Positions 1-64,000 of a stretch of DNA of 64,000 bases are shown here, one piece after another. Each line of letters starts with the position of its first letter. Within the stretch, counting starts at the first letter, position 1. The stretch is from Escherichia coli (GTDB lineage: Bacteria > Pseudomonadota > Gammaproteobacteria > Enterobacterales > Enterobacteriaceae). Under the pieces are notes generated by a model. The model searched no databases. It was not told where the DNA came from and saw only the letters and a list, made by a program, of their open reading frames with translations. The stretch lies in assembly GCF_009931435.1 (NCBI RefSeq), contig NZ_CP043414.1. One strand, given 5' to 3'. The position numbers were made by a program, and so were the translations under genes.

Positions 1-1104
1 GCGGAAGAGAAAAGCCTCGAAACGCTGACCCGCACCATCACTGAAACCAGCGATCAACAGGTCAGTTGGGAAACCATTCCGCTGATCGAGCCCATCAGTT
101 TAAGCCTCGGTTACAAGCTGGTGGCGCTGGTGGACAAAGCGCAGGGCAACCCGCTCACCCAGCGTATTCGCGGCGTGCGGCAGGTGATTTCCGACGGCAA
201 CGGCGTGCTGCTGCCGGAGATCCGCATTCGGGAAAACTTCCGCCTCAAGCCCAGCCAGTACGCCATTTTCATCAACGGCATTAAGGCTGATGAAGCGGAT
301 ATTCCGGCGGATAAACTGATGGCCCTGCCCTCCAGCGAAACCTACGGCGAGATTGACGGCGTGCTGGGGAACGACCCGGCGTACGGGATGCCGGTGACCT
401 GGATTCAGCCCGCGCAGAAGGCGAAGGCGCTGAATATGGGGTATCAGGTGATCGACAGCGCCAGCGTAATTGCCACGCATGTGAATAAGATTGTGCGCAG
501 CTATATTCCTGATTTGTTTAACTATGACGATATTACTCAGCTGCATAACCGTTTGTCGTCAATGGCACCGCGCCTGGCAGAGGATTTGAGTGCGGCGCTG
601 AATTACAGCCAGTTGCTGAAAGTGTACCGGGCACTGCTGACCGAAGGCGTTTCCCTGCGCGATATCGTCACCATCGCCACCGTGCTGGTCGCCAGTAGCA
701 CCGTCACCAAAGATCATATTCTGCTGGCGGCCGATGTGCGCCTGGCACTGCGGCGCAGCATTACCCATCCGTTCGTTCGCAAGCAGGAGCTGACGGTGTA
801 TACGCTGAATAATGAGCTGGAAAATCTGCTGACCAACGTGGTGAATCAGGCGCAACAGGCCGGCAAAGTGATGCTCGATAGCGTGCCGGTTGACCCAAAT
901 ATGCTCAACCAGTTCCAGAGCACGATGCCGCAGGTGAAGGAGCAGATGAAAGCGGCAGGTAAAGACCCGGTGCTGCTGGTGCCGCCGCAGCTGCGCCCGT
1001 TGCTGGCGCGTTATGCGAGGTTATTTGCGCCGGGGTTGCATGTGCTGTCGTATAACGAAGTGCCGGACGAGCTGGAGTTGAAGATTATGGGGGCGTTGAG
1101 TTGA
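1..1104 (+). CDS. lfhA: FlhA-family flagellar export protein, C-terminal portion (Flag-2 LfhA-like); open at window start, may be a remnant
   Basis: ORF 121..1104 is in a frame that stays open back to base 1; translation resembles the FlhA cytoplasmic domain; sits next to yafL/dinJ as lfhA does in K-12. Confidence 0.6.
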   Translation, partial: AEEKSLETLTRTITETSDQQVSWETIPLIEPISLSLGYKLVALVDKAQGNPLTQRIRGVRQVISDGNGVLLPEIRIRENFRLKPSQYAIFINGIKADEADIPADKLMALPSSETYGEIDGVLGNDPAYGMPVTWIQPAQKAKALNMGYQVIDSASVIATHVNKIVRSYIPDLFNYDDITQLHNRLSSMAPRLAEDLSAALNYSQLLKVYRALLTEGVSLRDIVTIATVLVASSTVTKDHILLAADVRLALRRSITHPFVRKQELTVYTLNNELENLLTNVVNQAQQAGKVMLDSVPVDPNMLNQFQSTMPQVKEQMKAAGKDPVLLVPPQLRPLLARYARLFAPGLHVLSYNEVPDELELKIMGALS

Positions 1105-1187
1105 TTGAGGATTCTTTTCCATACTTTGCAGCACCTGACACCATTAATTGACGTCACACTGCAAAGAGACTACGATGACACCATACA

Positions 1188-1487
1188 ATGACGTCATGGA
1201 TTGATAGTATGATTAAGGTCAGCGCGCTAGGCTCTCGTCATAGAAAAACATTCGACGATGTAATGACGGAGCCGCCAAAATCTGGAATTAAATGGGATGA
1301 TGTTGTTGCTCTCATTAAAGCGGTGGGTGGATCAATAAAAAATAACAACGGCTCCAGACGAAAATTTCAGATTGGAACGACCAAATTCAGCACACATGAG
1401 CCGCATCCAAAGAATGTGATGGATAAAGGCGCAGTAGCAGGTCTTAAGGAGTGGTTTGTTAACTGTGTAGGGGTAGATTATGAATAA
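1188..1487 (+). CDS. HicA-like toxin (mRNA interferase family); true start may be the internal ATG at 1263
   Basis: Small protein with GSRRKF...HEPHPKN...GAVAGLKEW pattern that parallels HicA (GSHHIY...PHPKKDL); overlaps the downstream gene by 8 nt as in toxin-antitoxin operons. Confidence 0.45.
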   Translation: MTSWIDSMIKVSALGSRHRKTFDDVMTEPPKSGIKWDDVVALIKAVGGSIKNNNGSRRKFQIGTTKFSTHEPHPKNVMDKGAVAGLKEWFVNCVGVDYE

Positions 1488-1836
1488 AGCATCGAACATT
1501 ATCACAATTAAAGGTCAACCAGCCGCAGTGACATTTGAAGCCGATATCAACGCATTTCGCGGCAAGTTCCTCAATGTAAACGGTTATTGTGACTTTGTAG
1601 CCACAAGTATTGAGGCATTATATCGTGAAGGCGAAAGCGCTCTGGATGAGTGGATGGCGGATTGTGAAGAGGACGGTATTGCCCCTTTTCGTGAAGAAGA
1701 AGAGCAAAAACGCCTGACGCTTCGTGTGCCGCATCACATCGATTCGCGGCTGACCATCGTCGCCAGACAACATTCCATTTCAAAAAACCAGCTCATTATT
1801 GATGTCTTAGAACGTGAGTTTTCAGCCCAGATGTAA
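1480..1836 (+). CDS. HicB-like antitoxin with C-terminal ribbon-helix-helix region
   Basis: 118 aa; C-terminus LRVPHHIDSRLTIVARQHSISKNQLIIDVLE looks like a CopG/RHH DNA-binding motif; translationally coupled to the upstream small gene. Confidence 0.5.
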   Translation: MNKASNIITIKGQPAAVTFEADINAFRGKFLNVNGYCDFVATSIEALYREGESALDEWMADCEEDGIAPFREEEEQKRLTLRVPHHIDSRLTIVARQHSISKNQLIIDVLEREFSAQM

Positions 1837-1858
1837 ACAGGTCGTCAATATTACCCAT

Positions 1859-2608
1859 TTACAAAATCGTCTCTTCCGTCAAAATCCGCCGCGCGCCTAA
1901 AAAATGATCCTGCCAGAAAGGTTCAGCTAACCGACTTACCCGAATGGTTTCCCCGGTGCGCGGCGACTCGATAAACTGACCGTCTCCCAGATACACGCCC
2001 ATATGGTCGGCAATCTCGCGGCTGTGAATATGGAAAAACAGCAAATCTCCCCGGCGCAGGTCGTTATTTGCCACAATGGTTGCCCGACGGTAGTGATACA
2101 TCTCATTGGCCGTGCGCGGGAGTTTCGCCTCGAGGATCTTGTTGTAGGCATAAAAAACCAACCCGCTACAGTCGAAGCCTTTATCAGGCCGCGTACCTCC
2201 CCAGACGTAAGGCTTACCAAGCTGCTGCTCCAGACGGTGAATCGCTACTTCGGTGATGTTATGCAGATGGTCGCTGCTTAAGAAATGGTTGTTTTCCGCC
2301 AGCGCCTGCCAATGTTTATCGCTCAACTTCAACGGTGCAGGGAACCACTCAGGATGCTGTTTTATCTGCTCCCGGTTGTGCTGGCGCAGCGCCCTTCTGC
2401 TTTGTGCATCGCCTTCCACAATGTAGCTGGCCTGTTTTTTCAGATGCGCGTGGTATCGCTTTAGCAATCGCGTACGGTTTTGCATCCGCTGGCGGGCGGC
2501 GTAGCTGAAAGAGATATGTGATGCGGTGGCGCTGGCAAATGAAGAAAACGGCAAGCAAAGCAACAATAATCCCGACAACACAAAAGAGGGAATCGACGGC
2601 AAAGACAT
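1859..2608 (-). CDS. yafL: NlpC/P60-family lipoprotein peptidase YafL
   Basis: ORF 1859..2668; start moved to the internal Met at 2608 (249 aa, MSLPSIPSFV signal); C-terminal Cys/His region typical of NlpC/P60; conserved position. Confidence 0.8.
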   Translation of the reverse strand: MSLPSIPSFVLSGLLLLCLPFSSFASATASHISFSYAARQRMQNRTRLLKRYHAHLKKQASYIVEGDAQSRRALRQHNREQIKQHPEWFPAPLKLSDKHWQALAENNHFLSSDHLHNITEVAIHRLEQQLGKPYVWGGTRPDKGFDCSGLVFYAYNKILEAKLPRTANEMYHYRRATIVANNDLRRGDLLFFHIHSREIADHMGVYLGDGQFIESPRTGETIRVSRLAEPFWQDHFLGARRILTEETIL

Positions 2609-2785
2609 TCTCAATAATGGCTGGTCATGCATTGATGTTGCAGTGTATCCCGGCCCGTACCTGAACAAACTTAATAAACCATTATTATAAAATTAATAAA
2701 TATATTTCAGTTAATTATGTAAAAACATCCGTTTATTAAATTACTCATGGATTGTCGTTGTTGCTCATTTGAGCTACAATTCAAG

Positions 2786-2801
2786 CTGAATAAATATACA
2801 G
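2786..2801 (+). promoter_or_regulatory. Candidate LexA (SOS) box upstream of dinJ
   Basis: ctgaataaatatacag matches CTG-N10-CAG about 17 nt upstream of the dinJ start. Confidence 0.5.
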
Positions 2802-2817
2802 CACAGGAGATACCCCA

Positions 2818-3078
2818 ATGGCTGCTAACGCGTTTGTTCGCGCCCGAATCGATGAAGATCTGAAGAATCAGGCGGCGGACGTACTGGCCGGGATGGGGCT
2901 GACCATCTCTGACCTGGTTCGCATAACCCTCACAAAAGTCGCGCGTGAAAAGGCATTGCCGTTTGATTTACGCGAGCCTAATCAATTAACCATTCAATCA
3001 ATTAAAAACAGCGAAGCTGGCGTTGATGTTCATAAGGCCAAAGACGCCGATGATTTATTTGATCAATTAGGAATTTAA
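2818..3078 (+). CDS. dinJ: DinJ antitoxin
   Basis: 86 aa; MAANAFVRARIDEDLKNQA... matches DinJ; directly followed by yafQ. Confidence 0.9.
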   Translation: MAANAFVRARIDEDLKNQAADVLAGMGLTISDLVRITLTKVAREKALPFDLREPNQLTIQSIKNSEAGVDVHKAKDADDLFDQLGI

Positions 3079-3080
3079 AT

Positions 3081-3359
3081 ATGATTCAAAGGGATATTGA
3101 ATACTCGGGACAATTTTCAAAGGATGTAAAACTTGCACAAAAGCGTCATAATGATATGAATAAATTGAAATATCTTATGACGCTTCTTATCAATAATACT
3201 TTACCACTTCCAGCTGTTTATAAAGACCACCCGCTGCAAGGTTCATGGAAAGGTTATCGCGATGCTCATGTTGAACCGGACTGGATCCTGATTTACAAAC
3301 TTACCGATAAACTTTTACGATTTGAGAGAACTGGAACTCACGCGGCGCTATTTGGGTAA
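3081..3359 (+). CDS. yafQ: YafQ toxin (RelE-family mRNA interferase)
   Basis: 92 aa; starts 3 nt after the dinJ stop; sequence matches YafQ. Confidence 0.9.
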   Translation: MIQRDIEYSGQFSKDVKLAQKRHNDMNKLKYLMTLLINNTLPLPAVYKDHPLQGSWKGYRDAHVEPDWILIYKLTDKLLRFERTGTHAALFG

Positions 3360-3514
3360 AGCCCGCTTCCGATGAAATTTGTAAACCCTGCGCCGACAGG
3401 CTTGCGTAAAACTCTTTTGGTGATAATGTGAGCCTTCCAAATCCAGACTATTCCGATTTGGGATCCATTTTGCCGTCCTGGCGTGTGTAACCGTTTTATC
3501 AAGGAATAAGCAGT

Positions 3515-4255
3515 ATGCGTAAAATCGCATTAATTCTTGCGATGTTGTTGATCCCGTGCGTTTCGTTTGCCGGTTTGCTGGGCAGCAGTAGCTCGACCAC
3601 GCCAGTGAGCAAAGAGTATAAGCAGCAGTTGATGGGCTCCCCTGTCTACATCCAGATCTTCAAGGAAGAGCGCACTCTCGATCTCTACGTCAAAATGGGT
3701 GAGCAATATCAGCTGCTCGACAGTTATAAAATCTGTAAATATTCCGGCGGATTAGGGCCTAAACAGCGTCAGGGCGATTTCAAAAGCCCGGAAGGGTTTT
3801 ATAGCGTCCAGCGTAATCAGTTAAAACCAGACAGCCGTTACTACAAAGCGATTAATATTGGATTCCCCAATGCTTATGACCGTGCGCATGGTTATGAAGG
3901 GAAATACCTGATGATTCACGGCGATTGTGTTTCCATCGGCTGCTACGCGATGACCAATCAAGGTATTGATGAGATCTTCCAGTTCGTTACTGGCGCGCTG
4001 GTGTTTGGTCAGCCAAGCGTGCAAGTGAGTATTTACCCGTTCCGCATGACCGACGCCAACATGCAGCGCCATAAATATTCCAACTTTAAGGACTTCTGGG
4101 AGCAACTGAAGCCGGGCTACGACTACTTTGAACAAACCCGTAAGCCACCGACCGTTTCTGTGGTCAATGGTCGTTACGTGGTCAGCAAGCCGTTAAGCCA
4201 CGAAGTGGTGCAGCCACAGCTGGCATCAAACTACACGCTCCCCGAGGCAAAATAA
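3515..4255 (+). CDS. yafK: L,D-transpeptidase-fold periplasmic protein YafK
   Basis: 246 aa with signal peptide and a YkuD-like HGDCVSIGC active-site motif. Confidence 0.85.
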
Positions 4256-4993
4256 GCGCCATTCGCCTGGCATAATCTTTTGCCAGGTTTCATTGCCCGT
4301 CAGCGGCTGTGTCGCAATCACCGTGACCACATCATTCGGTGTGGTCTGCGAGCTGAAGTCGATTTCCACATCCTGATCCAGCAACGTTGCCACGCCAAAC
4401 GGCGCGCGGCGGGTGATCCAGTGCAGATTGGTCGAGCAATACGCCATTACATAGCGTCCGTCCGAAAGTAGCATGTTGAAAACGCCCTTCTGCCGCAGTT
4501 CATCCGCCAGTGAGGCGATATATTTAAACACTGCCGCCATGTTGCCTGGTGTGCGCGGGTAACGCTGTGTTAATTTATGCAGCAGCCAGCAAAAGGCTTT
4601 TTCGCTGTCGGTTTCACCTACCGGACGGAAGTTGCCGGTTTCCAGTGACTTGTACCCCGTCAGTTGCCCGTTATGGGCATAAGTCCAGTTGCGTCCCCAT
4701 AACTCGCGGGTAAACGGGTGAGTATTTTCCAGCGCCACCTCGCCCCGATTGGCCTGGCGAATATGAGCCACCACCGAACAGGATTTTATCGGGTAGTCCT
4801 GGACAAGTTTGGCGATGGGGGAATTAAAGCTGGGTTGTGGATCTTTAAATGTGCGACAGCCTTTACCTTCGTAAAAGGTAATGCCCCAGCCATCTTTATG
4901 TGGCCCGGTTCCACCACCACGCTGCACCAGACCGGTGAAACTAAAGCAGATATCGGTAGGGACGTTAGCGCTCATCCCGAGCAATTCGCACAT
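4226..4993 (-). CDS. yafJ: Class II glutamine amidotransferase-like protein YafJ
   Basis: ORF 4226..5008; start moved to the ATG at 4991-4993 (MCELLGMS...), preceded by GGAGG; N-terminal Cys nucleophile typical of the family. Confidence 0.85.
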
Positions 4994-5045
4994 GGGTAAC
5001 CTCCACAACAGCGGGAGCGCATGGCCCCCGGCGAAGATTGATTTA

Positions 5046-5200
5046 AGAATTTTCAGGTCGGATGCGGCGTGAATGCATTATTCGGCCTACGGTTCGGGTA
5101 CAGATTTGTAGGCATGATAAGACGCGTCAGCGTCGCATCAGGCATCAGCGCACAAGTGCCGGATGCGGCGTAAACGCCTTATCCAGCCTACGCCAGACTT
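5046..5200. repeat. REP/BIME cluster (about three REP units) between yafJ and gmhA
   Basis: Repeated gccggatgcggcgt(g/a)aa(c/t)gc...ggcctac palindromic units typical of enterobacterial REP elements. Confidence 0.6.
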
Positions 5201-5777
5201 ACTTAACCATCTCTTTTTCAATTAACTGGATCAGGATATGGATCACTTTAATGTGGATCTCCTGAATGCGGTCGGCATAACCAAAGTGCGGAACGCGAAT
5301 TTCAATATCCGCCGTGCCAGCCATTTTGCCGCCATCTTTACCGGTCAGGGTGATCACTTTCATCCCCTTCTCACGCGCCGCTGCGATCGCTTTGATCACG
5401 TTTGCAGAGTTACCGGAGGTAGAGATCCCCAGCAATACATCGCCTTCGCGACCTACCGCTTCAACGTAGCGGGAGAAAATATCATTGAAACCGAAATCAT
5501 TACCGACGCAGGAAATATGACTAACGTCAGAAATGGCAATCGCCGGATAGCCCGGACGGTTTTCACGGTAGCGCCCCGTCAACTCTTCGGCAAAGTGCAT
5601 GGCGTCGCAATGGGAACCGCCATTACCGCAGGAAAGCACCTTACCACCGGCTTTAAAGCTATCTGCTAACAGGACCGCCGCGCGCTGAATGGCGTGAATA
5701 TTGGCGTCATCTTTTAAAAAGTTAGCCAGCGTTTCCGCCGCTTCGTTCAGTTCGTTACGAATAAGATCCTGGTACAT
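5199..5777 (-). CDS. gmhA: Sedoheptulose-7-phosphate isomerase GmhA
   Basis: ORF 5199..5939 trimmed to the internal ATG at 5775-5777, giving 192 aa [17 protein letters not shown]... which matches GmhA. Confidence 0.95.
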
Positions 5778-6016
5778 GAGGATATCCTTCAGCATAAATG
5801 TAATAGACAAAATGCAGTGTACCGGATACCGCCAAAAGCGAGAAGTACGGGCAGGTGCGATGACCAGGACTTTTTGACCTGAAGTGCGGATAAAAACAGC
5901 AACAATGTGAGCTTTGTTGTAATTATATTGTAAACACATTGCTAAATGTTTTTACATCCACTACAACCATATCATCACAAGTGGTCAGACCTCCTACAAG
6001 TAAGGGGCTTTTCGTT

Positions 6017-8461
6017 ATGATGATTTTGAGTATTCTCGCTACGGTTGTCCTGCTCGGCGCGTTGTTCTATCACCGCGTGAGCTTATTTATCAGCAGTCTG
6101 ATTTTGCTCGCCTGGACAGCCGCCCTCGGCGTCGCTGGTCTGTGGTCGGCGTGGGTACTGGTGCCTCTGGCCATTATCCTCGTACCGTTTAACTTTGCGC
6201 CTATGCGTAAGTCGATGATTTCCGCACCGGTATTTCGCGGTTTCCGTAAGGTGATGCCGCCAATGTCGCGCACTGAAAAAGAAGCGATTGATGCAGGCAC
6301 TACCTGGTGGGAAGGCGACTTGTTCCAGGGTAAGCCGGACTGGAAAAAGCTGCATAACTATCCGCAGCCGCGCCTGACCGCTGAAGAGCAAGCGTTTCTC
6401 GACGGCCCGGTAGAAGAAGCCTGCCGGATGGCGAATGATTTCCAGATTACTCATGAGCTGGCGGATCTGCCGCCGGAGTTGTGGGCGTACCTTAAAGAGC
6501 ATCGCTTCTTCGCGATGATCATCAAAAAAGAGTACGGCGGGCTGGAGTTCTCGGCTTATGCCCAATCTCGTGTGCTGCAAAAACTCTCCGGCGTGAGCGG
6601 GATCCTGGCGATTACCGTCGGCGTGCCGAACTCATTAGGCCCGGGCGAGCTGCTGCAACATTACGGCACTGACGAGCAGAAAAATCACTATCTGCCGCGT
6701 CTGGCGCGTGGTCAGGAGATCCCTTGCTTTGCACTGACCAGCCCGGAAGCGGGTTCCGATGCGGGCGCGATTCCGGATACCGGGATTGTCTGCATGGGCG
6801 AGTGGCAGGGCCAGCAGGTGCTGGGGATGCGACTGACCTGGAACAAACGCTACATTACGCTCGCGCCAATTGCGACCGTGCTTGGGCTGGCGTTTAAACT
6901 TTCCGACCCGGAAAAACTGCTGGGTGGCGCAGAAGATTTAGGCATTACCTGTGCACTTATCCCGACCACCACGCCAGGCGTGGAAATTGGTCGTCGCCAC
7001 TTCCCGCTGAACGTACCGTTCCAGAACGGACCGACGCGAGGTAAAGATGTCTTCGTACCGATCGACTACATTATCGGCGGACCAAAAATGGCCGGGCAAG
7101 GCTGGCGGATGCTGGTGGAGTGTCTCTCCGTGGGGCGCGGCATCACCCTACCTTCCAACTCAACCGGCGGCGTGAAGTCGGTGGCGCTGGCAACGGGCGC
7201 GTATGCGCACATTCGCCGTCAGTTCAAAATCTCTATCGGTAAGATGGAAGGGATTGAAGAGCCGCTGGCGCGTATTGCCGGTAATGCCTACGTGATGGAT
7301 GCTGCGGCATCGCTGATTACCTACGGCATTATGCTCGGTGAAAAACCTGCCGTGCTGTCGGCTATCGTTAAGTATCACTGTACCCACCGTGGGCAGCAGT
7401 CGATTATTGATGCGATGGATATCACCGGGGGTAAAGGCATTATGCTCGGTCAGAGCAACTTCCTGGCACGAGCTTACCAGGGCGCACCGATTGCCATCAC
7501 CGTTGAAGGGGCCAACATTCTGACCCGCAGCATGATGATCTTCGGTCAGGGAGCGATTCGTTGCCATCCGTACGTGCTGGAAGAGATGGAAGCGGCGAAG
7601 AACAATGACGTAAACGCGTTCGATAAACTGCTGTTCAAACATATCGGTCACGTCGGTAGCAACAAAGTTCGCAGCTTCTGGCTGGGCCTGACGCGCGGTT
7701 TAACCAGCAGCACGCCAACCGGCGATGCCACTAAACGCTACTATCAGCACCTGAACCGCCTGAGCGCCAACCTCGCCCTGCTTTCTGATGTCTCGATGGC
7801 TGTGCTGGGCGGCAGCCTGAAACGTCGCGAGCGTATCTCGGCACGTCTGGGGGATATTTTAAGCCAGCTTTACCTCGCCTCTGCCGTTCTGAAGCGTTAT
7901 GACGACGAAGGCCGTAATGAAGCCGACCTGCCGCTGGTGCACTGGGGCGTACAGGATGCGCTGTATCAGGCAGAGCAGGCGATGGACGATTTACTGCAAA
8001 ACTTCCCGAACCGCGTGGTTGCCGGGCTTCTGAATGTGGTGATCTTCCCGACCGGACGTCATTATCTGGCACCGTCTGACAAGCTGGATCATAAGGTGGC
8101 GAAGATTTTACAAGTGCCGAACGCCACCCGTTCACGTATTGGTCGCGGTCAGTACCTGACCCCGAGCGAGCATAACCCGGTTGGTTTACTGGAAGAGGCG
8201 CTGGTGGATGTGATTGCCGCCGACCCAATTCATCAGCGGATCTGTAAAGAGCTGGGTAAAAACCTGCCGTTTACCCGTCTGGATGAACTGGCGCATAACG
8301 CGCTGGCGAAGGGGCTGATTGATAAAGATGAAGCCGCTATTCTTGTGAAAGCTGAAGAAAGCCGTCTGCGCAGTATTAATGTTGATGACTTTGATCCGGA
8401 AGAGCTGGCGACGAAGCCGGTAAAGTTGCCGGAGAAAGTGCGGAAAGTTGAAGCCGCATAA
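6017..8461 (+). CDS. fadE: Acyl-CoA dehydrogenase FadE
   Basis: ORF 5939..8461 trimmed to the ATG at 6017, giving 814 aa [14 protein letters not shown]...; N-terminal membrane segment plus acyl-CoA dehydrogenase body. Confidence 0.95.
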
Positions 8462-8469
8462 TTGAATAA

Positions 8470-8494
8470 CGGAGCCGAAAGGCTCCGTTTCTTT
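8470..8494. terminator. Hairpin plus T-run between convergent fadE and ivy
   Basis: cggagcc gaaa ggctccg followed by tttcttt. Confidence 0.5.
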
Positions 8495-8503
8495 ATCCGC
8501 TAA

Positions 8504-8977
8504 TTATTTAAAATTAAAGCCATCCGGATGGTTTTCCAGGCTGCCGGTCAACGCCGCGAACAGCACCGTTTTACCATCAATAGAAAGCGCATCGTTCACA
8601 TTCAACCAGGTGAGTTTCTCTTGCGACGTTTTCTCATCAATGGTCGAGAACAGCCCCGTCATCTGATTAGATTTCTCGGACCACATCACAGCGATACGTT
8701 GCGAGCCACAGTCATGCGGTTTGCACGCGCTCATCACCTGATACGTCTCATCTCCCAACGTTACGGTTTGTGCAGGGGTATAAGTCCCGCCTTTCATCAC
8801 CCAGGCAGGCAGCTTATGCCCTTGTACCATCTGATTAAATGCAGCTTTGGTGGTTTCGCCCTTTGCAAGGCTGCTAATGGTTAAATCATCCTGCGCCATT
8901 GCACTGGTGGCGATGACCAGAGCGGCGACTGTCGTTATTGCCTTAAACATCATTCCTCCCGAGCTTATCCTGCCCAT
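8504..8977 (-). CDS. ivy: Inhibitor of vertebrate lysozyme Ivy
   Basis: 157 aa with signal peptide and the CKPHDCG loop characteristic of Ivy. Confidence 0.9.
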   Translation of the reverse strand: MGRISSGGMMFKAITTVAALVIATSAMAQDDLTISSLAKGETTKAAFNQMVQGHKLPAWVMKGGTYTPAQTVTLGDETYQVMSACKPHDCGSQRIAVMWSEKSNQMTGLFSTIDEKTSQEKLTWLNVNDALSIDGKTVLFAALTGSLENHPDGFNFK

Positions 8978-9130
8978 GTTATTAACCTCCTAAAGCCTGG
9001 CGATAACACGATAATTTGCAAATCAGATATTTCCAATATCAGCATTTGTTATCAATTTATTCTGCGCTAAGGCAACTGCCTGATAAGGTGTTAGAGTTAT
9101 AAAACCCTTCACATAAAGGAGTTGTACACC

Positions 9131-9901
9131 GTGCCTGGTTTGAAGATTACGCTTTTGCAGCAACCACTGGTGTGGATGGATGGTCCTGCCAACCTGCGCC
9201 ATTTTGATCGTCAACTAGAAGGTATTACCGGGCGCGATGTGATCGTTCTACCGGAGATGTTTACCAGCGGCTTTGCCATGGAAGCGGCCGCTTCGTCGCT
9301 AGCACAAGATGACGTAGTGAACTGGATGACAGCCAAAGCGCAGCAGTGCAATGCGTTGATTGCAGGCAGTGTTGCATTACAAACGGAGTCTGGTACGGTT
9401 AACCGCTTTTTGCTGGTTGAACCGGGCGGCACGGTACATTTTTATGATAAGCGTCATCTGTTCCGAATGGCAGATGAGCATCTGCATTATAAAGCGGGCA
9501 ATGCGCGAGTGATTGTGGAATGGCGCGGCTGGCGTATTTTGCCGCTGGTGTGCTACGACTTACGTTTTCCAGTGTGGTCGCGCAATCTCAACAATTATGA
9601 CCTCGCCATCTACGTCGCCAACTGGCCTGCACCGCGCTCTCTGCACTGGCAGGCATTGCTGACAGCCCGCGCGATTGAGAATCAGGCGTATGTGGCGGGA
9701 TGCAATCGCGTCGGCAGCGATGGCAACGGCTGCCATTATCGCGGTGACAGCCGGGTGATTAATCCACAGGGCGAGATTATCGCTACTGCCGACGCGCATC
9801 AGGCAACGCGCATTGATGCGGAGCTGTCGATGGCGGTGTTAAGGGAATATAGAGAAAAGTTTCCGGCATGGCGGGATGCGGATGAGTTTAGGTTGTGGTG
9901 A
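9131..9901 (+). CDS. yafV: Nitrilase-superfamily omega-amidase YafV
   Basis: ORF 9122..9901; likely GTG start at 9131 (256 aa); carbon-nitrogen hydrolase fold with catalytic Cys in the VCYDLRFP region. Confidence 0.9.
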   Translation: MPGLKITLLQQPLVWMDGPANLRHFDRQLEGITGRDVIVLPEMFTSGFAMEAAASSLAQDDVVNWMTAKAQQCNALIAGSVALQTESGTVNRFLLVEPGGTVHFYDKRHLFRMADEHLHYKAGNARVIVEWRGWRILPLVCYDLRFPVWSRNLNNYDLAIYVANWPAPRSLHWQALLTARAIENQAYVAGCNRVGSDGNGCHYRGDSRVINPQGEIIATADAHQATRIDAELSMAVLREYREKFPAWRDADEFRLW

Positions 9902-10029
9902 GTGGGGGTTGTGTTTAGGGCCGGGGAGAGTTGGGGTATGACTACGAAAGCCCGCTCTCCTGCGACCACTTTTATCATAGGAGTGTGGAAGTGCTTTTCC
10001 ATCAATCGCGATGACGTCTCAGGGAAAGA

Positions 10030-11103
10030 TTACGAAAGCCCGCTCCCCGCAAGGACTGACGCCAGATACTTTCTGTCCATGGCTGCTTTTCGCATCTTAC
10101 GTCTTAACCCTGCCTTGAATACCTTATCATTCGTCAAAATATTAATTGCGATGTGCCGTATCCCTGAAAATAATTCTGCTGCATTTCCTCTTCTTATTTT
10201 GCAGTCGTCTTCATTCATTACCACGTCCAGACGCCAGTGCAGCTTATTCTCCACGTGCCAGTGGTTTCGGATTGCTGTGGCGAACTTCTCTGCGGTTAAA
10301 TCAGCAGAACTGATATAATATCTGACCGTCATTTCTGGCTCTTTCTTTTGTTCTGCTATTATTGACCGAAAGGAGACTGCCACGCATAATTTCTTCAGAC
10401 CTTTCCATTCAAACGTGAAATCAATAAGTTCATCAGGGACATCGCAAACAATGTGAAGACGGATTTCTTCTCTGCCGTGACTCTTTTCACTAATTGCGTA
10501 ACTGTCATGCTCTGGATTATTTAATTCTTTCAGCGGAAATTTTTCCTCGAAGCCTTTATTTAGCCGCCCCTGGTTTCCTTTTACAGCGAATAAATAATCA
10601 CCTCCCTGTTTTTGTATCTTCTCTGCAATATCTTTCTGGCAACCCATCGCATCAGTTGTGATGATTTTTCCTTTAATATCCAGCATGTTAAGAAGTTCTG
10701 GGATAGCTGTAATCTCATTGGATTTCTCATCCGTCTTGATCTGTCCGATGACCAGACTGTGCATTGTTGAGAACGCACTAATGACATGAATCGCTCCCCT
10801 GCGGCGACTCTTGTCATAAGAGTGCCGGAGCGTTTTTCCATCAATTGCAATGACGCCTTTATCATCTGAAGAATGGCAGTCACGCATCCAGTTAATAAAG
10901 CACTCGTGAAATTTTGCAGGACTGATACAGGATACAACTCTGGCAATGGTATCGTGAACAGGAATACCATTTTCAAAATCACCATATTGCTTCAAAAAAT
11001 CGAGATGTGTTTCCCCAAAATCCTCTATATCTTCCCAACCTTCTGCACCCGAAATAACGGCGCAAATAGTCAACAGTAGAATATCCGATAATTTATGTTC
11101 CAC
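10030..11103 (-). mobile_element. H-repeat-associated (ISAs1-family) transposase, the H-rpt element classically found at the distal end of E. coli Rhs elements
   Basis: 357 aa protein with DDE-type transposase features, strongly similar to the E. coli H-repeat proteins (YhhI/YbfD type); located directly downstream of the Rhs array. Confidence 0.8.
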
Positions 11104-11295
11104 TTTCTAGGCTTGTCTGTAATCGGGGATAATAGAAATATGTTCCATCAATTTTTTAAGTTCCATTTTGTTCTCCTTAATTATGTAAGGAGTATTTGAT
11201 CATGTATAAGCAATAAAAAACAGCTTCAGGTAATGAGGAATATCTCAATTTTTAAACATAAAATGCGAATTGTTTAGTACAAAAAAGCAGCGTTA

Positions 11296-11416
11296 CGTGA
11301 TCTTTCCCTGCCAGCCCCTCCGGGTTGACCTGCTCCGTCACCCGCAGAACCCTGCACAATATCCAGTCCCTTGCAGGTCATGTCACCCTGCCGCGCCGCC
11401 GGTTTTCCGCTCATGG
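11296..11416 (-). pseudogene. Vestigial rhs 5' end (start codon plus about 80 nt) fused to a short internal rhs fragment
   Basis: Bases 11340-11413 nearly match the first 70-plus nt of both rhs genes (compare 16134-16207 and 22269-22342), and are preceded by ccctccgggttgacctgctccgtcacccg, which also occurs inside rhs at about 15060. Confidence 0.55.
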
Positions 11417-11546
11417 TTTATTCCTTTTCTTTTACCTTACATGGCCATACAAATAGTTACCTATACTGTCTTTGAATATTGCCCTATCATTTAAAGCCCA
11501 CCTAATTTTTGCGACAGCAAAGGGATTTCTTTTTTAATCCAATCTA

Positions 11547-11951
11547 TCATTTCATTTTTTTAAAACATACGTTAATGCCATTCACACTTCCACATTCACC
11601 AAAAGCATCAAAATAAATTTCACATTTATTGTTGCCTTTCGAAATGATGCTAACCCCCCATCTTATATTGTTATATTTTTCTTTTCTGAAATACTTCATT
11701 TGCAATAAATCAATTATCTTACCCGCATAGAGATCGCTAAGTTCATTCACCACCACTTTATATCTGTATATTTCATTAAGACCTTCCTTGCTAAGCGGAA
11801 CTAACGTGGTAACATACGATGGAAGATTAACTACCTCTATCGTTTTCACGCTATCTATTCCACACAATTCATTCACTCGCCCCATCCCCAATACCGAACC
11901 AGAAAATAGAGACAATAAAACCATCAAATATTTCATCATAAAAAACCTCAC
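11547..11951 (-). CDS. Putative Rhs immunity protein (RhsI) for the rhs-A C-terminal toxin; has a signal peptide
   Basis: 134 aa, AT-rich, starts at the rhs-A stop codon; N-terminus MKYLMVLLSLFSGSVLG looks like a Sec signal peptide; position is that of an immunity gene. Confidence 0.55.
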   Translation of the reverse strand: MRFFMMKYLMVLLSLFSGSVLGMGRVNELCGIDSVKTIEVVNLPSYVTTLVPLSKEGLNEIYRYKVVVNELSDLYAGKIIDLLQMKYFRKEKYNNIRWGVSIISKGNNKCEIYFDAFGECGSVNGINVCFKKMK

Positions 11952-14900
11952 TATTCTGGCGTACCCGTTATTGTCATCGTCTGCAACGGTCCATCCACCC
12001 GATAAAAAGGCAGTCCACTATGAGCTCCTCTGACACACTCATCTAAAGTTTTCGCCGCACGCGATTCAATTATTGTAATAACCCTTGCCTCTTCTTTATT
12101 ATCATATTTCTTATCCGTCCGACTTAAAAGAGCCATGAAATTTTCTTTATCAAGAAGGTAATACTGTGCATGTGCAAACTCATGCCCCAAACCTAATGCA
12201 GGCGATTGTGATTTCGAGTTTAATTCAGTTGAACAAAATAAAGACGCTCTACTATTCCAATATATCGTCATATTATTCGAATTAAATCTACCATTGGTTC
12301 CTTCAATATACTCTATATTTATAGTTTCTTCAGAGCTTGATAAAAAATCTATAGCATCTTTCATTCGTGAATCTTTTTCTAAATACTTAACAGCCTGATT
12401 AAAATCACTTGGATCACCATTAACCTCGAATTTTAAACCCAAAGAATCTATAAACCGAACAGGGTTTAATGGATATTTATACAGATTCCATTCACCTCTT
12501 AGCCCGATTGGATCCTGCGTGATATACCTCCCCTGCAACGGGTCATAGTACCGGTGACGGTTGTAGTACAGCCCCGACTCCTCATCATACTGCTGCCCTG
12601 GCAGACGGTACGGCTGTTGCAGGTGCTCCGGGTTTTCCTCTCCCAGCAGGTTTCCCCACTCGTCATACTCCCCGCGCCACGCCGTTTCCCCTTCCGGGCT
12701 GATAAGCGCCTGCGGCAGCCCACGGTGGTCACAGTGGTAAAGATGAAGTTTCCTCTCCGGGATGTATTCTTCCTCCATCTGGTTGTTCATCTGTTCCGCC
12801 GTCAGCCCGCACTGCGCAAGCCATGCTTCACTCTCCGCACTCACCGCACCCGCGCGCAGTTCCCGCTCCAGCCTCCCCAGCATCACCGACAGCTCCGCCG
12901 GGAGCGTCACACCCGTGTCCTCCTGCAACACCTCCGCCAGGCTACGGTGCCGCGCCTTCGCCTGTTCGCCATTCTCTGTTTCGATTCTCAGGAGCGGCGT
13001 GAAGCTTCCCGGCTGATAAATCGTCTGGATACGTGTGGTGCCGGTCTGTACCGTCGTCAGCCTGTCACCGTCCCACCCGTACCATGTCTCCTCCGGTTTA
13101 CGCGACAGCGACATCCATCCCGTCAGGTCACGCTCCCGCCGCCACACCCGTTTTCCCGTCCTGCGGCCCAGCGGGTCGTAAAGGTAGCGGCTCTCCACCT
13201 GCGGCTCGCCGTGCTGTATCCGCGTGTAGAACACCAGACGGTGCTGGCTGTCGTAATGGTAGTGGTGGGTGCGCTCGTCGTGCATCCGTATCACCCCTTC
13301 CGGGATACGGTCCGTCTTCTCCGCCAGCCTGCCGTATTCATCGTGGCGGTAGACATAGTGCGCATCTTCCGCGATGCGGTTATCCGGCCACGCCGTGAAG
13401 GTGCTGTCCGGGTGCAGTTCCGGGTCCGGCAGCCGGTTTCCTGCCGGGTCCGTCGCATACGGGATATCAATGTCCAGGTTCGCTGCCGTGGTGTGGACGC
13501 CCGTCAGCCTTCCCGTGTCGCTGTAACGGTACTCCCGGCTCTCCTGCGGGCCGCTGATACGCACCAGTTGCCCGTTATCATTCCACGTATACTCACGGTC
13601 AAGCTGCGGAAGGTTCAGGTGCCTGCTCCGGAGCTGGCCTGTGAGGGTGTATGTGCTGGTCAGTTCATATGCGGCATTACTGCCTGCCATGCTGCCGAAG
13701 CTGCGCACCGTCTCACGGTGCAGCCTGTCCCGCGTGTACTCGACCAGCGGCGTTCCGCCCAGCTTCATCCCCGCAAGATAACCGCTGCCATACGTCAGCC
13801 ACTCCACCGGCGGCAGACCGTCCGGCTCCTGACGGGTCGCCAGCCCCTGTTCGCTGTACGCGTGCCCCGTCTCATGCTCCCACAGCATCTCCCCCGTCTC
13901 CGGGTTCTCCACCGTCTGCCGTTCGCCCGTCAGGCGGCCCTTATCGTCATAGCCGTAGTGGACCGCCACACGGTGGCCTTCACTGGTATGGCTGAGGGTG
14001 GTTAACCACCCGTGCTCATCATACTGCCACTGCTCTGCCGCTTCGCCGTTCACCGTCCGGTGCGTGATGCGGTCCGACGCATCGTAGTGCCAGAGGGTGA
14101 TAAGTCCCTCGTCTTCACTGCGGACAAGCTGCCCTGTGGCGCTGTACCGGTAACGCTGTGTCCGTCCGTCAAAGCCGCGCTGCTCCGTCAGGCGGTCCAC
14201 CGGGTCATACAGGAACGTGGACTGGCTGCCGTTCTCATTAGTCAGCGTGGTGATGCGCCCGGCGGCGTCATACCCCATGCTGCGCGTCAGACCGCCCTGC
14301 GTGGTGCTGATAGCTTTACCCCACGCATCATACTGTGTCTCACTGCGGCTGCCGTTCGGGGCAATGATAGCGGTGAGGTCGCCTGCGGCGCTGTACTCAT
14401 AACGGGTTTCACGCCCCTGCACATCCTTCTGACTGACCAGTTGACCACGCGGGTTATAACTGCTGTAAGTGCTGATGCCTTCTTCCCGGTGAACCGCCGT
14501 CCTCTGCCCGTACCGGTCGTACTCATACCGTGTCGTGTACCCCGAGCAGTCCGTGAAGGCCAGCAGTTGACCGTAGCGGCTCCATGCCATCTGTTTTGTA
14601 CTGCCCGTCGCATCCTGTATCCCTGTCGGCAGCTCACTCGCCGGGTCATCATAGCTGTACCGCGTCGTCTCACCGCTGCGCGAGGTCTCCGCCGCCAGCC
14701 TTCCCTTCTCATCATACTCCCGGCTGCTGCGAAGCCCGTCCGGGTACGTCACTGACGTCACCTGCCGCTGGCTGTTGTAGCCATACCGCACCGTCCTGCC
14801 GTCCGGCCCCGTCACCGCCGTCACCGCGCCCGACGCCATATGCAGGCTGTACTCCGTCCGCCGCCCCGCCGCATCCGTCTGCGCCTTCAGCCTCCCCGCC

Positions 14901-16207
14901 GCATCATACTCGCTGCGGGTGATGCTCCCGTCCGCATGCTCCTTCTTCACCACCCGCTTCAGGCCACCCTCGCCTTCCGTGTACAGCACCTCCCGCCTGT
15001 TCAGGCTGTCCGTGATGGTCACACGGTCCTGCCCGTACTCAAAGCGGTAGGCCAGCCCCTCCGGGTTGACCTGCTCCGTCACCCGACCGGTATCATCATA
15101 CCGGTAGCGGCTCTCCGGCCTCCCCGCATAATGGTGCGCCACCATCCGCCCGGCGTGCTCCGCATCATAAGTAAACCCGCGCACCTGCGTCCCGCTGCGG
15201 TCATACACCGCCAGCAACTCACCGCTGGCCGTGTACGTGTAGCGCGCCAGCGGCGCAGTCGGCTGTTCATCCGGGTATGCCGGGTCGTGTGTCAGCCACA
15301 CCGCCTCCAGCCGGATACCGTTATCGGCACCGTATTCTGTACCGGCGGGCAGCGTGTCGGGGAAAACCTGAGAAGAGGAAACAGAACGGGGACCGGCAGG
15401 GGAAGATAAAGACGTGGCGCGCTGTTTACGGCAGGCTTCCGCCCGCTGCGCCTGCGTGCTCAGCAACAGGTGAAAACGACGGCCCGCACCGTCCGTCCCC
15501 CCCGTCACCGCGCCCGCCACGTCACCCTCCGCTGCCCGGTGAAAGGCCAGCGTCCGACCAAAGCCATCCACCACGCCCGTCAGCACCCGGTATGCGGGCG
15601 GTTCCGGCGGCAGCACCTCGTCCGCCCCCGGCACCCGCTCCGGCCAGCTGAGTATCCACCACGGCCCCTGAAGGCTGTTTGTCGCCAGGTACACATGCGG
15701 ACTCAGGCGAACATCTTCCGGCAGCACCTGCCAGAGCGCGCTTAGCGGCTGCGAACTGTGCTGCTCCGCCCCCCCGCCCCGCGCCAGCCAGAACGACTCG
15801 CTGCGGCTGTAGCTTATCTCGCCGGGAAACAGCGGCTCAAAGTGAATGCTCCTGCCGCCGTTGTCGTTGAGTATCAGTTCCCGCTCATGAACCTGTAAGC
15901 GGATATCGAAGGGCGCTTTCCAGCCGGGGCCGAACACGCCCACCGGCGCGGGCGTCCTGGTCCGGTAACTGCTGTAAGCGCGGGAAAGAATAAACGGCAG
16001 CGGGCCGGGCAGTGCCAGGTCCGTCTCGCCCGGCAGCACCTTCGCACCCAGCACCGGGTTCACCGGGTTAGCATAGGTAATCCCTCCCGGACACACCGAG
16101 CAGGCCACTCCCGTCGGCGCACCTATCAGCACCCCTGCTGAACCCTGCACAATATCCAGTCCCTTGCGGGTCATGTCGCCCTGCCGCGCCGCCGGTTTTC
16201 CGCTCAT
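11951..16207 (-). CDS. Rhs-family polymorphic toxin (distal copy) with PAAR-like N-terminus, YD-repeat shell and a C-terminal domain carrying an HExxH motif
   Basis: 1418 aa; N-terminal [16 protein letters not shown]...VACSVCPGG, many YD repeats, DPIGL demarcation motif, then a unique roughly 160 aa tail containing [10 protein letters not shown]. Confidence 0.9.
12502..16207 (-). repeat. Rhs core repeat, copy A (near-identical to 18628..22342; apparently perfect over about 12502..14060)
   Basis: Identical antisense ORFs at a fixed 6126 bp offset (12554..14005 and 18680..20131, etc.) and direct line-by-line comparison. Confidence 0.85.
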
Positions 16208-16330
16208 GGTTTATTCCTCTTCCTCTGAATAAACTTATTTTTGATGCACTAATGATTTTCAAAAGAGATTTATATTTAACGACAATTCAGCACTTTTAAT
16301 GTAAAAGATCCCCGGCTGAATGATATTCAC

Positions 16331-17299
16331 TCATTGTTTGTTATCAGAAAGTGTTTTATACAGCGGCACATATCCCACGTCTTCCACAAGACTTTGCCCC
16401 TGAGGGCTTAAAAACCAGTCCACTAGTTTTTGTGTTTCCGGTGTCGGCTTTTCGCGGGTGACCATGTAGGCATCCACCACATACGGATAAGTACCGTTGC
16501 GGATATTCTCCACCGTTGGTGCAATACCATTTATTGCCAGCAGCTTAAGATTTGGGCTTATATCCTTATTCATCTGTGTGACATAATAGCGGAAGGTGTA
16601 ACCAATTGAAGGCTGCGTATTCCGGTAGGCAATTACTTTGGTTAACACTCCATTCATAAGGCTTACTTCTGTAGATGTTCTGGCGGGTAGCATCGGTGTC
16701 TCTTTCATCACCTTTGCCAGCATCACCGTCTGGCTACCGGAATCTTCCGGACGCTGCCAGACCTGAATGCGCTCATCACTGCCACCAACCTGACTCCAGC
16801 GGGTGATTTTACCGCTGAAGATATCCCGAACCTGCTGTTCAGTAAAAGAACTGACCGGATTACTGGCGTTAACGATAAAAACAAAGGCTTCGTGGGCGAA
16901 GGGGGTATAAACCAGTTTCACCCCGGCATCGGCAGCCCGTTGTTTTTGTCCTGCGGAAGGCTGGGCAACAAAAATAACATCGGCCTGGCGCTTTATGAGA
17001 TCATTATAGGCTTCTGGTGTACGAGTCGGATACATATAATTCAAACCCGGATCTTGATGGTTATCCCCGGGGATCAAATATCGGTAAGCTGAAGCATACA
17101 GTGGATATAACGCGGTTGCACCACATACCCGGGGCCATTTATTCGAGTTATCAGTGTAGCGTAAAGTGGGTTCTCCTCGTATATTGGTTTTCTCCCAACT
17201 CACTGTTTCTTTTACGCTGTTATCGCCCCCGCCGTCTACACATCCTGACATTAATACCGTCATATAAAATAATACTGGTAACAGGCCCACCCTACGCAT
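16331..17299 (-). CDS. PstS-like (phosphate-binding-protein fold) lipoprotein; start uncertain, ORF extends to 17365
   Basis: 344 aa ORF; probable start MRRVGLLPVLFYMTVLMSGC with lipobox; AT-rich; lies between the two Rhs modules. Confidence 0.6.
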   Translation of the reverse strand: MRRVGLLPVLFYMTVLMSGCVDGGGDNSVKETVSWEKTNIRGEPTLRYTDNSNKWPRVCGATALYPLYASAYRYLIPGDNHQDPGLNYMYPTRTPEAYNDLIKRQADVIFVAQPSAGQKQRAADAGVKLVYTPFAHEAFVFIVNASNPVSSFTEQQVRDIFSGKITRWSQVGGSDERIQVWQRPEDSGSQTVMLAKVMKETPMLPARTSTEVSLMNGVLTKVIAYRNTQPSIGYTFRYYVTQMNKDISPNLKLLAINGIAPTVENIRNGTYPYVVDAYMVTREKPTPETQKLVDWFLSPQGQSLVEDVGYVPLYKTLSDNKQ

Positions 17300-17627
17300 A
17301 CAATGATTTAATAAATACGCCATATACCTCACTCTAAAATATTGATTATATAAATACATATGCATAATTATATTTACATCAAATTCTGAATGAACAATTT
17401 AAATTTAGAGAAAGTGAAATTTAATTTTTCGATACTTCCGCATACATATTCCCCTCGCTAAAAAATCATCATTCCACAATCAATCATTAATTACAACTCA
17501 ATATACATCATTTAACTTTCATTAAACTCGCAATTTATTATTACATTGTAGCCATTATGAACTGTCATCACGCACACACTCTACATACACATTAGAAACA
17601 ATATAACCCCATGAGCCATCCTCCGTT

Positions 17628-18074
17628 TCAATACTTAGTGCAGCGTGTCTTAAGGAAATTAGAAGCCACAACATCAATCTTTTCTTTTAAGACTAAATCA
17701 TCCACATAATCACAAGACAAATAGAAGTCATTACCATCGGCCATTATAAATATCCTCATAGGTAAAGATTTATCATTATCAACATGAGCATTCGTAATAA
17801 TCCAATAATAAGGAAATCTAACATTTTTTGTAGGAATACCCAATAAATCATAAGCTTTATTATTATATTCTATCGCTCCCTTAACAAACGTTGGTTTGAC
17901 CTCCTTACCAATAATGCGATGCGACGTATATTCTTCCTTCTCAGCAAACGATTGCATTAATGCCCATATAGGTTTATTTGCCAGCTCACCGTGATGAAAA
18001 ATCCGATAAAAATACACTCCTAAAAAAAATATTAAGCCTAAGCAAACCAATACCATGAGGCAGTTCTTACTCAT
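17628..18074 (-). CDS. Putative Rhs immunity protein (RhsI) for the rhs-B C-terminal toxin; N-terminal membrane anchor
   Basis: 148 aa, AT-rich, overlaps the rhs-B stop by 4 nt; N-terminal hydrophobic helix [18 protein letters not shown]. Confidence 0.55.
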
Positions 18075-21000
18075 TGATTAAAATCCGTAAAATTAGAAGG
18101 AACAGGGCCATTCTCAGGTGAAAACAATGGAGATGTATTTGATACTCGTGATGCTATCATTTCTACAGTAGCAGGAAGATACATTGGCATTCCATTATCA
18201 CCACCTAGCGGATCAGTTGAAGTTAAAATTTCATTTATTGAATCTACTGAGACTCCCGCATGCAACATTGCCTCAATAACCATTGTTGCACAATTGTGCG
18301 TAAAATAGTTATAGTCACTTCTATCTACTTTATATTTTTCATCAATGTACTTAATCATTGCTTTCTCTTGTTCTGGCGTGGTTTTAATTGTATATATCCT
18401 CGTGCTTCTACGTTGTGCTTGTTCAGTTAAATAAGCTATGACACTCCCTCCACGTGGGGTAGCGGTTCCATAGCTATATACCCCTTTTCCAGTAAATGCC
18501 ATCGCAGAATGCCCTAATGGATTACCACTCGTGGGTCCCCCAGCAAAAATAAGGGTATCCAAACCAAGTGGATCTATATTTATAGTTGGATTCCACGGAT
18601 ATTTATAAAGATTCCATCCCCCCGCAAGCCCGATTGGATCCTGCGTGATATACCTCCCCTGCAACGGGTCATAGTACCGGTGACGGTTGTAGTACAGCCC
18701 CGACTCCTCATCATACTGCTGCCCTGGCAGACGGTACGGCTGTTGCAGGTGCTCCGGGTTTTCCTCTCCCAGCAGGTTTCCCCACTCGTCATACTCCCCG
18801 CGCCACGCCGTTTCCCCTTCCGGGCTGATAAGCGCCTGCGGCAGCCCACGGTGGTCACAGTGGTAAAGATGAAGTTTCCTCTCCGGGATGTATTCTTCCT
18901 CCATCTGGTTGTTCATCTGTTCCGCCGTCAGCCCGCACTGCGCAAGCCATGCTTCACTCTCCGCACTCACCGCACCCGCGCGCAGTTCCCGCTCCAGCCT
19001 CCCCAGCATCACCGACAGCTCCGCCGGGAGCGTCACACCCGTGTCCTCCTGCAACACCTCCGCCAGGCTACGGTGCCGCGCCTTCGCCTGTTCGCCATTC
19101 TCTGTTTCGATTCTCAGGAGCGGCGTGAAGCTTCCCGGCTGATAAATCGTCTGGATACGTGTGGTGCCGGTCTGTACCGTCGTCAGCCTGTCACCGTCCC
19201 ACCCGTACCATGTCTCCTCCGGTTTACGCGACAGCGACATCCATCCCGTCAGGTCACGCTCCCGCCGCCACACCCGTTTTCCCGTCCTGCGGCCCAGCGG
19301 GTCGTAAAGGTAGCGGCTCTCCACCTGCGGCTCGCCGTGCTGTATCCGCGTGTAGAACACCAGACGGTGCTGGCTGTCGTAATGGTAGTGGTGGGTGCGC
19401 TCGTCGTGCATCCGTATCACCCCTTCCGGGATACGGTCCGTCTTCTCCGCCAGCCTGCCGTATTCATCGTGGCGGTAGACATAGTGCGCATCTTCCGCGA
19501 TGCGGTTATCCGGCCACGCCGTGAAGGTGCTGTCCGGGTGCAGTTCCGGGTCCGGCAGCCGGTTTCCTGCCGGGTCCGTCGCATACGGGATATCAATGTC
19601 CAGGTTCGCTGCCGTGGTGTGGACGCCCGTCAGCCTTCCCGTGTCGCTGTAACGGTACTCCCGGCTCTCCTGCGGGCCGCTGATACGCACCAGTTGCCCG
19701 TTATCATTCCACGTATACTCACGGTCAAGCTGCGGAAGGTTCAGGTGCCTGCTCCGGAGCTGGCCTGTGAGGGTGTATGTGCTGGTCAGTTCATATGCGG
19801 CATTACTGCCTGCCATGCTGCCGAAGCTGCGCACCGTCTCACGGTGCAGCCTGTCCCGCGTGTACTCGACCAGCGGCGTTCCGCCCAGCTTCATCCCCGC
19901 AAGATAACCGCTGCCATACGTCAGCCACTCCACCGGCGGCAGACCGTCCGGCTCCTGACGGGTCGCCAGCCCCTGTTCGCTGTACGCGTGCCCCGTCTCA
20001 TGCTCCCACAGCATCTCCCCCGTCTCCGGGTTCTCCACCGTCTGCCGTTCGCCCGTCAGGCGGCCCTTATCGTCATAGCCGTAGTGGACCGCCACACGGT
20101 GGCCTTCACTGGTATGGCTGAGGGTGGTTAACCACCCGTGCTCATCATACTGCCACTGCTCTGCCGCTTCGCCGTTCACCGTCCGGTGCGTGATGCGGTC
20201 CGACGTATCGTAGTGCCAGAGGGTGATAAGCCCCTCGTCTTCACTGCGGACAAGCTGCCCTGCGGCGCTGTACCGGTAACGCTGTGTCCTGCCATCAAAG
20301 CCGCGCTGCTCCGTCAGGCGGTCCAGCACATCATAGGTAAACTCACTCCGGCTGCCGTTCTCGTTGGTCAGCACGGTGATGCGCCCGGCGGCGTCATACC
20401 CCATGCTGCGCGTCAGCCCGCCCTGCGTGGTGCTGACGGCCTTTCCCCACGCATCATACTGTGTCTCACTGCGGCTGCCGTCCGGGGCAATGATAGCGGT
20501 GAGGTCGCCTGCGGCGCTGTACTCATAACGGGTTTCACGCCCCTGCACATCCTTCTGACTGACCAGTTGACCACGCGGGTTATAACTGCTGTAAGTGCTG
20601 ATGCCTTCTTCCCGGTGAACCGCCGTCCTCTGCCCGTACCGGTCGTACTCATACCGTGTCGTGTACCCCGAGCAGTCCGTGAAGGCCAGCAGTTGACCGT
20701 AGCGGCTCCATGCCATCTGTTTTGTACTGCCCGTCGCATCCTGTATCCCTGTCGGCAGCTCACTCGCCGGGTCATCATAGCTGTACCGCGTCGTCTCACC
20801 GCTGCGTGAGGTCTCCGCCGCCAGCCTTCCCTTCTCGTCATACTCCCGGCTGCTGCGCAGCCCGTCCGGGTACGTCACTGACGTCACCTGCCGCTGGCTG
20901 TTGTAGCCATACCGCACCGTCCTGCCGTCCGGCCCCGTCACCGCCGTCACCGCGCCCGACGCCATATGTATCCGGTACTCCGTCCGCCGTCCCGCCGCAT

Positions 21001-22342
21001 CCGTCTGCGCCTTCAGCCTCCCCGCCTCATCATACCCGCTGCGGGTGATGCTCCCGTCCGCATGCTCCTTCTTCACCACACGCTTCAGGCCACCCTCGCC
21101 CTCCGTGTACAGCACCTCCCGCCTGTTCAGGCTGTCCGTGATGGTCACACGGTCCTGCCCGTACTCAAAGCGGTAGTCCAGTCCCTCCGGGTTGACCTGC
21201 TCCGTCACCCGCCCGGTATCATCATACCGGTAGCGGCTCTCCGGCCTCCCCGCATAATGGTGCGCCACCATCCGCCCGGCGTGCTCCGCATCATAAGTAA
21301 ACCCGCGCACCTGCGTCCCGCTGCGGTCATACACCGCCAGCAACTCACCGCTGGCCGTGTACGTGTAGCGCGCCAGCGGCGCAGTCGGCTGTTCATCCGG
21401 GTATGCCGGGTCGTGTGTCAGCCACACCGCCTCCAGACGGATACCGTTATCGGCACCGTATTCTGTACCGGCGGGCAGCGTGTCGGGGAAAACCTGAGAA
21501 GAGGAAACAGAACGGGGACCGGCAGGGGAAGATAAAGACGTGGCGCGCTGTTTACGGAAGGCTTCCGCCCGCTGCGCCTGCGTGCTCAGCAACAGGTGAA
21601 AACGACGGCCCGCACCGTCCGTCACCCCCGTCACCGCGCCCGCCACGTCACCCTCTGCCACCCGGTGGAAAGTCATCGTCCGACCAAAGCCATCCACCAC
21701 GCCCGTCAGTACCCGGTATGCGGGTGGCTCCGGCGGCAGCACCTCGTCCACTTCCGGCACCCGCTCCGGCCAGCCGAGCACCAGCCACTGCCCGGTTGTG
21801 CTGACAGCCATCATATAGGTGTGTGGACTCAGGCGGACCGCTTCCGGCAGCGCCCGCCAGAACCGCGCAAGCGGGTGTCCTTTATGCTGTTTCAGCACCC
21901 CGCCCCGCGCCAGCCAGAACGACTCGCTGCGGCTGTAGCTTATCTCGCCGGGAAACAGGGGTTCAAAGTGGATGCTCCGGCCACCGCTGTCGTTAAGTAT
22001 CAGTTCACGCTCACAAATCTGTAAGCGGATGTCGGAGGGGGCTTTCCAGCCGGGGCCGAATATCCCCACCGGGGCTGGCGTCTTCGTCCGGTAACTGCTG
22101 TAGGCGCGGAAAAGGATGAACGGCAACGGGCCGGATAGTGCCAGGTCGGTTTCAGCAGGCAGTACCTTCGCTCCCAGCAGCGGGTTTACCGGATTGCCAT
22201 ATTTCGGCGTGGCTTCCCCTGTGGGACACACCGAGCAGGCAACCCCCGTCGGCGCACCTATCAGCACCCCTGCTGAACCCTGCACAATATCCAGTCCCTT
22301 GCGGGTCATGTCACCCTGCCGCGCCGCCGGTTTTCCGCCCAT
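18071..22342 (-). CDS. Rhs-family polymorphic toxin (vgrG-proximal copy) with PAAR-like N-terminus and a C-terminal domain with a His...Cys pattern (possible permuted papain-like hydrolase)
   Basis: 1423 aa; same architecture as the other rhs; after DPIGL the tail contains GHSAMAF...YSYG...[12 protein letters not shown]. Confidence 0.9.
18628..22342 (-). repeat. Rhs core repeat, copy B (near-identical to 12502..16207)
   Basis: See copy A; N-terminal 250 codons are more diverged, the central and 3' core is almost identical. Confidence 0.85.
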
Positions 22343-22417
22343 GAATCAATTCCTTCTGCTTTTAATATGGTTCATCTGGCCACTGCACCAGTTCCGTTTT
22401 AATTTTTTGCACCTGAC

Positions 22418-24559
22418 TCAAAATTGCCGCATATCCGGCATTCCGGGGGGTAAATCTTTCGGCACAGGCGCATCCGGCACAGGTTGTGTGGCACCACAGT
22501 TCCAGTTAATCACCGGCGCATCACCGTTCACATCCGACTCCCCTTCCAGATGAATGTGCGTACCATTAAGAAATATGCTTCCGTCCTTCGTCAGCACCAG
22601 CCTTGCCTTACCACAGCAGAGTTCAAGATGCTCACCGGCAGAATAAACTGCTGTTTGTCCGGTGTTTTCCTTCATCGTCTTGCCCACCGAGAAGGTGACG
22701 TTATTCCCTACATTGACGCTGTAGCCCATTCCCACCATCAGTGATTTATGCAGCCCTACCTGTGAGGACTGCAACAACGCCACCGAGGTATTCATAATGC
22801 CGCCTACCGTCGTCTGGTAAGCCACGCCCACCGTCAGCGCACGAATGATCCCCACCTTTTCAACCTGGTTTGATCCCACTTTGATAATCTGGTTACTGCC
22901 CACCGTTTCCACCTGGTTGACACCAACCGTCTGTATCTGATTAACGCCAATGTTCTGGATCTGGTTATTGGTAACGGTGATCGCCTGGTTGTTACCTATT
23001 TTTTCGGCATGGTTGTTTATCACATCAGTGGTGCGGTTATTCAGCACCTCGGTGTTCATGTTCTTCTGCGCGTGGATGTAGACCTGTTCTTTCCCTGTCG
23101 CATCGTCAAACTTCAGTTCATTAAACCCGCTGCCCTTATAGGTTTTCGAACGAATGGTCATCTGCGTCTTTGTTCCCGGCAGGCTGCCGGGGGTGCGGTT
23201 TTCCTGGTGGTAGGTACGCCCCATAATAATCGGCTGGTCCGGATCGCCGTTGAGGAAGTCCACAATGACCTCCTGACCCACACGCGGTATCGCCAGGTTA
23301 CCAAACCCGGTGCCTGCCCACGCCTGTGCCACACGGATCCAGCATGAACTGTCCTGGTTTGACGGGTTATAACGGTCCCAGTTAAATTTCACCCGCACGC
23401 GGCCATGTTCATCACAGAAGATTTCTTCTCCTGCCGGTCCCGTCACGACGGCGCTCTGCGGGCCATCCACCAGCGGTTTCAGCAACGGCTGTGGCCGCCA
23501 TGTTCTGTCTGCCGGTATTACCGCAAAGTGGTTATTCAGCGTGGTACCTGAACCCCTGCGTCCCGGCACCGCCTGCGGCTGCTCGCCGTGCAGTTCACTT
23601 GCCACCACCTGCCATTCCCGGTTCAGGTTCGCCTGCGGATGCCCCGTCAGCGCAATTCGCCGTCCCGGCCATATCTCCGGAGAACGGCTTGTTCCGCGCG
23701 CCACTTCTGCGTTGTTTCGCCAGCCATCCATCTGCCAGCGGGCAAAGTTCTGCCCGTGGGCACCCTTGAAACGTCCGGGGTAGTCATACACTTCATACTG
23801 TGTGCGCTGGTAATCCTGGTACTGGCCTTCCTGATCAAAACGCCCTGCCCAGCCGGGTCGTTTAAAGGTGTAGTCCTTGGTCACCACGGAAGAAGGGCGG
23901 ATTTGTGCGCTGTAGCGGAACTGGCTGATGCATAGGGTGCTCACCTCGGTACGGGTGTTCGGATTCCAGGGGATCTCAAAGGACTCCGGCAGATAACGCA
24001 CGGTGTCGCACAGGACCAGGCTCTGGTCGGTACTTTTTTGCGCGTGCTCCTCATAAAAGAAGATGCCTTCCTCCGCCGCCATCCGGCACAGGAAATCGTA
24101 ATCGGTTTCGCCGTACTGGACACAAAACTCACGGGAAGGATGCGGCTCGCTGAACAGCGGACTCCACTCGGTCACCCCGTTTTCTTTCAGGATCGTCGCG
24201 AGTATGCTTTCGATGTCCTCATTCTGGAAGATACGGAAGTTCTGGCGCAGCCCTGTGCGCCACAGCGGTGGGCATACCTTCATGCTGTACAGCATCTGGT
24301 TTTTGTCGTTCTCCCCCAGTTCAAACCAGGTCACCACACCTTTCACCCGGCGCTGTACGTCATCGCCCTGCCATATCGTCAGGTAGGCCATTTTGTCCAG
24401 CACCTGCGCAAATTCAAGGGAGAGAAACTGCTGGCTGACCAGAGAGAGATCGAGGGAAAAGAGCGAAGAGAGTGACTGGTTCAGATGAAAGGAGACCACC
24501 GCAAACGCGTCCGGTGGCAGGCCGTCCACTTCCAGCGTGAAACGTAATCCGGTTGACAT
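22418..24559 (-). CDS. vgrG: T6SS spike protein VgrG (TssI)
   Basis: 713 aa; gp27/gp5-like VgrG body with a short Pro-rich C-terminal tail; 75 nt upstream of rhs-B. Confidence 0.95.
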   Translation of the reverse strand: MSTGLRFTLEVDGLPPDAFAVVSFHLNQSLSSLFSLDLSLVSQQFLSLEFAQVLDKMAYLTIWQGDDVQRRVKGVVTWFELGENDKNQMLYSMKVCPPLWRTGLRQNFRIFQNEDIESILATILKENGVTEWSPLFSEPHPSREFCVQYGETDYDFLCRMAAEEGIFFYEEHAQKSTDQSLVLCDTVRYLPESFEIPWNPNTRTEVSTLCISQFRYSAQIRPSSVVTKDYTFKRPGWAGRFDQEGQYQDYQRTQYEVYDYPGRFKGAHGQNFARWQMDGWRNNAEVARGTSRSPEIWPGRRIALTGHPQANLNREWQVVASELHGEQPQAVPGRRGSGTTLNNHFAVIPADRTWRPQPLLKPLVDGPQSAVVTGPAGEEIFCDEHGRVRVKFNWDRYNPSNQDSSCWIRVAQAWAGTGFGNLAIPRVGQEVIVDFLNGDPDQPIIMGRTYHQENRTPGSLPGTKTQMTIRSKTYKGSGFNELKFDDATGKEQVYIHAQKNMNTEVLNNRTTDVINNHAEKIGNNQAITVTNNQIQNIGVNQIQTVGVNQVETVGSNQIIKVGSNQVEKVGIIRALTVGVAYQTTVGGIMNTSVALLQSSQVGLHKSLMVGMGYSVNVGNNVTFSVGKTMKENTGQTAVYSAGEHLELCCGKARLVLTKDGSIFLNGTHIHLEGESDVNGDAPVINWNCGATQPVPDAPVPKDLPPGMPDMRQF

Positions 24560-24721
24560 AGCAACCTCCGGGTTTAAGGAAAAACAGACAGTTCGCTGTT
24601 AAAGCGGCTGTAACAGTACAGTGTTACGCTTGCGTTCAGGCACGCTACCGCCGAAGTTTCCGGCATCCGCCATCTCCCGTGAACGTAACCCCTTACTGAC
24701 AACCTTTCTTTTTACGGCGTA

Positions 24722-24760
24722 ATACAAAAACAGCATCCGGCCTGATAGCCGGATGCTGTT
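24722..24760 (-). terminator. Rho-independent terminator downstream of hcp, before vgrG
   Basis: Perfect inverted repeat cagcatccggc / gccggatgctg; minus strand reads hairpin then TTTTTG. Confidence 0.6.
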
Positions 24761-24768
24761 GGCTTAAC

Positions 24769-25287
24769 TTATGCTTCCAGCGGTGCGCGCCAGTCGTCGG
24801 CACCGGAGGTGCCAGATTTGACGTGTTCCCACTCAATCTTGCGGTAGGCCAGTGAAACTTCGAGCAACTGGGTGAACTCGCGTTTCGCCGGGTCCTGGCA
24901 ATGCGGCATATGCAGTTTCATATCGACAATCGTCGAATCAGTCAGGCGGGTGGTGAAATAATGCTCCTGTTTGCCTTCCACAGATGTACGCCACCAGTGC
25001 AGTTCAGTGGTTGGCAGCATTTCACCGGAGGCCAGTGCGTTGTACATCAGCGGAACCGCTTTGTTCAGCGCCACGGTAAAAATGAACGGCTTGTGAGCAC
25101 GCTGACCCGCAGGCTGACCGGACTGAGGATCGGTCGGGACAGTAACGTTATGCAGGAATTCCTGCACCAGCATCTCGTCTTCGTGCCCCTGCACATAGAT
25201 GTTGCCGACAGAATCAGCGGTAAATGCACCTGCAGTAATATTTCCCTGGGTCTGACCAGTGATGGAGATATAACACGGTGTTGGCAT
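24769..25287 (-). CDS. hcp: T6SS tube protein Hcp (TssD), copy 1
   Basis: 172 aa Hcp-family protein; divergently arranged from tssB. Confidence 0.9.
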   Translation of the reverse strand: MPTPCYISITGQTQGNITAGAFTADSVGNIYVQGHEDEMLVQEFLHNVTVPTDPQSGQPAGQRAHKPFIFTVALNKAVPLMYNALASGEMLPTTELHWWRTSVEGKQEHYFTTRLTDSTIVDMKLHMPHCQDPAKREFTQLLEVSLAYRKIEWEHVKSGTSGADDWRAPLEA

Positions 25288-25584
25288 TTGTAAACTCCTT
25301 GTTAACGTGGTTAATTACTACTTACAATGACCTGCCGTTAATCCCAGACAGGCAGATGCAGCTCACTTCACGGAACCGCATCATTTTTCAGTATTTTTTA
25401 CATACAAACCGAGCTAGAATTTACGGTTGTCGTAAAAACTATTTTTAAAATCATTAAATCTCTTATTCAGCAATAACTTAATAATATATATCTGGATAAC
25501 TATACCCAACTGTTCAAAGTCCGTATTGCCTCCATAAAATGGCCAAAGCTGAATCATGAATAAATATTGTATTTATCCTTTCTG

Positions 25585-25603
25585 AATTATCATTTTGATA
25601 ATT
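25585..25603. promoter_or_regulatory. Candidate Fur box: perfect palindrome in the hcp-tssB divergent intergenic region
   Basis: aattatca ttt tgataatt is a perfect inverted repeat built from GATAAT-like hexamers in a very AT-rich 700 bp intergenic region. Confidence 0.4.
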
Positions 25604-25982
25604 TTTGAGATATTCCTTAAAAATACCCACTTACTCAATCACAAAACAAATATATAAACAAGCAATCATTAGATTAGCTTATGTTTAATGAAATTATTAT
25701 ATACTTCAATAAGATACATAAAAACTCTATATTTAAATTATTGCCATAATACACCTGACGCGAATTGCACAGGTTCACACAATCTATTTAACGCTTGCAG
25801 AATACCCCTCTTTACGATCGATAAAAAGTCCTTTTCTTATTTATTTTGAAGCGTAAAATGCGGGGTGATGAAGGAGTGGTGATTTTATTTTCACCGCCAT
25901 CAAGGCGGCATTTCCGATATTTTTTGCGGTACAAATATGCTGTGTTCATGGCCTGTACGAGATAACATGACGGATCACTTTT

Positions 25983-26483
25983 ATGAGCAAAAAATTTGAA
26001 GGCAGCGTCGCGCCTCGCGAGCGTATTAATATATCGTATGTCCCAAAAACAGATGGCCAGACGGCTGAAGTGGAACTTCCGCTTAACATGCTCGTTGTCG
26101 GCGATACCGGAAATACGCAGGAAACATCCTCACTGGATGAACGTCAGGCAGTTTCCGTTAACAAGCACAATTTCGGTGCAGTGATGGCTGAAGCAGCCAT
26201 TGGCCTCAATTTTACCGTCCCCGCCACGCTGAAGGGAAGCACAACGGACGATGAACTGAATGTGGCGCTGAATATCAAGTCACTGGATGATTTTTCACCA
26301 GATAGCGTGGCCCGGCAGGTTCCGGAAGTGAATAAATTGCTGGAATTACGTGAAGCACTGACTGCACTGAAGGGGCCGATGGGTAACCTTCCGGCATTCC
26401 GTACCCAGCTCCAGGCATTGCTGGAAAATGAAGAGTCCCGCGAGCAGTTGCTCAAAGAAATCGGCCAGGTGAGCAATAAATAA
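25983..26483 (+). CDS. tssB: T6SS contractile sheath small subunit TssB (VipA)
   Basis: 166 aa; typical TssB sequence; first gene of the plus-strand operon. Confidence 0.9.
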   Translation: MSKKFEGSVAPRERINISYVPKTDGQTAEVELPLNMLVVGDTGNTQETSSLDERQAVSVNKHNFGAVMAEAAIGLNFTVPATLKGSTTDDELNVALNIKSLDDFSPDSVARQVPEVNKLLELREALTALKGPMGNLPAFRTQLQALLENEESREQLLKEIGQVSNK

Positions 26484-26517
26484 CCACCACTATTTCATTA
26501 AACAGGGTTATCCAGGC

Positions 26518-26742
26518 ATGACGGCACACAAAAATATCTCCGGGACATACCACCTCTCTGTTGCAGACATTCTGCAGGTGGTTTACCAGGTATGTTTCAG
26601 CCCGTCCGTTGAAATCAACCAGGATGGTGTGGCTGCGCTGATTACAACACTGGATCGCCGTATCAGTGATCTATTGGATGAGATTATCCATTTTTGTGAG
26701 TTTCAGCAGAGCGCGTCGCACTGGCAGCGCGTACTTCACTGA
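26518..26742 (+). pseudogene. TssC-like N-terminal fragment (74 codons) between tssB and tssC
   Basis: Translation ...NQDGVAALITTLDRRISDLLDEIIHFCEFQQSASHWQRV parallels TssC residues ...NKLAVDSMIADIDERISRQMDVIIHAPAFQQVESFWRSL; fills an unusual 310 nt tssB-tssC gap. Confidence 0.45.
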
Positions 26743-26792
26743 CGGCGAAAAGCCGGTTTCAGAAACACAGCTAAAACAGAAGGATTTTCAGT

Positions 26793-28268
26793 ATGTCTTT
26801 ACAGGAAGAGGAACTCGTTTCCAGTCATGCCGGGCAGCCTGAGCAGGCATCGTCGCTGCTTGATCAAATCATGGCACAGACCCGTATTCAGCCCGGTTCG
26901 GAAGGTTATGACGTTGCCCGCCAGGGTGTGACAGCCTTTATTGCCAGCATCCTGCAATCCACTGCATCTGCCGAACCGGTCAATAAACTGGCCGTGGACA
27001 GCATGATTGCAGATATTGATGAACGCATCAGCCGCCAGATGGATGTCATCATCCATGCGCCTGCCTTTCAGCAGGTCGAGTCGTTCTGGCGCTCACTGAA
27101 AACCATGGTGGATCGCGTTGATTTCCGTGAAAACATCAAGGTCAACGTGCTTCATGTCACCAAGCAGGAACTTCTGGAAGACTTTGAGTTTGCGCCAGAA
27201 ATTATTCAGTCCGGATTTTATAAGCACGTTTATTCGTCCGGTTTCGGACAGTTTGGCGGTGAACCCATCGCTGCCGTGCTGGGCGCTTATGAGTTCAAAA
27301 ATACCGCGCCTGACATGAAACTGCTGCAATACGTCAGTGCCGTGGGCGCAATGGCGCACGCACCGTTCCTGTCCTCCGTTTCCCCGGAGTTTATGGGGCT
27401 GAACTCGTGGACCGAACTGCCTAATATCAAAGATCTTTATGCCATCTTTGAAGGTCCGGCCTACACCAAATGGCGCGCCCTGCGTGACTCGGAAGATTCG
27501 CGCTATTTAGGGCTTACGGCACCCCGCTTCCTGCTTCGCCAGCCCTATTCACCAACAGATAACCCTGTTAAGAACTTTAACTATTACGAAGATGTCAGCC
27601 AGAACCACGAAGATTATCTGTGGGGTAATACGGCCTGGATGCTGGCATGCAATATCGCAGACAGTTTTGCCAAATACCGCTGGTGTCCAAACATTATCGG
27701 TCCGCAAAGCGGCGGCGCAGTGAAAGATCTGCCGGTGCATCTGTTCGAAACGATGGGGCAGATTCAGGCCAAAATCCCAACCGAGGTGCTGGTCACCGAT
27801 CGCCGCGAATTTGAACTGGCTGAAGAGGGTTTTATCACCCTTACCATGCGTAAAGACTCTGATAATGCAGCCTTTTTCTCTGCAAACTCGGTACAAAAAC
27901 CGAAGCACTTTCCGGGAAAAGATGCAGAAACCAACTATAAGCTGGGTACGCAGCTTCCTTATCTCTTCATCATCAATCGGTTAGCGCACTACATCAAGGT
28001 GTTGCAGCGTGAACAACTGGGGTCATGGAAAGAAAGGAGCGACTTAGAAAGAGAGCTTAATACCTGGATCCGTCAGTATGTTGCCGACCAGGAAAACCCG
28101 CCTGCAGACGTGCGCAGCCGCAAACCTCTGCGCGCTGCCAAAGTTGAGGTTATGGATGTAGAAGGCGAACCCGGCTGGTACCAGGTTGCGCTAAGCGTGA
28201 GACCTCATTTTAAATTTATGGGGGCAAATTTTGAGCTTTCCCTGGTTGGCCGGTTAGACAGGGAGTAA
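26793..28268 (+). CDS. tssC: T6SS contractile sheath large subunit TssC (VipB)
   Basis: 491 aa; typical TssC sequence. Confidence 0.95.
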   Translation: MSLQEEELVSSHAGQPEQASSLLDQIMAQTRIQPGSEGYDVARQGVTAFIASILQSTASAEPVNKLAVDSMIADIDERISRQMDVIIHAPAFQQVESFWRSLKTMVDRVDFRENIKVNVLHVTKQELLEDFEFAPEIIQSGFYKHVYSSGFGQFGGEPIAAVLGAYEFKNTAPDMKLLQYVSAVGAMAHAPFLSSVSPEFMGLNSWTELPNIKDLYAIFEGPAYTKWRALRDSEDSRYLGLTAPRFLLRQPYSPTDNPVKNFNYYEDVSQNHEDYLWGNTAWMLACNIADSFAKYRWCPNIIGPQSGGAVKDLPVHLFETMGQIQAKIPTEVLVTDRREFELAEEGFITLTMRKDSDNAAFFSANSVQKPKHFPGKDAETNYKLGTQLPYLFIINRLAHYIKVLQREQLGSWKERSDLERELNTWIRQYVADQENPPADVRSRKPLRAAKVEVMDVEGEPGWYQVALSVRPHFKFMGANFELSLVGRLDRE

Positions 28269-28274
28269 CACACC

Positions 28275-28688
28275 ATGATACCGGATCGGGAAAGAACCAC
28301 AGGTTCTCTTTTTGAGCGTATGGAAGCCTCTTCGGCCAGAAACCGGCAGGGAGGCAGTATTCATTCGCTCAGGCAATCCATTCGCCAGAACCTACGAAAC
28401 ATTCTTAATACCCGGTCCGGTAGTTGCCGGGGTGCGCCTGAGCTGGGCATTGATGAACCGGAAGGGGCTGAAAACTTCCGCGAATCCATGAGTCGGGCCA
28501 TCGAGCAATGTATAGAACGCTATGAACCCCGGATCTCACACGCTGAAGTGCAGGCAGTGGTTTCATCCGCCTCCAGCCCGCTGGATATGACGTTTCATAT
28601 TACAGCCTGGGTGACATTTAACGAAACGCATGAGGTGCTTGAATTTGATATGGCACCGAATGGCAGCCAGCATTACCGGGTGGACTGA
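28275..28688 (+). CDS. tssE: T6SS baseplate protein TssE (gp25-like)
   Basis: 137 aa; gp25/lysozyme-like baseplate wedge family. Confidence 0.85.
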   Translation: MIPDRERTTGSLFERMEASSARNRQGGSIHSLRQSIRQNLRNILNTRSGSCRGAPELGIDEPEGAENFRESMSRAIEQCIERYEPRISHAEVQAVVSSASSPLDMTFHITAWVTFNETHEVLEFDMAPNGSQHYRVD

Positions 28689-28691
28689 CAG

Positions 28692-30542
28692 ATGGAATTT
28701 GAAGAACGCTATTTCCGGGAAGAACTCGATTACCTGCGCCAGCTCAGCAAGCTGCTGGCAACGGAAAAACCCCATCTGGCCCGCTTCCTGGCCGAAAAAG
28801 ATGCGGATCCGGATATTGAACGCCTGCTGGAAGGCGTGGCTTTTCTTACCGGCAATCTCCGTCAAAAAATTGAGGATGAATTCCCAGAACTGACGCACGG
28901 GCTTATCAAGATGCTGTGGCCTAATTACCTGCGTCCGGTTCCGGCAATGACCCTTATTGAATATACGCCGGATATGGATAAGTCTTCTGTGCCGGTGTTA
29001 ATCCCCCGTAATGAGCAGTTTACAACCAACGCCGGGGAAATCAGAGTCGATGAAGTGCTGCCCTCCGATGCTAAAAAGGAGGAGCCGCCTCCCTGTACCT
29101 TCACCCTCTGCCGGGATATCTGGCTGCTGCCCGTTCGCCTGGAGCAGATTGAAAACCGCAGTACGACCCGTAATGGTGTTATCAACATCACCTTTTCGGT
29201 CGCACCGGGAACGGACTTCCGCACGCTGGATCTGAACAAACTTCGCTTCTGGCTCGGCAATGACGACAACTATACCCGTGACCAGCTTTATTTATGGTTC
29301 TGTGAATACTTGCAGGGTGCCGACCTGACTGTGGGTGAACAGCATATTCGCCTGCCTGAGTTTATACTGAAAGCTGTCGGTTTTGAGCCGCAGGATGCCA
29401 TGCTGCCCTGGCCGAAAAACGTCCACAGCGGCTACCGGATCCTTCAGGAGTATTTCTGTTACCCGGATGCGTTTCTCTTTTTTGATCTTTGTGGTTGCCC
29501 GGCGTTACCTGACGGATTGCAGGCTGAATCCTTTACCCTGCAACTGCGTTTTTCGCGCCCATTGCCCGTGGACATCCGGTTGCGCCGCGACTCCCTGCGC
29601 CTGTATTGCGCGCCTGCCATTAATTTATTTATCCACCATGCAGAAGCCATCACGCTGGACAACCGGCGGGCAGACTATCCGCTGGTTCCCAGCCGCCATT
29701 ATCCGAAACATTACGATGTCTTTTCCGTTAACGGCGTGATAAGCCAGGTGCAGGATATGTTCAGGAAAAAAGATCTGGGGCGTCCTGTTTCGACGCAGGC
29801 CGCGCGCCAGTGGCCTGCCTTTGAAAGTTTCAGCCATCAGATGGAATACAGCCGGAAGCGGGAAGTGGTGTACTGGCATCACCGGACCAAAACATCCCTG
29901 TTCCATCGCGGCTTTGATCATACCCTTGCTTTTATACATGCTGATGGCAGTTATCCGTCAGACGAATCGCTGCTCAGTAATGAAGTGGTTTCGGTATCGC
30001 TGACCTGTACCAACCGTGAGCTTCCGTCACAAATTCGTTCCGGCGATATCACCGGCACAACCGGTAAAAATGCGGCTGTTGCTTCATTTCGCAACATTAC
30101 CCGCCCGACGCAACCACTCTGGCCGGTCATTGATGGCAGCCTGCACTGGTCCCTACTCTCCGCCATGAACCTGAATTATCTGTCATTACTAGATACGGAC
30201 GCGCTGAAGCAGGTCATCGCCAACTTTGATCGCCACGCAATCCATCATCCGCAGACGGCGCGGCTGTCACAACAAAAGCTGGATGCCATTGAGCGTCTGG
30301 AGACCCGCCCCGTTGATCGCCTGTTTACGGGTATTCCCGTCCGGGGGCTGGCCTCCACGCTGTATCTGCACCCGGAGCCGTTTGTCTGTGAAGGGGAAAT
30401 GTATCTGCTCGGTACGGTGCTTTCGCATTTTCTGTCGCTGTACGCCAGCGTTAACTCATTCCACATGCTGACCGTTGTGAACACAGAAAGCCAGGAGACA
30501 TGGAAATGGACGGAAAGAACCGGGCAGCATCCTCTTATCTGA
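28692..30542 (+). CDS. tssF: T6SS baseplate protein TssF (VasA)
   Basis: 616 aa; N-terminal YFREELDYLRQL...DPDIERLLEGVAFLTGNL typical of TssF. Confidence 0.9.
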   Translation: MEFEERYFREELDYLRQLSKLLATEKPHLARFLAEKDADPDIERLLEGVAFLTGNLRQKIEDEFPELTHGLIKMLWPNYLRPVPAMTLIEYTPDMDKSSVPVLIPRNEQFTTNAGEIRVDEVLPSDAKKEEPPPCTFTLCRDIWLLPVRLEQIENRSTTRNGVINITFSVAPGTDFRTLDLNKLRFWLGNDDNYTRDQLYLWFCEYLQGADLTVGEQHIRLPEFILKAVGFEPQDAMLPWPKNVHSGYRILQEYFCYPDAFLFFDLCGCPALPDGLQAESFTLQLRFSRPLPVDIRLRRDSLRLYCAPAINLFIHHAEAITLDNRRADYPLVPSRHYPKHYDVFSVNGVISQVQDMFRKKDLGRPVSTQAARQWPAFESFSHQMEYSRKREVVYWHHRTKTSLFHRGFDHTLAFIHADGSYPSDESLLSNEVVSVSLTCTNRELPSQIRSGDITGTTGKNAAVASFRNITRPTQPLWPVIDGSLHWSLLSAMNLNYLSLLDTDALKQVIANFDRHAIHHPQTARLSQQKLDAIERLETRPVDRLFTGIPVRGLASTLYLHPEPFVCEGEMYLLGTVLSHFLSLYASVNSFHMLTVVNTESQETWKWTERTGQHPLI

Positions 30543-31588
30543 GTCCGGGACATCCCCCGGCAGATAAAGAGCAGAATGATCCGCTGGCACAGGTTTTCCA
30601 TAACGCCTGCTCTTACAATTTTTTTGCGATGGCGGAGCTGTTGCACCGCCTGGCACAGGGTGAAAAGGGGACACCGGAATTATCCCTGCGCGATGATCCG
30701 GCACAGGAAACCCTGCGTTTCAGCGCCGATGCCAGCCTTGCCTTCCCGTGCAGTGATATCAGTGGGCTGAAACGGGATAAGTCAGGGGCATTCAGGATGA
30801 CCACCACCTTTATGGGGTTACAGGGGAGCCAGTCGCCTCTTCCCGGTTATTACCTGGATCACCTGGCCTGGAAAGCGGTACATGAACAAAGTCCGGTAGG
30901 CGATTTTCTGGATATGTTCAGCCACCGCCTGACCCAGTTTGTCTGGCATATCTGGCGTAAGTACCGCTATCACATCAGTTTTCGTAACGGCGGTGTGGAT
31001 GCGTTCTCGCAGCGCATGTACTCCCTTGTCGGGCTGGGCCACCGCCAGCTTCGCGATAAGCTGGCGATTAATCACAGCAAAATGCTGGCGTATTCCGGGA
31101 TCCTGGCAAATCCGGGACGATCCCCGGAAATCATCTGCGGCCTGGTGTCCCACTGTTTTGACTTGTCAGACGTGACGCTGCAAAACTGGCAACGTCGCAA
31201 GGTGGATATTGAACCGGATCAGCAAAACAGCCTGGGGAGCTATTCCCTTAAAAATGGCGAAAAACTGGCCGGAAGATCGGTACTGGGCAACTTTGTTCTG
31301 GGTACACGGGTGCCCGATCTCAGCGGAAAATTCCAGCTCAGTATTACCAGCCTGACCCGAAAACAGTTCCTCTCTTTTCTGCCGTCCGGCGAAAACTTCC
31401 TGCCACTGACGATGTTTGTGTCCTTCATCCTGCGCGATCAGCTTGCCTGGGACTTACATCTGGGGCTGGCACCGGAGCAGGTGGGCGCAATGCGCCTGGG
31501 CGATAACAAAAGTGCGCTGCTGGGCTGGACCAGCTTCCTCGGCACACCGGAAGAACGACCCTCAGTCACCATCAGGGTACGGTCGTAA
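30500..31588 (+). CDS. tssG: T6SS baseplate protein TssG (VasB); start ambiguous, overlaps tssF by 43 nt
   Basis: 362 aa; conserved NFFAMAELL region near the N-terminus. Confidence 0.85.
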   Translation: MEMDGKNRAASSYLSPGHPPADKEQNDPLAQVFHNACSYNFFAMAELLHRLAQGEKGTPELSLRDDPAQETLRFSADASLAFPCSDISGLKRDKSGAFRMTTTFMGLQGSQSPLPGYYLDHLAWKAVHEQSPVGDFLDMFSHRLTQFVWHIWRKYRYHISFRNGGVDAFSQRMYSLVGLGHRQLRDKLAINHSKMLAYSGILANPGRSPEIICGLVSHCFDLSDVTLQNWQRRKVDIEPDQQNSLGSYSLKNGEKLAGRSVLGNFVLGTRVPDLSGKFQLSITSLTRKQFLSFLPSGENFLPLTMFVSFILRDQLAWDLHLGLAPEQVGAMRLGDNKSALLGWTSFLGTPEERPSVTIRVRS

Positions 31589-31612
31589 ATTATGATAATC
31601 ACGGAGCAGAAT

Positions 31613-32893
31613 ATGCCGGAAGAGAAACTACAGACGCTTTCATTGCAGGTCATTAACGGCAGTGAGCTGGAAAGCGGGCGGGCGGCGCGCTGTCTGTTCA
31701 CGCAGCAGGGAAATGTCGGCCATGGCCCCGAATGCCACTGGTCGGTACAGGATCGTCAGCAGAGCATTCCGGCTCAGGCCTTTACCGTTATACTGCACGA
31801 TGGCACATTTTGTCTGCGCCCGCAGACGGCACAACTGTGGCTGAACCAGGCAAAAGTCACAGCAACATCAGACCTGATACAGCTGCGCCAGGGCGATGAG
31901 ATCCAGATAGGGCGTCTGATGGTGAGGGTTCATCTGAACCGGGGTGATATCCCCCATTACGATGAGGAAATGGCCACTCCCGAAACCATCGTCACCAATC
32001 GCGATATGCTCACGGATACCCTGCTGTCAACGGAGGGTGCGCCACACTATCCGGGAATGACTCACCGGCATCAGCTTGCTGACACCGTGGTAAACGGTTT
32101 TTCTGCCGATCCACTCCAGGCACTTCAGTCCGAAAGCCTGATTACCGCGGGCGATCCGCTTTCAGGCATTGCGGCTGTCCGGCCATCGGCACCGCTGTCC
32201 GATCCGGCAAGTAATGGGGGGATCAATACGCCGTTTATGGATCTGCCGCCCATTTATGCCAGCCCCGGCGAGCGTAATGATGACGTCTCTGTGGCAGAAA
32301 TGGCGCAACGCCACCTTGCGGTCACCCCCTTACTGCGCGGCCTTGGCGGCTCGCTTACCGTGAGCAATTCCGACGATGCGGATGATTTTCTGGAGGAGGC
32401 CGGACGCACGTTACAGGCCGCAATAAAAGGTCTGCTTGATTTGCAGCAGCAGCGTAACAGCCTCTCAGACAAACATTTGCGCCCGCTGGAAGATAACCCG
32501 CTGCGCCTGAACATGGATTACGCCACCGCGCTCGACGTGATGTTTGCCGAAGGTAAAAGTCCGGTACATCTGGCGGCTCCCGCCGCTGTCAGTGAAAGCC
32601 TGCGCAATGTCCGCCACCACGAAGAAGCTAACCGGGCGGCGATTGTGGAGTCGCTTCGTGTCCTGCTGGACGCCTTCTCACCACAAAATCTGCTGCGCCG
32701 CTTTGTGCAGTACCGCCGCAGCCATGAACTGCGCCAGCCGCTGGATGATGCCGGAGCATGGCAAATGTACAGCCATTATTACGAAGAGCTGGCCTCTGAT
32801 CGCCAGCAGGGGTTTGAGATGCTGTTTAACGAGGTCTACGCCCAGGTCTATGACCGGGTGCTTCGTGAAAAACAGCGGGAGCCGGAAGCATGA
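31613..32893 (+). CDS. tagH: T6SS FHA-domain protein TagH (Fha)
   Basis: ORF 31592..32893; probable start at the ATG at 31613 preceded by GGAG; N-terminal forkhead-associated fold. Confidence 0.8.
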   Translation: MPEEKLQTLSLQVINGSELESGRAARCLFTQQGNVGHGPECHWSVQDRQQSIPAQAFTVILHDGTFCLRPQTAQLWLNQAKVTATSDLIQLRQGDEIQIGRLMVRVHLNRGDIPHYDEEMATPETIVTNRDMLTDTLLSTEGAPHYPGMTHRHQLADTVVNGFSADPLQALQSESLITAGDPLSGIAAVRPSAPLSDPASNGGINTPFMDLPPIYASPGERNDDVSVAEMAQRHLAVTPLLRGLGGSLTVSNSDDADDFLEEAGRTLQAAIKGLLDLQQQRNSLSDKHLRPLEDNPLRLNMDYATALDVMFAEGKSPVHLAAPAAVSESLRNVRHHEEANRAAIVESLRVLLDAFSPQNLLRRFVQYRRSHELRQPLDDAGAWQMYSHYYEELASDRQQGFEMLFNEVYAQVYDRVLREKQREPEA

Positions 32894-33414
32894 ACAGGAA
32901 GGCGTTTCTGGCCTGCGTGCTGATGTGCGTCATATTAACCGGCTGCGAAACGGCGAAAAAAATCAGCGAGGTGATCAAAAACCCGGATATCCAGGTCGGG
33001 AGCCTGAAGGAGCAACCTTCGGAAATAACCGTCACCCTGCTGACTGAACCGGACACTAATACCAATGCGGAGGGTGAATCAGCCGCCGTGGATGTGCAAC
33101 TGGTGTACCTGACGGACGACTCAAAATTGCAGGCAGCCGACTATGACCAGATAGCCAGTACGCCGCTACCGGATGTGCTGGGTAAAAACTATATCGACCA
33201 CCAGGATTTCAACCTGTTGCCGGACACCATCAAAACCCTGCCGCTGGTAAAGCTGGATGAGAAAACGCAGTTTATTGGTGTCGTGGCCTATTTCTCCGAT
33301 GACCAGGCCACGGAATGGAAACAAATCGAGACGGTGGAAGGAACCGGCCACCATTACCGCCTGCTGGTGCATGTACGTCAAAGCAGCATCGAAATGAAAA
33401 AAGAGGATGAATAA
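32890..33414 (+). CDS. tssJ: T6SS outer-membrane lipoprotein TssJ (SciN/VasD)
   Basis: 174 aa; lipobox LTGC; overlaps the tagH stop. Confidence 0.85.
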   Translation: MNRKAFLACVLMCVILTGCETAKKISEVIKNPDIQVGSLKEQPSEITVTLLTEPDTNTNAEGESAAVDVQLVYLTDDSKLQAADYDQIASTPLPDVLGKNYIDHQDFNLLPDTIKTLPLVKLDEKTQFIGVVAYFSDDQATEWKQIETVEGTGHHYRLLVHVRQSSIEMKKEDE

Positions 33415-33416
33415 GT

Positions 33417-34748
33417 ATGGCAACCACCCGCAACAAGGTGATGTGGCAGGAAGGGATGCTGATGCGCCCACACCATTTCCAGCAACAGCAGCGTTACAAC
33501 GACTACCTGGATAACCAGCGTTTCCGGGCCATGAATGATTTATCCTGGGGATTTACCGAACTCACCCTCAACAATGAACTGCTGGCGCAGGGTAAGATCA
33601 TGATTGACAGCGCGTCAGGCACACTGCCCGACGGCACCGTCTTTTCTATCCCCGACCAGGACGCACTGCCCGATCCGCTGCACCCGCAAAATTTTCCGGA
33701 CGAAAGAAGCCGCAATATCTACCTCGCTCTGCCGGTCGCCAGTGATGTGAGAAATGAAATCAGCGACGGGCGGCGAATCGGGCGTTACCGGCTGAATTAT
33801 GCCGATGTCCGGGATTTGCATTCAGAAGAAGGCGACGCGCGAACACTGACGCTGGGACAACTGACGCCGCGCATTATGAGCGGTGCAGAAGATATGAGCG
33901 CCTATATCACGCTCCCGCTTTGCCGTATCAGCGATCGCCATGCCGACGGCTCCCTGACGCTGGATGACGATTTTATCCCCTCCTGCCAGAATATTCAGGT
34001 CAGTAAGAAACTGCGTGTTTATCTCAAAGAGGTACAGGGGGCCATTAGCGGACGGGCAAGCGATCTGGCAAACCGTATTGGCTCTCCGGCGCAGAGCGGC
34101 ATCGCGGATGTGGCGGAATTTATGATGTTGCAGTTGCTTAACCGTAACCAGACCCGGTTTACCCATCGCGCCCGCCGATCCCAGCTCCACCCGGAAGATT
34201 TCTACCTTGATCTTGCCGGGTTGCTGGGTGAACTGATGACCTTTACCGAGCCGTCGCGCCTGCCCTGCCCGCTTGATGTGTATGATCATCATGACCTGAC
34301 CAAAACATTTAAAACACTGTTACCGGAAGTCAAACGGGCGCTGCATACCGTACTGTCGCCAAGAGCCGTCAATCTGCCGCTGCATCTGCGTGACGGTATC
34401 TGGCAGGCCGATATCCATGACTCGGAACTGCTGCAATCTGCCACCTTTGTGCTGGCCGTGGCGGCAAATATGCCGGTCGATCAGATCCAGCGCCAGTTTA
34501 TCCAGCAGTCGAAAATTTCCTCGCCGGAAAAAATCCGCAATATGGTCAGTGTGCAGATCCCCGGCATTCCATTGCGTGCCCTGATGGTGGCTCCCCGTCA
34601 GCTTCCCTACCATTCCGGGTTCAGCTATTTCGAACTCGACAAGAGCGGACAGTCCTGGACAGAAATGGCTGCCGCCGGGGGCGTTGCGCTGCATGTATCC
34701 GGCAGTTTCCCGGATCTGAACATGCAACTGTGGGCGATAAGAGGGTAA
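33417..34748 (+). CDS. tssK: T6SS baseplate protein TssK (VasE)
   Basis: 443 aa; N-terminal VMWQEGMLMRPHHFQQQQRY typical of TssK. Confidence 0.9.
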   Translation: MATTRNKVMWQEGMLMRPHHFQQQQRYNDYLDNQRFRAMNDLSWGFTELTLNNELLAQGKIMIDSASGTLPDGTVFSIPDQDALPDPLHPQNFPDERSRNIYLALPVASDVRNEISDGRRIGRYRLNYADVRDLHSEEGDARTLTLGQLTPRIMSGAEDMSAYITLPLCRISDRHADGSLTLDDDFIPSCQNIQVSKKLRVYLKEVQGAISGRASDLANRIGSPAQSGIADVAEFMMLQLLNRNQTRFTHRARRSQLHPEDFYLDLAGLLGELMTFTEPSRLPCPLDVYDHHDLTKTFKTLLPEVKRALHTVLSPRAVNLPLHLRDGIWQADIHDSELLQSATFVLAVAANMPVDQIQRQFIQQSKISSPEKIRNMVSVQIPGIPLRALMVAPRQLPYHSGFSYFELDKSGQSWTEMAAAGGVALHVSGSFPDLNMQLWAIRG

Positions 34749-34752
34749 GACG

Positions 34753-35514
34753 ATGGATGAGGGGTCACTGTCTCTGCCACCATTTACCGGATACGACGAA
34801 AAAAGCCAGCGCGACTATCATCTCGCGCTTCGTGGCAACAGCCTGAATCCGATGATCGACGCAGCCACGCCACTCCTCGGTATGGTGATGCGCCTTTCAA
34901 CCATGAACAGCCAGACGATGCCGGAGCATCTTTTTGCACAGGTGGTGACGGATGTTCAGGCCGTGGAGCAACTGCTTCAGGAGCAGGGCTACGAACCGGG
35001 CGTGATTATCTCGTTTCGCTACATCCTCTGCACATTTATTGATGAAGCGGCGCTCGGTAACGGCTGGTCGAACAAGAACGAGTGGATCAAACAGTCATTG
35101 CTGGTCCATTTCCACAACGAAGCCTGGGGTGGCGAGAAAGTTTTCATCCTGCTGGAGCGCCTGATCCGTGAACCCAAACGTTACCAGGATCTGCTGGAAT
35201 TTCTCTGGCTCTGTTTTTCTCTGGGATTTCGCGGGCGCTACAAAGTGGCAGCACAGGATCAGGGGGAATTTGAGCAGATCTACCGCCGCCTGTACCACGT
35301 TCTGCATAAACTGCGCGGCGATGCCCCTTTCCCGCTGTTACACCAGGACAAAAAAACCCAGGGCGGGCGTTATCAGCTCATCAGTCGCCTGACCATTAAA
35401 CATATTTTTTGTGGTGGCGTTGTCGTGCTGGCGTTGTTTTACCTGTTCTATCTGTTGCGGCTGGACAGCCAGACGCAGGACATCCTGCACCAGCTAAACA
35501 AATTACTTCGATAA
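34753..35514 (+). CDS. tssL: T6SS membrane protein TssL (DotU family), short form without a peptidoglycan-binding extension
   Basis: 253 aa; DotU-like cytoplasmic domain with a single C-terminal transmembrane helix. Confidence 0.85.
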   Translation: MDEGSLSLPPFTGYDEKSQRDYHLALRGNSLNPMIDAATPLLGMVMRLSTMNSQTMPEHLFAQVVTDVQAVEQLLQEQGYEPGVIISFRYILCTFIDEAALGNGWSNKNEWIKQSLLVHFHNEAWGGEKVFILLERLIREPKRYQDLLEFLWLCFSLGFRGRYKVAAQDQGEFEQIYRRLYHVLHKLRGDAPFPLLHQDKKTQGGRYQLISRLTIKHIFCGGVVVLALFYLFYLLRLDSQTQDILHQLNKLLR

Positions 35515-35522
35515 GGACGTTT

Positions 35523-38282
35523 ATGATCCAGATTGATCTTCCCACGCTGGTAAAACGGCTTAACCTGTTCTCCCGCCAGGCGCTGGAGATGGCCGCCTCT
35601 GAATGTATGAGCCAGCAGGCAGCGGAAATTACCGTCAGCCATGTGCTTATTCAGATGCTCGCCATGCCACGCAGTGACCTGCGGGTTATTACCCGCCAGG
35701 GCGATATTGGCATGGAAGAGTTGCGCCAGGCGCTGACGGTGGAGAACTACACAACCGCCCGTTCTGCGGACAGCTACCCGGCGTTTTCCCCGATGCTGGT
35801 TGAGTGGCTGAAAGAGGGCTGGCTGCTGGCGTCGGCTGAGATGCAGCACAGCGAACTGCGCGGCGGCGTGTTGCTGCTGGCCCTGCTGCATTCGCCGCTG
35901 CGTTATATACCGTCTGCTGCCGCCCGGCTGTTGACCGGCATTAACCGTGACCGTCTGCAACAGGACTTTGTGCAGTGGACACAGGAGTCGACGGAATCAG
36001 TCGTGCCGGATGCAGACGGTAAAGGCGCAGGCACACTGACGGATGCTGCTGACACCCAGCTTGCCCGCTACGCCAAAAACATGACCGAAGATGCCCGTAA
36101 CGGCAGGCTTGACCCGGTACTGTGCCGCGACCACGAAATCGACCTGATGATCGACATTCTCTGCCGCCGCCGTAAAAATAACCCGGTGGTGGTGGGCGAA
36201 GCAGGCGTGGGTAAAAGCGCGCTGATTGAAGGGCTGGCGCTGCGCATCGTGGCAGGCCAGGTGCCGGACAAACTGAAAAACACCGATATCATGACCCTTG
36301 ACCTGGGCGCATTGCAGGCCGGGGCATCGGTGAAGGGCGAGTTTGAAAAACGCTTCAAGGGGCTGATGGCGGAGGTCATTTCCTCCCCGGTGCCAGTCAT
36401 TCTGTTTATCGACGAAGCGCATACCCTGATTGGGGCGGGCAACCAGCAGGGCGGGCTGGATATCTCCAACCTGCTCAAACCGGCGCTGGCGCGCGGCGAG
36501 CTGAAAACCATCGCCGCCACCACCTGGAGCGAGTACAAAAAATACTTCGAGAAAGACGCTGCCCTGTCGCGCCGCTTCCAGTTGGTGAAGGTCAGCGAAC
36601 CCAACGCCGCCGAAGCCACCATTATTCTGCGTGGTCTGTCGGCGGTCTATGAACAGTCTCACGGCGTACTGATTGATGATGACGCCTTGCAGGCCGCTGC
36701 GACATTAAGTGAGCGTTATCTCTCCGGGCGTCAGTTGCCGGACAAAGCGATTGATGTGCTGGATACGGCCTGCGCCCGCGTGGCAATCAACCTGTCATCG
36801 CCACCAAAGCAAATCTCAGCGCTGACCACCCTGAGCCACCAGCAGGAGGCGGAAATTCGCCAGCTTGAGCGCGAGCTTCGCATCGGGCTGCGTACCGACA
36901 CCTCGCGGATGACGGAGGTGCTGGTGCAGTATGATGAAACGCTGACGGCGCTGGACGAACTGGAAGCCGCCTGGCATCAGCAACAGACGCTGGTACAGGA
37001 AATTATCGCGCTGCGCCAGCAGTTGCTGGGTATGGCAGAAGACGATGCGGCGTCGTTGCCGGACGCAGATGCCGTGGGGGATATGCCGTCGGAGTCAGAG
37101 CAGGATAATACCGGTGCCGCACCGGCTGATGAAGCTGGCAGCGCACAGCCGGAAGAAACCGCTGAAACAGTTTCCCCGGTACAACGGCTGGCACAGCTTA
37201 CTGCCGAACTGGACGCCCTGCATAACGACCGGTTGCTGGTCTCCCCGCACGTCGATAAAAAACAGATTGCGGCGGTGATTGCCGAATGGACCGGCGTGCC
37301 GCTTAACCGCCTGTCGCAGAATGAAATGTCGGTCATCACCGACCTGCCAGTATGGCTGGGCGACACCATCAAAGGCCAGGACCTGGCGATTGCCAGCCTG
37401 CATAAACATCTGCTGACCGCACGCGCCGACCTGCGCCGTCCGGGACGCCCGCTTGGCGCGTTCCTGCTGGCTGGCCCCAGCGGCGTGGGTAAAACCGAAA
37501 CCGTCCTGCAACTGGCAGAGCTTCTCTACGGTGGTCGCCAGTACCTGACCACCATCAATATGTCCGAGTTCCAGGAGAAGCACACCGTCTCGCGGCTGAT
37601 TGGTTCCCCTCCGGGCTATGTCGGCTATGGTGAAGGCGGCGTGCTGACCGAAGCCATCCGCCAGAAACCCTACTCAGTGGTGCTCCTCGATGAAGTGGAA
37701 AAAGCGCACCCGGATGTGCTCAACCTGTTCTACCAGGCGTTTGACAAGGGCGAGATGGCAGACGGCGAAGGCCGCCTGATTGACTGTAAAAACATCGTCT
37801 TCTTCCTCACCTCCAACCTTGGCTACCAGGTGATTGTCGAACACGCCGATGACCCGGAGACCATGCAGGAAGCCCTCTATCCGATGCTGGCGGACTTCTT
37901 TAAACCTGCCCTGTTGGCGCGTATGGAAGTGGTGCCGTACCTGCCTCTGTCGAAAGAGACGCTCGCCACCATTATTGCCGGGAAACTCACCCGTCTGGAT
38001 AACGTGCTGCGCAGTCGCTTTGGTGCGGAAGTGATTATTGAGCCGGAAGTGACGGACGAAATTATGAGCCGCGTCACCCGAGCGGAAAACGGCGCAAGGA
38101 TGCTCGAATCAGTCATCGACGGCAACATGCTGCCGCCGCTCTCGCTGCTGCTGTTGCAGAAGATGGCAGCCAACACGGCGATTGCCCGGATTCGTCTGTC
38201 GGCGGCAGACGGTGCATTCACAGCAGACGTGGAAGATGCTCAGGACGACGAGTCCGTCACAGAGGATGAAACGGTTTTATGA
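35523..38282 (+). CDS. clpV: T6SS AAA+ ATPase ClpV (TssH)
   Basis: ORF 35409..38282 trimmed to the ATG at 35523 (MIQIDLPTLVKRLN...); two Walker A motifs (GEAGVGKSA, GPSGVGKTE); Clp N-domain. Confidence 0.95.
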   Translation: MIQIDLPTLVKRLNLFSRQALEMAASECMSQQAAEITVSHVLIQMLAMPRSDLRVITRQGDIGMEELRQALTVENYTTARSADSYPAFSPMLVEWLKEGWLLASAEMQHSELRGGVLLLALLHSPLRYIPSAAARLLTGINRDRLQQDFVQWTQESTESVVPDADGKGAGTLTDAADTQLARYAKNMTEDARNGRLDPVLCRDHEIDLMIDILCRRRKNNPVVVGEAGVGKSALIEGLALRIVAGQVPDKLKNTDIMTLDLGALQAGASVKGEFEKRFKGLMAEVISSPVPVILFIDEAHTLIGAGNQQGGLDISNLLKPALARGELKTIAATTWSEYKKYFEKDAALSRRFQLVKVSEPNAAEATIILRGLSAVYEQSHGVLIDDDALQAAATLSERYLSGRQLPDKAIDVLDTACARVAINLSSPPKQISALTTLSHQQEAEIRQLERELRIGLRTDTSRMTEVLVQYDETLTALDELEAAWHQQQTLVQEIIALRQQLLGMAEDDAASLPDADAVGDMPSESEQDNTGAAPADEAGSAQPEETAETVSPVQRLAQLTAELDALHNDRLLVSPHVDKKQIAAVIAEWTGVPLNRLSQNEMSVITDLPVWLGDTIKGQDLAIASLHKHLLTARADLRRPGRPLGAFLLAGPSGVGKTETVLQLAELLYGGRQYLTTINMSEFQEKHTVSRLIGSPPGYVGYGEGGVLTEAIRQKPYSVVLLDEVEKAHPDVLNLFYQAFDKGEMADGEGRLIDCKNIVFFLTSNLGYQVIVEHADDPETMQEALYPMLADFFKPALLARMEVVPYLPLSKETLATIIAGKLTRLDNVLRSRFGAEVIIEPEVTDEIMSRVTRAENGARMLESVIDGNMLPPLSLLLLQKMAANTAIARIRLSAADGAFTADVEDAQDDESVTEDETVL

Positions 38283-39022
38283 GCAGGTTGCGCGTTTTCC
38301 GGCAGACAGGATGGTTTATCGCGGGCCTGATGGCGGGCTTACCCGCCAGTGCCGCGCCCGCAGAAACATCGTCAGTGGCCGGTGTGGCGGTAGCTGTCGC
38401 CACAGCGACACCGCCGGATGCGACAGCCACGTTACAGGCCATGCGGTCCTGTCGCCAGGAGACGGCGGCGCTGGAGCGGCTTGACTGCTATGACCGCCTG
38501 CTGGCACCCCTTTCTCCGTCAGGGTTTGACGGGGCGCTGGTCAAAGCCGGTTTTGTGGGCGAGGCCTGGACCCGCGCCACAGAGCAGGAAAAACGCCGCC
38601 AGGGCAACACCACAGAGCTGCTGGTGACGCAGGTGCCGGGAGAACGCCCGACGGTGGTGGTAACCACCCCGGCTATCGGCCATGTTCCGCCTCGCCCGGT
38701 GCTGATGTTCAGCTGTGTGGACAATATCACCCGGATGCAGGTGGCGCTGGTGCACCCTCTGGATGTCCATGATATCGCCGTCACCCTGAATGCCGACAGC
38801 CGGGTATTGCGCAGCCACTGGTTTGTGCGCGAGAACGGCACCCTGCTGGAGTCCAGCCGGGGGCTGTCCGGGATTGATGAAATTAAGCAACTGTTCGGCG
38901 CAAAAACGCTGACGGTGGATACCGGCGCAGATAACGCCGCCGGAAAGCTGACCTTTAACATTGACGGGCTAGCAAGGGCGATTGCCCCCCTGCGCGATGC
39001 CTGCCACTGGGCGGGAGAATAA
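38279..39022 (+). CDS. T6SS-associated secreted protein (VasI-like)
   Basis: 247 aa with signal peptide; sits between clpV and tssA as VasI does in vas-type clusters. Confidence 0.55.
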   Translation: MSRLRVFRQTGWFIAGLMAGLPASAAPAETSSVAGVAVAVATATPPDATATLQAMRSCRQETAALERLDCYDRLLAPLSPSGFDGALVKAGFVGEAWTRATEQEKRRQGNTTELLVTQVPGERPTVVVTTPAIGHVPPRPVLMFSCVDNITRMQVALVHPLDVHDIAVTLNADSRVLRSHWFVRENGTLLESSRGLSGIDEIKQLFGAKTLTVDTGADNAAGKLTFNIDGLARAIAPLRDACHWAGE

Positions 39023-39026
39023 AAAT

Positions 39027-40442
39027 ATGGCAATGGACTTACGCGATCCGAATGTCTGGATATCGCACCTGCTGGAAAACCTGCCGGAAGAGAAACTGGC
39101 ATCGGCGCTGAAAGATGACAACCCGGACTGGGAGTATATCGACGGCGAAATCGTCAAACTGGGTTCACTGGCCCACAGCCAACTGGATATCCCGGAACTC
39201 CAGCGCCGGGGGCTGGTCATTCTGGCTTCGGAGAGTAAGGATTTTCGTCTGCTGGCACACCTGCTCAGAACCCTGCAACATGCCGGTGATCCACTGCTGG
39301 CACTGCGCCTGCTGGCGCTATACGTGGAACATTACTGGACTGTGGCCGCGCCGCAGAATATGGCGCATAAAAAACGCTTTGCCAGCCAGATCATTAAACG
39401 TTTTGAAACGGGTATTGAAGGCTTTTCACAGAACGCCGCCACCGCGCAGCGCGATGCACTATTAGGTGAACTGGCGAAACTGGCGCAGTGCTGGCAGTCA
39501 CATAACGCCCCGGAACTGGCAGAGGCTACTGATGATCTTTTTGCCCTGTACCAGCGTGCGTTTAATCGTGCGGCACCGGCTCCTGCCCACACTCCGGCGG
39601 CCTCCGGTAGTTCACCACAGACCACCGCCACGTCTGAAAGCGGCGTGACGCAAACCAGTGCTCCGGCTCCACAGATCGCCATCGACAGTCACGACGACAA
39701 AGCCTGGCGCGACACGCTGTTAAAAGTGGCGGCCATTTTATGTGAACGCCAGCCGGACTCGCCGCAGGGCTATCGCCTGCGCCGCCATGCCCTGTGGCAA
39801 TCCATCACCAGTACGCCCCAGGCGGAAAGCGATGGACGCCCCCCACTGGCTGCGGTCTCCGCCGATATGGTGGCAGATTACCATGCTCAGCTCGGTAGTG
39901 CCGATATGGCGCTGTGGCAGCAGGTGGAAAAAAGCGTACTGCTGGCACCCTACTGGCTGGACGGTCACTGCATTTCTGCACAGACGGCGCACCGTCTTGG
40001 CTATACCGCCGTGGCCGATGCCATCCGCGATGAAGTCGTTTCCTTTCTTGGCCGTCTGCCCGCGCTCGCTGATCTTCTGTTTAACGACCACACACCGTTT
40101 GTTTCTGAAAAAACGAAGCAATGGCTTGCAACTCAGCCAGGTAACCAGGCCGCGCCAGTCATACAGGTGAGTAATGAAGATATTCAGGCTGCGCGGTTGT
40201 GTTTTGATGAACAGGGGCTGGAAGCCGCCTTACGGTATCTGGATACGTTGCCCGCCGGTGAACCCCGCGACCAGTTTCACCGGCAGTATTTTGGCGCGCA
40301 GCTTATGGAAGAGGCGGGGCTGGTACAGCTTGCGCAGCAGCAGTACCGGATGTTGTTCAGGATGGGATTGCAGATGATGGTGGCAGACTGGGAGCCGTCC
40401 CTGCTTGAGCAGCTAGAACAAAAATTCACGGCAGAACAATAA
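39027..40442 (+). CDS. tssA: T6SS protein TssA (ImpA N-terminal domain; VasJ-like)
   Basis: ORF 38982..40442 trimmed to the ATG at 39027 (MAMDLRDPNVWISHL...); ImpA_N-type N-terminus. Confidence 0.85.
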   Translation: MAMDLRDPNVWISHLLENLPEEKLASALKDDNPDWEYIDGEIVKLGSLAHSQLDIPELQRRGLVILASESKDFRLLAHLLRTLQHAGDPLLALRLLALYVEHYWTVAAPQNMAHKKRFASQIIKRFETGIEGFSQNAATAQRDALLGELAKLAQCWQSHNAPELAEATDDLFALYQRAFNRAAPAPAHTPAASGSSPQTTATSESGVTQTSAPAPQIAIDSHDDKAWRDTLLKVAAILCERQPDSPQGYRLRRHALWQSITSTPQAESDGRPPLAAVSADMVADYHAQLGSADMALWQQVEKSVLLAPYWLDGHCISAQTAHRLGYTAVADAIRDEVVSFLGRLPALADLLFNDHTPFVSEKTKQWLATQPGNQAAPVIQVSNEDIQAARLCFDEQGLEAALRYLDTLPAGEPRDQFHRQYFGAQLMEEAGLVQLAQQQYRMLFRMGLQMMVADWEPSLLEQLEQKFTAEQ

Positions 40443-40460
40443 AAGAGAACAGGAGTTTTT

Positions 40461-43400
40461 GTGTTCAGATTACCAACACCCCGACTATTCAGCGGACTCA
40501 AATCAGCCCTGCGCCCGGCGATGCCCCGGTTTAAAGTTTCTGCATTCTGGCTGCTGATACTGGCGTGGATTTTCCTGCTGGTATGGATCTGGTGGAAAGG
40601 CCCGGCATGGACGCTGGATGAAGAGCAGTGGCTCAAACCACTGGCGAACCGCTGGCTGGCAACGGCGGCGTGGGGGATTATTGCCCTGGTGTGGCTTACC
40701 GTCCGGGTAATGAAGCGCCTGCAACAGCTTGAAAAAATGCAAAAGCAACAGCGCGAGGAAGCCGTTGATCCGCTCAGTGTGGAACTGAACGCCCAGCAGC
40801 GTTACCTCGACCGCTGGCTGCTGCGCCTGCAACGCCATCTCGACAACCGCCGTTTCCTGTGGCAGTTGCCGTGGTATATGGTCATCGGTCCTGTGGGCAG
40901 TGGCAAAACGACACTGCTGCGCGAGGGGTTTCCGTCAGACATTATTTATGCCCCGGAGGGCGCGCACGGCGCAGAACAACGCCTGTACCTCACGCCCCAT
41001 GTCGGTAAACAGGCGGTGATCTTTGATATCGACGGCACACTCTGCGCTCCCGCTGATGCGGATATCCTGCATCGCCGTCTGTGGGAACATGCCCTCGGCT
41101 GGCTGAAGGAAAAGCGCGCGCGCCAGCCGCTGAACGGGATTATTCTGACACTCGATTTACCCGATCTGCTGACCGCAGACAAACGCCGCCGCGAGCATCT
41201 GTTACAGACGCTGCGCAGCCGCTTACAGGATATACGCCAGCATCTTCATTGCCAGTTACCGGTTTACGTGGTACTGACCCGGCTTGATTTATTGCAGGGT
41301 TTTGCCGCCCTGTTTCAGTCACTGAACAGACAGGATCGCGATGCGATTCTGGGTGTTACGTTCACCCGCCGTGCTCATGAAAATGATGACTGGCGAACAG
41401 AGTTGAATGCTTTCTGGCAGACATGGGCGGATCGAATGAATCTGGCGTTGCCGGATCTGATGGTCACCCAGACTCACACCCGCGCGTCTTTATTTAGTTT
41501 TTCCCGCCAGATGCAGGGAAGCCGTGAACCGCTGATATCACTGCTGGAGGGTCTGCTTGACGGCGAAAATATGAACGTGATGCTGCGTGGTGTCTATCTC
41601 ACCTCTTCGCTTCAGCGTGGACAGATGGATGATATATTCACCCAGTCTGCTGCCCGCCAGTACCGACTGGGCAATAACCCACTGGCGTCCTGGCCTCTGG
41701 TGGACACCGCGCCTTATTTCACCCGCAGCCTGTTCCCGCAGGCATTACTCGCAGAGCCTAATCTGGCAACAGAGAGCCGCGCCTGGCTGATGCGTTCCCG
41801 TCGCCGCCTGACGGTTTTCTCTGCCACAGGCGGCGTGGCGGCACTGCTGCTCATCACCGGCTGGAATCACTATTACAACGGTAACTATCAGTCCGGCATC
41901 ACCGTGCTTAAGCAGGCCAAAGCCTTTATGGACGTGCCGCCTCCGCAGGGGGAAGATGACTTTGGTAACCTACAACTGCCGCTGCTGAACCCGGTACGCG
42001 ATGCCACACTGGCCTATGGCGACTGGGGTGACCGCAGCCGCCTGGCCGATATGGGACTGTACCAGGGGCGACGTATCGGGCCTTATGTGGAACAGACCTA
42101 TCTGCAACTGCTGGAGCAGCGTTACCTGCCCTCGCTGTTTAACGGGCTGGTCAAAGCGATGAACGCCGCACCGCCGGAGAGTGAGGAAAAACTCGCGGTG
42201 CTGCGCGTGATGCGAATGCTGGAGGACAAAAGCGGACGCAACAATGAGGTGGTGAAGCAGTATATGGCAAAACGCTGGAGCGAAAAGTTCCACGGACAGC
42301 GCGATATCCAGACACAACTGATGTCCCATCTTGACTACGCGCTGGCTCATACTGACTGGCATGCAGAGCGTCAGGCGGGCGACGGTGATGCCATCAGCCG
42401 CTGGACGCCATATGACAAGCCTGTTGCGACAGCACAGAAAGAACTGAGCAAACTGCCTGTCTACCAGCGGGTTTACCAGAGCCTGAAAACGCGGGCGCTG
42501 GGCGTTCTTCCTGCTGACCTCAATCTGCGTGACCAGGTAGGGCCAACCTTTGACCAGGTGTTTACATCTGCCGATGATAACAAACTGGTTGTTCCACAGT
42601 TTCTTACCCGTTACGGCCTGCAAAGCTATTTTGTAAAACAGCGCGATGAACTGGTTGAACTGACGGCGATGGATTCCTGGGTACTCAACCTCACCCGCAG
42701 CGTGAAATACAGTGACGCCGACCGCGCGGAAATTCAGCGCCAGTTGACCGAGCAGTATATCAGCGACTACACCGCCACCTGGCGGGCCGGGATGGACAAT
42801 CTCAATATCCGCAATTTTGAGTCCATTGGACAACTGACTGGCACTCTGGAGCAGGTTATCAGCGGCGACCAGCCTTTGCAGCGGGCGCTGACCGTGCTGC
42901 GTGACAACACACAGCCAGGCGTCTTTTCTGAAAAACTCTCTGCCAAAGAGCGGGATGAGGCCCTGGCAGAGCCGGATTACCAGTTACTCACCCGCCTCGG
43001 GCATGAATTCGCCCCGGAAAACAGTACCCTGACAGTACAGAAAGACAAAGAAAGCACGATGCAGGCCGTATACCAGCAGCTCACCGAGTTACACCGCTAC
43101 CTGCTGGCAATCCAGAACGCGCCTGTACCAGGGAGATCGGCGCTGAAAGCCGTGCAGTTAAGGCTTGATCAGAACTGCAGCGATCCAATATTCGCCACCC
43201 GCCAGATGGCAAAAACACTGCCTGCTCCGCTCAACCGCTGGGTAGGCAGGCTGGCTGACCAGGCCTGGCATGTGGTGATGGTGGAAGCCGTTCACTATAT
43301 GGAAGTGGACTGGCGCGACAGCGTGGTGAAACCGTTTAACGAGCAACTGGCAAATAACTATCCGTTTAATCCACGTTCTGCACAGGATGCCTCACTGGAT

Positions 43401-43985
43401 GCCTTCGAACGATTCTTTAAACCGGATGGCGTACTGGATACCTTCTACCAGCAGAACCTGAAACTGTTTATCGACAATGATCTGAGCCTGGAAGACGGCG
43501 ATAACAGCGTCATTATCCGCGAAGATATTATTGCGCAACTGGAAACCGCGCAGAAAATCCGTGACATCTTCTTCAGCAAACAGAACGGTCTGGGAACATC
43601 CTTTGCCGTGGAAACGGTATCGCTTTCCGGCAACAAACGCCGCAGCGTACTGAACCTTGACGGCCAGTTAGTCGATTACAGCCAGGGCCGTAACTATACC
43701 GCCCATCTGGTCTGGCCTAACAATATGCGCGAAGGCAACGAAAGCAAACTGACGCTGGTTGGTGCCAGCGGCGGCGCACCGCGCAGTATCAGCTTCAGCG
43801 GGCCGTGGGCGCAGTTCCGCCTGTTCGGGGCCGGACAACTGACCGGAGTACAGGATGGCAACTTTACCGTGCGCTTTAGCGTGGACGGTGGCGCGATGAC
43901 CTACCGTGTGCATACCGACACCGAGGATAACCCGTTCAGCGGTGGGTTGTTCAGCCAGTTTGGTCTGTCAGACACACTGTACTGA
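40461..43985 (+). CDS. tssM: T6SS membrane core protein TssM (IcmF)
   Basis: 1174 aa; GTG start with AGGAG upstream; N-terminal transmembrane helices, Walker A GPVGSGKTT, IcmF-like periplasmic domain. Confidence 0.95.
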   Translation: MFRLPTPRLFSGLKSALRPAMPRFKVSAFWLLILAWIFLLVWIWWKGPAWTLDEEQWLKPLANRWLATAAWGIIALVWLTVRVMKRLQQLEKMQKQQREEAVDPLSVELNAQQRYLDRWLLRLQRHLDNRRFLWQLPWYMVIGPVGSGKTTLLREGFPSDIIYAPEGAHGAEQRLYLTPHVGKQAVIFDIDGTLCAPADADILHRRLWEHALGWLKEKRARQPLNGIILTLDLPDLLTADKRRREHLLQTLRSRLQDIRQHLHCQLPVYVVLTRLDLLQGFAALFQSLNRQDRDAILGVTFTRRAHENDDWRTELNAFWQTWADRMNLALPDLMVTQTHTRASLFSFSRQMQGSREPLISLLEGLLDGENMNVMLRGVYLTSSLQRGQMDDIFTQSAARQYRLGNNPLASWPLVDTAPYFTRSLFPQALLAEPNLATESRAWLMRSRRRLTVFSATGGVAALLLITGWNHYYNGNYQSGITVLKQAKAFMDVPPPQGEDDFGNLQLPLLNPVRDATLAYGDWGDRSRLADMGLYQGRRIGPYVEQTYLQLLEQRYLPSLFNGLVKAMNAAPPESEEKLAVLRVMRMLEDKSGRNNEVVKQYMAKRWSEKFHGQRDIQTQLMSHLDYALAHTDWHAERQAGDGDAISRWTPYDKPVATAQKELSKLPVYQRVYQSLKTRALGVLPADLNLRDQVGPTFDQVFTSADDNKLVVPQFLTRYGLQSYFVKQRDELVELTAMDSWVLNLTRSVKYSDADRAEIQRQLTEQYISDYTATWRAGMDNLNIRNFESIGQLTGTLEQVISGDQPLQRALTVLRDNTQPGVFSEKLSAKERDEALAEPDYQLLTRLGHEFAPENSTLTVQKDKESTMQAVYQQLTELHRYLLAIQNAPVPGRSALKAVQLRLDQNCSDPIFATRQMAKTLPAPLNRWVGRLADQAWHVVMVEAVHYMEVDWRDSVVKPFNEQLANNYPFNPRSAQDASLDAFERFFKPDGVLDTFYQQNLKLFIDNDLSLEDGDNSVIIREDIIAQLETAQKIRDIFFSKQNGLGTSFAVETVSLSGNKRRSVLNLDGQLVDYSQGRNYTAHLVWPNNMREGNESKLTLVGASGGAPRSISFSGPWAQFRLFGAGQLTGVQDGNFTVRFSVDGGAMTYRVHTDTEDNPFSGGLFSQFGLSDTLY

Positions 43986-43995
43986 GGAGGCAGGG

Positions 43996-45348
43996 ATGAA
44001 TAGTAACGTACTGACACAAACTATCGTTACCGGCAGTGACCCGCGCGGGCTGCCGGAATTCAGCGCCATCCGCGAGGAAATAAACAAAGCCAGCCACCCG
44101 TCACAGCCTGAGCTGAACTGGAAACTGGTGGAGTCGCTGGCGCTGGCGATTTTTAAAGCTAACGGTGTGGATTTACACACCGCCACCTACTATACGCTTG
44201 CACGGACACGGACACAGGGACTGGCGGGCTTTTGCGAAGGTGCGGAACTGCTGGCGGCAATGGTAAGCCACGACTGGGATAAGTTCTGGCCGCAGGGCGG
44301 CCCGGCGCGTACTGAAATGCTGGACTGGTTTAACTCCCGAACCGGCAATATTCTGCGTCAGCAAATCTCCTTTGCGGAATCCGACCTACCACTGATCTAC
44401 CGCACGGAGCGGGCATTGCAGCTTATCTGCGACAAACTCCAGCAGGTAGAGCTGAAGCGCGTTCCGCGCGTGGAGAATCTGCTCTATTTTATGCAGAACA
44501 CGCGTAAACGGCTTGAACCCCAGCCGAAGAGTAACGCCGAGAACACCTCACAGACCACGGTCAGAACGCTGATTTATGCACCGGAAACAATGGCTTCCTC
44601 CACGCCAGAAGCAGTAGTGCCTCCCCTGCCCGACCTGCCCGAGATGAAAGTGGAAGTGCGCAGTCTGTCAGAAAATCCCCCACAGGCCAGTGTGATGAAG
44701 CAAGGCAGTACGGTAAGAGGGTTTATCGCAGGGATCGTCTGTTCAGTGGCTGTCGCCTCAGCATTGTGGTGGTGGCAGGTCTATCCGGTGCAGCAGCAAC
44801 TGTTACAGGTTAACGACACCGCGCAGGGCGCAGCAACGGTGTGGATGGCCTCACCTGAACTCGAAAACTATGAGCGCAGGTTGCAACAGCTTCTTGGCGT
44901 CTCCCCGGTACAACCGCTGGAAACCGGAATGCAGATGATGCGTGTTGCCGACAGTCGCTGGCCGGAAAGCCTGCAACAGCAACAGGCCTCGACACAATGG
45001 AATGAGGCACTCAAAACCCGCGCACAGAGTAGCCCGCAGTTGCGTGGCTGGTTGCAGACCCGCCAGGACTTACATGCTTTTGCAGATCTCGTGATGCAGC
45101 GCGAGAAAGAGGGACTAACCCTTTCCTATATCAAAAATGTCATCTGGCAGGCGGAGCGGGGACTGGGGCAGGAAACACCCCTGGAATCCCTGCTGACGCA
45201 GTACCAGGATGCCCGTGCACAGAAGCAGAATACAGATGCGCTGGAAAAACAAATTAATGAGCGACTCGAAGGCGTGTTAAGCCGCTGGCTGCTGCTGAAG
45301 AATAACGTCATGGCAGAGGCGGCAACCGGGACCACGACCGGAAAATAA
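43996..45348 (+). CDS. TssA-like ImpA_N-domain membrane protein (VasL-like accessory)
   Basis: ORF 43906..45348 trimmed to the ATG at 43996 (MNSNVLTQTIV...); ImpA_N-like N-terminus, central transmembrane helix FIAGIVCSVAVASALWWW, coiled-coil-like C-terminus. Confidence 0.65.
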   Translation: MNSNVLTQTIVTGSDPRGLPEFSAIREEINKASHPSQPELNWKLVESLALAIFKANGVDLHTATYYTLARTRTQGLAGFCEGAELLAAMVSHDWDKFWPQGGPARTEMLDWFNSRTGNILRQQISFAESDLPLIYRTERALQLICDKLQQVELKRVPRVENLLYFMQNTRKRLEPQPKSNAENTSQTTVRTLIYAPETMASSTPEAVVPPLPDLPEMKVEVRSLSENPPQASVMKQGSTVRGFIAGIVCSVAVASALWWWQVYPVQQQLLQVNDTAQGAATVWMASPELENYERRLQQLLGVSPVQPLETGMQMMRVADSRWPESLQQQQASTQWNEALKTRAQSSPQLRGWLQTRQDLHAFADLVMQREKEGLTLSYIKNVIWQAERGLGQETPLESLLTQYQDARAQKQNTDALEKQINERLEGVLSRWLLLKNNVMAEAATGTTTGK

Positions 45349-45371
45349 TTATTTAGTTAAAGGAGATTATC

Positions 45372-45854
45372 ATGGCAAATATGAGTTATTTATCTTTAAG
45401 TGGGGAGACACAAGGGCTGATTTCAGCGGGTTGCTCAACGCTTGACTCTGTCGGAAACAAAGCGCAGTTAGAGCATAAAGATCAGATCATGGTTTATGCG
45501 CTAATGCACTCCATCTCAAGAAGTCAGAATGTCAATCATCATGAACTGGTCATCACCAAGCCTGTTGATAAATCCTCACCGTTGCTGGCAAAAGCACTTA
45601 GTGACAATGAAAAAATGACAGCGTGTGAATTTATACTCTACCGAACCAGTAAAGAGGGCATTAACCAGCCTTACTATAAAATAAATCTGTCAAAAGCCAG
45701 GATATCAAGTATTGATTTTGTCACACCTCATGCTGTTCTGGAAAAAGAACTGGAGCCACAGGAGAGAATTGCCTTTATTTATGAAGATATTTCCTGGGAG
45801 CATACGTTAGCCAGGACGAATGCAATGAGTAAATGGCAGGATCGTGTACAGTAA
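45372..45854 (+). CDS. hcp: T6SS tube protein Hcp, copy 2 (divergent paralog)
   Basis: 160 aa Hcp-family protein; AT-rich; followed by candidate effector and immunity genes. Confidence 0.85.
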   Translation: MANMSYLSLSGETQGLISAGCSTLDSVGNKAQLEHKDQIMVYALMHSISRSQNVNHHELVITKPVDKSSPLLAKALSDNEKMTACEFILYRTSKEGINQPYYKINLSKARISSIDFVTPHAVLEKELEPQERIAFIYEDISWEHTLARTNAMSKWQDRVQ

Positions 45855-45896
45855 CATACTGCAATAACATAATAACTTACTATTACGGAGAGATAA

Positions 45897-46811
45897 ATGG
45901 CTGGTTTAAGGAATAATAACAACACACAGAATGCACAGTGGGCTGATTATGTGGGTGACATTCTTCGGGGGTCTCAGCCGATAAACCAGCTAGTACCTCA
46001 GCACCCTTATCTTAACGACATCCCACTCATTGATGAGTTAAGGCGTCAGAACACTCATCATGTTATTCTTTTGACATTTGATGTTGCAAAAAAAATACTC
46101 AACCCAATAACATCATTTGATTACATTCATTTTATCACTACACATCCTTCAGGTATAAAAGATACACTAGCCTGGTTAGTTAACGCGGGTAAATTAATGA
46201 CTGAGTTTGATGAAAATGGGAAAATTATATTTAACCTTAATACCTTAAAGTATACAAAAGCAAGTTACTTTGAAATACTTGGAGAGAAATATATAAAAAT
46301 CACAACATCCAGCCCCTGGCTTTTAGAAAAGCTCGGTAAATATATTTTCTCTTCACGAGCGCCTCAAGTTCTGGAGCTCGCTATTGGCTGGCGAGGAGCT
46401 TTATCTGAATCAATAAAAGGAGTTAAGTTCTGTATCTGGTTTTCAGTAGCCTGGAGAACCATAGAATTTATTATGAGTTCAGAGCGAGATCTGGTTAATT
46501 TTCTTGGTGATTTTTCAATGGATGTGGCCAAAGCAGTGATTGCAGGCGGTGTTGCAACCGCTATTGGAAGCCTGGCTTCTTTTGCCTGTCTTAGTTTTGG
46601 CCTTCCAGTAATTCTTGTAGGAGGAGCAATTTTACTTACAGGGATAGTGTGTACAGTTGTTTTAAATGAAATCGATGCTCAATACCATTTATCAGAAAAA
46701 TTAAAAGATGCAATTAGAGATGGACTAAAACAGCAACAGGAACTTGATAAATGGAAAAGGGAAAACATGACTCCATTTATGTATGTTCTTAACACCCCCC
46801 CCGTGATATGA
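45897..46811 (+). CDS. Candidate T6SS effector with C-terminal glycine-rich transmembrane hairpin (possible membrane-disrupting toxin)
   Basis: 304 aa, AT-rich; C-terminal AVIAGGVATAIGSLASFACLSFGLPVILVGGAILLTGIVCTVVL; directly downstream of hcp2 and upstream of a small polytopic membrane protein. Confidence 0.45.
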   Translation: MAGLRNNNNTQNAQWADYVGDILRGSQPINQLVPQHPYLNDIPLIDELRRQNTHHVILLTFDVAKKILNPITSFDYIHFITTHPSGIKDTLAWLVNAGKLMTEFDENGKIIFNLNTLKYTKASYFEILGEKYIKITTSSPWLLEKLGKYIFSSRAPQVLELAIGWRGALSESIKGVKFCIWFSVAWRTIEFIMSSERDLVNFLGDFSMDVAKAVIAGGVATAIGSLASFACLSFGLPVILVGGAILLTGIVCTVVLNEIDAQYHLSEKLKDAIRDGLKQQQELDKWKRENMTPFMYVLNTPPVI

Positions 46812-46820
46812 GGATTAACT

Positions 46821-47288
46821 ATGTGTTTACATGTTAAATTGAAAGAGTTTCTTTCGATGTTTTTTATAGCCATGTTATTTTTCCCTGCATTCAATGCTTC
46901 TTTGTTTTTTACCGGAATTAAACCTCTATACTCAATAATAAAAGGCTCCACGGAAATATTTTATGATTGGAGAATGTTGATTCTATTCTTCGGTTTCATA
47001 TCGTTTTCCTTGTTAAATATTCATGTAATTTTACTAACGATAATAAAATCATTCTTAATAAAAAAAACAAAGGTAATCAATTTCGCCACAAACATAACAA
47101 TACAGCTAACTCTTATATTTTTACTAATAGCTATCGTAATAGCACCTTTAATAGCTCCTTTTGTCACAGGATATGTCAATGCTAATTATCACCTCTGCGG
47201 TAATAACACGGGGATTTTCCCAGGAGCAATCTATATTAAAAATGGCATGGAATGTAATAATGATTATATTTCTCACAAGGAAGATTAA
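46821..47288 (+). CDS. Candidate immunity protein: small polytopic inner-membrane protein
   Basis: 155 aa with about four hydrophobic helices; AT-rich; 10 nt after the candidate effector. Confidence 0.4.
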   Translation: MCLHVKLKEFLSMFFIAMLFFPAFNASLFFTGIKPLYSIIKGSTEIFYDWRMLILFFGFISFSLLNIHVILLTIIKSFLIKKTKVINFATNITIQLTLIFLLIAIVIAPLIAPFVTGYVNANYHLCGNNTGIFPGAIYIKNGMECNNDYISHKED

Positions 47289-47429
47289 GCAGTTAAATAT
47301 TATAAAACAAACAGTTTTTAACTCCGGATTCCATGTCCTTTTTTGCACTGTCTTTGTCAGGAAAAAATTTCTTATGCAAAGAATTTTGTATTATTGCCGC
47401 CAGAAATCCCTGCCGGCAGATATAATTTA

Positions 47430-48215
47430 TTATTGATAGCGGTTAACCAAATCTTTTACCATCGCTTTATAGGTCTTTTGCTTAAGTTGCATGATTTGCT
47501 GCTCTGTCATATCAGTCGTACTGGCTTCATTCTTGCCGGGCAATGGTGGAAGCACTTTATATTCATAATTCATCGGCGACCAGGCAGCCCACTCACCTGT
47601 AGCTACATCCACCAGCGTGAATCGCACCAGATAGCGCAGTGAGATTGTGTTAGTCAGTTTTTCATTTTTATAATCGGACCATACTGTTGATTTCAGCGCA
47701 GAGTCATATTTTCCTGTCTGCAACGTATCATGGTAAACAATAATCGCTTTCTGATGCCCTTTCGCAGCCACAAAACGCAATGCCTGCATCCAGTTCATAT
47801 TTTCAGCACTGGCAACATCCTCGTTCTCATTTTTATCTTTATTTTTGTTACAAGTCAGAGGCTTTTGCCTGTCCGGGATACCAGAGAATGTGGAAACAGT
47901 ATAATATTTTCTCATCTCCTCCTGCATAATGGTTTCCGGTGCGCGACTGCCAGACTGGACAAGTATTACGGGAGAATTGAGAGGCACACGAAACTCATCT
48001 CCTTCAAGCGCAGCCTGAATATCCTCCTCGGATACAGCCAGAGTGGTTTCATTACCGAATAAATCTTTGTCTGTCAGTTGCGGGGGAATGTTTTTATTAA
48101 TATTACTTTGTGTAACCTGAGCTTTTTTCTTTTTTTCATCAATAGAAGATTGAGAGGCACATCCTGCAAGCAGCGAGAATAATACACATATGCAACAAAC
48201 CTTTTTTGAATTCAT
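47430..48215 (-). CDS. yafT: Lipoprotein YafT
   Basis: 261 aa; lipobox LLAGC; sits next to aspV as in K-12. Confidence 0.85.
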
Positions 48216-48480
48216 AATCGGACACTCCCTCGCCTGTCATAATGATTAGAATATTTAGCACTGATAACGGACTCTAATTATATACCCCACTTAAATAATA
48301 ACAAACAAAATCAACATGAAATATACATTCATTTAATCAATATAAAATTATTCTCTAAAAATATATTTAAGTTGAATGGTTCTATATCATTATTGAATTT
48401 TAATAAATGAGACAACAAGAGAGAGTTACACACTTACGCCAGAGTAAAATCATTGAACAGAGAAATTGCGGGATTTAAAT

Positions 48481-48514
48481 GCAAAAAAACCGCAAAATTA
48501 AAAATCTTGCGGTT
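48481..48514 (-). terminator. Rho-independent terminator downstream of aspV
   Basis: Minus strand reads ccgcaagatttttaattttgcgg followed by TTTTTTTGC. Confidence 0.5.
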
Positions 48515-48541
48515 CTCTGAACTCATTTTCATGAGTGAATT

Positions 48542-48618
48542 TGGCGGAACGGACGGGACTCGAACCCGCGACCCCCTGCGTGACAGGCAGGTATTCTAAC
48601 CGACTGAACTACCGCTCC
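48542..48618 (-). tRNA. aspV: tRNA-Asp (GUC)
   Basis: Reverse complement matches the 77 nt E. coli tRNA-Asp sequence. Confidence 0.97.
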
Positions 48619-48750
48619 GCGTTGTGTTCCGTTGGGAACGAGGCGAATATTACGGATTGCCTCACCCTTCGTCAATGGTTTTTCTCATCTTTTGAATCGT
48701 TTGCTGCAAAAATCGCCCAAGTCGCTATTTTTAGCGCCTTTTACAGGTAT

Positions 48751-49482
48751 TTATGCCCGCCAGAGGCAGCTTCCGCCCTTTTTCTGCACCAGATCGAGAC
48801 GGGCTTCATGTGCCGCAAGCTCTTCATCTGTCGCAAAAACAACGCGTAACTTACTTGCCTGACGCACAATGCGCTGAATTGTTGTTTCACCTTGTTGCTG
48901 TTGTGTCTCTCCTTCCATCGCAAAAGCCATCGACGTTTGACCACCAGTCATCGCCAGATAAACTTCCGCAAGGATCTGGGCATCGAGTAATGCCCCGTGC
49001 AGCGTTCGTTTACTGTTATCTATTTCGTAGCGGGCACATAACGCATCGAGGCTGTTGCGCTTACCGGGAAACATTTTCCTCGCCACCGCAAGGCTATCGG
49101 TGACCTTACAGAAGGTATTGGTCTTCGGAATATCGCGCTTAAGCAACGAAAACTCGTAGTCCATAAAGCCGATATCGAACGCTGCGTTATGGATCACCAA
49201 CTCAGCGCCGCGAATATAGTCCATGAACTCATCGGCTACCTCGGCAAATGTGGGCTTATCGAGCAAAAACTCATCGGCAATACCATGTACGCCAAAGGCT
49301 TCTGGATCCACCAGCCGATCGGGTTTGAGATAAACGTGAAAGTTATTGCCCGTCAGGCGACGGTTCACCACTTCAACGGCACCAATCTCAATGATCTTGT
49401 GGCCTTCATAGTGCGCACCAATCTGGTTCATACCGGTGGTTTCAGTATCGAGAACGATCTGGCGTGTAATTGCAGTGCTCAT
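48751..49482 (-). CDS. dnaQ: DNA polymerase III epsilon subunit (3'-5' proofreading exonuclease)
   Basis: ORF 48751..49491 trimmed to the ATG at 49482 ([20 protein letters not shown]...), 243 aa. Confidence 0.97.
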
Positions 49483-49545
49483 AGCGGTCATTTATGTCAG
49501 ACTTGTCGTTTTACAGTTGATTCAATTACAGGAAGTCTACCAGAG

Positions 49546-50013
49546 ATGCTTAAACAGGTAGAAATTTTCACCGATGGTTCGTGTCTGGGTAATCCTGGAC
49601 CCGGGGGTTACGGCGCTATTTTACGCTATCGCGGACGCGAGAAAACCTTTAGCGCTGGCTACACCCGCACCACCAACAACCGTATGGAGTTGATGGCCGC
49701 TATTGTCGCGCTGGAGGCGTTAAAAGAACATTGCGAAGTCATTTTGAGTACCGACAGCCAGTATGTCCGCCAGGGTATCACCCAGTGGATCCATAACTGG
49801 AAAAAACGTGGCTGGAAAACAGCAGACAAAAAACCAGTAAAAAATGTCGATCTCTGGCAACGTCTTGATGCTGCGCTGGGGCAGCATCAAATCAAATGGG
49901 AATGGGTTAAAGGCCATGCCGGACACCCGGAAAACGAACGTTGCGATGAACTGGCTCGTGCCGCAGCGATGAATCCCACACTGGAAGATACGGGCTATCA
50001 AGTCGAAGTTTAA
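49546..50013 (+). CDS. rnhA: Ribonuclease HI
   Basis: 155 aa [23 protein letters not shown]... inside ORF 49189..50013; divergent from dnaQ. Confidence 0.97.
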
Positions 50014-50732
50014 GCCTGTGGTTTACGACATTGCCGGGTGGCTCCAACCGCCTGGCGAATTCGTGGCTTGTTTTTACTCTGTTTCATCGGATTTAGCGTT
50101 AAAGGAATAGTCCGTTTCCGGGCGACAATAAGTTGTAAGCAACCAAGCGCAGGAATATGCGCATTCAATAGTTTTCCACCGTGTTTGTTCCACGGGAGAA
50201 CGTGGAAACGGCTGGCGTGTAACACTTCAAAATTCAACAAAGAGAGCCAGTCCAGCTGCCGCATCAGAGTAAACATCCGGCTATTATAGGGTGAGGTTTT
50301 TCGCAATACCGGCACAAGTTTGCGTAATCCCATTAAACTGATGGGATTGAAGCCGCTAATGACCAACCAACCATCATCAATCAATACCCGATCGGCTTCA
50401 CGTAATAATCGATGCGGATCGGTGCACCACGGCAATGTATGTGCCAGTAGACAAACATCAACGGATTTATCGGCAAAAGGAAGATGAAGTGGGTCCGCCT
50501 GCACCTGGACAGGCATTCCTTGCGCAGAAACATTCACTTGATGAGAAACCGCGCACGCTTCGCAATTGATTTCTGCGCTTAAATTGCCAATCTTAAGCAG
50601 ATGAAAACCATACATTTTAGTGAACCACGGGTTGAGCTGGCGCTCCAGCGCTTTGCGATAAAGCTCTCCCCAGGGCAAATCGCCCCAGCAATCAGGAGCC
50701 ACGACAGTTTGAGGGACTCTTGCCGGTTTCAT
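50010..50732 (-). CDS. yafS: SAM-dependent methyltransferase YafS
   Basis: ORF 50010..50750 trimmed to Met at 50732 ([11 protein letters not shown]...), 240 aa. Confidence 0.9.
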
Positions 50733-50762
50733 CACAACCTTCCGTTTCACACTGAGAGGTAA

Positions 50763-51521
<759 letters not shown>

Positions 51522-51592
51522 TAAAACTTTCTTGTCATCGGCTCCGTTCGCCGTTATGATCGGTCGTCTTTTAAGCAACTATTGACACACAC

Positions 51593-52951
51593 ATGAAGGC
51601 AAAAGCGATATTACTCGCCTCTGTCCTGCTCGTGGGTTGCCAGAGTACCGGCAACGTTCAACAGCACGCACAGAGCCTTTCTGCAGCTGGTCAAGGGGAA
51701 GCAGCAAAGTTTACAAGTCAGGCACGATGGATGGACGATGGGACGTCTATCGCGCCAGATGGTGACTTGTGGGCTTTCATTGGCGACGAGCTAAAGATGG
51801 GAATTCCGGAAAATGACCGGATTCGCGAACAGAAACAGAAATATTTACGCAATAAGAGCTATCTCCACGATGTAACTTTACGGGCAGAGCCGTATATGTA
51901 CTGGATAGCCGGGCAAGTTAAAAAACGTAACATGCCTATGGAACTGGTACTACTACCCATAGTGGAGAGCGCTTTTGATCCTCACGCGACGTCTGGCGCC
52001 AATGCCGCAGGTATTTGGCAGATCATTCCGAGCACGGGGCGCAATTATGGTTTGAAACAGACCCGCAATTATGACGCGCGTCGCGATGTTGTTGCTTCAA
52101 CGACTGCCGCGCTGAACATGATGCAGCGTCTGAACAAGATGTTTGACGGCGACTGGCTTCTGACCGTAGCGGCTTATAACAGCGGCGAAGGTCGGGTCAT
52201 GAAGGCAATTAAAACGAACAAAGCGCGTGGGAAATCCACGGACTTCTGGTCGTTACCGTTGCCGCAGGAAACGAAGCAGTACGTGCCTAAAATGCTGGCA
52301 TTGAGTGATATTCTCAAAAACAGCAAGCGTTATGGTATACGTCTGCCAACGACTGATGAAAGCCGTGCTCTGGCGCGTGTGCACCTGAGCAGCCCGGTTG
52401 AAATGGCGAAGGTTGCAGATATGGCGGGGATTTCCGTCAGCAAGCTGAAGACATTCAACGCTGGCGTGAAAGGCTCCACGCTGGGCGCAAGTGGCCCGCA
52501 GTACGTGATGGTGCCAAAGAAGCATGCAGATCAACTGCGTGAATCTCTGGCTTCTGGCGAAATTGCTGCCGTACAGTCGACACTGGTTGCCGACAATACG
52601 CCGCTTAACAGCCGTGTTTACACCGTACGCTCTGGCGACACGCTTTCAAGCATCGCTTCACGTCTCGGCGTAAGCACCAAAGATTTGCAGCAGTGGAACA
52701 AACTGCGGGGATCTAAGCTGAAAGCAGGCCAAAGTTTGACGATTGGCGCAGGTAGTAGCGCACAGCGGTTGGCAAACAACAGCGATAGCATTACGTATCG
52801 TGTACGCAAAGGCGATTCGCTTTCAAGCATTGCTAAACGCCACGGCGTGAACATCAAAGATGTGATGCGCTGGAACAGCGACACTGCGAATCTGCAACCA
52901 GGCGATAAGCTGACGTTGTTTGTGAAAAACAACAACATGCCAGATTCCTGA
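51593..52951 (+). CDS. mltD: Membrane-bound lytic murein transglycosylase D
   Basis: 452 aa; lipoprotein signal (LLVGC), transglycosylase domain and C-terminal LysM repeats. Confidence 0.95.
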   Translation: MKAKAILLASVLLVGCQSTGNVQQHAQSLSAAGQGEAAKFTSQARWMDDGTSIAPDGDLWAFIGDELKMGIPENDRIREQKQKYLRNKSYLHDVTLRAEPYMYWIAGQVKKRNMPMELVLLPIVESAFDPHATSGANAAGIWQIIPSTGRNYGLKQTRNYDARRDVVASTTAALNMMQRLNKMFDGDWLLTVAAYNSGEGRVMKAIKTNKARGKSTDFWSLPLPQETKQYVPKMLALSDILKNSKRYGIRLPTTDESRALARVHLSSPVEMAKVADMAGISVSKLKTFNAGVKGSTLGASGPQYVMVPKKHADQLRESLASGEIAAVQSTLVADNTPLNSRVYTVRSGDTLSSIASRLGVSTKDLQQWNKLRGSKLKAGQSLTIGAGSSAQRLANNSDSITYRVRKGDSLSSIAKRHGVNIKDVMRWNSDTANLQPGDKLTLFVKNNNMPDS

Positions 52952-52964
52952 CAAACCAGATAAT

Positions 52965-52997
52965 AAAAAGGCACCGATTCCCCCGGTGCCTTTTTAT
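52965..52997. terminator. Bidirectional hairpin terminator between convergent mltD and yafE
   Basis: aaaaaggcaccg ... cggtgccttttt. Confidence 0.5.
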
Positions 52998-53768
52998 TTA
53001 TGCTGCTTTATGTGCTTCTACCATGATGATATCACTGGTGAAAGAGCCATCATTCTGCAAGGCAAAATACGTTTTCACCTCTGTCGATGCGCTCTGTTGG
53101 TAAACGCGAATAGCGTCTACTAACGTTTCTGGCGTACGCATTCTCGCGACCCATGAAGAAAATTCCAGCGGTAACTTATCTGTAATTAAATTATCAACTA
53201 TCAGATTGGCTTCATTGATTAACGTCAACCACTCACCGCTGGCGTAGTTTCGTACGTGTGAGGTATCGCGTAATGCTTCTGCCGTCTGTAACCAGATGTC
53301 GCGCACTGGGTGACCCGGAGACATTACGTCCATCACAATCAGCTTACCGCCAGGTTTCAATATCCGATTCACTTCACGCAGTGCTGCACCAACATCATGC
53401 CAGTGATGGGCAGAATAACGGCTGATAACAATATCAAATGCGTTATCGGCAAATGGCAGACTTTCGGCATAACCCTGGCGGGTGGTGATATTTTTCAGTT
53501 GCCGGGCTTCAGCAGCTTGTGCCACGACATCCAGCATTTGGGCAGATAAGTCATACGCCACCACCGCGCTAACGTTCTGCGCAGCGACAAAGCTGGCATG
53601 CCCTGCTCCGCAGCCCATATCAAGTACACTTGCATCAGGATAATCAGCCAGACGCACCGCCAGGCGCTGTAAATCTCGCCCGGATGCATGTACGGTACTG
53701 GTTAAATACTCACTGGCCTGCGAGCTAAACTGCTTTTCTACGTGGTCATGGTGGGATTGTGTTGTCAT
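52998..53768 (-). CDS. yafE: SAM-dependent methyltransferase YafE (start uncertain)
   Basis: 256 aa ORF with methyltransferase motif I VLDMGCGAGHAS; K-12 annotation as I recall it is shorter. Confidence 0.8.
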   Translation of the reverse strand: MTTQSHHDHVEKQFSSQASEYLTSTVHASGRDLQRLAVRLADYPDASVLDMGCGAGHASFVAAQNVSAVVAYDLSAQMLDVVAQAAEARQLKNITTRQGYAESLPFADNAFDIVISRYSAHHWHDVGAALREVNRILKPGGKLIVMDVMSPGHPVRDIWLQTAEALRDTSHVRNYASGEWLTLINEANLIVDNLITDKLPLEFSSWVARMRTPETLVDAIRVYQQSASTEVKTYFALQNDGSFTSDIIMVEAHKAA

Positions 53769-53844
53769 TGCGCTGTCCTTTTGTTATTTGATTAAAAAGG
53801 GCAGCGCCAAACGTTGGTCTGCCCTGTGGCAGACCTGACATACC

Positions 53845-54696
<852 letters not shown>

Positions 54697-54885
54697 CTAC
54701 TGTTATAGGGATTTTAGCTCACTCTTTCAACGAGCAATTGTATATTGTTATGTAAGCAAGTGCTTACACCGGTCAGAAATTTGCTCATTATTGAGAACAT
54801 TAAATCGGATGACATATCACGCATCCTGATGGTTTAATGACAAATAAATTCAAAATATCTCATCTATTTTGCAACAGGAGCAAAA

Positions 54886-55800
54886 ATGAAAGCCACGTCG
54901 GAAGAACTCGCCATTTTTGTTTCGGTCGTCGAAAGCGGCAGCTTTAGCCGGGCAGCGGAACAATTAGGGCAAGCAAACTCAGCGGTAAGCCGGGCGGTGA
55001 AAAAGCTGGAGATGAAACTTGGCGTTAGCCTGCTTAATCGGACCACGCGGCAACTTAGCCTGACAGAAGAAGGCGAGCGTTATTTTCGCCGCGTACAGTC
55101 AATTTTGCAGGAGATGGCAGCGGCAGAATCAGAAATTATGGAGACGCGTAATACACCGCGTGGACTGTTACGGATCGATGCCGCAACTCCAGTGGTGCTG
55201 CACTTTCTGATGCCGTTAATTAAGCCTTTCCGTGAACGCTATCCGGAAGTTACTTTATCGCTAGTCTCCTCCGAAACGATTATTAATTTGATCGAAAGAA
55301 AAGTGGATGTCGCGATACGCGCTGGTACGTTAACGGATTCCAGCTTACGTGCCAGGCCATTGTTTAACAGTTATCGAAAAATTATCGCCTCCCCTGATTA
55401 TATTGCCCGCTACGGCAAGCCAGAAACTATTGACGATTTAAAGCAACATGTTTGCCTGGGATTCACTGAACCCGCTTCCCTCAATACCTGGCCGATAGCC
55501 TGTAGTGATGGACAATTACATGAGGTAAAGTACGGTTTGTCATCCAATAGTGGGGAAACACTGAAACAGCTTTGCCTGAGTGGCAACGGGATTGCGTGTT
55601 TGTCCGACTATATGATCGACAGAGAAATCGCTCGCGGAGAATTGGTGGAGTTAATGGCAGACAAAGTGTTGCCAGTGGAAATGCCATTCAGTGCAGTCTA
55701 TTACAGCGACCGTGCGGTAAGTACGCGCATCCGGGCTTTTATCGATTTCCTTAGCGAGCATGTAAAAACAGCTCCCAGAGGAGCTGTCAGAGAGGCTTAA
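54886..55800 (+). CDS. yafC: LysR-family transcriptional regulator YafC
   Basis: 304 aa; N-terminal helix-turn-helix [23 protein letters not shown]. Confidence 0.85.
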
Positions 55801-56600
55801 TCCCATTCAGGAGCCAGACCTTCCGGGCTAACCAGGCGGTCGTTGCAATCCAGTGCGGCGATCGCTTTTTTATCTTCGGCATCAAGCTGTAAATTTTGTG
55901 CCTTAAGATTACTCTCCAGGTTTTCACGTCTAGTAGAAGAAGGAATTACCGAGTAACCTTCCCCCATAGCCCACGCCAGAATCACTTGTGCCGGAGTCGC
56001 ATTGTGTTTAGCTGCGATACGAGCAATAACCTCATTTTTCAGTGCCTTACCATAAGCCAGCGTCATATAGGAAGTAATATGGATGCCGTGCTGTTTAGCC
56101 CAATCAACCACTTTACGGTTTTGCAGATAAGGAGAGAGTTCAATCTGGTTAGTAGCGATGTTTTCAGCGCCAACAGCAGCAATCGCTTTTTCCATCAATG
56201 GGATCGTGAAGTTGGAAATACCGATCTCACGCGTCAGACCTTGTTTTTTCGCTTCCAGCAGCGCCTGCATAAACTCTTCAACAGAGACTTCATCGTTTGG
56301 TGACGGCCAGTGGATTAGCGTCAGATCAACATAATCGGTACGCAATTTTTGCAGGCTCTCTTTCAGACTTGGGGTCAATTTATCTTTGCTGAGATTTTCA
56401 ATCCAGATTTTAGTGGTGATGTAGAGTTCATTACGTGGCACGCCACTTTCTGCAATCGCCTGACCTACTGCGGCTTCGTTATCATAGATTTGTGCGGTAT
56501 CAATTGCGCGATAACCAAGTTCAAGCGCCGTTTTCACAGATGAAATAACAACGTCGTCTTTCAGACGAAAAGTACCTAAACCAAATGCAGGGATAGCCAT
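55797..56600 (-). CDS. dkgB: 2,5-diketo-D-gluconate reductase B (aldo-keto reductase)
   Basis: 267 aa aldo-keto reductase; next to aspU as in K-12. Confidence 0.9.
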
Positions 56601-56721
56601 AATATGCCTCTTTTAATGCTATGTTCGTTAACTGAGATGATTATGGACTTTAGACTGTTGCGGAAAAAGGGCATAAAATGCAGAGGATTTTTGCAATTAT
56701 GGCAACAATAAACATACAGAC

Positions 56722-56752
56722 GAAAAAAAACCTCGAGCGTTAACTCGAGGCT
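56722..56752 (-). terminator. rRNA operon terminator downstream of aspU
   Basis: Minus strand reads gcctcgagttaacgctcgaggc hairpin then TTTTTTTT. Confidence 0.55.
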
Positions 56753-56762
56753 TCTTAATAAG

Positions 56763-56839
56763 TGGCGGAACGGACGGGACTCGAACCCGCGACCCCCTGC
56801 GTGACAGGCAGGTATTCTAACCGACTGAACTACCGCTCC
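56763..56839 (-). tRNA. aspU: tRNA-Asp (GUC), distal gene of the rRNA operon
   Basis: Same 77 nt sequence as the aspV copy. Confidence 0.97.
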
Positions 56840-56891
56840 ACCGAATTCTTTTACAACCACCGGTTTTATGACCGGCTTACTGCTTAATTTG

Positions 56892-57011
56892 ATGCCTGGC
56901 AGTTCCCTACTCTCGCATGGGGAGACCCCACACTACCATCGGCGCTACGGCGTTTCACTTCTGAGTTCGGCATGGGGTCAGGTGGGACCACCGCGCTAAG
57001 GCCGCCAGGCA
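56892..57011 (-). rRNA. rrfH: 5S ribosomal RNA
   Basis: 120 nt; reverse complement matches E. coli 5S rRNA (UGCCUGGCGGCC...GCCAGGCAU). Confidence 0.95.
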
Positions 57012-57104
57012 AATTCTGTTTCATCAGACCGCTTCTGCGTTCTGATTTAATCTGTATCAGGCTGAAAATCTTCTCTCAATCCGCCAAAACACCTTCGGCG
57101 TTGT

Positions 57105-60008
<2,904 letters not shown>

Positions 60009-60191
60009 TCACAACCCGAAGATGTTTCTTGCGATTCATCATCGTGTTGCGAAAATTTGAGAGACTCACGAACAACTTTCGTTGTTCAGTGTTTCAATTT
60101 TCAGCTTGATCCAGATTTTTAAAGAGCAAAACTTCGCAGTGAACCTTTGCAGGTACACTCTGAAGTATTTTTTATTTAATCACTACAGAGA

Positions 60192-60267
60192 TGGTGGAGC
60201 TATGCGGGATCGAACCGCAGACCTCCTGCGTGCAAAGCAGGCGCTCTCCCAGCTGAGCTATAGCCCC
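60192..60267 (-). tRNA. alaV: tRNA-Ala (UGC), spacer tRNA
   Basis: Reverse complement matches E. coli tRNA-Ala (GGGGCUAUAGCUCAGCUGGGAGAGCGCCUGCUUUGCACGCAGG...). Confidence 0.97.
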
Positions 60268-60309
60268 ATAACATGTAGTTAAAACCTCTTCAAATTTGCG
60301 GTGCAAATT

Positions 60310-60386
<77 letters not shown>

Positions 60387-60454
60387 GTAGAGGTTTTACT
60401 GCTCATTTTCATCAGACAATCTGTGTGAGCACTGCAAAGCACAGTTCTTTAAGG

Positions 60455-61996
<1,542 letters not shown>

Positions 61997-62180
61997 AAAA
62001 GTTTGATGCTCAAAGAATTAAACTTCGTAATGAATTACGTGTTCACTCTTGAGACTTGGTATTCATTTTTCGTCTTGCGACGTTAAGAATCCGTATCTTC
62101 GAGTGCCCACACAGATTGTCTGATAAATTGTTAAAGAGCAGTTGCGACGCGGCTTTCAACTCACTGTCGCGAGGTGGCGT

Positions 62181-62208
62181 ATATTACGCTTTCCTCTTTC
62201 AGAGTCAA
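62181..62208 (-). promoter_or_regulatory. rRNA operon promoter P2
   Basis: Minus strand reads TTGACT, 16 nt spacer, TAATAT. Confidence 0.6.
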
Positions 62209-62290
62209 CCCTGAATTTCAGGATTTTTCTCTTCAACCGAACCGGCTGTTTGTGTGAAGTGATTCACATCCGCCGTGTCGATGGAGGCGC

Positions 62291-62318
62291 ATTATAGGGA
62301 GTCGTTTCAGGAAGACAA
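62291..62318 (-). promoter_or_regulatory. rRNA operon promoter P1, with AT-rich upstream element region
   Basis: Minus strand reads TTGTCT, 16 nt spacer, TATAAT within CTCCCTATAATGCGCC, the classic rrn P1 core. Confidence 0.65.
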
Positions 62319-62361
62319 GCGGAAAAATGCATTTTTATTTCAACCGCTCATCTTTTAATCA

Positions 62362-62934
62362 TTACGCCGGTTTTTGCTGCTTTTTTATCGCTTGCGGCAG
62401 GTCTGCCAGGCTATTTAACACCCAATCCGCCGCGTTTTCTGCTTCAGGCGTAATAGGTTTTCCCGTACGCACCAGCACTTTTGTTCCCACGTTCGCCGCA
62501 GCCGCTGCCTGCATATCTTCTAATTTATCGCCCACCATATAAGAAGCGGCCATATCAATATGCAAATAATCGCGTGCTGACAAAAGCATCCCCGGATGTG
62601 GTTTGCGGCAGTCGCAGACCTGGCGAAACTCTTCAACACTACCCTGCGGATGATGCGGGCAATAATAGATACCATCCAGATCGACATCGCGGTCCGCCAG
62701 CGACCAGTCCATCCACTCGGTCAGCGTTTCAAACTGTGCTTCAGTAAATTTACCGCGAGCAATGCCAGACTGGTTGGTTACTACCACCAGCGCAAAGCCC
62801 ATTTTTTTTAGCTCGCGCATGGCGTCAATAACACCGTCGATAAATTCAAAGTTGTCGATCTCATGGACATAGCCGTGATCGACATTAATGGTGCCATCAC
62901 GGTCAAGAAAAATTGCGGGTACGCTCTTCGCCAC
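62362..62934 (-). CDS. gmhB: D-glycero-beta-D-manno-heptose-1,7-bisphosphate 7-phosphatase
   Basis: 190 aa HAD-family phosphatase with FLDRDGTIN motif; directly upstream of the rRNA operon. Confidence 0.95.
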
Positions 62935-63120
62935 CTTTTATAGCTCCTTAATAAGGCATGTGACGCTAGTATCGCATGTTTCGACCTGCAAGAAAGTGCT
63001 CTTCGCATAAACCTGATTGATTTAGACGTCTGGATGCCTTAACATCCATTTCATTGACGGCTTTGACCGTTTCAGGCATTCGAAATGCCACGACTAACTT
63101 AATGACGATAATAAATAATC

Positions 63121-64000
63121 AATGATAAAACTTTCGAATATCACCAAAGTGTTCCACCAGGGCACCCGCACCATCCAGGCGTTGAACAACGTCAGCCTGC
63201 ATGTGCCAGCTGGACAAATTTATGGCGTTATCGGTGCCTCAGGCGCGGGTAAAAGTACGCTTATCCGTTGTGTAAACCTGCTGGAGCGCCCAACCGAGGG
63301 TAGTGTGCTGGTCGATGGTCAGGAACTGACCACGCTGTCAGAATCCGAGTTGACCAAAGCTCGCCGCCAGATTGGTATGATTTTCCAGCATTTTAACCTG
63401 CTCTCTTCGCGCACTGTTTTTGGCAACGTGGCACTGCCGCTGGAGCTGGACAACACGCCGAAAGACGAGATTAAACGTCGCGTGACAGAATTACTGTCAT
63501 TGGTTGGTCTTGGCGATAAGCATGATAGTTACCCGTCTAACCTTTCCGGTGGGCAGAAACAACGTGTGGCGATTGCCCGTGCGTTAGCCAGCAATCCCAA
63601 AGTATTGCTGTGTGATGAGGCCACCAGCGCGCTGGACCCGGCAACAACACGTTCTATTCTCGAACTGCTGAAAGACATCAATCGTCGTCTGGGTTTGACG
63701 ATTCTGTTGATCACCCACGAAATGGACGTTGTGAAGCGCATTTGTGATTGCGTGGCGGTGATCAGTAATGGCGAGTTGATCGAGCAGGACACGGTAAGTG
63801 AAGTGTTCTCGCATCCGAAAACGCCGCTAGCGCAGAAGTTTATTCAGTCGACCCTGCATCTGGATATCCCGGAAGATTACCAGGAACGTCTGCAAGCGGA
63901 GCCATTCACTGACTGCGTGCCGATGCTGCGTCTGGAGTTTACCGGTCAATCGGTCGATGCCCCGCTGCTTTCTGAAACCGCGCGTCGTTTCAACGTCAAT
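63121..64000 (+). CDS. metN: Methionine ABC transporter ATP-binding protein MetN (3' end beyond window)
   Basis: Frame open from the ATG at 63121 to the window end; Walker [13 protein letters not shown] signature LSGGQKQR, Walker [12 protein letters not shown]. Confidence 0.93.

What the first reader, a model, noticed from the sequence alone, without database searches (positions are those of the whole stretch)
25983..45348. vas-type core gene order lacking the sigma-54 activator
The order tssB-tssC-tssE-tssF-tssG-fha-tssJ-tssK-tssL-clpV-(vasI-like)-tssA-tssM-(vasL-like) mirrors the Vibrio cholerae vas cluster as I recall it, except that clpV runs straight into the vasI-like gene with no vasH. 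TssL is the short form with no peptidoglycan-binding domain, and no TagL-like anchor is evident.
Basis: partly seen in the sequence, partly recalled or inferred. Interest (0 to 1): 0.4.

Follow-up and report, generated by a model that had tools for sequence, protein, structure and literature searches.

The report
Ordinary E. coli T6SS-2 gene cluster
This is the common, already described type VI secretion gene cluster of Escherichia coli next to the aspV tRNA gene; it lacks the Vibrio regulator VasH and a cell-wall anchor, as is normal for this lineage.

Summary
Window 25983-45348 (+) holds 14 intact, tightly packed genes: tssB, tssC, tssE, tssF, tssG, tagH (FHA), tssJ, tssK, tssL, clpV/tssH, vasI (tagO), tssA, tssM and a vasL/ImpA_N gene. 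The clpV stop codon overlaps the vasI start codon by 4 nt.

No sigma-54 activator domain, GAFTGA motif or VasH remnant occurs anywhere in the 64 kb. No oriented -24/-12 promoter lies in the cluster's intergenic regions. No cluster protein has a peptidoglycan-binding domain.

None of this is unusual. The window is E. coli chromosome (fadE-ivy-yafV ... tRNA-Asp-dnaQ), and this is the aspV-linked T6SS-2 (subclass T6SSi1). The same clpV-vasI junction is contiguous in 2723 of 5426 complete E. coli genomes. ClpV also abuts VasI in 47 of 80 VasI-anchored loci from other Enterobacterales, Pasteurellales and Orbales.

The EHEC counterpart is published as functional and H-NS-repressed. V. cholerae itself is a published exception that lacks a peptidoglycan anchor. 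In V. cholerae, VasH drives only the hcp operons and vgrG3, not the structural operon.

Most likely control here is sigma-70 promoters in the 33% GC hcp/tssB intergenic region, silenced by H-NS.

One side observation: many relatives keep a roughly 265-aa "mini-VasH" without the AAA+ domain.

Verdict: already known, low interest.

The parts
25983..26483 (+). tssB (VipA-like small sheath subunit), 166 aa
   Evidence: PF05591 2e-51; RefSeq tssB in L001
26518..26742 (+). 74-aa ORF resembling TssC residues 50-102 (annotated hypothetical protein in RefSeq)
   Evidence: BLASTP against TssC: 34% identity, E 2e-8. Weak VipB hit of 17 bits. Annotated as WP_000123969.1 in L001.
26793..28268 (+). tssC (VipB-like large sheath subunit), 491 aa
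   Evidence: PF05943 2e-126 and PF18945 4e-45
28275..28688 (+). tssE (gp25-like baseplate protein)
   Evidence: PF04965 6e-16
28692..30542 (+). tssF
   Evidence: PF05947 3e-130
30500..31588 (+). tssG
   Evidence: PF06996 4e-87
31592..32893 (+). tagH (FHA-domain accessory protein; VasC equivalent)
   Evidence: PF00498 + PF20232; TIGR03354 1e-101
32890..33414 (+). tssJ lipoprotein
   Evidence: PF12790 2e-23; TIGR03352
33417..34748 (+). tssK
   Evidence: PF05936 1e-142
34753..35514 (+). tssL, short C-tail-anchored form, 253 aa (hydrophobic, presumably transmembrane, stretch at about residues 218-235, then an 18-residue tail)
   Evidence: DotU domain covers residues 33-234. It aligns only to positions 37-266 of the 438-position long-form model NF005444. 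Sequence read.
35523..38282 (+). clpV/tssH AAA+ ATPase, 919 aa; its stop codon overlaps the vasI start codon
   Evidence: TIGR03345 1125 bits; junction sequence
38279..39022 (+). vasI / tagO, 247 aa, with a hydrophobic N-terminal leader and four invariant cysteines; likely periplasmic
39027..40442 (+). tssA (VasJ type)
   Evidence: PF16989 + PF06812; TIGR03362 3e-149
40551..43985 (+). tssM (IcmF-like, Walker A motif present)
   Evidence: TIGR03348 2e-283; GPVGSGKT at 40887
43996..45348 (+). vasL-type gene (ImpA_N + VasL domains; VCA0121 / TagA-like accessory protein)
   Evidence: PF12486 5e-23 and PF06812 7e-20
25288..25982 (.). Divergent hcp/tssB control region, 695 bp, 32.8% GC, with no -24/-12 element
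   Evidence: GC content; sigma-54 scans; sigma-70-like hexamers at chance frequency
24769..25287 (-). hcp (tssD), divergent from tssB
   Evidence: PF05638 5e-31
22418..24559 (-). vgrG (tssI)
   Evidence: Phage_GPD, Gp5_trimer_C and Phage_base_V domains
18071..22342 (-). Rhs core protein downstream of vgrG (probable cargo toxin); the small ORF 17628-18074 follows it
   Evidence: RHS_repeat 6e-75, DUF6531 and RHS domains
45372..45854 (+). Second hcp, directly after vasL
   Evidence: PF05638 8e-24
48542..48618 (-). tRNA-Asp (aspV) marking the right edge of the island
   Evidence: ARAGORN; same context in L001 and L085

Best explanation
The region is the structural operon of the E. coli aspV-linked type VI secretion system, called T6SS-2 in the E. 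coli literature and T6SSi1 in the general scheme (the V. cholerae vas type).

Shown:
- Fourteen intact genes lie in one tightly coupled + strand array. Gene-to-gene gaps run from -43 to +50 nt, except 108 nt before tssM.
- hcp-vgrG-rhs is transcribed divergently upstream, and a second hcp follows downstream.
- No sigma-54 enhancer-binding protein is encoded, and no oriented -24/-12 promoter element is present in the cluster's intergenic regions.

Inferred: transcription starts from sigma-70-type promoters in the AT-rich (33% GC) 695-bp hcp/tssB intergenic region. That region is silenced by H-NS and relieved by unknown signals, as published for the EHEC EDL933 counterpart.

Inferred: the absence of vasH is a lineage trait, not a lesion. 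In V. cholerae, VasH/RpoN drive only the hcp operons and vgrG3, not the structural operon. A vas-type operon can therefore work without VasH once hcp has a sigma-54-independent promoter.

Inferred: the envelope complex TssJ-TssL-TssM is not tied to peptidoglycan by any cluster-encoded domain, as in V. cholerae. Any anchoring would need housekeeping proteins.
For: - Domain content and order.
- Junctions and GC content.
- No bEBP motif in 64 kb.
- No VasH remnant by tblastn.
- Sigma-54 consensus: 37 matches in the window against 43 expected. None lies in the right orientation in any cluster intergenic region.
- Species and locus: fadE-ivy-yafV on the left, tRNA-Asp-dnaQ-rnhA on the right, matching RefSeq E. 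coli annotation with the same T6SS gene names and no regulator. The housekeeping flank is 99.8% identical to E. coli 2020CK-00188.
- Frequency: the cluster matches 3542 of 5426 complete E. coli genomes, 2029 of them over at least 80% of its length. The 1-kb clpV-vasI junction is contiguous in 2723 genomes.
- Other genera: ClpV abuts VasI in 47 of 80 VasI-anchored loci.
- A vasH-containing arrangement (ClpV, a 523-aa GAFTGA EBP, then VasI) exists in a distant relative, L082.
- Literature: T6SS2 = T6SSi1 (PMC12282107). T6SS-2 has tagO next to tssH and lies beside an rhs gene (PMC10562709). The EHEC aspV T6SS is functional and H-NS-repressed (PMC5363993). VasH/RpoN control the hcp operons and vgrG3 but not the main cluster (PMC3439928). 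V. cholerae lacks a peptidoglycan-binding domain (PMC8253398).
Against: - The promoters were not located. Sigma-70-like hexamers in the control region occur at chance frequency (5 found against 4.3 expected).
- H-NS control is carried over from EHEC EDL933 and was not tested for this strain.
- Only 64 kb of the genome is visible, so a distant regulator cannot be excluded.
- i1 membership rests on shared accessory genes, synteny and the literature. No reference phylogeny was built.
- The nearest sequenced relative carries a deleted, non-functional version of the cluster, so the system is dispensable and often decays.
Confidence: 0.9

Rival explanations
1. vasH was lost by a recent, strain-specific deletion, leaving a regulatory orphan that can no longer be expressed.
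For: V. cholerae (PMC3166118) and the distant locus L082 carry a full EBP between clpV and vasI. Some ancestor therefore probably had one.
Against: - The identical junction is found in 2723 complete E. coli genomes and in 47 loci from other genera.
- The clpV stop and vasI start overlap by 4 nt, with no scar.
- No remnant is detected by tblastn.
- The EHEC counterpart secretes Hcp (PMC5363993).
Confidence: 0.02
2. An orphan sigma-54 enhancer-binding protein encoded elsewhere in the genome replaces VasH and drives the hcp and tssB promoters.
For: By general knowledge, E. coli encodes about a dozen bEBPs outside this window. Only 64 kb could be inspected.
Against: No GG-N10-GC element scoring above 5 of 12 consensus positions lies in the right orientation in the hcp/tssB, vgrG-hcp, tssA-tssM or vasL-hcp spacers. 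Matches across the whole window fall below the chance expectation.
Confidence: 0.05
3. The cluster is a decaying, non-functional relic in this strain.
For: - The closest genome (2020CK-00188) has an rhs-tagH fusion deletion and a frameshifted tssM.
- Strain 2013C-4282 has a frameshifted vasL.
- PMC12282107 reports many incomplete T6SSi1 clusters.
Against: In the window all 14 ORFs are open. Profile coverage is full-length or nearly so for the signature domains. hcp, vgrG and rhs are also intact.
Confidence: 0.1

Closest known systems
E. coli T6SS-2 (= T6SSi1), the aspV-linked island of EHEC O157:H7 EDL933 (z0243-z0275), APEC O1 and STEC O104:H4
   Same: - Same chromosomal site (yafV ... tRNA-Asp-dnaQ).
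- Same gene names and order in RefSeq annotation.
- 98-99% DNA identity to many E. coli genomes.
- tagO/vasI lies directly after tssH.
- rhs and vgrG sit beside the cluster.
   Different: Only strain-level variation. This includes the rhs toxin tips, the low-GC genes after the second hcp (45897-47288) and a second rhs module. The vasI allele is 90-95% identical to most E. coli alleles.
Vibrio cholerae vas cluster (VCA0107-VCA0123)
   Same: - Collinear order: vipA-vipB-(tssE,F,G)-fha-tssJ-tssK-vasF-clpV-[vasH]-VCA0118 (VasI)-VCA0119 (TssA)-vasK-VCA0121 (VasL).
- FHA protein with no kinase or phosphatase in the cluster.
- Short TssL and no peptidoglycan-binding protein.
   Different: - No vasH (VCA0117).
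- No VCA0122-like gene was noted after vasL. This was not searched for specifically.
- hcp and vgrG-rhs are inside the island rather than in auxiliary clusters.
- No sigma-54 promoter was found at hcp.
EAEC Sci-1 (E. coli T6SS-1 = T6SSi2)
   Same: It has the same 13 core Tss functions and occurs in the same species.
   Different: By the literature, Sci-1 has TagL as a peptidoglycan anchor. By my own recollection, not checked here, it also has a different gene order and no VasI or VasL. The window has no TagL or OmpA-like domain.
VasI-type clusters of Yersinia, Serratia, Photorhabdus, Proteus, Providencia and Morganella
   Same: Same order: TssF-G-TagH-J-K-L-ClpV ... VasI-TssA-TssM-VasL.
   Different: These keep a 262-274-aa gene between clpV and vasI. 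It has a VasH-like N-terminal domain and an HTH_8 domain but no AAA+ module. The window has nothing in that slot.

Membership tests
Type VI secretion system, subclass i1 (vas type; E. coli T6SS-2) | Complete set of core components TssA-TssM | tested here: met
   TssA, B, C, E, F, G, H, J, K, L and M lie in 25983-45348. Hcp (TssD) is at 24769-25287 and 45372-45854. VgrG (TssI) is at 22418-24559.
Type VI secretion system, subclass i1 (vas type; E. coli T6SS-2) | vas-type accessory genes VasI/TagO, VasL (ImpA_N + VasL) and TagH, in the vas order | tested here: met
   PF11319/TIGR03360, PF12486 + PF06812 and TIGR03354 hits. The order was compared with VCA0107-0121 from PMC3166118.
Type VI secretion system, subclass i1 (vas type; E. 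coli T6SS-2) | Placement in the i1 clade of a TssB/TssC (or core-protein) phylogeny with reference systems | not tested
   No reference set of classified systems was available. The assignment rests on the literature (PMC12282107, PMC10562709) and on near-identity to E. coli clusters annotated the same way.
Type VI secretion system, subclass i1 (vas type; E. coli T6SS-2) | Insertion at aspV tRNA between yafV and dnaQ (E. coli T6SS-2 island) | tested here: met
   tRNA-Asp at 48542-48618. The flanks were named by synteny with the annotated loci L001 and L085. The EHEC island is described as aspV-associated.
Sigma-54 / enhancer-binding-protein-regulated T6SS (VasH, Sfa2 type) | In-cluster bEBP with a Sigma54_activat AAA+ domain and GAFTGA loop | tested here: not met
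   No PF00158 or PF02954 hit in any cluster protein. No GAFTGA motif in six frames of the 64 kb. tblastn with VasH gives E >= 0.095.
Sigma-54 / enhancer-binding-protein-regulated T6SS (VasH, Sfa2 type) | -24/-12 (GG-N10-GC) promoter upstream of hcp or the structural operon | tested here: not met
   No correctly oriented element scores above 5 of 12 in the cluster spacers. Window-wide matches number 37 against 43 expected.
Peptidoglycan-anchored T6SS (evolved TssL, TagL, TagP, TagN, TagW) | OmpA/Pal/MotB-like or other peptidoglycan-binding domain in TssL or an accessory cluster protein | tested here: not met
   No such Pfam hit at E <= 0.001 in any cluster protein, nor in the other island ORFs scanned. 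TssL ends 18 residues after its hydrophobic stretch. It covers only positions 37-266 of the 438-position long-form model. VasI is a beta-sandwich like IalB, not an OmpA-like fold.

The most novel reading that the evidence does not exclude
The empty clpV-vasI junction may be the end-point of a stepwise decay of VasH across the gammaproteobacterial VasI-type lineage. The proposed steps are:
1. A full GAFTGA EBP (L082, V. cholerae).
2. An EBP with a degenerate GAFTGA loop (Enterobacter soli, L075).
3. An AAA+-less "mini-VasH" of about 265 aa that keeps the N-terminal domain and the Fis-type HTH (31 loci: Yersinia, Serratia, Photorhabdus, Proteus, Providencia, Morganella, Trabulsiella and others).
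4. Nothing in the slot (Escherichia/Citrobacter clade, Pasteurellaceae, Gilliamella/Budvicia clade).

If this is real and undescribed, mini-VasH would be a sigma-54-independent T6SS regulator. The E. coli cluster would then represent full hand-over of control to global regulators. This concerns the relatives more than the window itself.
Probability: 0.4. Interest if true: 0.35.

Novelty: already known. Interest (0 to 1): 0.08.

Why it matters
It matters little. The result places the window in E. coli and identifies the cluster as the well-studied aspV T6SS-2/i1 island. It also shows that the two "missing" features, VasH and a peptidoglycan anchor, are normal for this lineage, so they should not be flagged as anomalies in a genome scan. 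The only forward-looking value is comparative. The graded loss of VasH among related clusters suggests how a dedicated sigma-54 circuit was replaced by global (H-NS-type) control in enteric bacteria.

Tried and rejected
- I tried a 60-sequence VasI alignment as the anchor for the genome scan. A 15-sequence alignment worked, but its pattern did not reach Vibrio or Aeromonas. The V. cholerae order therefore comes from the literature, and the vasH-containing arrangement comes from one metagenomic locus (L082).
- Bernard et al. 2011 (PMC3133059), on sigma-54 and bEBP regulation of T6SS clusters, is not held.
- My first GG/GC scan used a wrong offset. It was redone correctly.
- The sigma-70 promoter scan of the control region gave only chance-level matches, so no promoter is assigned.
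- A literature search for VasI/TagO function returned mostly unrelated papers. A search for a truncated VasH in Yersinia found nothing relevant.
- A strain-specific deletion of vasH was considered and rejected.
Full report
**What is there**

The order is tssB, tssC, tssE, tssF, tssG, tagH (FHA), tssJ, tssK, tssL, clpV/tssH, vasI (also called tagO), tssA, tssM, and a gene with ImpA_N and VasL domains.

E-values for the signature domain of each protein run from 6e-16 (TssE) to 2e-283 (TssM). Profile coverage is full-length or nearly so, so the cluster is real and intact.

Gene junctions are tight, from -43 to +50 nt, with 108 nt before tssM. The clpV stop overlaps the vasI start by 4 nt (ATGA at 38279-38282).

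The mechanical ORF starts for clpV, tssA, tssM and vasL are upstream extensions. The RefSeq-equivalent starts are 35523, 39027, 40551 and 43996.

Upstream on the minus strand lie hcp (24769-25287), vgrG (22418-24559) and two Rhs modules (18071-22342 and 11951-16207). Downstream lie a second hcp (45372-45854) and two low-GC ORFs with no family match.

**Where it is from**

The flanks are fadE-ivy-yafV on the left and tRNA-Asp-dnaQ-rnhA-gloB-mltD and an rrn operon on the right.

The housekeeping flank is 99.8% identical to E. coli 2020CK-00188 and 95-99% identical to essentially all 5426 complete E. coli genomes.

The cluster itself matches 3542 genomes, 2029 of them over at least 80% of its length. 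RefSeq annotates the same gene series with no regulator.

This is the aspV-linked island:
- It is described in EHEC EDL933 as a 37-kb aspV-associated T6SS that is functional and H-NS-repressed (PMC5363993).
- It is called T6SS-2 in the E. coli nomenclature, where tagO lies next to tssH beside an rhs gene (PMC10562709).
- It corresponds to subclass T6SSi1, which is broadly distributed across E. coli phylogroups (PMC12282107).

**The missing sigma-54 activator**

- No cluster protein hits Sigma54_activat or HTH_8.
- A six-frame scan of all 64 kb finds no GAFTGA-type motif. The loose GE[STAP]G[TSVA]GK Walker A pattern matches only ClpV. The other Walker A motifs in real ORFs are ClpV's second site, one in TssM and one in an ABC ATPase near 63233.
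- tblastn with a genuine VasH (523 aa with GAFTGA, from locus L082) and with eleven VasH-derived proteins from relatives gives only chance-level hits (best E = 0.095).
- The sigma-54 consensus TGGCAC-N5-TTGCW with up to 2 mismatches occurs 37 times against 43 expected, and never in the hcp/tssB spacer.
- Requiring the invariant GG/GC dinucleotides, no correctly oriented element scores above 5 of 12 in any cluster spacer.

**Is the absence unusual? No**

The 1-kb clpV-vasI-tssA junction is contiguous in 2723 of 5426 complete E. coli genomes.

A scan of one genome per bacterial species, anchored on a VasI alignment, returned 80 loci from Enterobacterales, Pasteurellales and Orbales. All have the same order TssE/F-G-TagH-J-K-L-ClpV-[slot]-VasI-TssA-TssM-VasL.
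- In 47 loci ClpV abuts VasI, as in the window.
- In 31 loci the slot holds a 262-274-aa gene.
- In one locus (Enterobacter soli, L075) the slot holds a 479-aa EBP-like gene.
- One locus could not be classified.

The short proteins match only HTH_8 in Pfam (about 3e-5). The L075 protein matches Sigma54_activat (52 bits), but its GAFTGA loop reads NVSGSA. The short proteins align to the N-terminal 170 residues and the C-terminal HTH of the L075 protein and skip its AAA+ core.

A more distant VasI homologue (33% identity, locus L082) sits after ClpV and a canonical 523-aa EBP with GAFTGA. This is the V. cholerae arrangement: VCA0116 clpV, VCA0117 vasH, VCA0118 (PMC3166118).

A neighbour-joining ClpV tree rooted on L082 gives the following picture:
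- The Escherichia/Citrobacter/Buttiauxella/Lelliottia/Rahnella "empty" clade is nested among mini-VasH clades.
- Separate empty clades occur in Pasteurellaceae and in Gilliamella/Budvicia/Pragia.

The tree has no bootstrap support, so this is indicative only. It suggests that vasH loss is old, recurrent and lineage-typical.

**The missing peptidoglycan anchor**

- TssL is 253 aa. DotU covers residues 33-234. A single hydrophobic (presumably transmembrane) stretch lies near 218-235, followed by 18 residues.
- TssL aligns only to positions 37-266 of the 438-position long-form DotU model.
- No OmpA, PG_binding or LysM domain is found in any cluster protein or in the other island ORFs scanned.
- This is not a departure from the prototype. 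The literature names V. cholerae and Edwardsiella tarda as the notable exceptions without a peptidoglycan-binding domain (PMC8253398).
- mltD at 51593-52951 is a housekeeping neighbour outside the island.

**How it most likely works**

Shown: a single tightly coupled structural operon, a divergent hcp-vgrG-rhs unit and a 695-bp, 32.8% GC control region with no sigma-54 element.

From the literature:
- In V. cholerae V52, VasH and RpoN activate only the hcp operons and vgrG3, not the main cluster (PMC3439928).
- The EHEC counterpart of this cluster is silent in vitro and derepressed in an hns mutant (PMC5363993).

Inferred: sigma-70 promoters in the AT-rich spacer are silenced by H-NS and need no dedicated activator. 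Once hcp sits under such a promoter inside the island, VasH is superfluous. I could not locate the promoters, because hexamer matches occur at chance frequency.

**Rivals**

- A recent strain-specific deletion is excluded by the frequency of the junction.
- An orphan bEBP acting from elsewhere is unlikely without a -24/-12 site, but it cannot be excluded from 64 kb.
- A decaying relic is possible in principle. The nearest genome has an rhs-tagH fusion deletion and a frameshifted tssM. In the window, however, every gene is open with full-length or near full-length profile matches.

**Verdict**

The feature is the ordinary, already described E. coli T6SS-2/T6SSi1 cluster. Interest is low. The graded VasH decay in relatives is the only mildly new lead, and it lies outside the window.

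Noticed in passing
L033-L081 (e.g. L044:9124-9930 Yersinia pestis, L060:9118-9909 Proteus mirabilis, L075:8493-9944 Enterobacter soli): 31 of 80 VasI-anchored loci carry a 262-274-aa "mini-VasH" between clpV and vasI. It has a VasH-like N-terminal domain and a Fis-type HTH_8 but no AAA+/sigma-54 module. One locus (L075) has a full-length EBP whose GAFTGA loop is degenerate (NVSGSA). None of the 80 has a canonical GAFTGA EBP. I found no paper describing this.
   Followed up: partly
window 26518-26742 (+): A 74-aa ORF between tssB and tssC is homologous to TssC residues 50-102 (34% identity, E 2e-8). RefSeq annotates it only as a hypothetical protein. It could be a relic of a partial tssC duplication or a small sheath-related protein.
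   Followed up: partly
window 45897-47288 (+): Two ORFs of 304 aa and 155 aa lie directly after the second hcp, in DNA of about 37% GC. Neither has a Pfam or NCBIfam match, and RefSeq names the second ykfM. This may be an Hcp-linked effector/immunity pair. The content at this position differs between E. coli strains (compare L001).
   Followed up: no
window 16331-17365 (-): A 344-aa PBP_like_2 (PstS-like periplasmic binding protein) gene lies between the two Rhs modules. This is an odd passenger for a T6SS/Rhs island.
   Followed up: no
window 10030-22342 (-): Two tandem Rhs core genes (1418 and 1423 aa) each end in low-GC DNA, followed by a small ORF (11547-11951 and 17628-18074), typical of toxin tip plus immunity. 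The tip of the vgrG-proximal Rhs has a weak Lnb_N hit (4e-6). An ISAs1-family transposase gene (10030-11103) marks the left edge of the island next to yafV.
   Followed up: no
L085 (E. coli 2020CK-00188, closest genome): The nearest complete genome (99.8-99.9% identity in the flank and in vasI) has lost hcp, vgrG and tssB through tssG in a deletion that joins an rhs fragment to a truncated tagH. It also has a frameshifted tssM. The window's strain keeps the intact version.
   Followed up: partly
[not shown]
   Followed up: partly
L002 and L004: Contigs labelled as Collinsella and Bacillota MAGs carry an E. coli-like clpV-vasI-tssA segment (VasI 94-96% identical). These are almost certainly mis-binned Enterobacteriaceae contigs.
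   Followed up: no

What the first reader, a model, noticed from the sequence alone, without database searches (positions are those of the whole stretch)
26484..26792. TssC-like N-terminal fragment in an unusual tssB-tssC gap
tssB and tssC are normally adjacent, but here they are separated by 310 nt containing a 74-codon ORF whose product parallels TssC residues about 60-100 (IxDRISxxxDxIIHxxxFQQxxSxWxxV). This looks like the remnant of a second sheath gene left by duplication or recombination. It could affect tssB-tssC translational coupling or encode a small sheath-interacting peptide.
Basis: seen in the sequence. Interest (0 to 1): 0.5.

Follow-up and report, generated by a model that had tools for sequence, protein, structure and literature searches.

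The report
Relic tssC fragment between tssB and tssC
The 74-codon reading frame between the two sheath genes of this E. coli type VI secretion cluster is an old, cut-down copy of the start of the neighbouring tssC gene; it is shared by a few related enterobacteria, is often broken, and is probably dispensable, so it is a genuine but fairly ordinary evolutionary leftover.

Summary
tssB (25983-26483) and tssC (26793-28268) are separated by 309 nt that hold a 74-codon ORF (26518-26742). Its residues 15-72 align to TssC residues 50-102 (BLASTP E=2e-8; profile-profile E=1e-10; the only PDB, Pfam and NCBIfam hits are TssC/VipB).

The window is the aspV-adjacent E. coli T6SS island of the EHEC EDL933 type. 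The gap occurs only in one T6SS lineage, where TssC is at least 87% identical: Escherichia, Citrobacter, Salmonella, Atlantibacter and Yokenella. In 52 more distant clusters the gap is 2-141 nt (median 27). The family profile matches the clusters' own TssC best, which fits an ancient partial duplication of tssC.

The evolutionary signal is mixed:
- **Between the three sublineages**, amino-acid similarity is kept more than a block-shuffle null allows (P<0.002), so the peptide was once weakly selected.
- **Within sublineages**, dN/dS is about 1 and there is no third-position excess.
- **The ORF is independently broken** in at least five lineages, while tssB and tssC stay intact (dN/dS 0.03-0.14).
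- **Only the last ~36-50 nt before tssC are strongly conserved.** I read this stretch as the tssC translation-initiation leader.

Verdict: a decaying tssC-derived relic plus a leader. It is not described in the papers I could search, and interest is modest.

The parts
25983..26483 (+). tssB (sheath small subunit), 166 aa
   Evidence: TIGR03358 E=1.7e-50. RefSeq annotates it as tssB.
26484..26517 (+). Head of the gap: 34 nt between the tssB stop and the small-ORF ATG, with a weak, distant AGGG Shine-Dalgarno-like motif
   Evidence: Sequence. Within the Citrobacter/Salmonella sublineage it diverges at the local neutral rate: 0.173, against 0.16-0.17 at nearby 4-fold sites. Its resemblance to the tssC ribosome-binding region is not statistically significant.
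26518..26742 (+). Small ORF, 74 codons plus TGA: a truncated tssC-derived relic. RefSeq calls it 'hypothetical protein' WP_000123970.1; it is probably Z0263 of EDL933 (inferred from gene numbering).
   Evidence: It is present in 2258 of 5426 complete E. coli genomes, almost the same number as carry the tssB-to-tssC stretch (2276).
26560..26733 (+). Segment of the ORF (residues 15-72) that is homologous to TssC residues 50-102. This covers the end of the flexible TssC N-terminus and the first ordered TssC segment. The ClpV-binding helix is not included.
   Evidence: BLASTP, hhalign, PDB alignments, alignment A1. PMC5048182 places the ClpV-binding helix in the N-terminal ~15-35 residues and the first ordered residue at 61.
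26675..26690 (+). Local hairpin UGGAUG-AGAU-UAUCCA inside the ORF, of uncertain significance
   Evidence: It is predicted in every Escherichia and Citrobacter/Salmonella-type sequence, with one compensatory A-U to G-C change in Atlantibacter. It is degenerate in the third sublineage, and folding energy of the region is not unusual (z-scores -0.06 to -1.4).
26743..26792 (+). Tail of the gap, read as the tssC translation-initiation leader. It includes AGAAGGA (26778-26784) 8 nt before the ATG. This is the most conserved part of the gap.
   Evidence: Pairwise difference is 0.035, against 0.16-0.29 at 4-fold sites. The last ~36 nt are conserved in all three sublineages and resemble the short tssB-tssC spacer of outgroup clusters. 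PMC13141884 notes an ANGGA motif 8 nt upstream of tssC and cites CsrA repression of tssC but not tssB.
26793..28268 (+). tssC (sheath large subunit), 491 aa: the parent of the fragment
   Evidence: TIGR03355 E=1.4e-211. dN/dS is 0.03-0.14 in the same comparisons where the small ORF gives 0.9-1.5.

Best explanation
The small ORF is a vestigial, truncated paralogue of the adjacent tssC. It was made once, by a partial duplication of the 5' part of tssC, in the common ancestor of one enterobacterial T6SS lineage (Escherichia, Citrobacter, Salmonella, Atlantibacter, Yokenella and an unnamed third sublineage).

It keeps only the equivalent of TssC residues ~50-102 and lacks the ClpV-binding helix and every sheath domain. 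For a long period it was kept as a translatable ORF under weak amino-acid constraint. Today the peptide evolves about neutrally and has been knocked out repeatedly without loss of tssB or tssC, so it is not needed for the machine.

What the region does now is cis-acting. It is a ~300-nt intercistronic spacer, and its last ~36-50 nt form the conserved ribosome-binding leader of tssC. As a result, tssC initiates on its own signal rather than by close coupling to tssB.

Shown: the homology, the restricted distribution, the disruptions, the rate gradient, and the deep-branch coding signature. Inferred: tandem duplication of the cluster's own tssC, present-day dispensability of the peptide, and the leader role of the tail.
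For: Homology to TssC 50-102.

Distribution. The long gap occurs only where TssC is at least 87% identical to the window's. In 52 other clusters the gap is 2-141 nt.

Origin. The family HMM scores the carriers' own TssC highest. A full HMMER scan of 1.84 billion representatives finds no closer TssC, with best TssC-like scores of 35-43 bits. The fragment is only 46-47% identical in DNA to its own tssC and shares no long identical runs, so the event is ancient and there has been no recent gene conversion.

Independent disruptions:
- C. youngae: a stop at codon 21.
- Yokenella: a frameshift plus a stop.
- E. albertii type strain: ATG lost plus indels.
- Two metagenome loci: an 8-nt deletion plus a 1-nt insertion.
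- One Salmonella: a stop at codon 58.
- Third sublineage: the stop is moved or lost.
- Among the loci chosen without regard to the ORF (five genome loci and three distinct metagenome alleles), five are broken and three intact.

Recent neutrality:
- Within Escherichia, dN/dS is 0.9-1.5, against 0.03-0.14 for tssB and tssC. Fisher P=1e-8 and 5e-5.
- Variable sites by codon position are 35/36/32.
- Three nonsense events were seen, against about 5 expected under neutrality.

Rate gradient in the Citrobacter/Salmonella sublineage: local 4-fold sites 0.16-0.17; head 0.173; first 120 nt of the ORF 0.175; last 93 nt 0.076; tail 0.035.

The last ~36 nt before tssC are shared by all three sublineages and resemble the whole short spacer of outgroups.
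Against: Comparisons between the three sublineages show a coding-type pattern in the ORF's frame only:
- pN/pS is 0.48, against 0.92 and 1.0 in the other two frames.
- BLOSUM similarity exceeds a block-preserving shuffle, with P<0.002 in most pairs.
- Third-position changes are in excess, for example 23/20/43.
- Several conserved residues of LIxxLDxRIxxLxDEIIH use different codons.

So the peptide was under selection for much of its history, and weak selection today cannot be excluded. Short-term dN/dS is inflated in general, and the counts are small (15-37 differences).

The ORF, its ATG and a purine-rich motif upstream are kept in most lineages, and the ORF is annotated under every E. coli match listed.

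The duplication junctions could not be demonstrated.

The lower diversity in the last 93 nt of the ORF is not seen in the third sublineage. It may partly reflect local recombination rather than a cis element.
Confidence: 0.55

Rival explanations
1. The ORF is a bona fide, weakly selected accessory micro-protein derived from the TssC N-terminus. In this reading it is a two-helix mimic of TssC ~50-102 without the ClpV handle. It is translated from its own start and modulates sheath assembly or turnover, for example by binding TssB or a TssC partner surface. It would be non-essential and therefore lost in some lineages.
For: - Protein-level constraint on all three deep inter-sublineage comparisons.
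- The parsimony split gives 15 synonymous to 21 non-synonymous changes on the Escherichia stem.
- The ORF and its ATG are kept in most lineages across saturated synonymous divergence of the flanking genes.
- AlphaFold2 predicts helices at 15-26 and 35-73 with mean pLDDT 76.
- The N-terminal part of TssC is the TssB-binding part according to PMC3840085.
Against: - At least five independent knock-outs with intact tssB and tssC.
- dN/dS is about 1 and there is no codon-position bias within each sublineage.
- The N-terminal 40 codons evolve at the local neutral rate.
- The C-terminus is not fixed: the stop is moved or lost in the third sublineage.
- The Shine-Dalgarno-like motif lies 11 nt from the ATG, which is weak spacing.
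- No expression data or literature mention were found.
Confidence: 0.27
2. Translation of the ORF, not its product, is what matters. Ribosomes reading the 74 codons would keep the ~300-nt spacer covered. That would prevent Rho-dependent polarity or mRNA decay between tssB and tssC and deliver ribosomes close to the tssC start.
For: - The frame stays open across deep divergence although many residues change.
- dN/dS near 1 with an open frame is what this model predicts.
- PMC13141884 reports that the tssB operon is one polycistronic unit reaching ClpV.
Against: - The frame is broken early in several lineages that keep tssC intact.
- The simulated chance of staying stop-free over the deep branch is about 0.1, so an open frame alone is weak evidence.
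- The deep-branch signal is amino-acid-specific, which this model does not predict.
Confidence: 0.1
3. The fragment is a scar of recombination with a foreign T6SS cluster, not a duplication of the cluster's own tssC.
For: Score differences between the carriers' own TssC (35-38 bits) and some distant TssC (Helicobacter 33-34 bits; a partial TssC-like protein at 43 bits that is in fact a tssB-fragment fusion) are small. The junctions are unreadable.
Against: The best-scoring full TssC proteins are those of the carrier clusters. No TssC clade in 1.84 billion representatives stands out. The orientation and the position immediately 5' of tssC are those expected of a tandem event.
Confidence: 0.06
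4. The resemblance is a chance ORF in an ordinary intergenic region.
For: None beyond the short length of the match.
Against: Pairwise E=2e-8 and profile-profile E=1e-10. Every database hit is TssC at the same residues.
Confidence: 0.01

Closest known systems
TssC / VipB, T6SS contractile sheath large subunit (NCBIfam TIGR03355; Pfam PF05943 + PF18945)
   Same: Residues 15-72 of the ORF are homologous to TssC residues 50-102, which span the start of the PF05943 domain and the first ordered segment of the sheath subunit. The ORF sits in the sheath operon next to tssB.
   Different: The ORF is 74 aa instead of ~490. It scores 19 bits against a family cut-off of 271.5. It lacks the ClpV-binding N-terminal helix and all sheath domains, so it cannot be a sheath subunit.
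Gene remnants (pseudogene fragments) left by partial tandem duplication in bacterial operons
   Same: It is a truncated copy directly upstream of its parent gene and in the same orientation. It is lineage-restricted, shows near-neutral recent evolution, and has been disrupted repeatedly and independently.
   Different: It has persisted as an open frame through very deep divergence, with a coding-type substitution pattern on the deep branches. That is unusual for a dead fragment. The duplication junctions are no longer detectable.
Short upstream or leader ORFs and long 5' leaders that control translation of a downstream cistron (for example CsrA-bound ANGGA leaders)
   Same: A short ORF ends 50 nt before tssC. 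A highly conserved AGAAGGA-containing leader follows it. The literature reports CsrA repression of tssC but not tssB in EHEC (PMC13141884, citing Wang et al. 2017).
   Different: No attenuator or terminator, no Rfam family, no unusual folding energy and no convincing covariation were found. CsrA binding here has not been tested.

Membership tests
TssC/VipB sheath large subunit (TIGR03355, PF05943/PF18945) | Significant sequence similarity to the family | tested here: met
   BLASTP E=2e-8; hhalign E=1.1e-10; TIGR03355 E=5e-4; PF05943 E=3e-3, with 10 of 13 members at E<=0.1. The match covers only family positions ~43-100.
TssC/VipB sheath large subunit (TIGR03355, PF05943/PF18945) | Full-length architecture (~490 aa, both VipB domains) and a score above the curated cut-off | tested here: not met
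   74 aa; 19.1 bits against a cut-off of 271.5; only PF05943 positions 2-33 of 301 are covered.
TssC/VipB sheath large subunit (TIGR03355, PF05943/PF18945) | N-terminal ClpV-binding helix (LLDEIMAQTR-type, residues ~15-35) | tested here: not met
   Alignment A1 shows no counterpart of TssC residues 5-38 in any fragment. The helix position is taken from PMC5048182.
TssC/VipB sheath large subunit (TIGR03355, PF05943/PF18945) | Co-polymerises with TssB into a contractile sheath | not testable with these tools
   Needs biochemistry or imaging.
Relic of a partial tandem duplication | Truncated paralogue adjacent to its parent in the same orientation, absent from outgroups | tested here: met
   The ORF ends 50 nt upstream of tssC on the + strand. 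The gap is 290-316 nt only in the carrier clade, against a median of 27 nt in 52 other clusters. The carriers' own TssC is the best match.
Relic of a partial tandem duplication | Recognisable duplication junctions (a second copy of the RBS/start, or of the tssB 3' end) | tested here: inconclusive
   The Citrobacter/Salmonella-type ORFs start with MSL/MGL like TssC's MSLQ, and a purine-rich motif lies upstream. However, local alignment against shuffles is not significant: P=0.04-0.9 for the start region and P>0.08 for the tail against the tssB 3' end.
Relic of a partial tandem duplication | Loss of protein-level constraint, with independent inactivating mutations | tested here: inconclusive
   Met within sublineages: dN/dS 0.9-1.5, codon positions 35/36/32, and at least five independent disruptions. 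Not met on the deep branches, where substitutions are coding-like.
Conserved functional small protein | Intact ORF in all carriers, and purifying selection on terminal branches | tested here: not met
   Broken in C. youngae, Yokenella, the E. albertii type strain, two metagenome loci and one Salmonella. No terminal-branch constraint was detected.
Conserved functional small protein | Evidence of translation | not testable with these tools
   No expression data are available. No mention was found in the searchable literature.
CsrA-type regulated leader of tssC | A(N)GGA motif overlapping the Shine-Dalgarno, in a conserved 5' leader | tested here: met
   AGAAGGA lies at 26778-26784, 8 nt from the ATG. 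It is invariant in all sublineages. Tail divergence is 0.035, against 0.16-0.29 at 4-fold sites.
CsrA-type regulated leader of tssC | CsrA binding and an effect on tssC translation | not testable with these tools
   Known only second-hand, from PMC13141884 citing Wang et al. 2017. The primary paper is not held.

The most novel reading that the evidence does not exclude
The ORF encodes a real micro-protein born from the TssC N-terminus: a two-helix mimic of TssC ~50-102 that lacks the ClpV handle. It would tune sheath assembly or the TssB:TssC balance in this enterobacterial T6SS lineage, possibly together with a CsrA-responsive tssC leader, and it would be optional enough to be lost repeatedly. 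That would make it an example of a structural-gene fragment recruited as a regulator of its own parent machine.
Probability: 0.15. Interest if true: 0.55.

Novelty: new member of a known kind. Interest (0 to 1): 0.3.

Why it matters
This T6SS island is carried by about 40% of complete E. coli genomes, including EHEC O157:H7, and is hard to activate in the laboratory. Three practical points follow.
- The 'hypothetical protein' between tssB and tssC is a tssC-derived relic, not a new core component. This helps annotation and mutant design: deletions or tags placed here should spare the conserved ~50-nt tssC leader.
- tssC is not closely coupled to tssB and has its own conserved leader. This is relevant to reports that CsrA represses tssC but not tssB, and to the dispute over whether tssB and tssC are co-transcribed.
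- For evolution, it is a tidy case of a gene fragment that stayed open and weakly selected for a long time before decaying.

None of this changes the current understanding of how the T6SS works.

Tried and rejected
- **Rfam scan of 25300-27000:** nothing relevant.
- **Sigma-70 promoter and intrinsic terminator scan:** no site inside the gap. By eye I found no conserved -35/-10 or sigma-54 motif either.
- **RNA structure:** the alignment fold gave a covariation term of only -1.4 kcal/mol. Folding z-scores were -0.06 to -1.4. The one local hairpin is not kept in the third sublineage.
- **3' duplication junction:** the tail shows no similarity to the tssB 3' end.
- **5' junction:** the resemblance of the ORF's start region to the tssC ribosome-binding region is not significant.
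- **Gene conversion from tssC:** rejected. DNA identity is 46-47% with no long identical runs.
- **Structure:** the AlphaFold2 model is a helical hairpin, and Foldseek against the PDB gave only non-specific helical matches, E>1.
- **Literature:** no paper mentions the ORF or WP_000123970. The two primary papers on the tssB/tssC operon structure and on CsrA are not held.
- **A scripting error:** an early frame offset in one script was corrected. Segment boundaries are off by one base, which does not affect the rates.

Full report
**What is there.**
The window carries the chromosomal E. coli T6SS island next to yafV/ivy on one side and tRNA-Asp on the other. Its layout is Rhs, VgrG and Hcp on the minus strand, then tssB, a small ORF, tssC, tssE, tssF, tssG, tagH, tssJ, tssK, tssL, tssH, vasI, tssA and tssM on the plus strand. 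O157:H7 genomes match the gap at 100% identity, so this is the EDL933-type island.

tssB ends at 26483 and tssC starts at 26793, which leaves a 309-nt gap. The gap holds one ORF, 26518-26742, of 74 codons. RefSeq annotates it as 'hypothetical protein' WP_000123970.1. By gene numbering (TssE is Z0261 and TssB is Z0264) it is probably Z0263. That identification is an inference.

**Is the similarity real?**
Yes.
- BLASTP of the ORF against the adjacent TssC aligns residues 15-72 with TssC 50-102 at 34% identity, E=2e-8.
- The best NCBIfam family is TssC (TIGR03355, E=5e-4).
- The only PDB sequence hits are TssC/VipB chains at the corresponding residues.
- Pfam VipB matches weakly but consistently across the family.
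- A profile of 13 family members aligns to a profile of TssC N-termini with 97% probability, E=1.1e-10, over 44 columns.

The part of TssC that is copied runs from the end of the flexible N-terminus into the first ordered segment. The ClpV-binding helix (about residues 15-35; first ordered residue 61 according to PMC5048182) has no counterpart in the ORF.

**Distribution.**
A scan of one genome per species with TssC returned 73 loci.
- The long gap with a fragment homologue occurs only where TssC is at least 87% identical to the window's: E. coli, E. albertii, Citrobacter youngae, Atlantibacter subterranea and Yokenella regensburgei.
- In 52 clusters with TssC below 85% identity the tssB-tssC gap is 2-141 nt, median 27.
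- Protein and profile searches added Citrobacter portucalensis, Salmonella enterica, E. marmotae and unnamed samples.
- A full HMMER scan added a third sublineage, L090 and L091.
- In E. coli, 2258 of 5426 complete genomes carry the gap, close to the 2276 that match the tssB-to-tssC stretch.

There are thus three sublineages:
- Escherichia type, 74 codons.
- Citrobacter/Salmonella/Atlantibacter/Yokenella type, 70 codons.
- A third type, 66 to 105 codons.

All three have the same overall layout, so the event happened once, before they split.

**Origin.**
An HMM of the fragment family scores the TssC of the carrier clusters highest (35-38 bits). Rahnella/Buttiauxella types follow (30-32 bits), then Yersinia/Serratia types (about 26 bits). 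Among 1.84 billion representative proteins no TssC stands out above this level. A duplication of the cluster's own tssC 5' region is therefore the simplest origin.

The fragment is only 46-47% identical in DNA to its own tssC and shares no long identical stretch with it. The event is therefore old, and there has been no recent gene conversion.

The Citrobacter/Salmonella-type ORFs begin with MSL/MGL, as TssC begins with MSLQ, and a purine-rich motif precedes the ATG. This suggests that the duplicated unit included the tssC start and that codons ~5-38 were later deleted. The resemblance is not statistically significant, however. The 3' junction is also unreadable. The junction model stays a suggestion.

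**Is the peptide under selection?**
The answer differs between recent and deep evolution.

Recent evolution looks neutral:
- Within Escherichia the ORF has dN/dS 0.9-1.5, while tssB and tssC in the same genome pairs have 0.03-0.14. Fisher P is 1e-8 and 5e-5, and the ORF's non-synonymous to synonymous ratio is indistinguishable from the neutral site ratio.
- In the Citrobacter/Salmonella sublineage, variable sites fall 35/36/32 on codon positions 1, 2 and 3.
- About 4% of random substitutions would create a stop. At least 125 substitution steps predict about 5 nonsense events, and 3 are seen even in a sample biased towards intact ORFs.

Independent disruptions:
- C. youngae has a stop at codon 21.
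- Yokenella has a frameshift and a stop.
- The E. albertii type strain has lost the ATG and carries several indels.
- One Salmonella has a stop at codon 58.
- Two metagenome loci, found through the conserved tail and so chosen independently of the ORF, share an 8-nt deletion plus a 1-nt insertion.
- In the third sublineage the stop is eight codons early in one locus and missing in the other.
- Many E. coli assemblies carry frameshifted variants.
- In all these loci tssB and tssC remain full length.

Deep evolution shows a coding signature:
- Between the three sublineages the picture reverses. pN/pS is 0.48 in the ORF frame, against 0.92 and 1.0 in the other two frames.
- Amino-acid similarity exceeds a shuffle that preserves the local density of differences, with P<0.002 in most pairs.
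- Third positions carry an excess of changes, for example 23/20/43.
- A three-branch parsimony split puts the clearest synonymous excess on the Escherichia stem (15 synonymous, 21 non-synonymous). The other two stems give 7:18 and 7:20. These are small numbers at saturating divergence.

My conclusion is that the peptide was weakly selected for much of its history. No constraint is detectable now, and it is dispensable.

**What is conserved now.**
Rates in the Citrobacter/Salmonella sublineage (66 pairs):

| Region | Mean pairwise difference |
|---|---|
| 4-fold sites far from the gap | ~0.29 |
| 4-fold sites, last 60 tssB codons | 0.16 |
| 4-fold sites, first 40 tssC codons | 0.17 |
| Head of the gap | 0.173 |
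| First 120 nt of the ORF | 0.175 |
| Last 93 nt of the ORF | 0.076 |
| 47-nt tail | 0.035 |

- The first two thirds of the gap therefore drift at the local neutral rate.
- In the frameshifted metagenome loci the 5' part is at neutral divergence, but the 3' part and the tail are still conserved.
- Across all three sublineages only the last ~36 nt before the tssC ATG are shared. This stretch includes AGAAGGA 8 nt from the start, and it resembles the entire short spacer of outgroup clusters.
- I read this as the tssC translation-initiation leader.
- PMC13141884 notes an ANGGA motif 8 nt upstream of tssC. It cites CsrA repression of tssC and hcp3 but not tssB. It also cites an earlier claim that tssB and tssC are separate transcription units, while its own data favour one operon reaching ClpV. 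I could not read the two primary papers.
- I found no promoter, terminator, Rfam family, unusual folding energy or convincing covariation in the gap.

**Mechanism I commit to (probability about 0.55).**
The ORF is a relic of a partial tssC duplication. Its product is no longer needed, and the DNA now serves as a long spacer ending in the conserved tssC leader. tssC is therefore translated from its own signal rather than by tight coupling to tssB.

Main rivals:
- A live but optional TssC-mimic micro-protein (about 0.27).
- Selection for translation of the spacer itself (about 0.10).
- A foreign recombination scar and a chance ORF are both unlikely.

**Comparison with known things and novelty.**
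The ORF is homologous to TssC, but it fails the family's defining features of length, domains, score cut-off and ClpV helix, so it is not a TssC. It behaves like a partial-duplication gene remnant, with the unusual feature of a long period of weak coding constraint.

I found no description of it in the searchable literature. It is a new member of a known kind, and interest is modest (0.3).

Noticed in passing
window 26675-26690: A local hairpin (UGGAUG-AGAU-UAUCCA) lies inside the small ORF. In Atlantibacter (L004) a double change turns an A-U pair into G-C and alters two amino acids while keeping the pair. The hairpin is degenerate in the third sublineage, so its meaning is unclear.
   Followed up: partly
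window 26743-26755: A small CGGC-GAAAA-GCCG hairpin lies right after the small ORF's stop. One G-C pair is replaced by A-U in the Citrobacter/Salmonella sublineage. This is a single event, so the evidence is weak.
   Followed up: partly
L015 (Yersinia pestis) about 2930-3000: A ~20-nt tandem repeat (TAATAGCTCTTCATCAAAAG, about 2.5 copies) sits at the tssB stop / tssC junction. It makes the gap 67 nt instead of ~27, and it shows that this junction has duplicated independently elsewhere.
   Followed up: no
P0033 (7 contigs); P0056; L085 1767-2653: Three deletion alleles turned up in related clusters. P0033 fuses small-ORF residues 1-26 to the TssC C-terminus, so most of tssC is lost. P0056 fuses the middle of TssB to the fragment's second half. 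In L085 tssC is cut at 234 aa and followed by a YafT-like gene. Some lineages are therefore dismantling this T6SS.
   Followed up: no
window 11951-16207 (-) and 18071-22342 (-): There are two large Rhs-type ORFs (1418 and 1423 aa) downstream of vgrG, each with a long antisense ORF of 483 aa. The closest reference genome examined (L001) has only one Rhs core gene here.
   Followed up: no
window 48542-48618 (-), 56763-56839 (-), 60192-60386 (-): A tRNA-Asp flanks the T6SS island. A second tRNA-Asp, together with tRNA-Ala and tRNA-Ile, marks a ribosomal RNA operon at the end of the window.
   Followed up: no
window 25288-25982: A ~700-nt A+T-rich divergent region lies between hcp and tssB, with several promoter-like sites at chance frequency. 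The literature describes it as the H-NS-bound bidirectional promoter region of this island (PMC13141884).
   Followed up: partly
sub2 loci, tssB last 60 codons and tssC first 40 codons: Four-fold-site divergence next to the gap (0.16-0.17) is clearly lower than further into tssB and tssC (0.29). This suggests either a locally younger genealogy through recombination or selection on synonymous sites around the junction.
   Followed up: partly

What the first reader, a model, noticed from the sequence alone, without database searches (positions are those of the whole stretch)
43996..45348. Second ImpA_N-domain protein with a central transmembrane helix
Besides canonical tssA (39027..40442) there is a 450 aa paralog downstream of tssM. 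It has an ImpA_N-like N-terminus, one predicted membrane helix and a Gln-rich coiled-coil-like C-terminus. Membrane-anchored TssA-like proteins are proposed to act as sheath-polymerisation stoppers or anchors. Its position before hcp2 and the effector suggests a role specific to that cargo.
Basis: partly seen in the sequence, partly recalled or inferred. Interest (0 to 1): 0.45.

Follow-up and report, generated by a model that had tools for sequence, protein, structure and literature searches.

The report
TagA, the known T6SS sheath stopper
This gene is the E. coli copy of TagA (also called TsmA or VasL), a known membrane-bound accessory protein that stops and holds the type VI secretion sheath, so it is real but ordinary and shows no sign of serving the neighbouring cargo genes.

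Summary
ORF 43996..45348 (+) encodes 450 aa and starts 10 nt after tssM, with a GAGGAGG ribosome-binding site overlapping the tssM stop codon. It has an ImpA_N domain (Pfam 3e-19), one central hydrophobic helix (about residues 242-262) and a Gln-rich helical C-terminus.

The C-terminus is the VasL domain (PF12486, 4e-23). It models as a bundle of short helices, not a coiled coil.

The protein aligns end to end with the EAEC 042 ORF that I take to be TagA (28% identity, E 5e-49), including the hydrophobic segment. RefSeq already names it "VasL domain-containing protein", and 3500 of 5426 complete E. coli genomes carry it.

The window is the E. coli T6SS2 island at aspV. This gene is the penultimate gene of the main structural operon (tssB to hcp2A).

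The stopper/anchor idea is supported by homology. The cargo-specific idea is not. The vasI-tssA-tssM-tagA block is kept in Moellerella and Hafnia, while the genes downstream differ. Within E. coli the cargo after hcp varies or is absent, yet tagA stays about 96-97% identical.

Verdict: an already known kind of protein, of low interest. One small open point remains: flanking charges across the family fit an N-in/C-out helix, which the literature does not clearly settle.

The parts
43996..45348 (+). tagA (tsmA/vasL-type) gene, 450 aa: the ImpA_N + hydrophobic helix + VasL protein
   Evidence: ORF. Pfam domains. Full-length alignment to the EAEC 042 TagA ORF, 28% identity, E 5e-49. RefSeq 'VasL domain-containing protein' in 3500 of 5426 E. 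coli genomes. dN/dS 0.18-0.30.
43984..43990 (+). Shine-Dalgarno GAGGAGG, overlapping the tssM stop codon (43983-43985) and 5 nt before the ATG
   Evidence: Sequence read directly. Suggests translation coupled to tssM (inference).
44023..44520 (+). N-terminal all-helical domain (residues 10-175) containing ImpA_N (Pfam residues 12-113 = 44029..44334)
   Evidence: Pfam ImpA_N 3e-19. AF2 pLDDT 92-98. The only significant Foldseek PDB hit is the TssA N-terminal domain 6hs5, E 4.9e-4. PDB sequence hits are 6rju and 6hs5 only. Lowest dN/dS, 0.086.
44530..44709 (+). Low-confidence, Pro/Ser/Thr-rich linker (residues about 179-238)
   Evidence: AF2 pLDDT below 50 for residues 182-237. Composition.
44719..44781 (+). 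Single hydrophobic helix (residues about 242-262, GFIAGIVCSVAVASALWWWQV), the membrane anchor
   Evidence: KD peak 1.82. Part of a long helix 239-274 in the AF2 model. An equivalent segment at 50-55% of protein length scores KD >= 1.6 in 44 of 48 diverse homologues and is recognisable in 47 of 48. K+R enriched on its N-terminal flank in 41 of 49. Aligns with the hydrophobic segment of EAEC TagA.
44869..45297 (+). VasL domain (PF12486, residues 292-434); the helical C-terminal domain spans about residues 276-444
39027..40442 (+). tssA (long form, ImpA_N + VasJ), the expected TagA partner
   Evidence: TIGR03362 498 bits. Pfam T6SS_VasJ 1e-70 and ImpA_N 1.2e-5.
40461..43985 (+). tssM (longest ORF; RefSeq relatives start about 90 nt later), immediately upstream
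   Evidence: TIGR03348 943 bits. Annotation in relatives.
45372..45854 (+). hcp (Hcp2A in the E. coli T6SS2 naming), last gene of the main structural operon
   Evidence: TIGR03344 205 bits. 28% identical to the divergent hcp at 24769..25287. Naming from PMC5874247. No terminator-like site on the + strand in 43500-48700.

Best explanation
The gene encodes the TagA/TsmA-type accessory protein of the E. coli T6SS2 apparatus at aspV.

Shown here: the domain architecture (ImpA_N domain, disordered linker, one hydrophobic helix, VasL helical domain); end-to-end homology to the EAEC 042 ORF that I assign as the experimentally studied TagA; and its place in the structural operon right after tssA and tssM.

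Inferred from the studied EAEC and V. cholerae proteins: the hydrophobic helix holds the protein at the inner membrane. When the growing sheath, capped by the long TssA (39027..40442), reaches the far side of the cell, TagA binds the TssA cap. This stops polymerisation and clamps the distal end, so the sheath stays straight and extended until it fires. Loss of TagA should give over-long, bent or detached sheaths and reduced, but not abolished, killing. Excess TagA should block assembly. It would serve the whole machine, not one Hcp or effector.
For: - Pfam ImpA_N 3e-19 and VasL 4e-23.
- A single hydrophobic helix. It scores KD >= 1.6 in 44 of 48 diverse homologues and is recognisable in 47 of 48.
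- 28% identity and E 5e-49 over the full length to the EAEC 042 TagA ORF, with the hydrophobic segments aligned.
- 25% identity and E 1e-39 over the full length to a Vibrio homologue.
- The AF2 N-terminal domain matches the TssA N-terminal structure 6hs5.
- A complete T6SS gene set with a long TssA (ImpA_N + VasJ) in the same operon.
- The vasI-tssA-tssM-tagA order is conserved in Moellerella and Hafnia.
- Purifying selection.
- 872 clusters at 50% identity match at E <= 1e-3.
- Function of the class: PMC6745524, PMC7545191, PMC6450956, PMC7896307, PMC6730261.
Against: - Identity to the studied proteins is only 25-28%.
- In V. cholerae, TagA also inhibits initiation, and distal TssA-TagA contact is not strictly needed for termination (PMC7545191). 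The simple 'stopper' picture is therefore incomplete.
- Whether the hydrophobic segment spans the membrane or only associates with it is unresolved.
Confidence: 0.85

Rival explanations
1. Cargo-specific factor: the protein acts as an adaptor or assembly factor dedicated to Hcp2A and the effector encoded just downstream.
For: It lies directly before hcp (45372) and a putative effector/immunity pair (45897..47288) with short gaps and no terminator. V. cholerae TagA was reported to bind Hcp and VgrG among many partners (PMC7545191).
Against: Cargo after hcp differs or is absent among E. coli strains, and TagA stays 96.5-96.7% identical in two strains with different cargo. In distant relatives the conserved neighbours are tssA and tssM upstream, and the downstream genes differ. 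Some homologues are orphans. There is no match to known adaptor families (DUF4123, DUF1795, DUF2169) in Pfam. The most constrained part is the ImpA_N domain, which is shared with TssA.
Confidence: 0.05
2. Mainly a negative regulator or antagonistic chaperone of assembly. TagA acts chiefly at the membrane complex and baseplate, competing with TssA to limit initiation, rather than as a distal-end clamp.
For: In V. cholerae, TagA overexpression blocks assembly, tagA deletion partly rescues sheath formation in a tssA mutant, and TagA binds TssM, TssL, TssE and TssF (PMC7545191 and PMC6745524). Here tagA appears translationally coupled to tssM.
Against: EAEC and V. cholerae imaging places TagA mostly at the distal end of extended sheaths, and mutants show over-long, bent sheaths. 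The two roles do not exclude each other.
Confidence: 0.3
3. True bitopic membrane protein with a periplasmic VasL domain. The helix spans the inner membrane N-in/C-out, so the VasL domain acts in the periplasm (for example sensing or binding envelope components) while ImpA_N acts in the cytoplasm.
For: The hydrophobic core is about 21 residues within a 36-residue helix. K+R averages 2.96 in the 15 residues before it and 1.27 after it, with N>C in 41 of 49 family members and N<C in 1. Some papers describe these proteins as having a 'transmembrane region' (PMC6745524).
Against: Papers describe TagA as 'peripherally associated' or 'membrane-associated' (PMC7545191, PMC6450956). From my memory, the original EAEC study called it cytosolic and tightly membrane-associated. 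C-terminal fragments of V. cholerae TagA and cytoplasmic TssA were reported to interact. Basic residues next to a hydrophobic anchor are also expected for monotopic anchors.
Confidence: 0.2
4. Decaying remnant with no current function, since T6SS2 clusters are often degenerate in E. coli.
For: In the closest strain, tssM is frameshifted and tagH truncated. In O157:H7, tssA and tssM are frameshifted (PMC12981562).
Against: In this window all core genes are intact. tagA is intact, has a strong ribosome-binding site, and shows dN/dS of 0.18-0.30.
Confidence: 0.03

Closest known systems
TagA of enteroaggregative E. coli Sci-1 T6SS (EC042_4550 by my recollection of the locus tag; Santin et al. 2018 as cited in PMC6745524 and PMC6730261)
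   Same: Same three-part architecture and nearly the same length (450 vs 455 aa). Full-length alignment at 28% identity, E 5e-49, with aligned hydrophobic segments. Both accompany a long ImpA_N+VasJ TssA.
   Different: Different T6SS lineage and gene position. Here tagA directly follows tssM at the end of the main operon. In EAEC 042 it lies several kb beyond the last core gene, after unrelated genes. Only 28% identical. This orthologue has not been tested experimentally as far as I found.
TagA/VasL (VCA0121) of Vibrio cholerae, class B / TsmA (PMC6745524, PMC7545191)
   Same: Same place in the gene order (vasI, vasJ/tssA, vasK/tssM, vasL/tagA; the V. cholerae order is from my own knowledge). 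ImpA_N followed by a hydrophobic region. A Vibrio sp. homologue aligns over the full length at 25% identity, E 1e-39.
   Different: I did not have the VCA0121 sequence itself. PMC7896307 lists the V. cholerae form ('TagAV') separately from E. coli-type TagA. V. cholerae TagA is reported as only 19.3% identical to EAEC TagA.
TssA long form (TsaC, class A), e.g. the window's own tssA at 39027..40442
   Same: Shares the N-terminal ImpA_N domain. The N-terminal model matches the TssA N-terminal structure 6hs5.
   Different: No VasJ C-terminal domain. TIGR03362 scores 84 bits against a cut-off of 230 and covers only residues 11-208. Has a hydrophobic helix and a VasL domain instead. Pairwise similarity is not significant.

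Membership tests
TagA / TsmA (class B ImpA_N proteins) | N-terminal ImpA_N domain (PF06812) | tested here: met
   Pfam E 3e-19, residues 12-113. Foldseek hit to the TssA N-terminal domain 6hs5.
TagA / TsmA (class B ImpA_N proteins) | Central hydrophobic / transmembrane region | tested here: met
   One segment, about residues 242-262, KD 1.82. An equivalent segment scores KD >= 1.6 in 44 of 48 diverse homologues and is recognisable in 47 of 48.
TagA / TsmA (class B ImpA_N proteins) | C-terminal VasL domain (PF12486), as in E. coli-type TagA | tested here: met
   Pfam E 4.1e-23, residues 292-434, model positions 1-146 of 147.
TagA / TsmA (class B ImpA_N proteins) | Sequence homology over the full length to an experimentally characterised TagA | tested here: met
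   28% identity, E 5e-49, residues 12-438 vs 9-454 of the EAEC 042 ORF at L002:14071-15438. That this ORF is the studied EC042_4550 is my assignment from position, size and domains. The locus tag itself was not checked here.
TagA / TsmA (class B ImpA_N proteins) | Encoded with a T6SS that has a long TssA (ImpA_N + VasJ) | tested here: met
   tssA at 39027..40442 has VasJ at 1e-70. The full core gene set is present. The co-occurrence rule is from PMC7896307.
TagA / TsmA (class B ImpA_N proteins) | Membrane localisation, binding to TssA, capture of the distal sheath end, and long or bent sheaths on deletion | not testable with these tools
   Needs fractionation, two-hybrid or pull-down assays, and live imaging.
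TssA (TsaC, class A cap protein) | C-terminal VasJ oligomerisation domain; passes TIGR03362/TIGR03363 | tested here: not met
   No VasJ hit. TIGR03362 scores 84 bits against a cut-off of 230, and TIGR03363 scores 39 against 161.
T6SS effector adaptors/chaperones (DUF4123, DUF1795/Eag, DUF2169) | Match to one of the adaptor domain families | tested here: not met
   The Pfam scan returns only ImpA_N, VasL and a chance-level EccD hit.

The most novel reading that the evidence does not exclude
The hydrophobic helix may be a real N-in/C-out transmembrane span across the whole TagA family. That would place the Gln-rich VasL helical domain in the periplasm. TagA would then link the cytoplasmic sheath end to something in the envelope, rather than being a cytoplasmic protein stuck to the membrane. 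The family-wide positive-inside bias allows this reading. Published wording ('peripherally associated', 'membrane-associated', 'transmembrane region') is inconsistent.
Probability: 0.2. Interest if true: 0.35.

Novelty: already known. Interest (0 to 1): 0.12.

Why it matters
It matters little beyond correct annotation. Naming this gene tagA/tsmA, rather than 'VasL domain-containing protein' or 'second TssA', clarifies the gene set of the widespread E. coli T6SS2 island. It also predicts a long-lived, cell-spanning sheath for this system. It corrects the idea that the gene belongs to the downstream cargo module. The only point of wider interest is the unsettled membrane topology of the VasL domain, which is a question about the whole TagA family and not about this locus.

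Tried and rejected
- **Direct comparison with the window's TssA.** BLASTP gave E = 1 and hhalign of the family profile against the single TssA sequence gave E = 0.046, probability 1%. The relationship shows only through the shared Pfam ImpA_N model, so 'paralog' is too strong a word.
- **PDB sequence search.** It found only TssA N-terminal domains, 6rju and 6hs5. No TagA or VasL structure has been solved.
- **Coiled-coil reading of the C-terminus.** Rejected, because the models show about nine helices of 10-22 residues packed together.
- **The longer GTG start at 43906.** Rejected in favour of ATG 43996, which has the ribosome-binding site, avoids overlap with tssM and matches the RefSeq start.
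- **Second VasL-domain protein of EAEC 042 (384 aa).** No significant pairwise similarity.
- **Original EAEC TagA paper (DOI 10.1038/s41564-018-0234-3).** It is not held in the library, so its findings are cited through later papers or marked as my memory.
- **Literature search for ykfM/yafT/yafU.** It gave nothing useful. PMC12928451 matched 'TagA' only through 'tagatose'.
- **The 304-aa downstream ORF.** No match in Pfam or NCBIfam.

Full report
**What is there**

The window is a stretch of Escherichia coli chromosome between ivy/yafV and the tRNA-Asp (aspV)/dnaQ locus. It carries a complete type VI secretion cluster.
- On the minus strand: hcp (24769..25287), vgrG (22418..24559) and two full-length Rhs genes.
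- On the plus strand: tssB, tssC, tssE, tssF, tssG, tagH, tssJ, tssK, tssL, tssH, vasI, tssA, tssM, the gene in question, and a second hcp.

In the E. coli literature this is the T6SS2 cluster. Its main operon runs from vipA2 to hcp2A, and a divergent operon carries hcp2B-vgrG2 (PMC5874247; PMC6730261).

**The gene itself**

The ORF at 43996..45348 (+) encodes 450 aa. Its ATG lies 10 nt after the tssM stop codon. A GAGGAGG ribosome-binding site at 43984-43990 overlaps that stop codon. RefSeq uses the same start. No terminator-like site lies on the plus strand between tssM and the end of the island.

**Domains**

- Pfam finds ImpA_N at residues 12-113 (E 3e-19) and VasL (PF12486) at residues 292-434 (E 4.1e-23).
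- A hydrophobicity scan finds one hydrophobic stretch, core about residues 242-262, peak 1.82.
- An AlphaFold2 model built on 50 diverse family members gives four parts: a very confident all-helical N-terminal domain (residues 10-175, pLDDT 92-98); a disordered linker (182-237, pLDDT below 50); a long helix (239-274) that contains the hydrophobic core; and a confident helical C-terminal domain (276-444).
- Modelled alone, the C-terminal domain has pLDDT 86 and pTM 0.70 and consists of about nine short helices.
- The only significant structural match of the whole model in the PDB is the N-terminal domain of a TssA, 6hs5.
- The C-terminus is Gln-rich (12.6%). This holds across the family: mean 12.2%, and higher than the N-terminal part in 50 of 50 sequences.

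The 'coiled-coil-like' region is the VasL domain.

**Identity**

RefSeq already names the gene 'VasL domain-containing protein'. It is present in 3500 of 5426 complete E. coli genomes, mostly at 95-99% identity.

In E. coli 042, the strain in which TagA was studied, an intact 455-aa ORF lies just beyond the Sci-1 core genes (L002:14071..15438). I take this to be TagA from its position, size and domains. RefSeq splits it into three 'pseudogene' pieces.

The window protein aligns with that ORF from residue 12 to 438 at 28% identity, E 5e-49, and the two hydrophobic segments are in register. A Vibrio homologue aligns over the full length at 25% identity, E 1e-39.

An exhaustive search of 1.84 billion cluster representatives finds 872 related clusters at E <= 1e-3 and 144 at E <= 1e-30. 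Named members come from Escherichia, Salmonella, Citrobacter, Enterobacter, Hafnia, Moellerella, Providencia, Entomohabitans and Vibrio.

Among 48 full-length representatives at 25-77% identity, 47 show a recognisable hydrophobic segment at 50-55% of their length, and 44 reach KD >= 1.6. The architecture is therefore conserved even though the helix sequence is not.

The gene is under purifying selection: dN/dS is 0.18-0.30, and 0.086 in the N-terminal domain.

**What the class does (from the literature)**

Proteins with ImpA_N, a hydrophobic region and VasL are called TagA, renamed TsmA, and form class B of the ImpA_N proteins.
- In EAEC and V. cholerae they locate to the membrane and bind TssA.
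- They appear at the distal end of fully extended sheaths, stop polymerisation and hold the sheath.
- Mutants make over-long, bent or detached sheaths and kill less well. Overproduction blocks assembly (PMC6745524, PMC6450956, PMC6730261).
- They accompany long TssA proteins in T6SS phylogenetic groups 1 and 2 (PMC7896307).
- Work in V. cholerae adds an inhibitory role at initiation and many binding partners (PMC7545191).

The window's TssA is of the long type, ImpA_N plus VasJ. I therefore assign this gene as the TagA of E. coli T6SS2. Its function is inferred by homology, not shown.

**The cargo-specific idea**

This idea fails the synteny test.
- In Moellerella (L010) and Hafnia (L011), whose TagA proteins are about 33-35% identical to the window protein, the order vasI-tssA-tssM-tagA is kept. 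The next genes differ: hcp plus a TssF-like gene in one, and a PulS-like gene, vgrG, PAAR and DUF4123 in the other.
- Another homologue sits before vgrG with no tssM visible on its short contig. Another is an orphan among unrelated genes.
- Within E. coli, tssM-tagA-hcp is constant but the slot after hcp varies. It holds a 304-aa ORF plus YkfM here and in strain 214-4, three unrelated small ORFs in O157:H7, and nothing in NGF1.
- TagA stays 96.5-96.7% identical in 214-4 and O157:H7 despite their different cargo. NGF1 carries a more diverged allele (77%).
- The protein matches no adaptor family.

**An open detail**

Across 49 family members, the 15 residues before the hydrophobic segment carry on average 2.96 Lys+Arg, against 1.27 in the 15 after it. 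The N-terminal flank is richer in 41 sequences and poorer in 1. By the positive-inside rule this fits an N-in/C-out span, which would put VasL in the periplasm.

Papers variously say 'transmembrane region', 'membrane-associated' and 'peripherally associated'. A reported interaction between the C-terminal parts of TagA and TssA argues for a cytoplasmic VasL domain. I could not settle this. It concerns the whole family, not this locus.

**Verdict**

This is a real, intact, conserved gene of a known and experimentally studied kind, and it is already annotated. The cargo-specific suggestion is not supported. Interest is low.

Noticed in passing
window 45897..47288 (+): After hcp2A lies a 304-aa ORF with no Pfam or NCBIfam match. 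It has a soluble N-terminal part and two hydrophobic helices at about residues 213-261. It is followed 9 nt later by a 155-aa YkfM-like protein with three hydrophobic helices. GC falls from 0.56 (tagA) to 0.41, 0.38 and 0.30. This looks like an uncharacterised Hcp-linked membrane-targeting effector with a membrane immunity protein. The slot holds different genes in O157:H7 and none in NGF1.
   Followed up: partly
window 11951..16207 (-) and 18071..22342 (-): Two tandem full-length Rhs core genes (NF041261, over 2500 bits each) lie downstream of vgrG2. Each is followed by a small ORF (11547..11951; 17628..18074). A PstS-like ORF (16331..17365, 128 bits, below cut-off) sits between them. High-GC cores alternate with low-GC tips.
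   Followed up: no
L001 (E. coli 2020CK-00188) and L003 (O157:H7 ECP19-798): In the strain whose tagA is 99.9% identical to the window's, tagH is truncated by an Rhs fragment and tssM is frameshifted. In O157:H7 both tssA and tssM are frameshifted while tagA stays intact. This fits published T6SS2 degeneration in EHEC (PMC12981562).
   Followed up: partly
L003:5001..6410 (O157:H7 tagA): The O157:H7 TagA is 469 aa. Its last ~30 residues are unrelated to the window's last ~12, and the gene overlaps the start of hcp. The 3' end of tagA therefore marks the border of the variable region.
   Followed up: no
L002:14071..15438 (E. coli 042): The ORF I take to be the EAEC TagA studied experimentally is intact (455 aa). 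RefSeq nevertheless annotates it as three partial pseudogene pieces (ImpA_N, 'POTRA', VasL). This looks like an annotation artefact.
   Followed up: partly
window 47430..48215 (-) and 48542..48618 (-): A 261-aa predicted lipoprotein (signal peptide ending in LAGC) with no family match lies between the T6SS island and tRNA-Asp (aspV). It is conserved at this position in the compared E. coli strains. From my own memory, E. coli K-12 keeps yafT/ykfM here as remnants of the island.
   Followed up: no
[not shown]
   Followed up: partly

Follow-up and report, generated by a model that had tools for sequence, protein, structure and literature searches.

What do the three AT-rich genes at the far end of a T6SS cluster in Escherichia coli encode, and do they amount to a toxin with its own immunity partner? 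For the window analysed, a stretch of 64,000 nucleotides, a preliminary description had proposed that a second, divergent hcp is followed there by a membrane-depolarising T6SS toxin and a polytopic membrane immunity protein. The three open reading frames are present in the ORF listing, all on the + strand: hcp at 45372..45854 (160 aa), a 304-aa ORF at 45897..46811 and a 155-aa ORF at 46821..47288, separated by gaps of 42 nt and 9 nt, respectively. Their GC contents (41.2%, 38.0% and 29.7%, as opposed to 56–57% in tssM and tagA) bear out the AT-richness relative to the core genes. A scan of positions 45000–48600 for promoters and terminators gave nothing beyond shuffled expectation, with zero terminators.

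The placement at the far end of the cluster also stands: the island is complete, and the three genes occupy its aspV end. The T6SS core operon (tssB, tssC, tssF, tssK, clpV, vasI, tssA, tssM and tagA/vasL; 25983..45348, + strand) ends just before them. NCBIfam equivalogs above cutoff identify TssB, TssC, TssF, TssK, TssH, VasI, TssA and TssM, and the TagA/VasL call follows the RefSeq annotation of a near-identical genome. A divergent arm on the − strand (11951..25287) carries the main 172-aa hcp (24769–25287), vgrG and genes for two RHS core proteins, with matches to TIGR03344, TIGR03361 and NF041261; its products are other effectors of the same T6SS machine. Beyond the 155-aa ORF, yafT (47430–48215, − strand; RefSeq annotation) precedes the tRNA-Asp gene aspV (48542..48618, − strand; ARAGORN and RefSeq annotation), the right-hand island boundary.

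Database identity answers most of the question. The 304-aa protein matches WP_032183276.1, and the 155-aa protein WP_032183275.1, each with 100% identity. Judged by these exact accessions, the identity of the two proteins as a Tme/Tmi pair is already known (Fridman et al., 2020; PMC7046647). Because both accessions are listed in that family table, the earlier suggestion of an uncharacterised effector family fails, and the hcp-tme-tmi cassette is not a new kind of system. In the available portion of Supplementary Data 5, WP_032183276.1 appears as a Tme row (domain 122–277, E 5.28e-38), with WP_032183275.1 given downstream as a 155-aa, 3-TM protein after a 9 nt gap and an Hcp 42 nt upstream. Membership of the Tme profile is the authors’ own table score for the identical accession, obtained with a PSSM built from Tme1 residues 161–310 and applied at E ≤ 1e-8 over at least 80 aa (Fridman et al., 2020).

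In Vibrio parahaemolyticus, the T6SS delivers Tme1 and Tme2, which are toxic from the periplasm; they dissipate the membrane potential and allow propidium iodide to enter, the cells are not lysed, and each is neutralised only by its cognate Tmi (Fridman et al., 2020). Tme1/Tmi1 corresponds to VPBB_RS15030-35 (WP_015297525.1) of V. parahaemolyticus BB22OP, and Tme2/Tmi2 to strain T9109. These effectors share with the E. coli protein a C-terminal DxxK-TM-D domain, the absence of a signal peptide, T6SS linkage and a multi-TM DUF1240-like gene immediately 3′. The E. coli subfamily differs from them in its own N-terminal region and in the dedicated hcp in front. VasX of V. cholerae, Tse4 of P. aeruginosa, Ssp6 of Serratia and colicin-type pore formers are likewise periplasm-acting inner-membrane depolarisers with membrane immunity proteins, and the read-outs for VasX are the same as those for Tme1 and Tme2 (Fridman et al., 2020). 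The 304-aa protein showed no sequence-family or fold similarity to the pore-forming domains of the colicin, VasX, Tse4 or Ssp6 type.

Within Tme (34 kDa; RefSeq ‘hypothetical protein’), the family domain spans residues 122–277 (46260..46727, + strand) by the bounds given in the available part of the published table. Profile matches of distant relatives fall on this same stretch, with identities to the E. coli protein of about 15–25%; the profile search retrieved 702 representatives at E ≤ 1e-3. The family is characterised by a nearly invariant DxxK, a predicted TM helix and a flanking Asp (Fridman et al., 2020), and the same series is found here: D209-V-A-K212 (46521..46532, + strand), the hydrophobic segment 213–256 (46533..46664, + strand) and then D260 (46674..46676, + strand). 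Among 127 aligned relatives, D209 is conserved in 91%, K212 in 97% and D260 in 97%; D209 and K212 are both invariant in a 10-sequence alignment. The 304-aa protein has no match in Pfam or NCBIfam, as the preliminary description had led one to suspect.

Residues 213–256 form a glycine-rich, hydrophobic helical hairpin that is presumed to be the membrane-inserting element. Such a segment had been described beforehand as the C-terminus; its glycine-rich, hydrophobic character was borne out, but a 48-residue polar tail follows it. Kyte-Doolittle hydropathy has maxima of 1.88 and 2.71, and the first hairpin helix contains five overlapping small-xxx-small motifs (213–228). With a 10-sequence alignment, AF2 gave an unusable model (pLDDT 44); with 127 sequences, pLDDT rose to 75, with 85–95 over residues 170–300, which are modelled as four long helices, and low confidence in the N-terminal half. 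The hydrophobic segment is predicted as two helices, 199–234 and 238–263, broken at P237. The two-helix hairpin rests on hydropathy and AF2, because Phobius, as given in the available portion of the published table, places a single TM helix at 234–256. None of the solved structures compared with the AF2 model resembles it.

The N-terminus carries a motif conserved in one subfamily, WxxYxGDxLRGx4NQLxPxH (W15–Y38; 45939..46010, + strand), which occurs in 27 of 166 relatives among the matches listed. Residues 1–45 are 76–89% identical to those of three relatives, in which identity over the rest of the protein is only 22–33%. A profile built on the first 51 residues retrieved only short fragments and zero fusions to other toxins. 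The idea that this motif is an Hcp-loading signal was weakened, because the motif-less relatives P0023 and P0042 adjoin the same Hcp subtype; linkage to Hcp thus does not depend on the motif.

The 155-aa product of tmi (RefSeq ykfM), hereafter YkfM, is predicted to be a 3-TM, DUF1240-like inner-membrane immunity protein. About four membrane helices had been counted in the preliminary description; hydropathy gives three hydrophobic stretches, and Phobius also gives three (i12-33 o53-75 i96-115 o in the available portion of the published table). The Pfam DUF1240 HMM (PF06836) did not match YkfM even at E ≤ 10, nor did any other Pfam or NCBIfam family. However, hhalign of YkfM against DUF1240 gave a probability of 99.9% (E 6.6e-34), the PF06836 protein downstream of a Salmonella Tme homologue is 49% identical to YkfM (E 2e-44), and the homologue P0177, 69% identical, carries PF06836 on record. 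Tmi proteins were assigned by a link to the DUF1240 node or HHpred above 95%, a position no more than 50 bp downstream of tme, and 3–6 TM helices (Fridman et al., 2020); YkfM combines DUF1240-like homology with the 9-nt gap and three hydrophobic stretches. Its conserved C-terminal tail, GYVNxxYHxCx4GIFx4YxKNGxxC (47166..47258, + strand), is predicted to be periplasmic, since the Phobius topology in the portion of the table available ends in ‘o’. C126 and C145 of this tail are invariant in alignment A3, as are their counterparts in a Salmonella/Rahnella DUF1240 alignment (A4). We infer that these cysteines may form a disulfide and that the tail may take part in toxin binding.

Relatives at other loci show what kind of module this is. 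In nine other loci, the gene downstream of the tme relative is DUF1240, often in several copies. Longer relatives carry PAAR (6 of 15) or DUF4280 (1 of 15), and on the strength of these fusions the Tme domain is a T6SS toxin module. The competing view, in which the 304-aa protein is no toxin but serves the T6SS as a structural or accessory membrane component of the TssA/TagA type, is most improbable. It draws on the UniProt name ‘ImpA domain-containing protein’ attached to several Salmonella, Photorhabdus and Superficieibacter homologues, on the position of tme two genes after tagA (ImpA_N plus VasL) and on rare ImpA-Tme fusions (Fridman et al., 2020). Yet the ImpA_N Pfam model (PF06812) matches neither the query nor any of ten family members (0/10), so that the ImpA reading of the UniProt names was rejected; moreover, the pair is found in orphan modules remote from any T6SS core genes, and a DUF1240 gene always follows, often in the multiple copies expected of immunity arrays.

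With the Tme/Tmi reading retained, the role of the adjacent Hcp can be considered. The 160-aa protein is a genuine Hcp (TIGR03344, E 5e-61, 205.4 bits, cutoff 58.9) and belongs to a short-loop subtype that accompanies Tme/Tmi pairs. As had been claimed, it is divergent: it is only 28–29% identical to the island’s main Hcp, compared with 47–75% to the Hcps beside Tme/DUF1240 pairs at six other loci, all of which are 159–160 aa long and lack a 9-residue loop insert. Flanks were readable at 10 of the 11 loci inspected, and a 159–160-aa Hcp adjoins the pair in seven of them; five of these seven lie outside any T6SS cluster, as orphan modules. The relative P0035 could be placed on no contig. The available portion of Supplementary Data 5 holds at least 1,254 mentions of E. 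coli, of which at least 1,250 have an Hcp upstream. From this gene linkage, Hcp-dependence of Tme is plausible.

Classical cargo of the Hcp lumen is under about 20 kDa. Delivery of Tme by a non-Hcp route is therefore possible, because at 34 kDa it exceeds such cargo and three close relatives with a DUF1240 gene have no hcp nearby. An unlikely alternative along these lines keeps the Tme/Tmi pair but lets Tme ride the VgrG/PAAR spike or another adaptor, the 160-aa Hcp being a second tube subunit or host-directed. The fusion of many Tme relatives to PAAR or DUF4280 would suit this route, and papers on ‘Hcp2a’ regard such an Hcp as acting on host cells. The recurrence of the 159–160-aa Hcp beside the pairs, orphan modules included, and its low identity to the main Hcp argue for a dedicated partner instead, and the cassette itself contains no gene for a PAAR, MIX or adaptor protein.

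Thus, we consider it highly probable that the locus is an hcp-tme-tmi cassette belonging to the T6SS of the aspV island in E. coli, in which Hcp-loaded Tme would depolarise prey from the periplasm and YkfM would protect the producer. This assignment builds on the exact match of both proteins to catalogued members, the DxxK motif, gene linkage and the homology of the immunity protein. It agrees with the toxin and immunity functions originally proposed, on the grounds of Tme/Tmi homology and gene context. The 160-aa Hcp, as a dedicated carrier or chaperone subtype, would load Tme into the tube, and firing of the T6SS would place it in the prey periplasm. There, the C-terminal helical domain, with its DxxK, glycine-rich hairpin and conserved Asp, would insert into the inner membrane. 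By extension from the Tme1 and Tme2 experiments, from which periplasmic toxicity, depolarisation and specific immunity are carried over, insertion would collapse the membrane potential and make the membrane leaky without cell lysis. YkfM, the putative cognate DUF1240-like Tmi with three TM helices and a two-cysteine tail in the periplasm, would protect sister cells.

A cluster of matching layout has been studied in pathogenic strains. Hcp2A, a type IIa Hcp of ExPEC/APEC T6SS2, is encoded at the same spot, by the last gene of the vipA2...hcp2A operon, and a divergent hcp2B-vgrG2 arm lies opposite, as in the island described here (Ma et al., 2018; PMC5874247). Judged by gene layout, the 160-aa Hcp probably corresponds to the ‘Hcp2A’ described for T6SS2 of E. 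coli, in papers that regard it as a virulence protein directed at the host and are silent on the two genes that follow. The APEC account of ‘Hcp2B/XmtU’ concerns the other arm, hcp2B-vgrG2, and was set aside for hcp-tme-tmi (Ma et al., 2018). APEC T6SS2 is repressed by H-NS, with similar results cited for EHEC EDL933 (Ma et al., 2018), which agrees with the AT-richness of the cassette. Since the cassette is AT-rich and the layout-matched cluster is H-NS-repressed, the cassette may rarely be expressed. Literature searches covering ykfM, yafU, DUF1240 and Tme in E. coli yielded no experimental work on this pair.

The same genes survive in part in K-12. The pseudogene yafU matches residues 187–304 of E. 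coli Tme at 96% identity, i.e., the last 118 codons only, and the 155-aa ORF and K-12 ykfM are one and the same gene, with proteins about 90% identical. In K-12, however, an ISAs1-linked deletion has removed the T6SS and hcp together with the first 186 tme codons. By this comparison, K-12 yafU is a 3′ remnant of tme, whose full-length form is the 304-aa ORF, and ykfM has been kept in K-12 as an orphan immunity gene. That both proteins are instead ordinary inner-membrane proteins of the producer (‘YafU’ and ‘YkfM’), with a T6SS-independent housekeeping or stress role, seems very improbable. UniProt does call relatives ‘Inner membrane protein yafU’, ykfM persists in T6SS-less K-12, and a K-12 ykfM::Tn5 mutant is killed more readily by nalidixic acid, mitomycin C and peroxide (PMC2824699). 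Against such a role stand the truncated state of K-12 yafU, the strong AT-richness and tRNA-island position, the PAAR-fused relatives, the hcp flanks at unrelated loci and the lack of the pair in about 45% of complete E. coli genomes.

As for the Tme/Tmi cassette itself, it is full-length in 2,545 of 5,426 complete E. coli genomes. Being present in about half of them, it is therefore probably one of the most widespread antibacterial weapons in E. coli. Annotation would gain if the 304-aa ORF (now ‘hypothetical protein’ in RefSeq), ykfM (now ‘protein YkfM’) and K-12 yafU were named Tme, Tmi and tme remnant, respectively. The cassette also provides a tractable model in E. coli for studying how Tme is loaded, by Hcp or spike, and how DUF1240 proteins block it. 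A more tentative proposal, which we hold to be possible though doubtful, is that hcp-tme-tmi is a self-contained mobile cassette in which the short-loop Hcp chaperones the 34-kDa Tme, that it can be plugged into any host T6SS and that orphan ykfM protects. If so, an Hcp chaperoning a hairpin protein larger than classical cargo would represent an unusual loading mode. Roughly 8% of complete E. coli genomes keep ykfM without tme, as K-12 does, and would, on this proposal, be using orphan immunity against Tme-armed kin.

At the end of a complete type VI secretion system (T6SS) island, three open reading frames lie on the plus strand: an hcp gene encoding a 160-residue protein (Hcp160; 45372-45854), a 304-aa ORF (45897-46811) and a 155-aa ORF (46821-47288), separated by 42 and 9 nt, respectively. 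All three were found at exactly the coordinates claimed for them in the preliminary description. Hcp160 was recognized as Hcp/TssD by TIGR03344 (205 bits, cutoff 58.9). The AT-richness attributed to the cassette was also borne out, with GC contents of 41% (hcp), 38% (304-aa ORF) and 30% (155-aa ORF) vs. 56-57% in tssM and tagA. Other features required adjustment: the glycine-rich hydrophobic segment placed at the C-terminus of the 304-aa protein is present (residues 213-256), but a polar 48-residue tail follows it, and the 155-aa protein is indeed hydrophobic, but with three hydrophobic stretches rather than about four membrane helices. No Pfam or NCBIfam model matched the 304-aa or the 155-aa protein.

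Gene context in relatives was decisive for identification of the pair. A word-indexed search with the 304-aa protein returned a narrow set of relatives from E. coli, Salmonella (63% identity) and Rahnella (39%), together with a few metagenomic sequences. In Salmonella, the order VasL-hcp-homologue is conserved, followed by a DUF1240 (PF06836) gene and, beyond it, a second DUF1240 copy; in Rahnella, the homologue occupies an unrelated site, where a DUF1240 gene again follows it and an orphan hcp adjoins. A literature search on DUF1240 yielded a sole match, the study that defined the toxin family Tme and its immunity proteins Tmi, the latter being DUF1240 or DUF1240-like (Fridman et al., 2020; PMC7046647). 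The 304-aa protein has the same sequence as WP_032183276.1, and the 155-aa protein the same as WP_032183275.1 (100% identity in both cases). In Supplementary Data 5 of that study, WP_032183276.1 (304 aa) is listed with Tme at residues 122-277 (E 5.28e-38), the 160-aa Hcp WP_032183277.1 42 nt upstream and WP_032183275.1 (155 aa, three TM helices) 9 nt downstream; the same file contains at least 1,254 mentions of E. coli and at least 1,250 of an upstream Hcp (PMC7046647). Given the identical accessions and the many E. coli rows, the cassette has already been catalogued many times over. Thus, the hcp-tme-tmi arrangement is confirmed but, as a listed Tme/Tmi family member, already known; the suggestion of an uncharacterised effector family was wrong, while the reading as a membrane-disrupting toxin with a membrane immunity partner was essentially right (PMC7046647).

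The 155-aa protein corresponds to YkfM. It shares 49% identity with a Salmonella DUF1240 protein (E 2e-44; profile-profile probability 99.9%), and a relative at 69% identity carries PF06836 on record. Because the Pfam DUF1240 HMM does not match YkfM despite this homology, YkfM is DUF1240-like in the sense of PMC7046647. Its C-terminal tail, GYVNxxYHxCx4GIFx4YxKNGxxC, is kept with two cysteines from E. coli to Rahnella and is predicted to be periplasmic by the published Phobius topology (PMC7046647).

For Tme1 and Tme2, antibacterial activity was shown to be T6SS-dependent (PMC7046647). Periplasmic expression was toxic, whereas in the cytoplasm Tme1 was not toxic and Tme2 much less so, and rescue was afforded solely by the cognate Tmi. 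Membrane potential was lost and PI entered, comparable to VasX, without lysis (PMC7046647). By family membership, the E. coli 304-aa protein most likely acts in the same way. The Tme hairpin would insert from the periplasmic face, and the periplasmic tail of YkfM may intercept it.

Sequence comparison further elaborates the Tme domain. An exhaustive profile search retrieved 702 representative relatives (E<=1e-3); among 127 aligned relatives, G129, G164, G175, D209, K212 and D260 are nearly invariant, giving the order DxxK, hydrophobic helices, Asp. An AF2 model built from this 127-sequence alignment (pLDDT 75 overall, 85-95 at residues 170-300) contains four long helices in the latter region: 165-193; 199-234, with DxxK and a hydrophobic segment rich in small-xxx-small motifs; 238-263, the most hydrophobic; and 265-290, charged and amphipathic. 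Six of 15 longer relatives bear an N-terminal PAAR motif and one DUF4280, a pattern that marks Tme as a polymorphic T6SS toxin domain. The N-terminal head (residues 1-45; 45897-46031) is 76-89% identical in three metagenomic relatives, vs. only 22-33% over the remainder, which suggests modular exchange, with the toxin part recombinationally swapped behind the head. Short ORFs (40-87 aa) encoding this head alone occur in many Enterobacterales genomes.

Ten loci were inspected in addition to the window; ten of the resulting eleven have readable flanks. A DUF1240 gene lies 3' of tme at nine of the ten non-window loci; the tenth contig stops right after tme and is uninformative on this point. At locus L012, the gene downstream of tme has no Pfam hit. 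At L002 (8926-11010), L008 (4860-6140), L011 (4957-5775) and L015 (4873-5983), tme is followed by two or three consecutive DUF1240 genes; these resemble arrays of immunity genes and are probably orphan immunities directed at other Tme alleles.

An Hcp adjoins tme at seven of the ten readable loci (window 45372-45854, L002, L003, L008, L012, L014 and L015), and five of these seven are orphan modules outside T6SS clusters. The linked Hcps are all 159-160 aa, show 47-75% identity to Hcp160 and to one another, have a conserved SAGCS cysteine in common, and lack a 9-residue loop insert present in the main 172-aa Hcp of the island, which is only 28-29% identical to them. Hcps beside Tme/DUF1240 pairs thus form, by their sequences, a 159-160-aa subtype of their own. 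This linked subtype lends good comparative support to a model in which Hcp160 would carry Tme; linkage to Hcp does not need the Tme N-terminal motif. Counter-indications to carriage are the size of Tme (34 kDa), three relatives without hcp nearby and the use of PAAR by many Tme family members.

The island passes NCBIfam cutoffs for TssB, TssC, TssF, TssK, ClpV, VasI, TssA and TssM, and a TagA/VasL gene immediately precedes hcp. Its divergent arm encodes the second Hcp (172 aa), VgrG and two tandem RHS core proteins (1,423 and 1,418 aa; 11951-22342, minus strand). Both the C-terminal tips of the RHS proteins (about 160 aa) and the small ORFs downstream of them (148 aa, 17628-18074; 134 aa, 11547-11951) have a low GC content and no NCBIfam match; a PstS-like ORF (344 aa, 16331-17365) lies between both RHS units. 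This layout equals that of the H-NS-repressed ExPEC/APEC 'T6SS2', in which vipA2...hcp2A stands opposite hcp2B-vgrG2 (PMC5874247); on layout, not sequence, Hcp160 is therefore probably 'Hcp2A'. The window is E. coli chromosomal DNA. Its 2.15-kb cassette region is 99.7% identical to that of strain 2020CK-00188 and occurs in 3,089 of the 5,426 complete genomes of the species, 2,545 of which carry it in its full length. The tssM gene, intact in the window (40461-43985, 1,174 aa), is annotated as frameshifted in 2020CK-00188 (L001 1-2686), otherwise 99.7% identical.

On the left, the island is flanked by yafV (9122-9901) and an intact ISAs1-family transposase gene (10030-11103, minus strand), and on the right by yafT, tRNA-Asp aspV and dnaQ. 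In K-12 MG1655, the order is yafV, an ISAs1 fragment, the last 118 tme codons, ykfM, yafT and aspV, and the yafU-ykfM region (L010 2725-3846) matches window positions 46455-47288. The pseudogene yafU corresponds to Tme residues 187-304 (96% identity) joined to an ISAs1 transposase fragment, and ykfM is intact. This locus order and the tme remnant indicate that K-12 lost the T6SS through an ISAs1-into-tme deletion and kept the immunity gene. Of the 5,426 complete genomes, 2,997 contain ykfM and 2,574 the 5' half of tme, so that some 420 have kept ykfM but not this half of tme; in these, ykfM looks like an orphan T6SS immunity gene. Phenotypes for ykfM come from a Tn5 hyperlethality screen (PMC2824699) and a TraDIS 'essential' call; in our literature search, neither ykfM nor yafU had been connected with T6SS. 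The intact ISAs1 of the window is the same element as the fragment at the K-12 deletion junction. The lipoprotein gene yafT (47430-48215, minus strand; 261 aa, GC 42%) lies between tmi and aspV in Salmonella too, where its counterpart is Pfam YafT on record; RefSeq names for it vary among 'aminopeptidase', 'lipoprotein' and 'hypothetical protein'.
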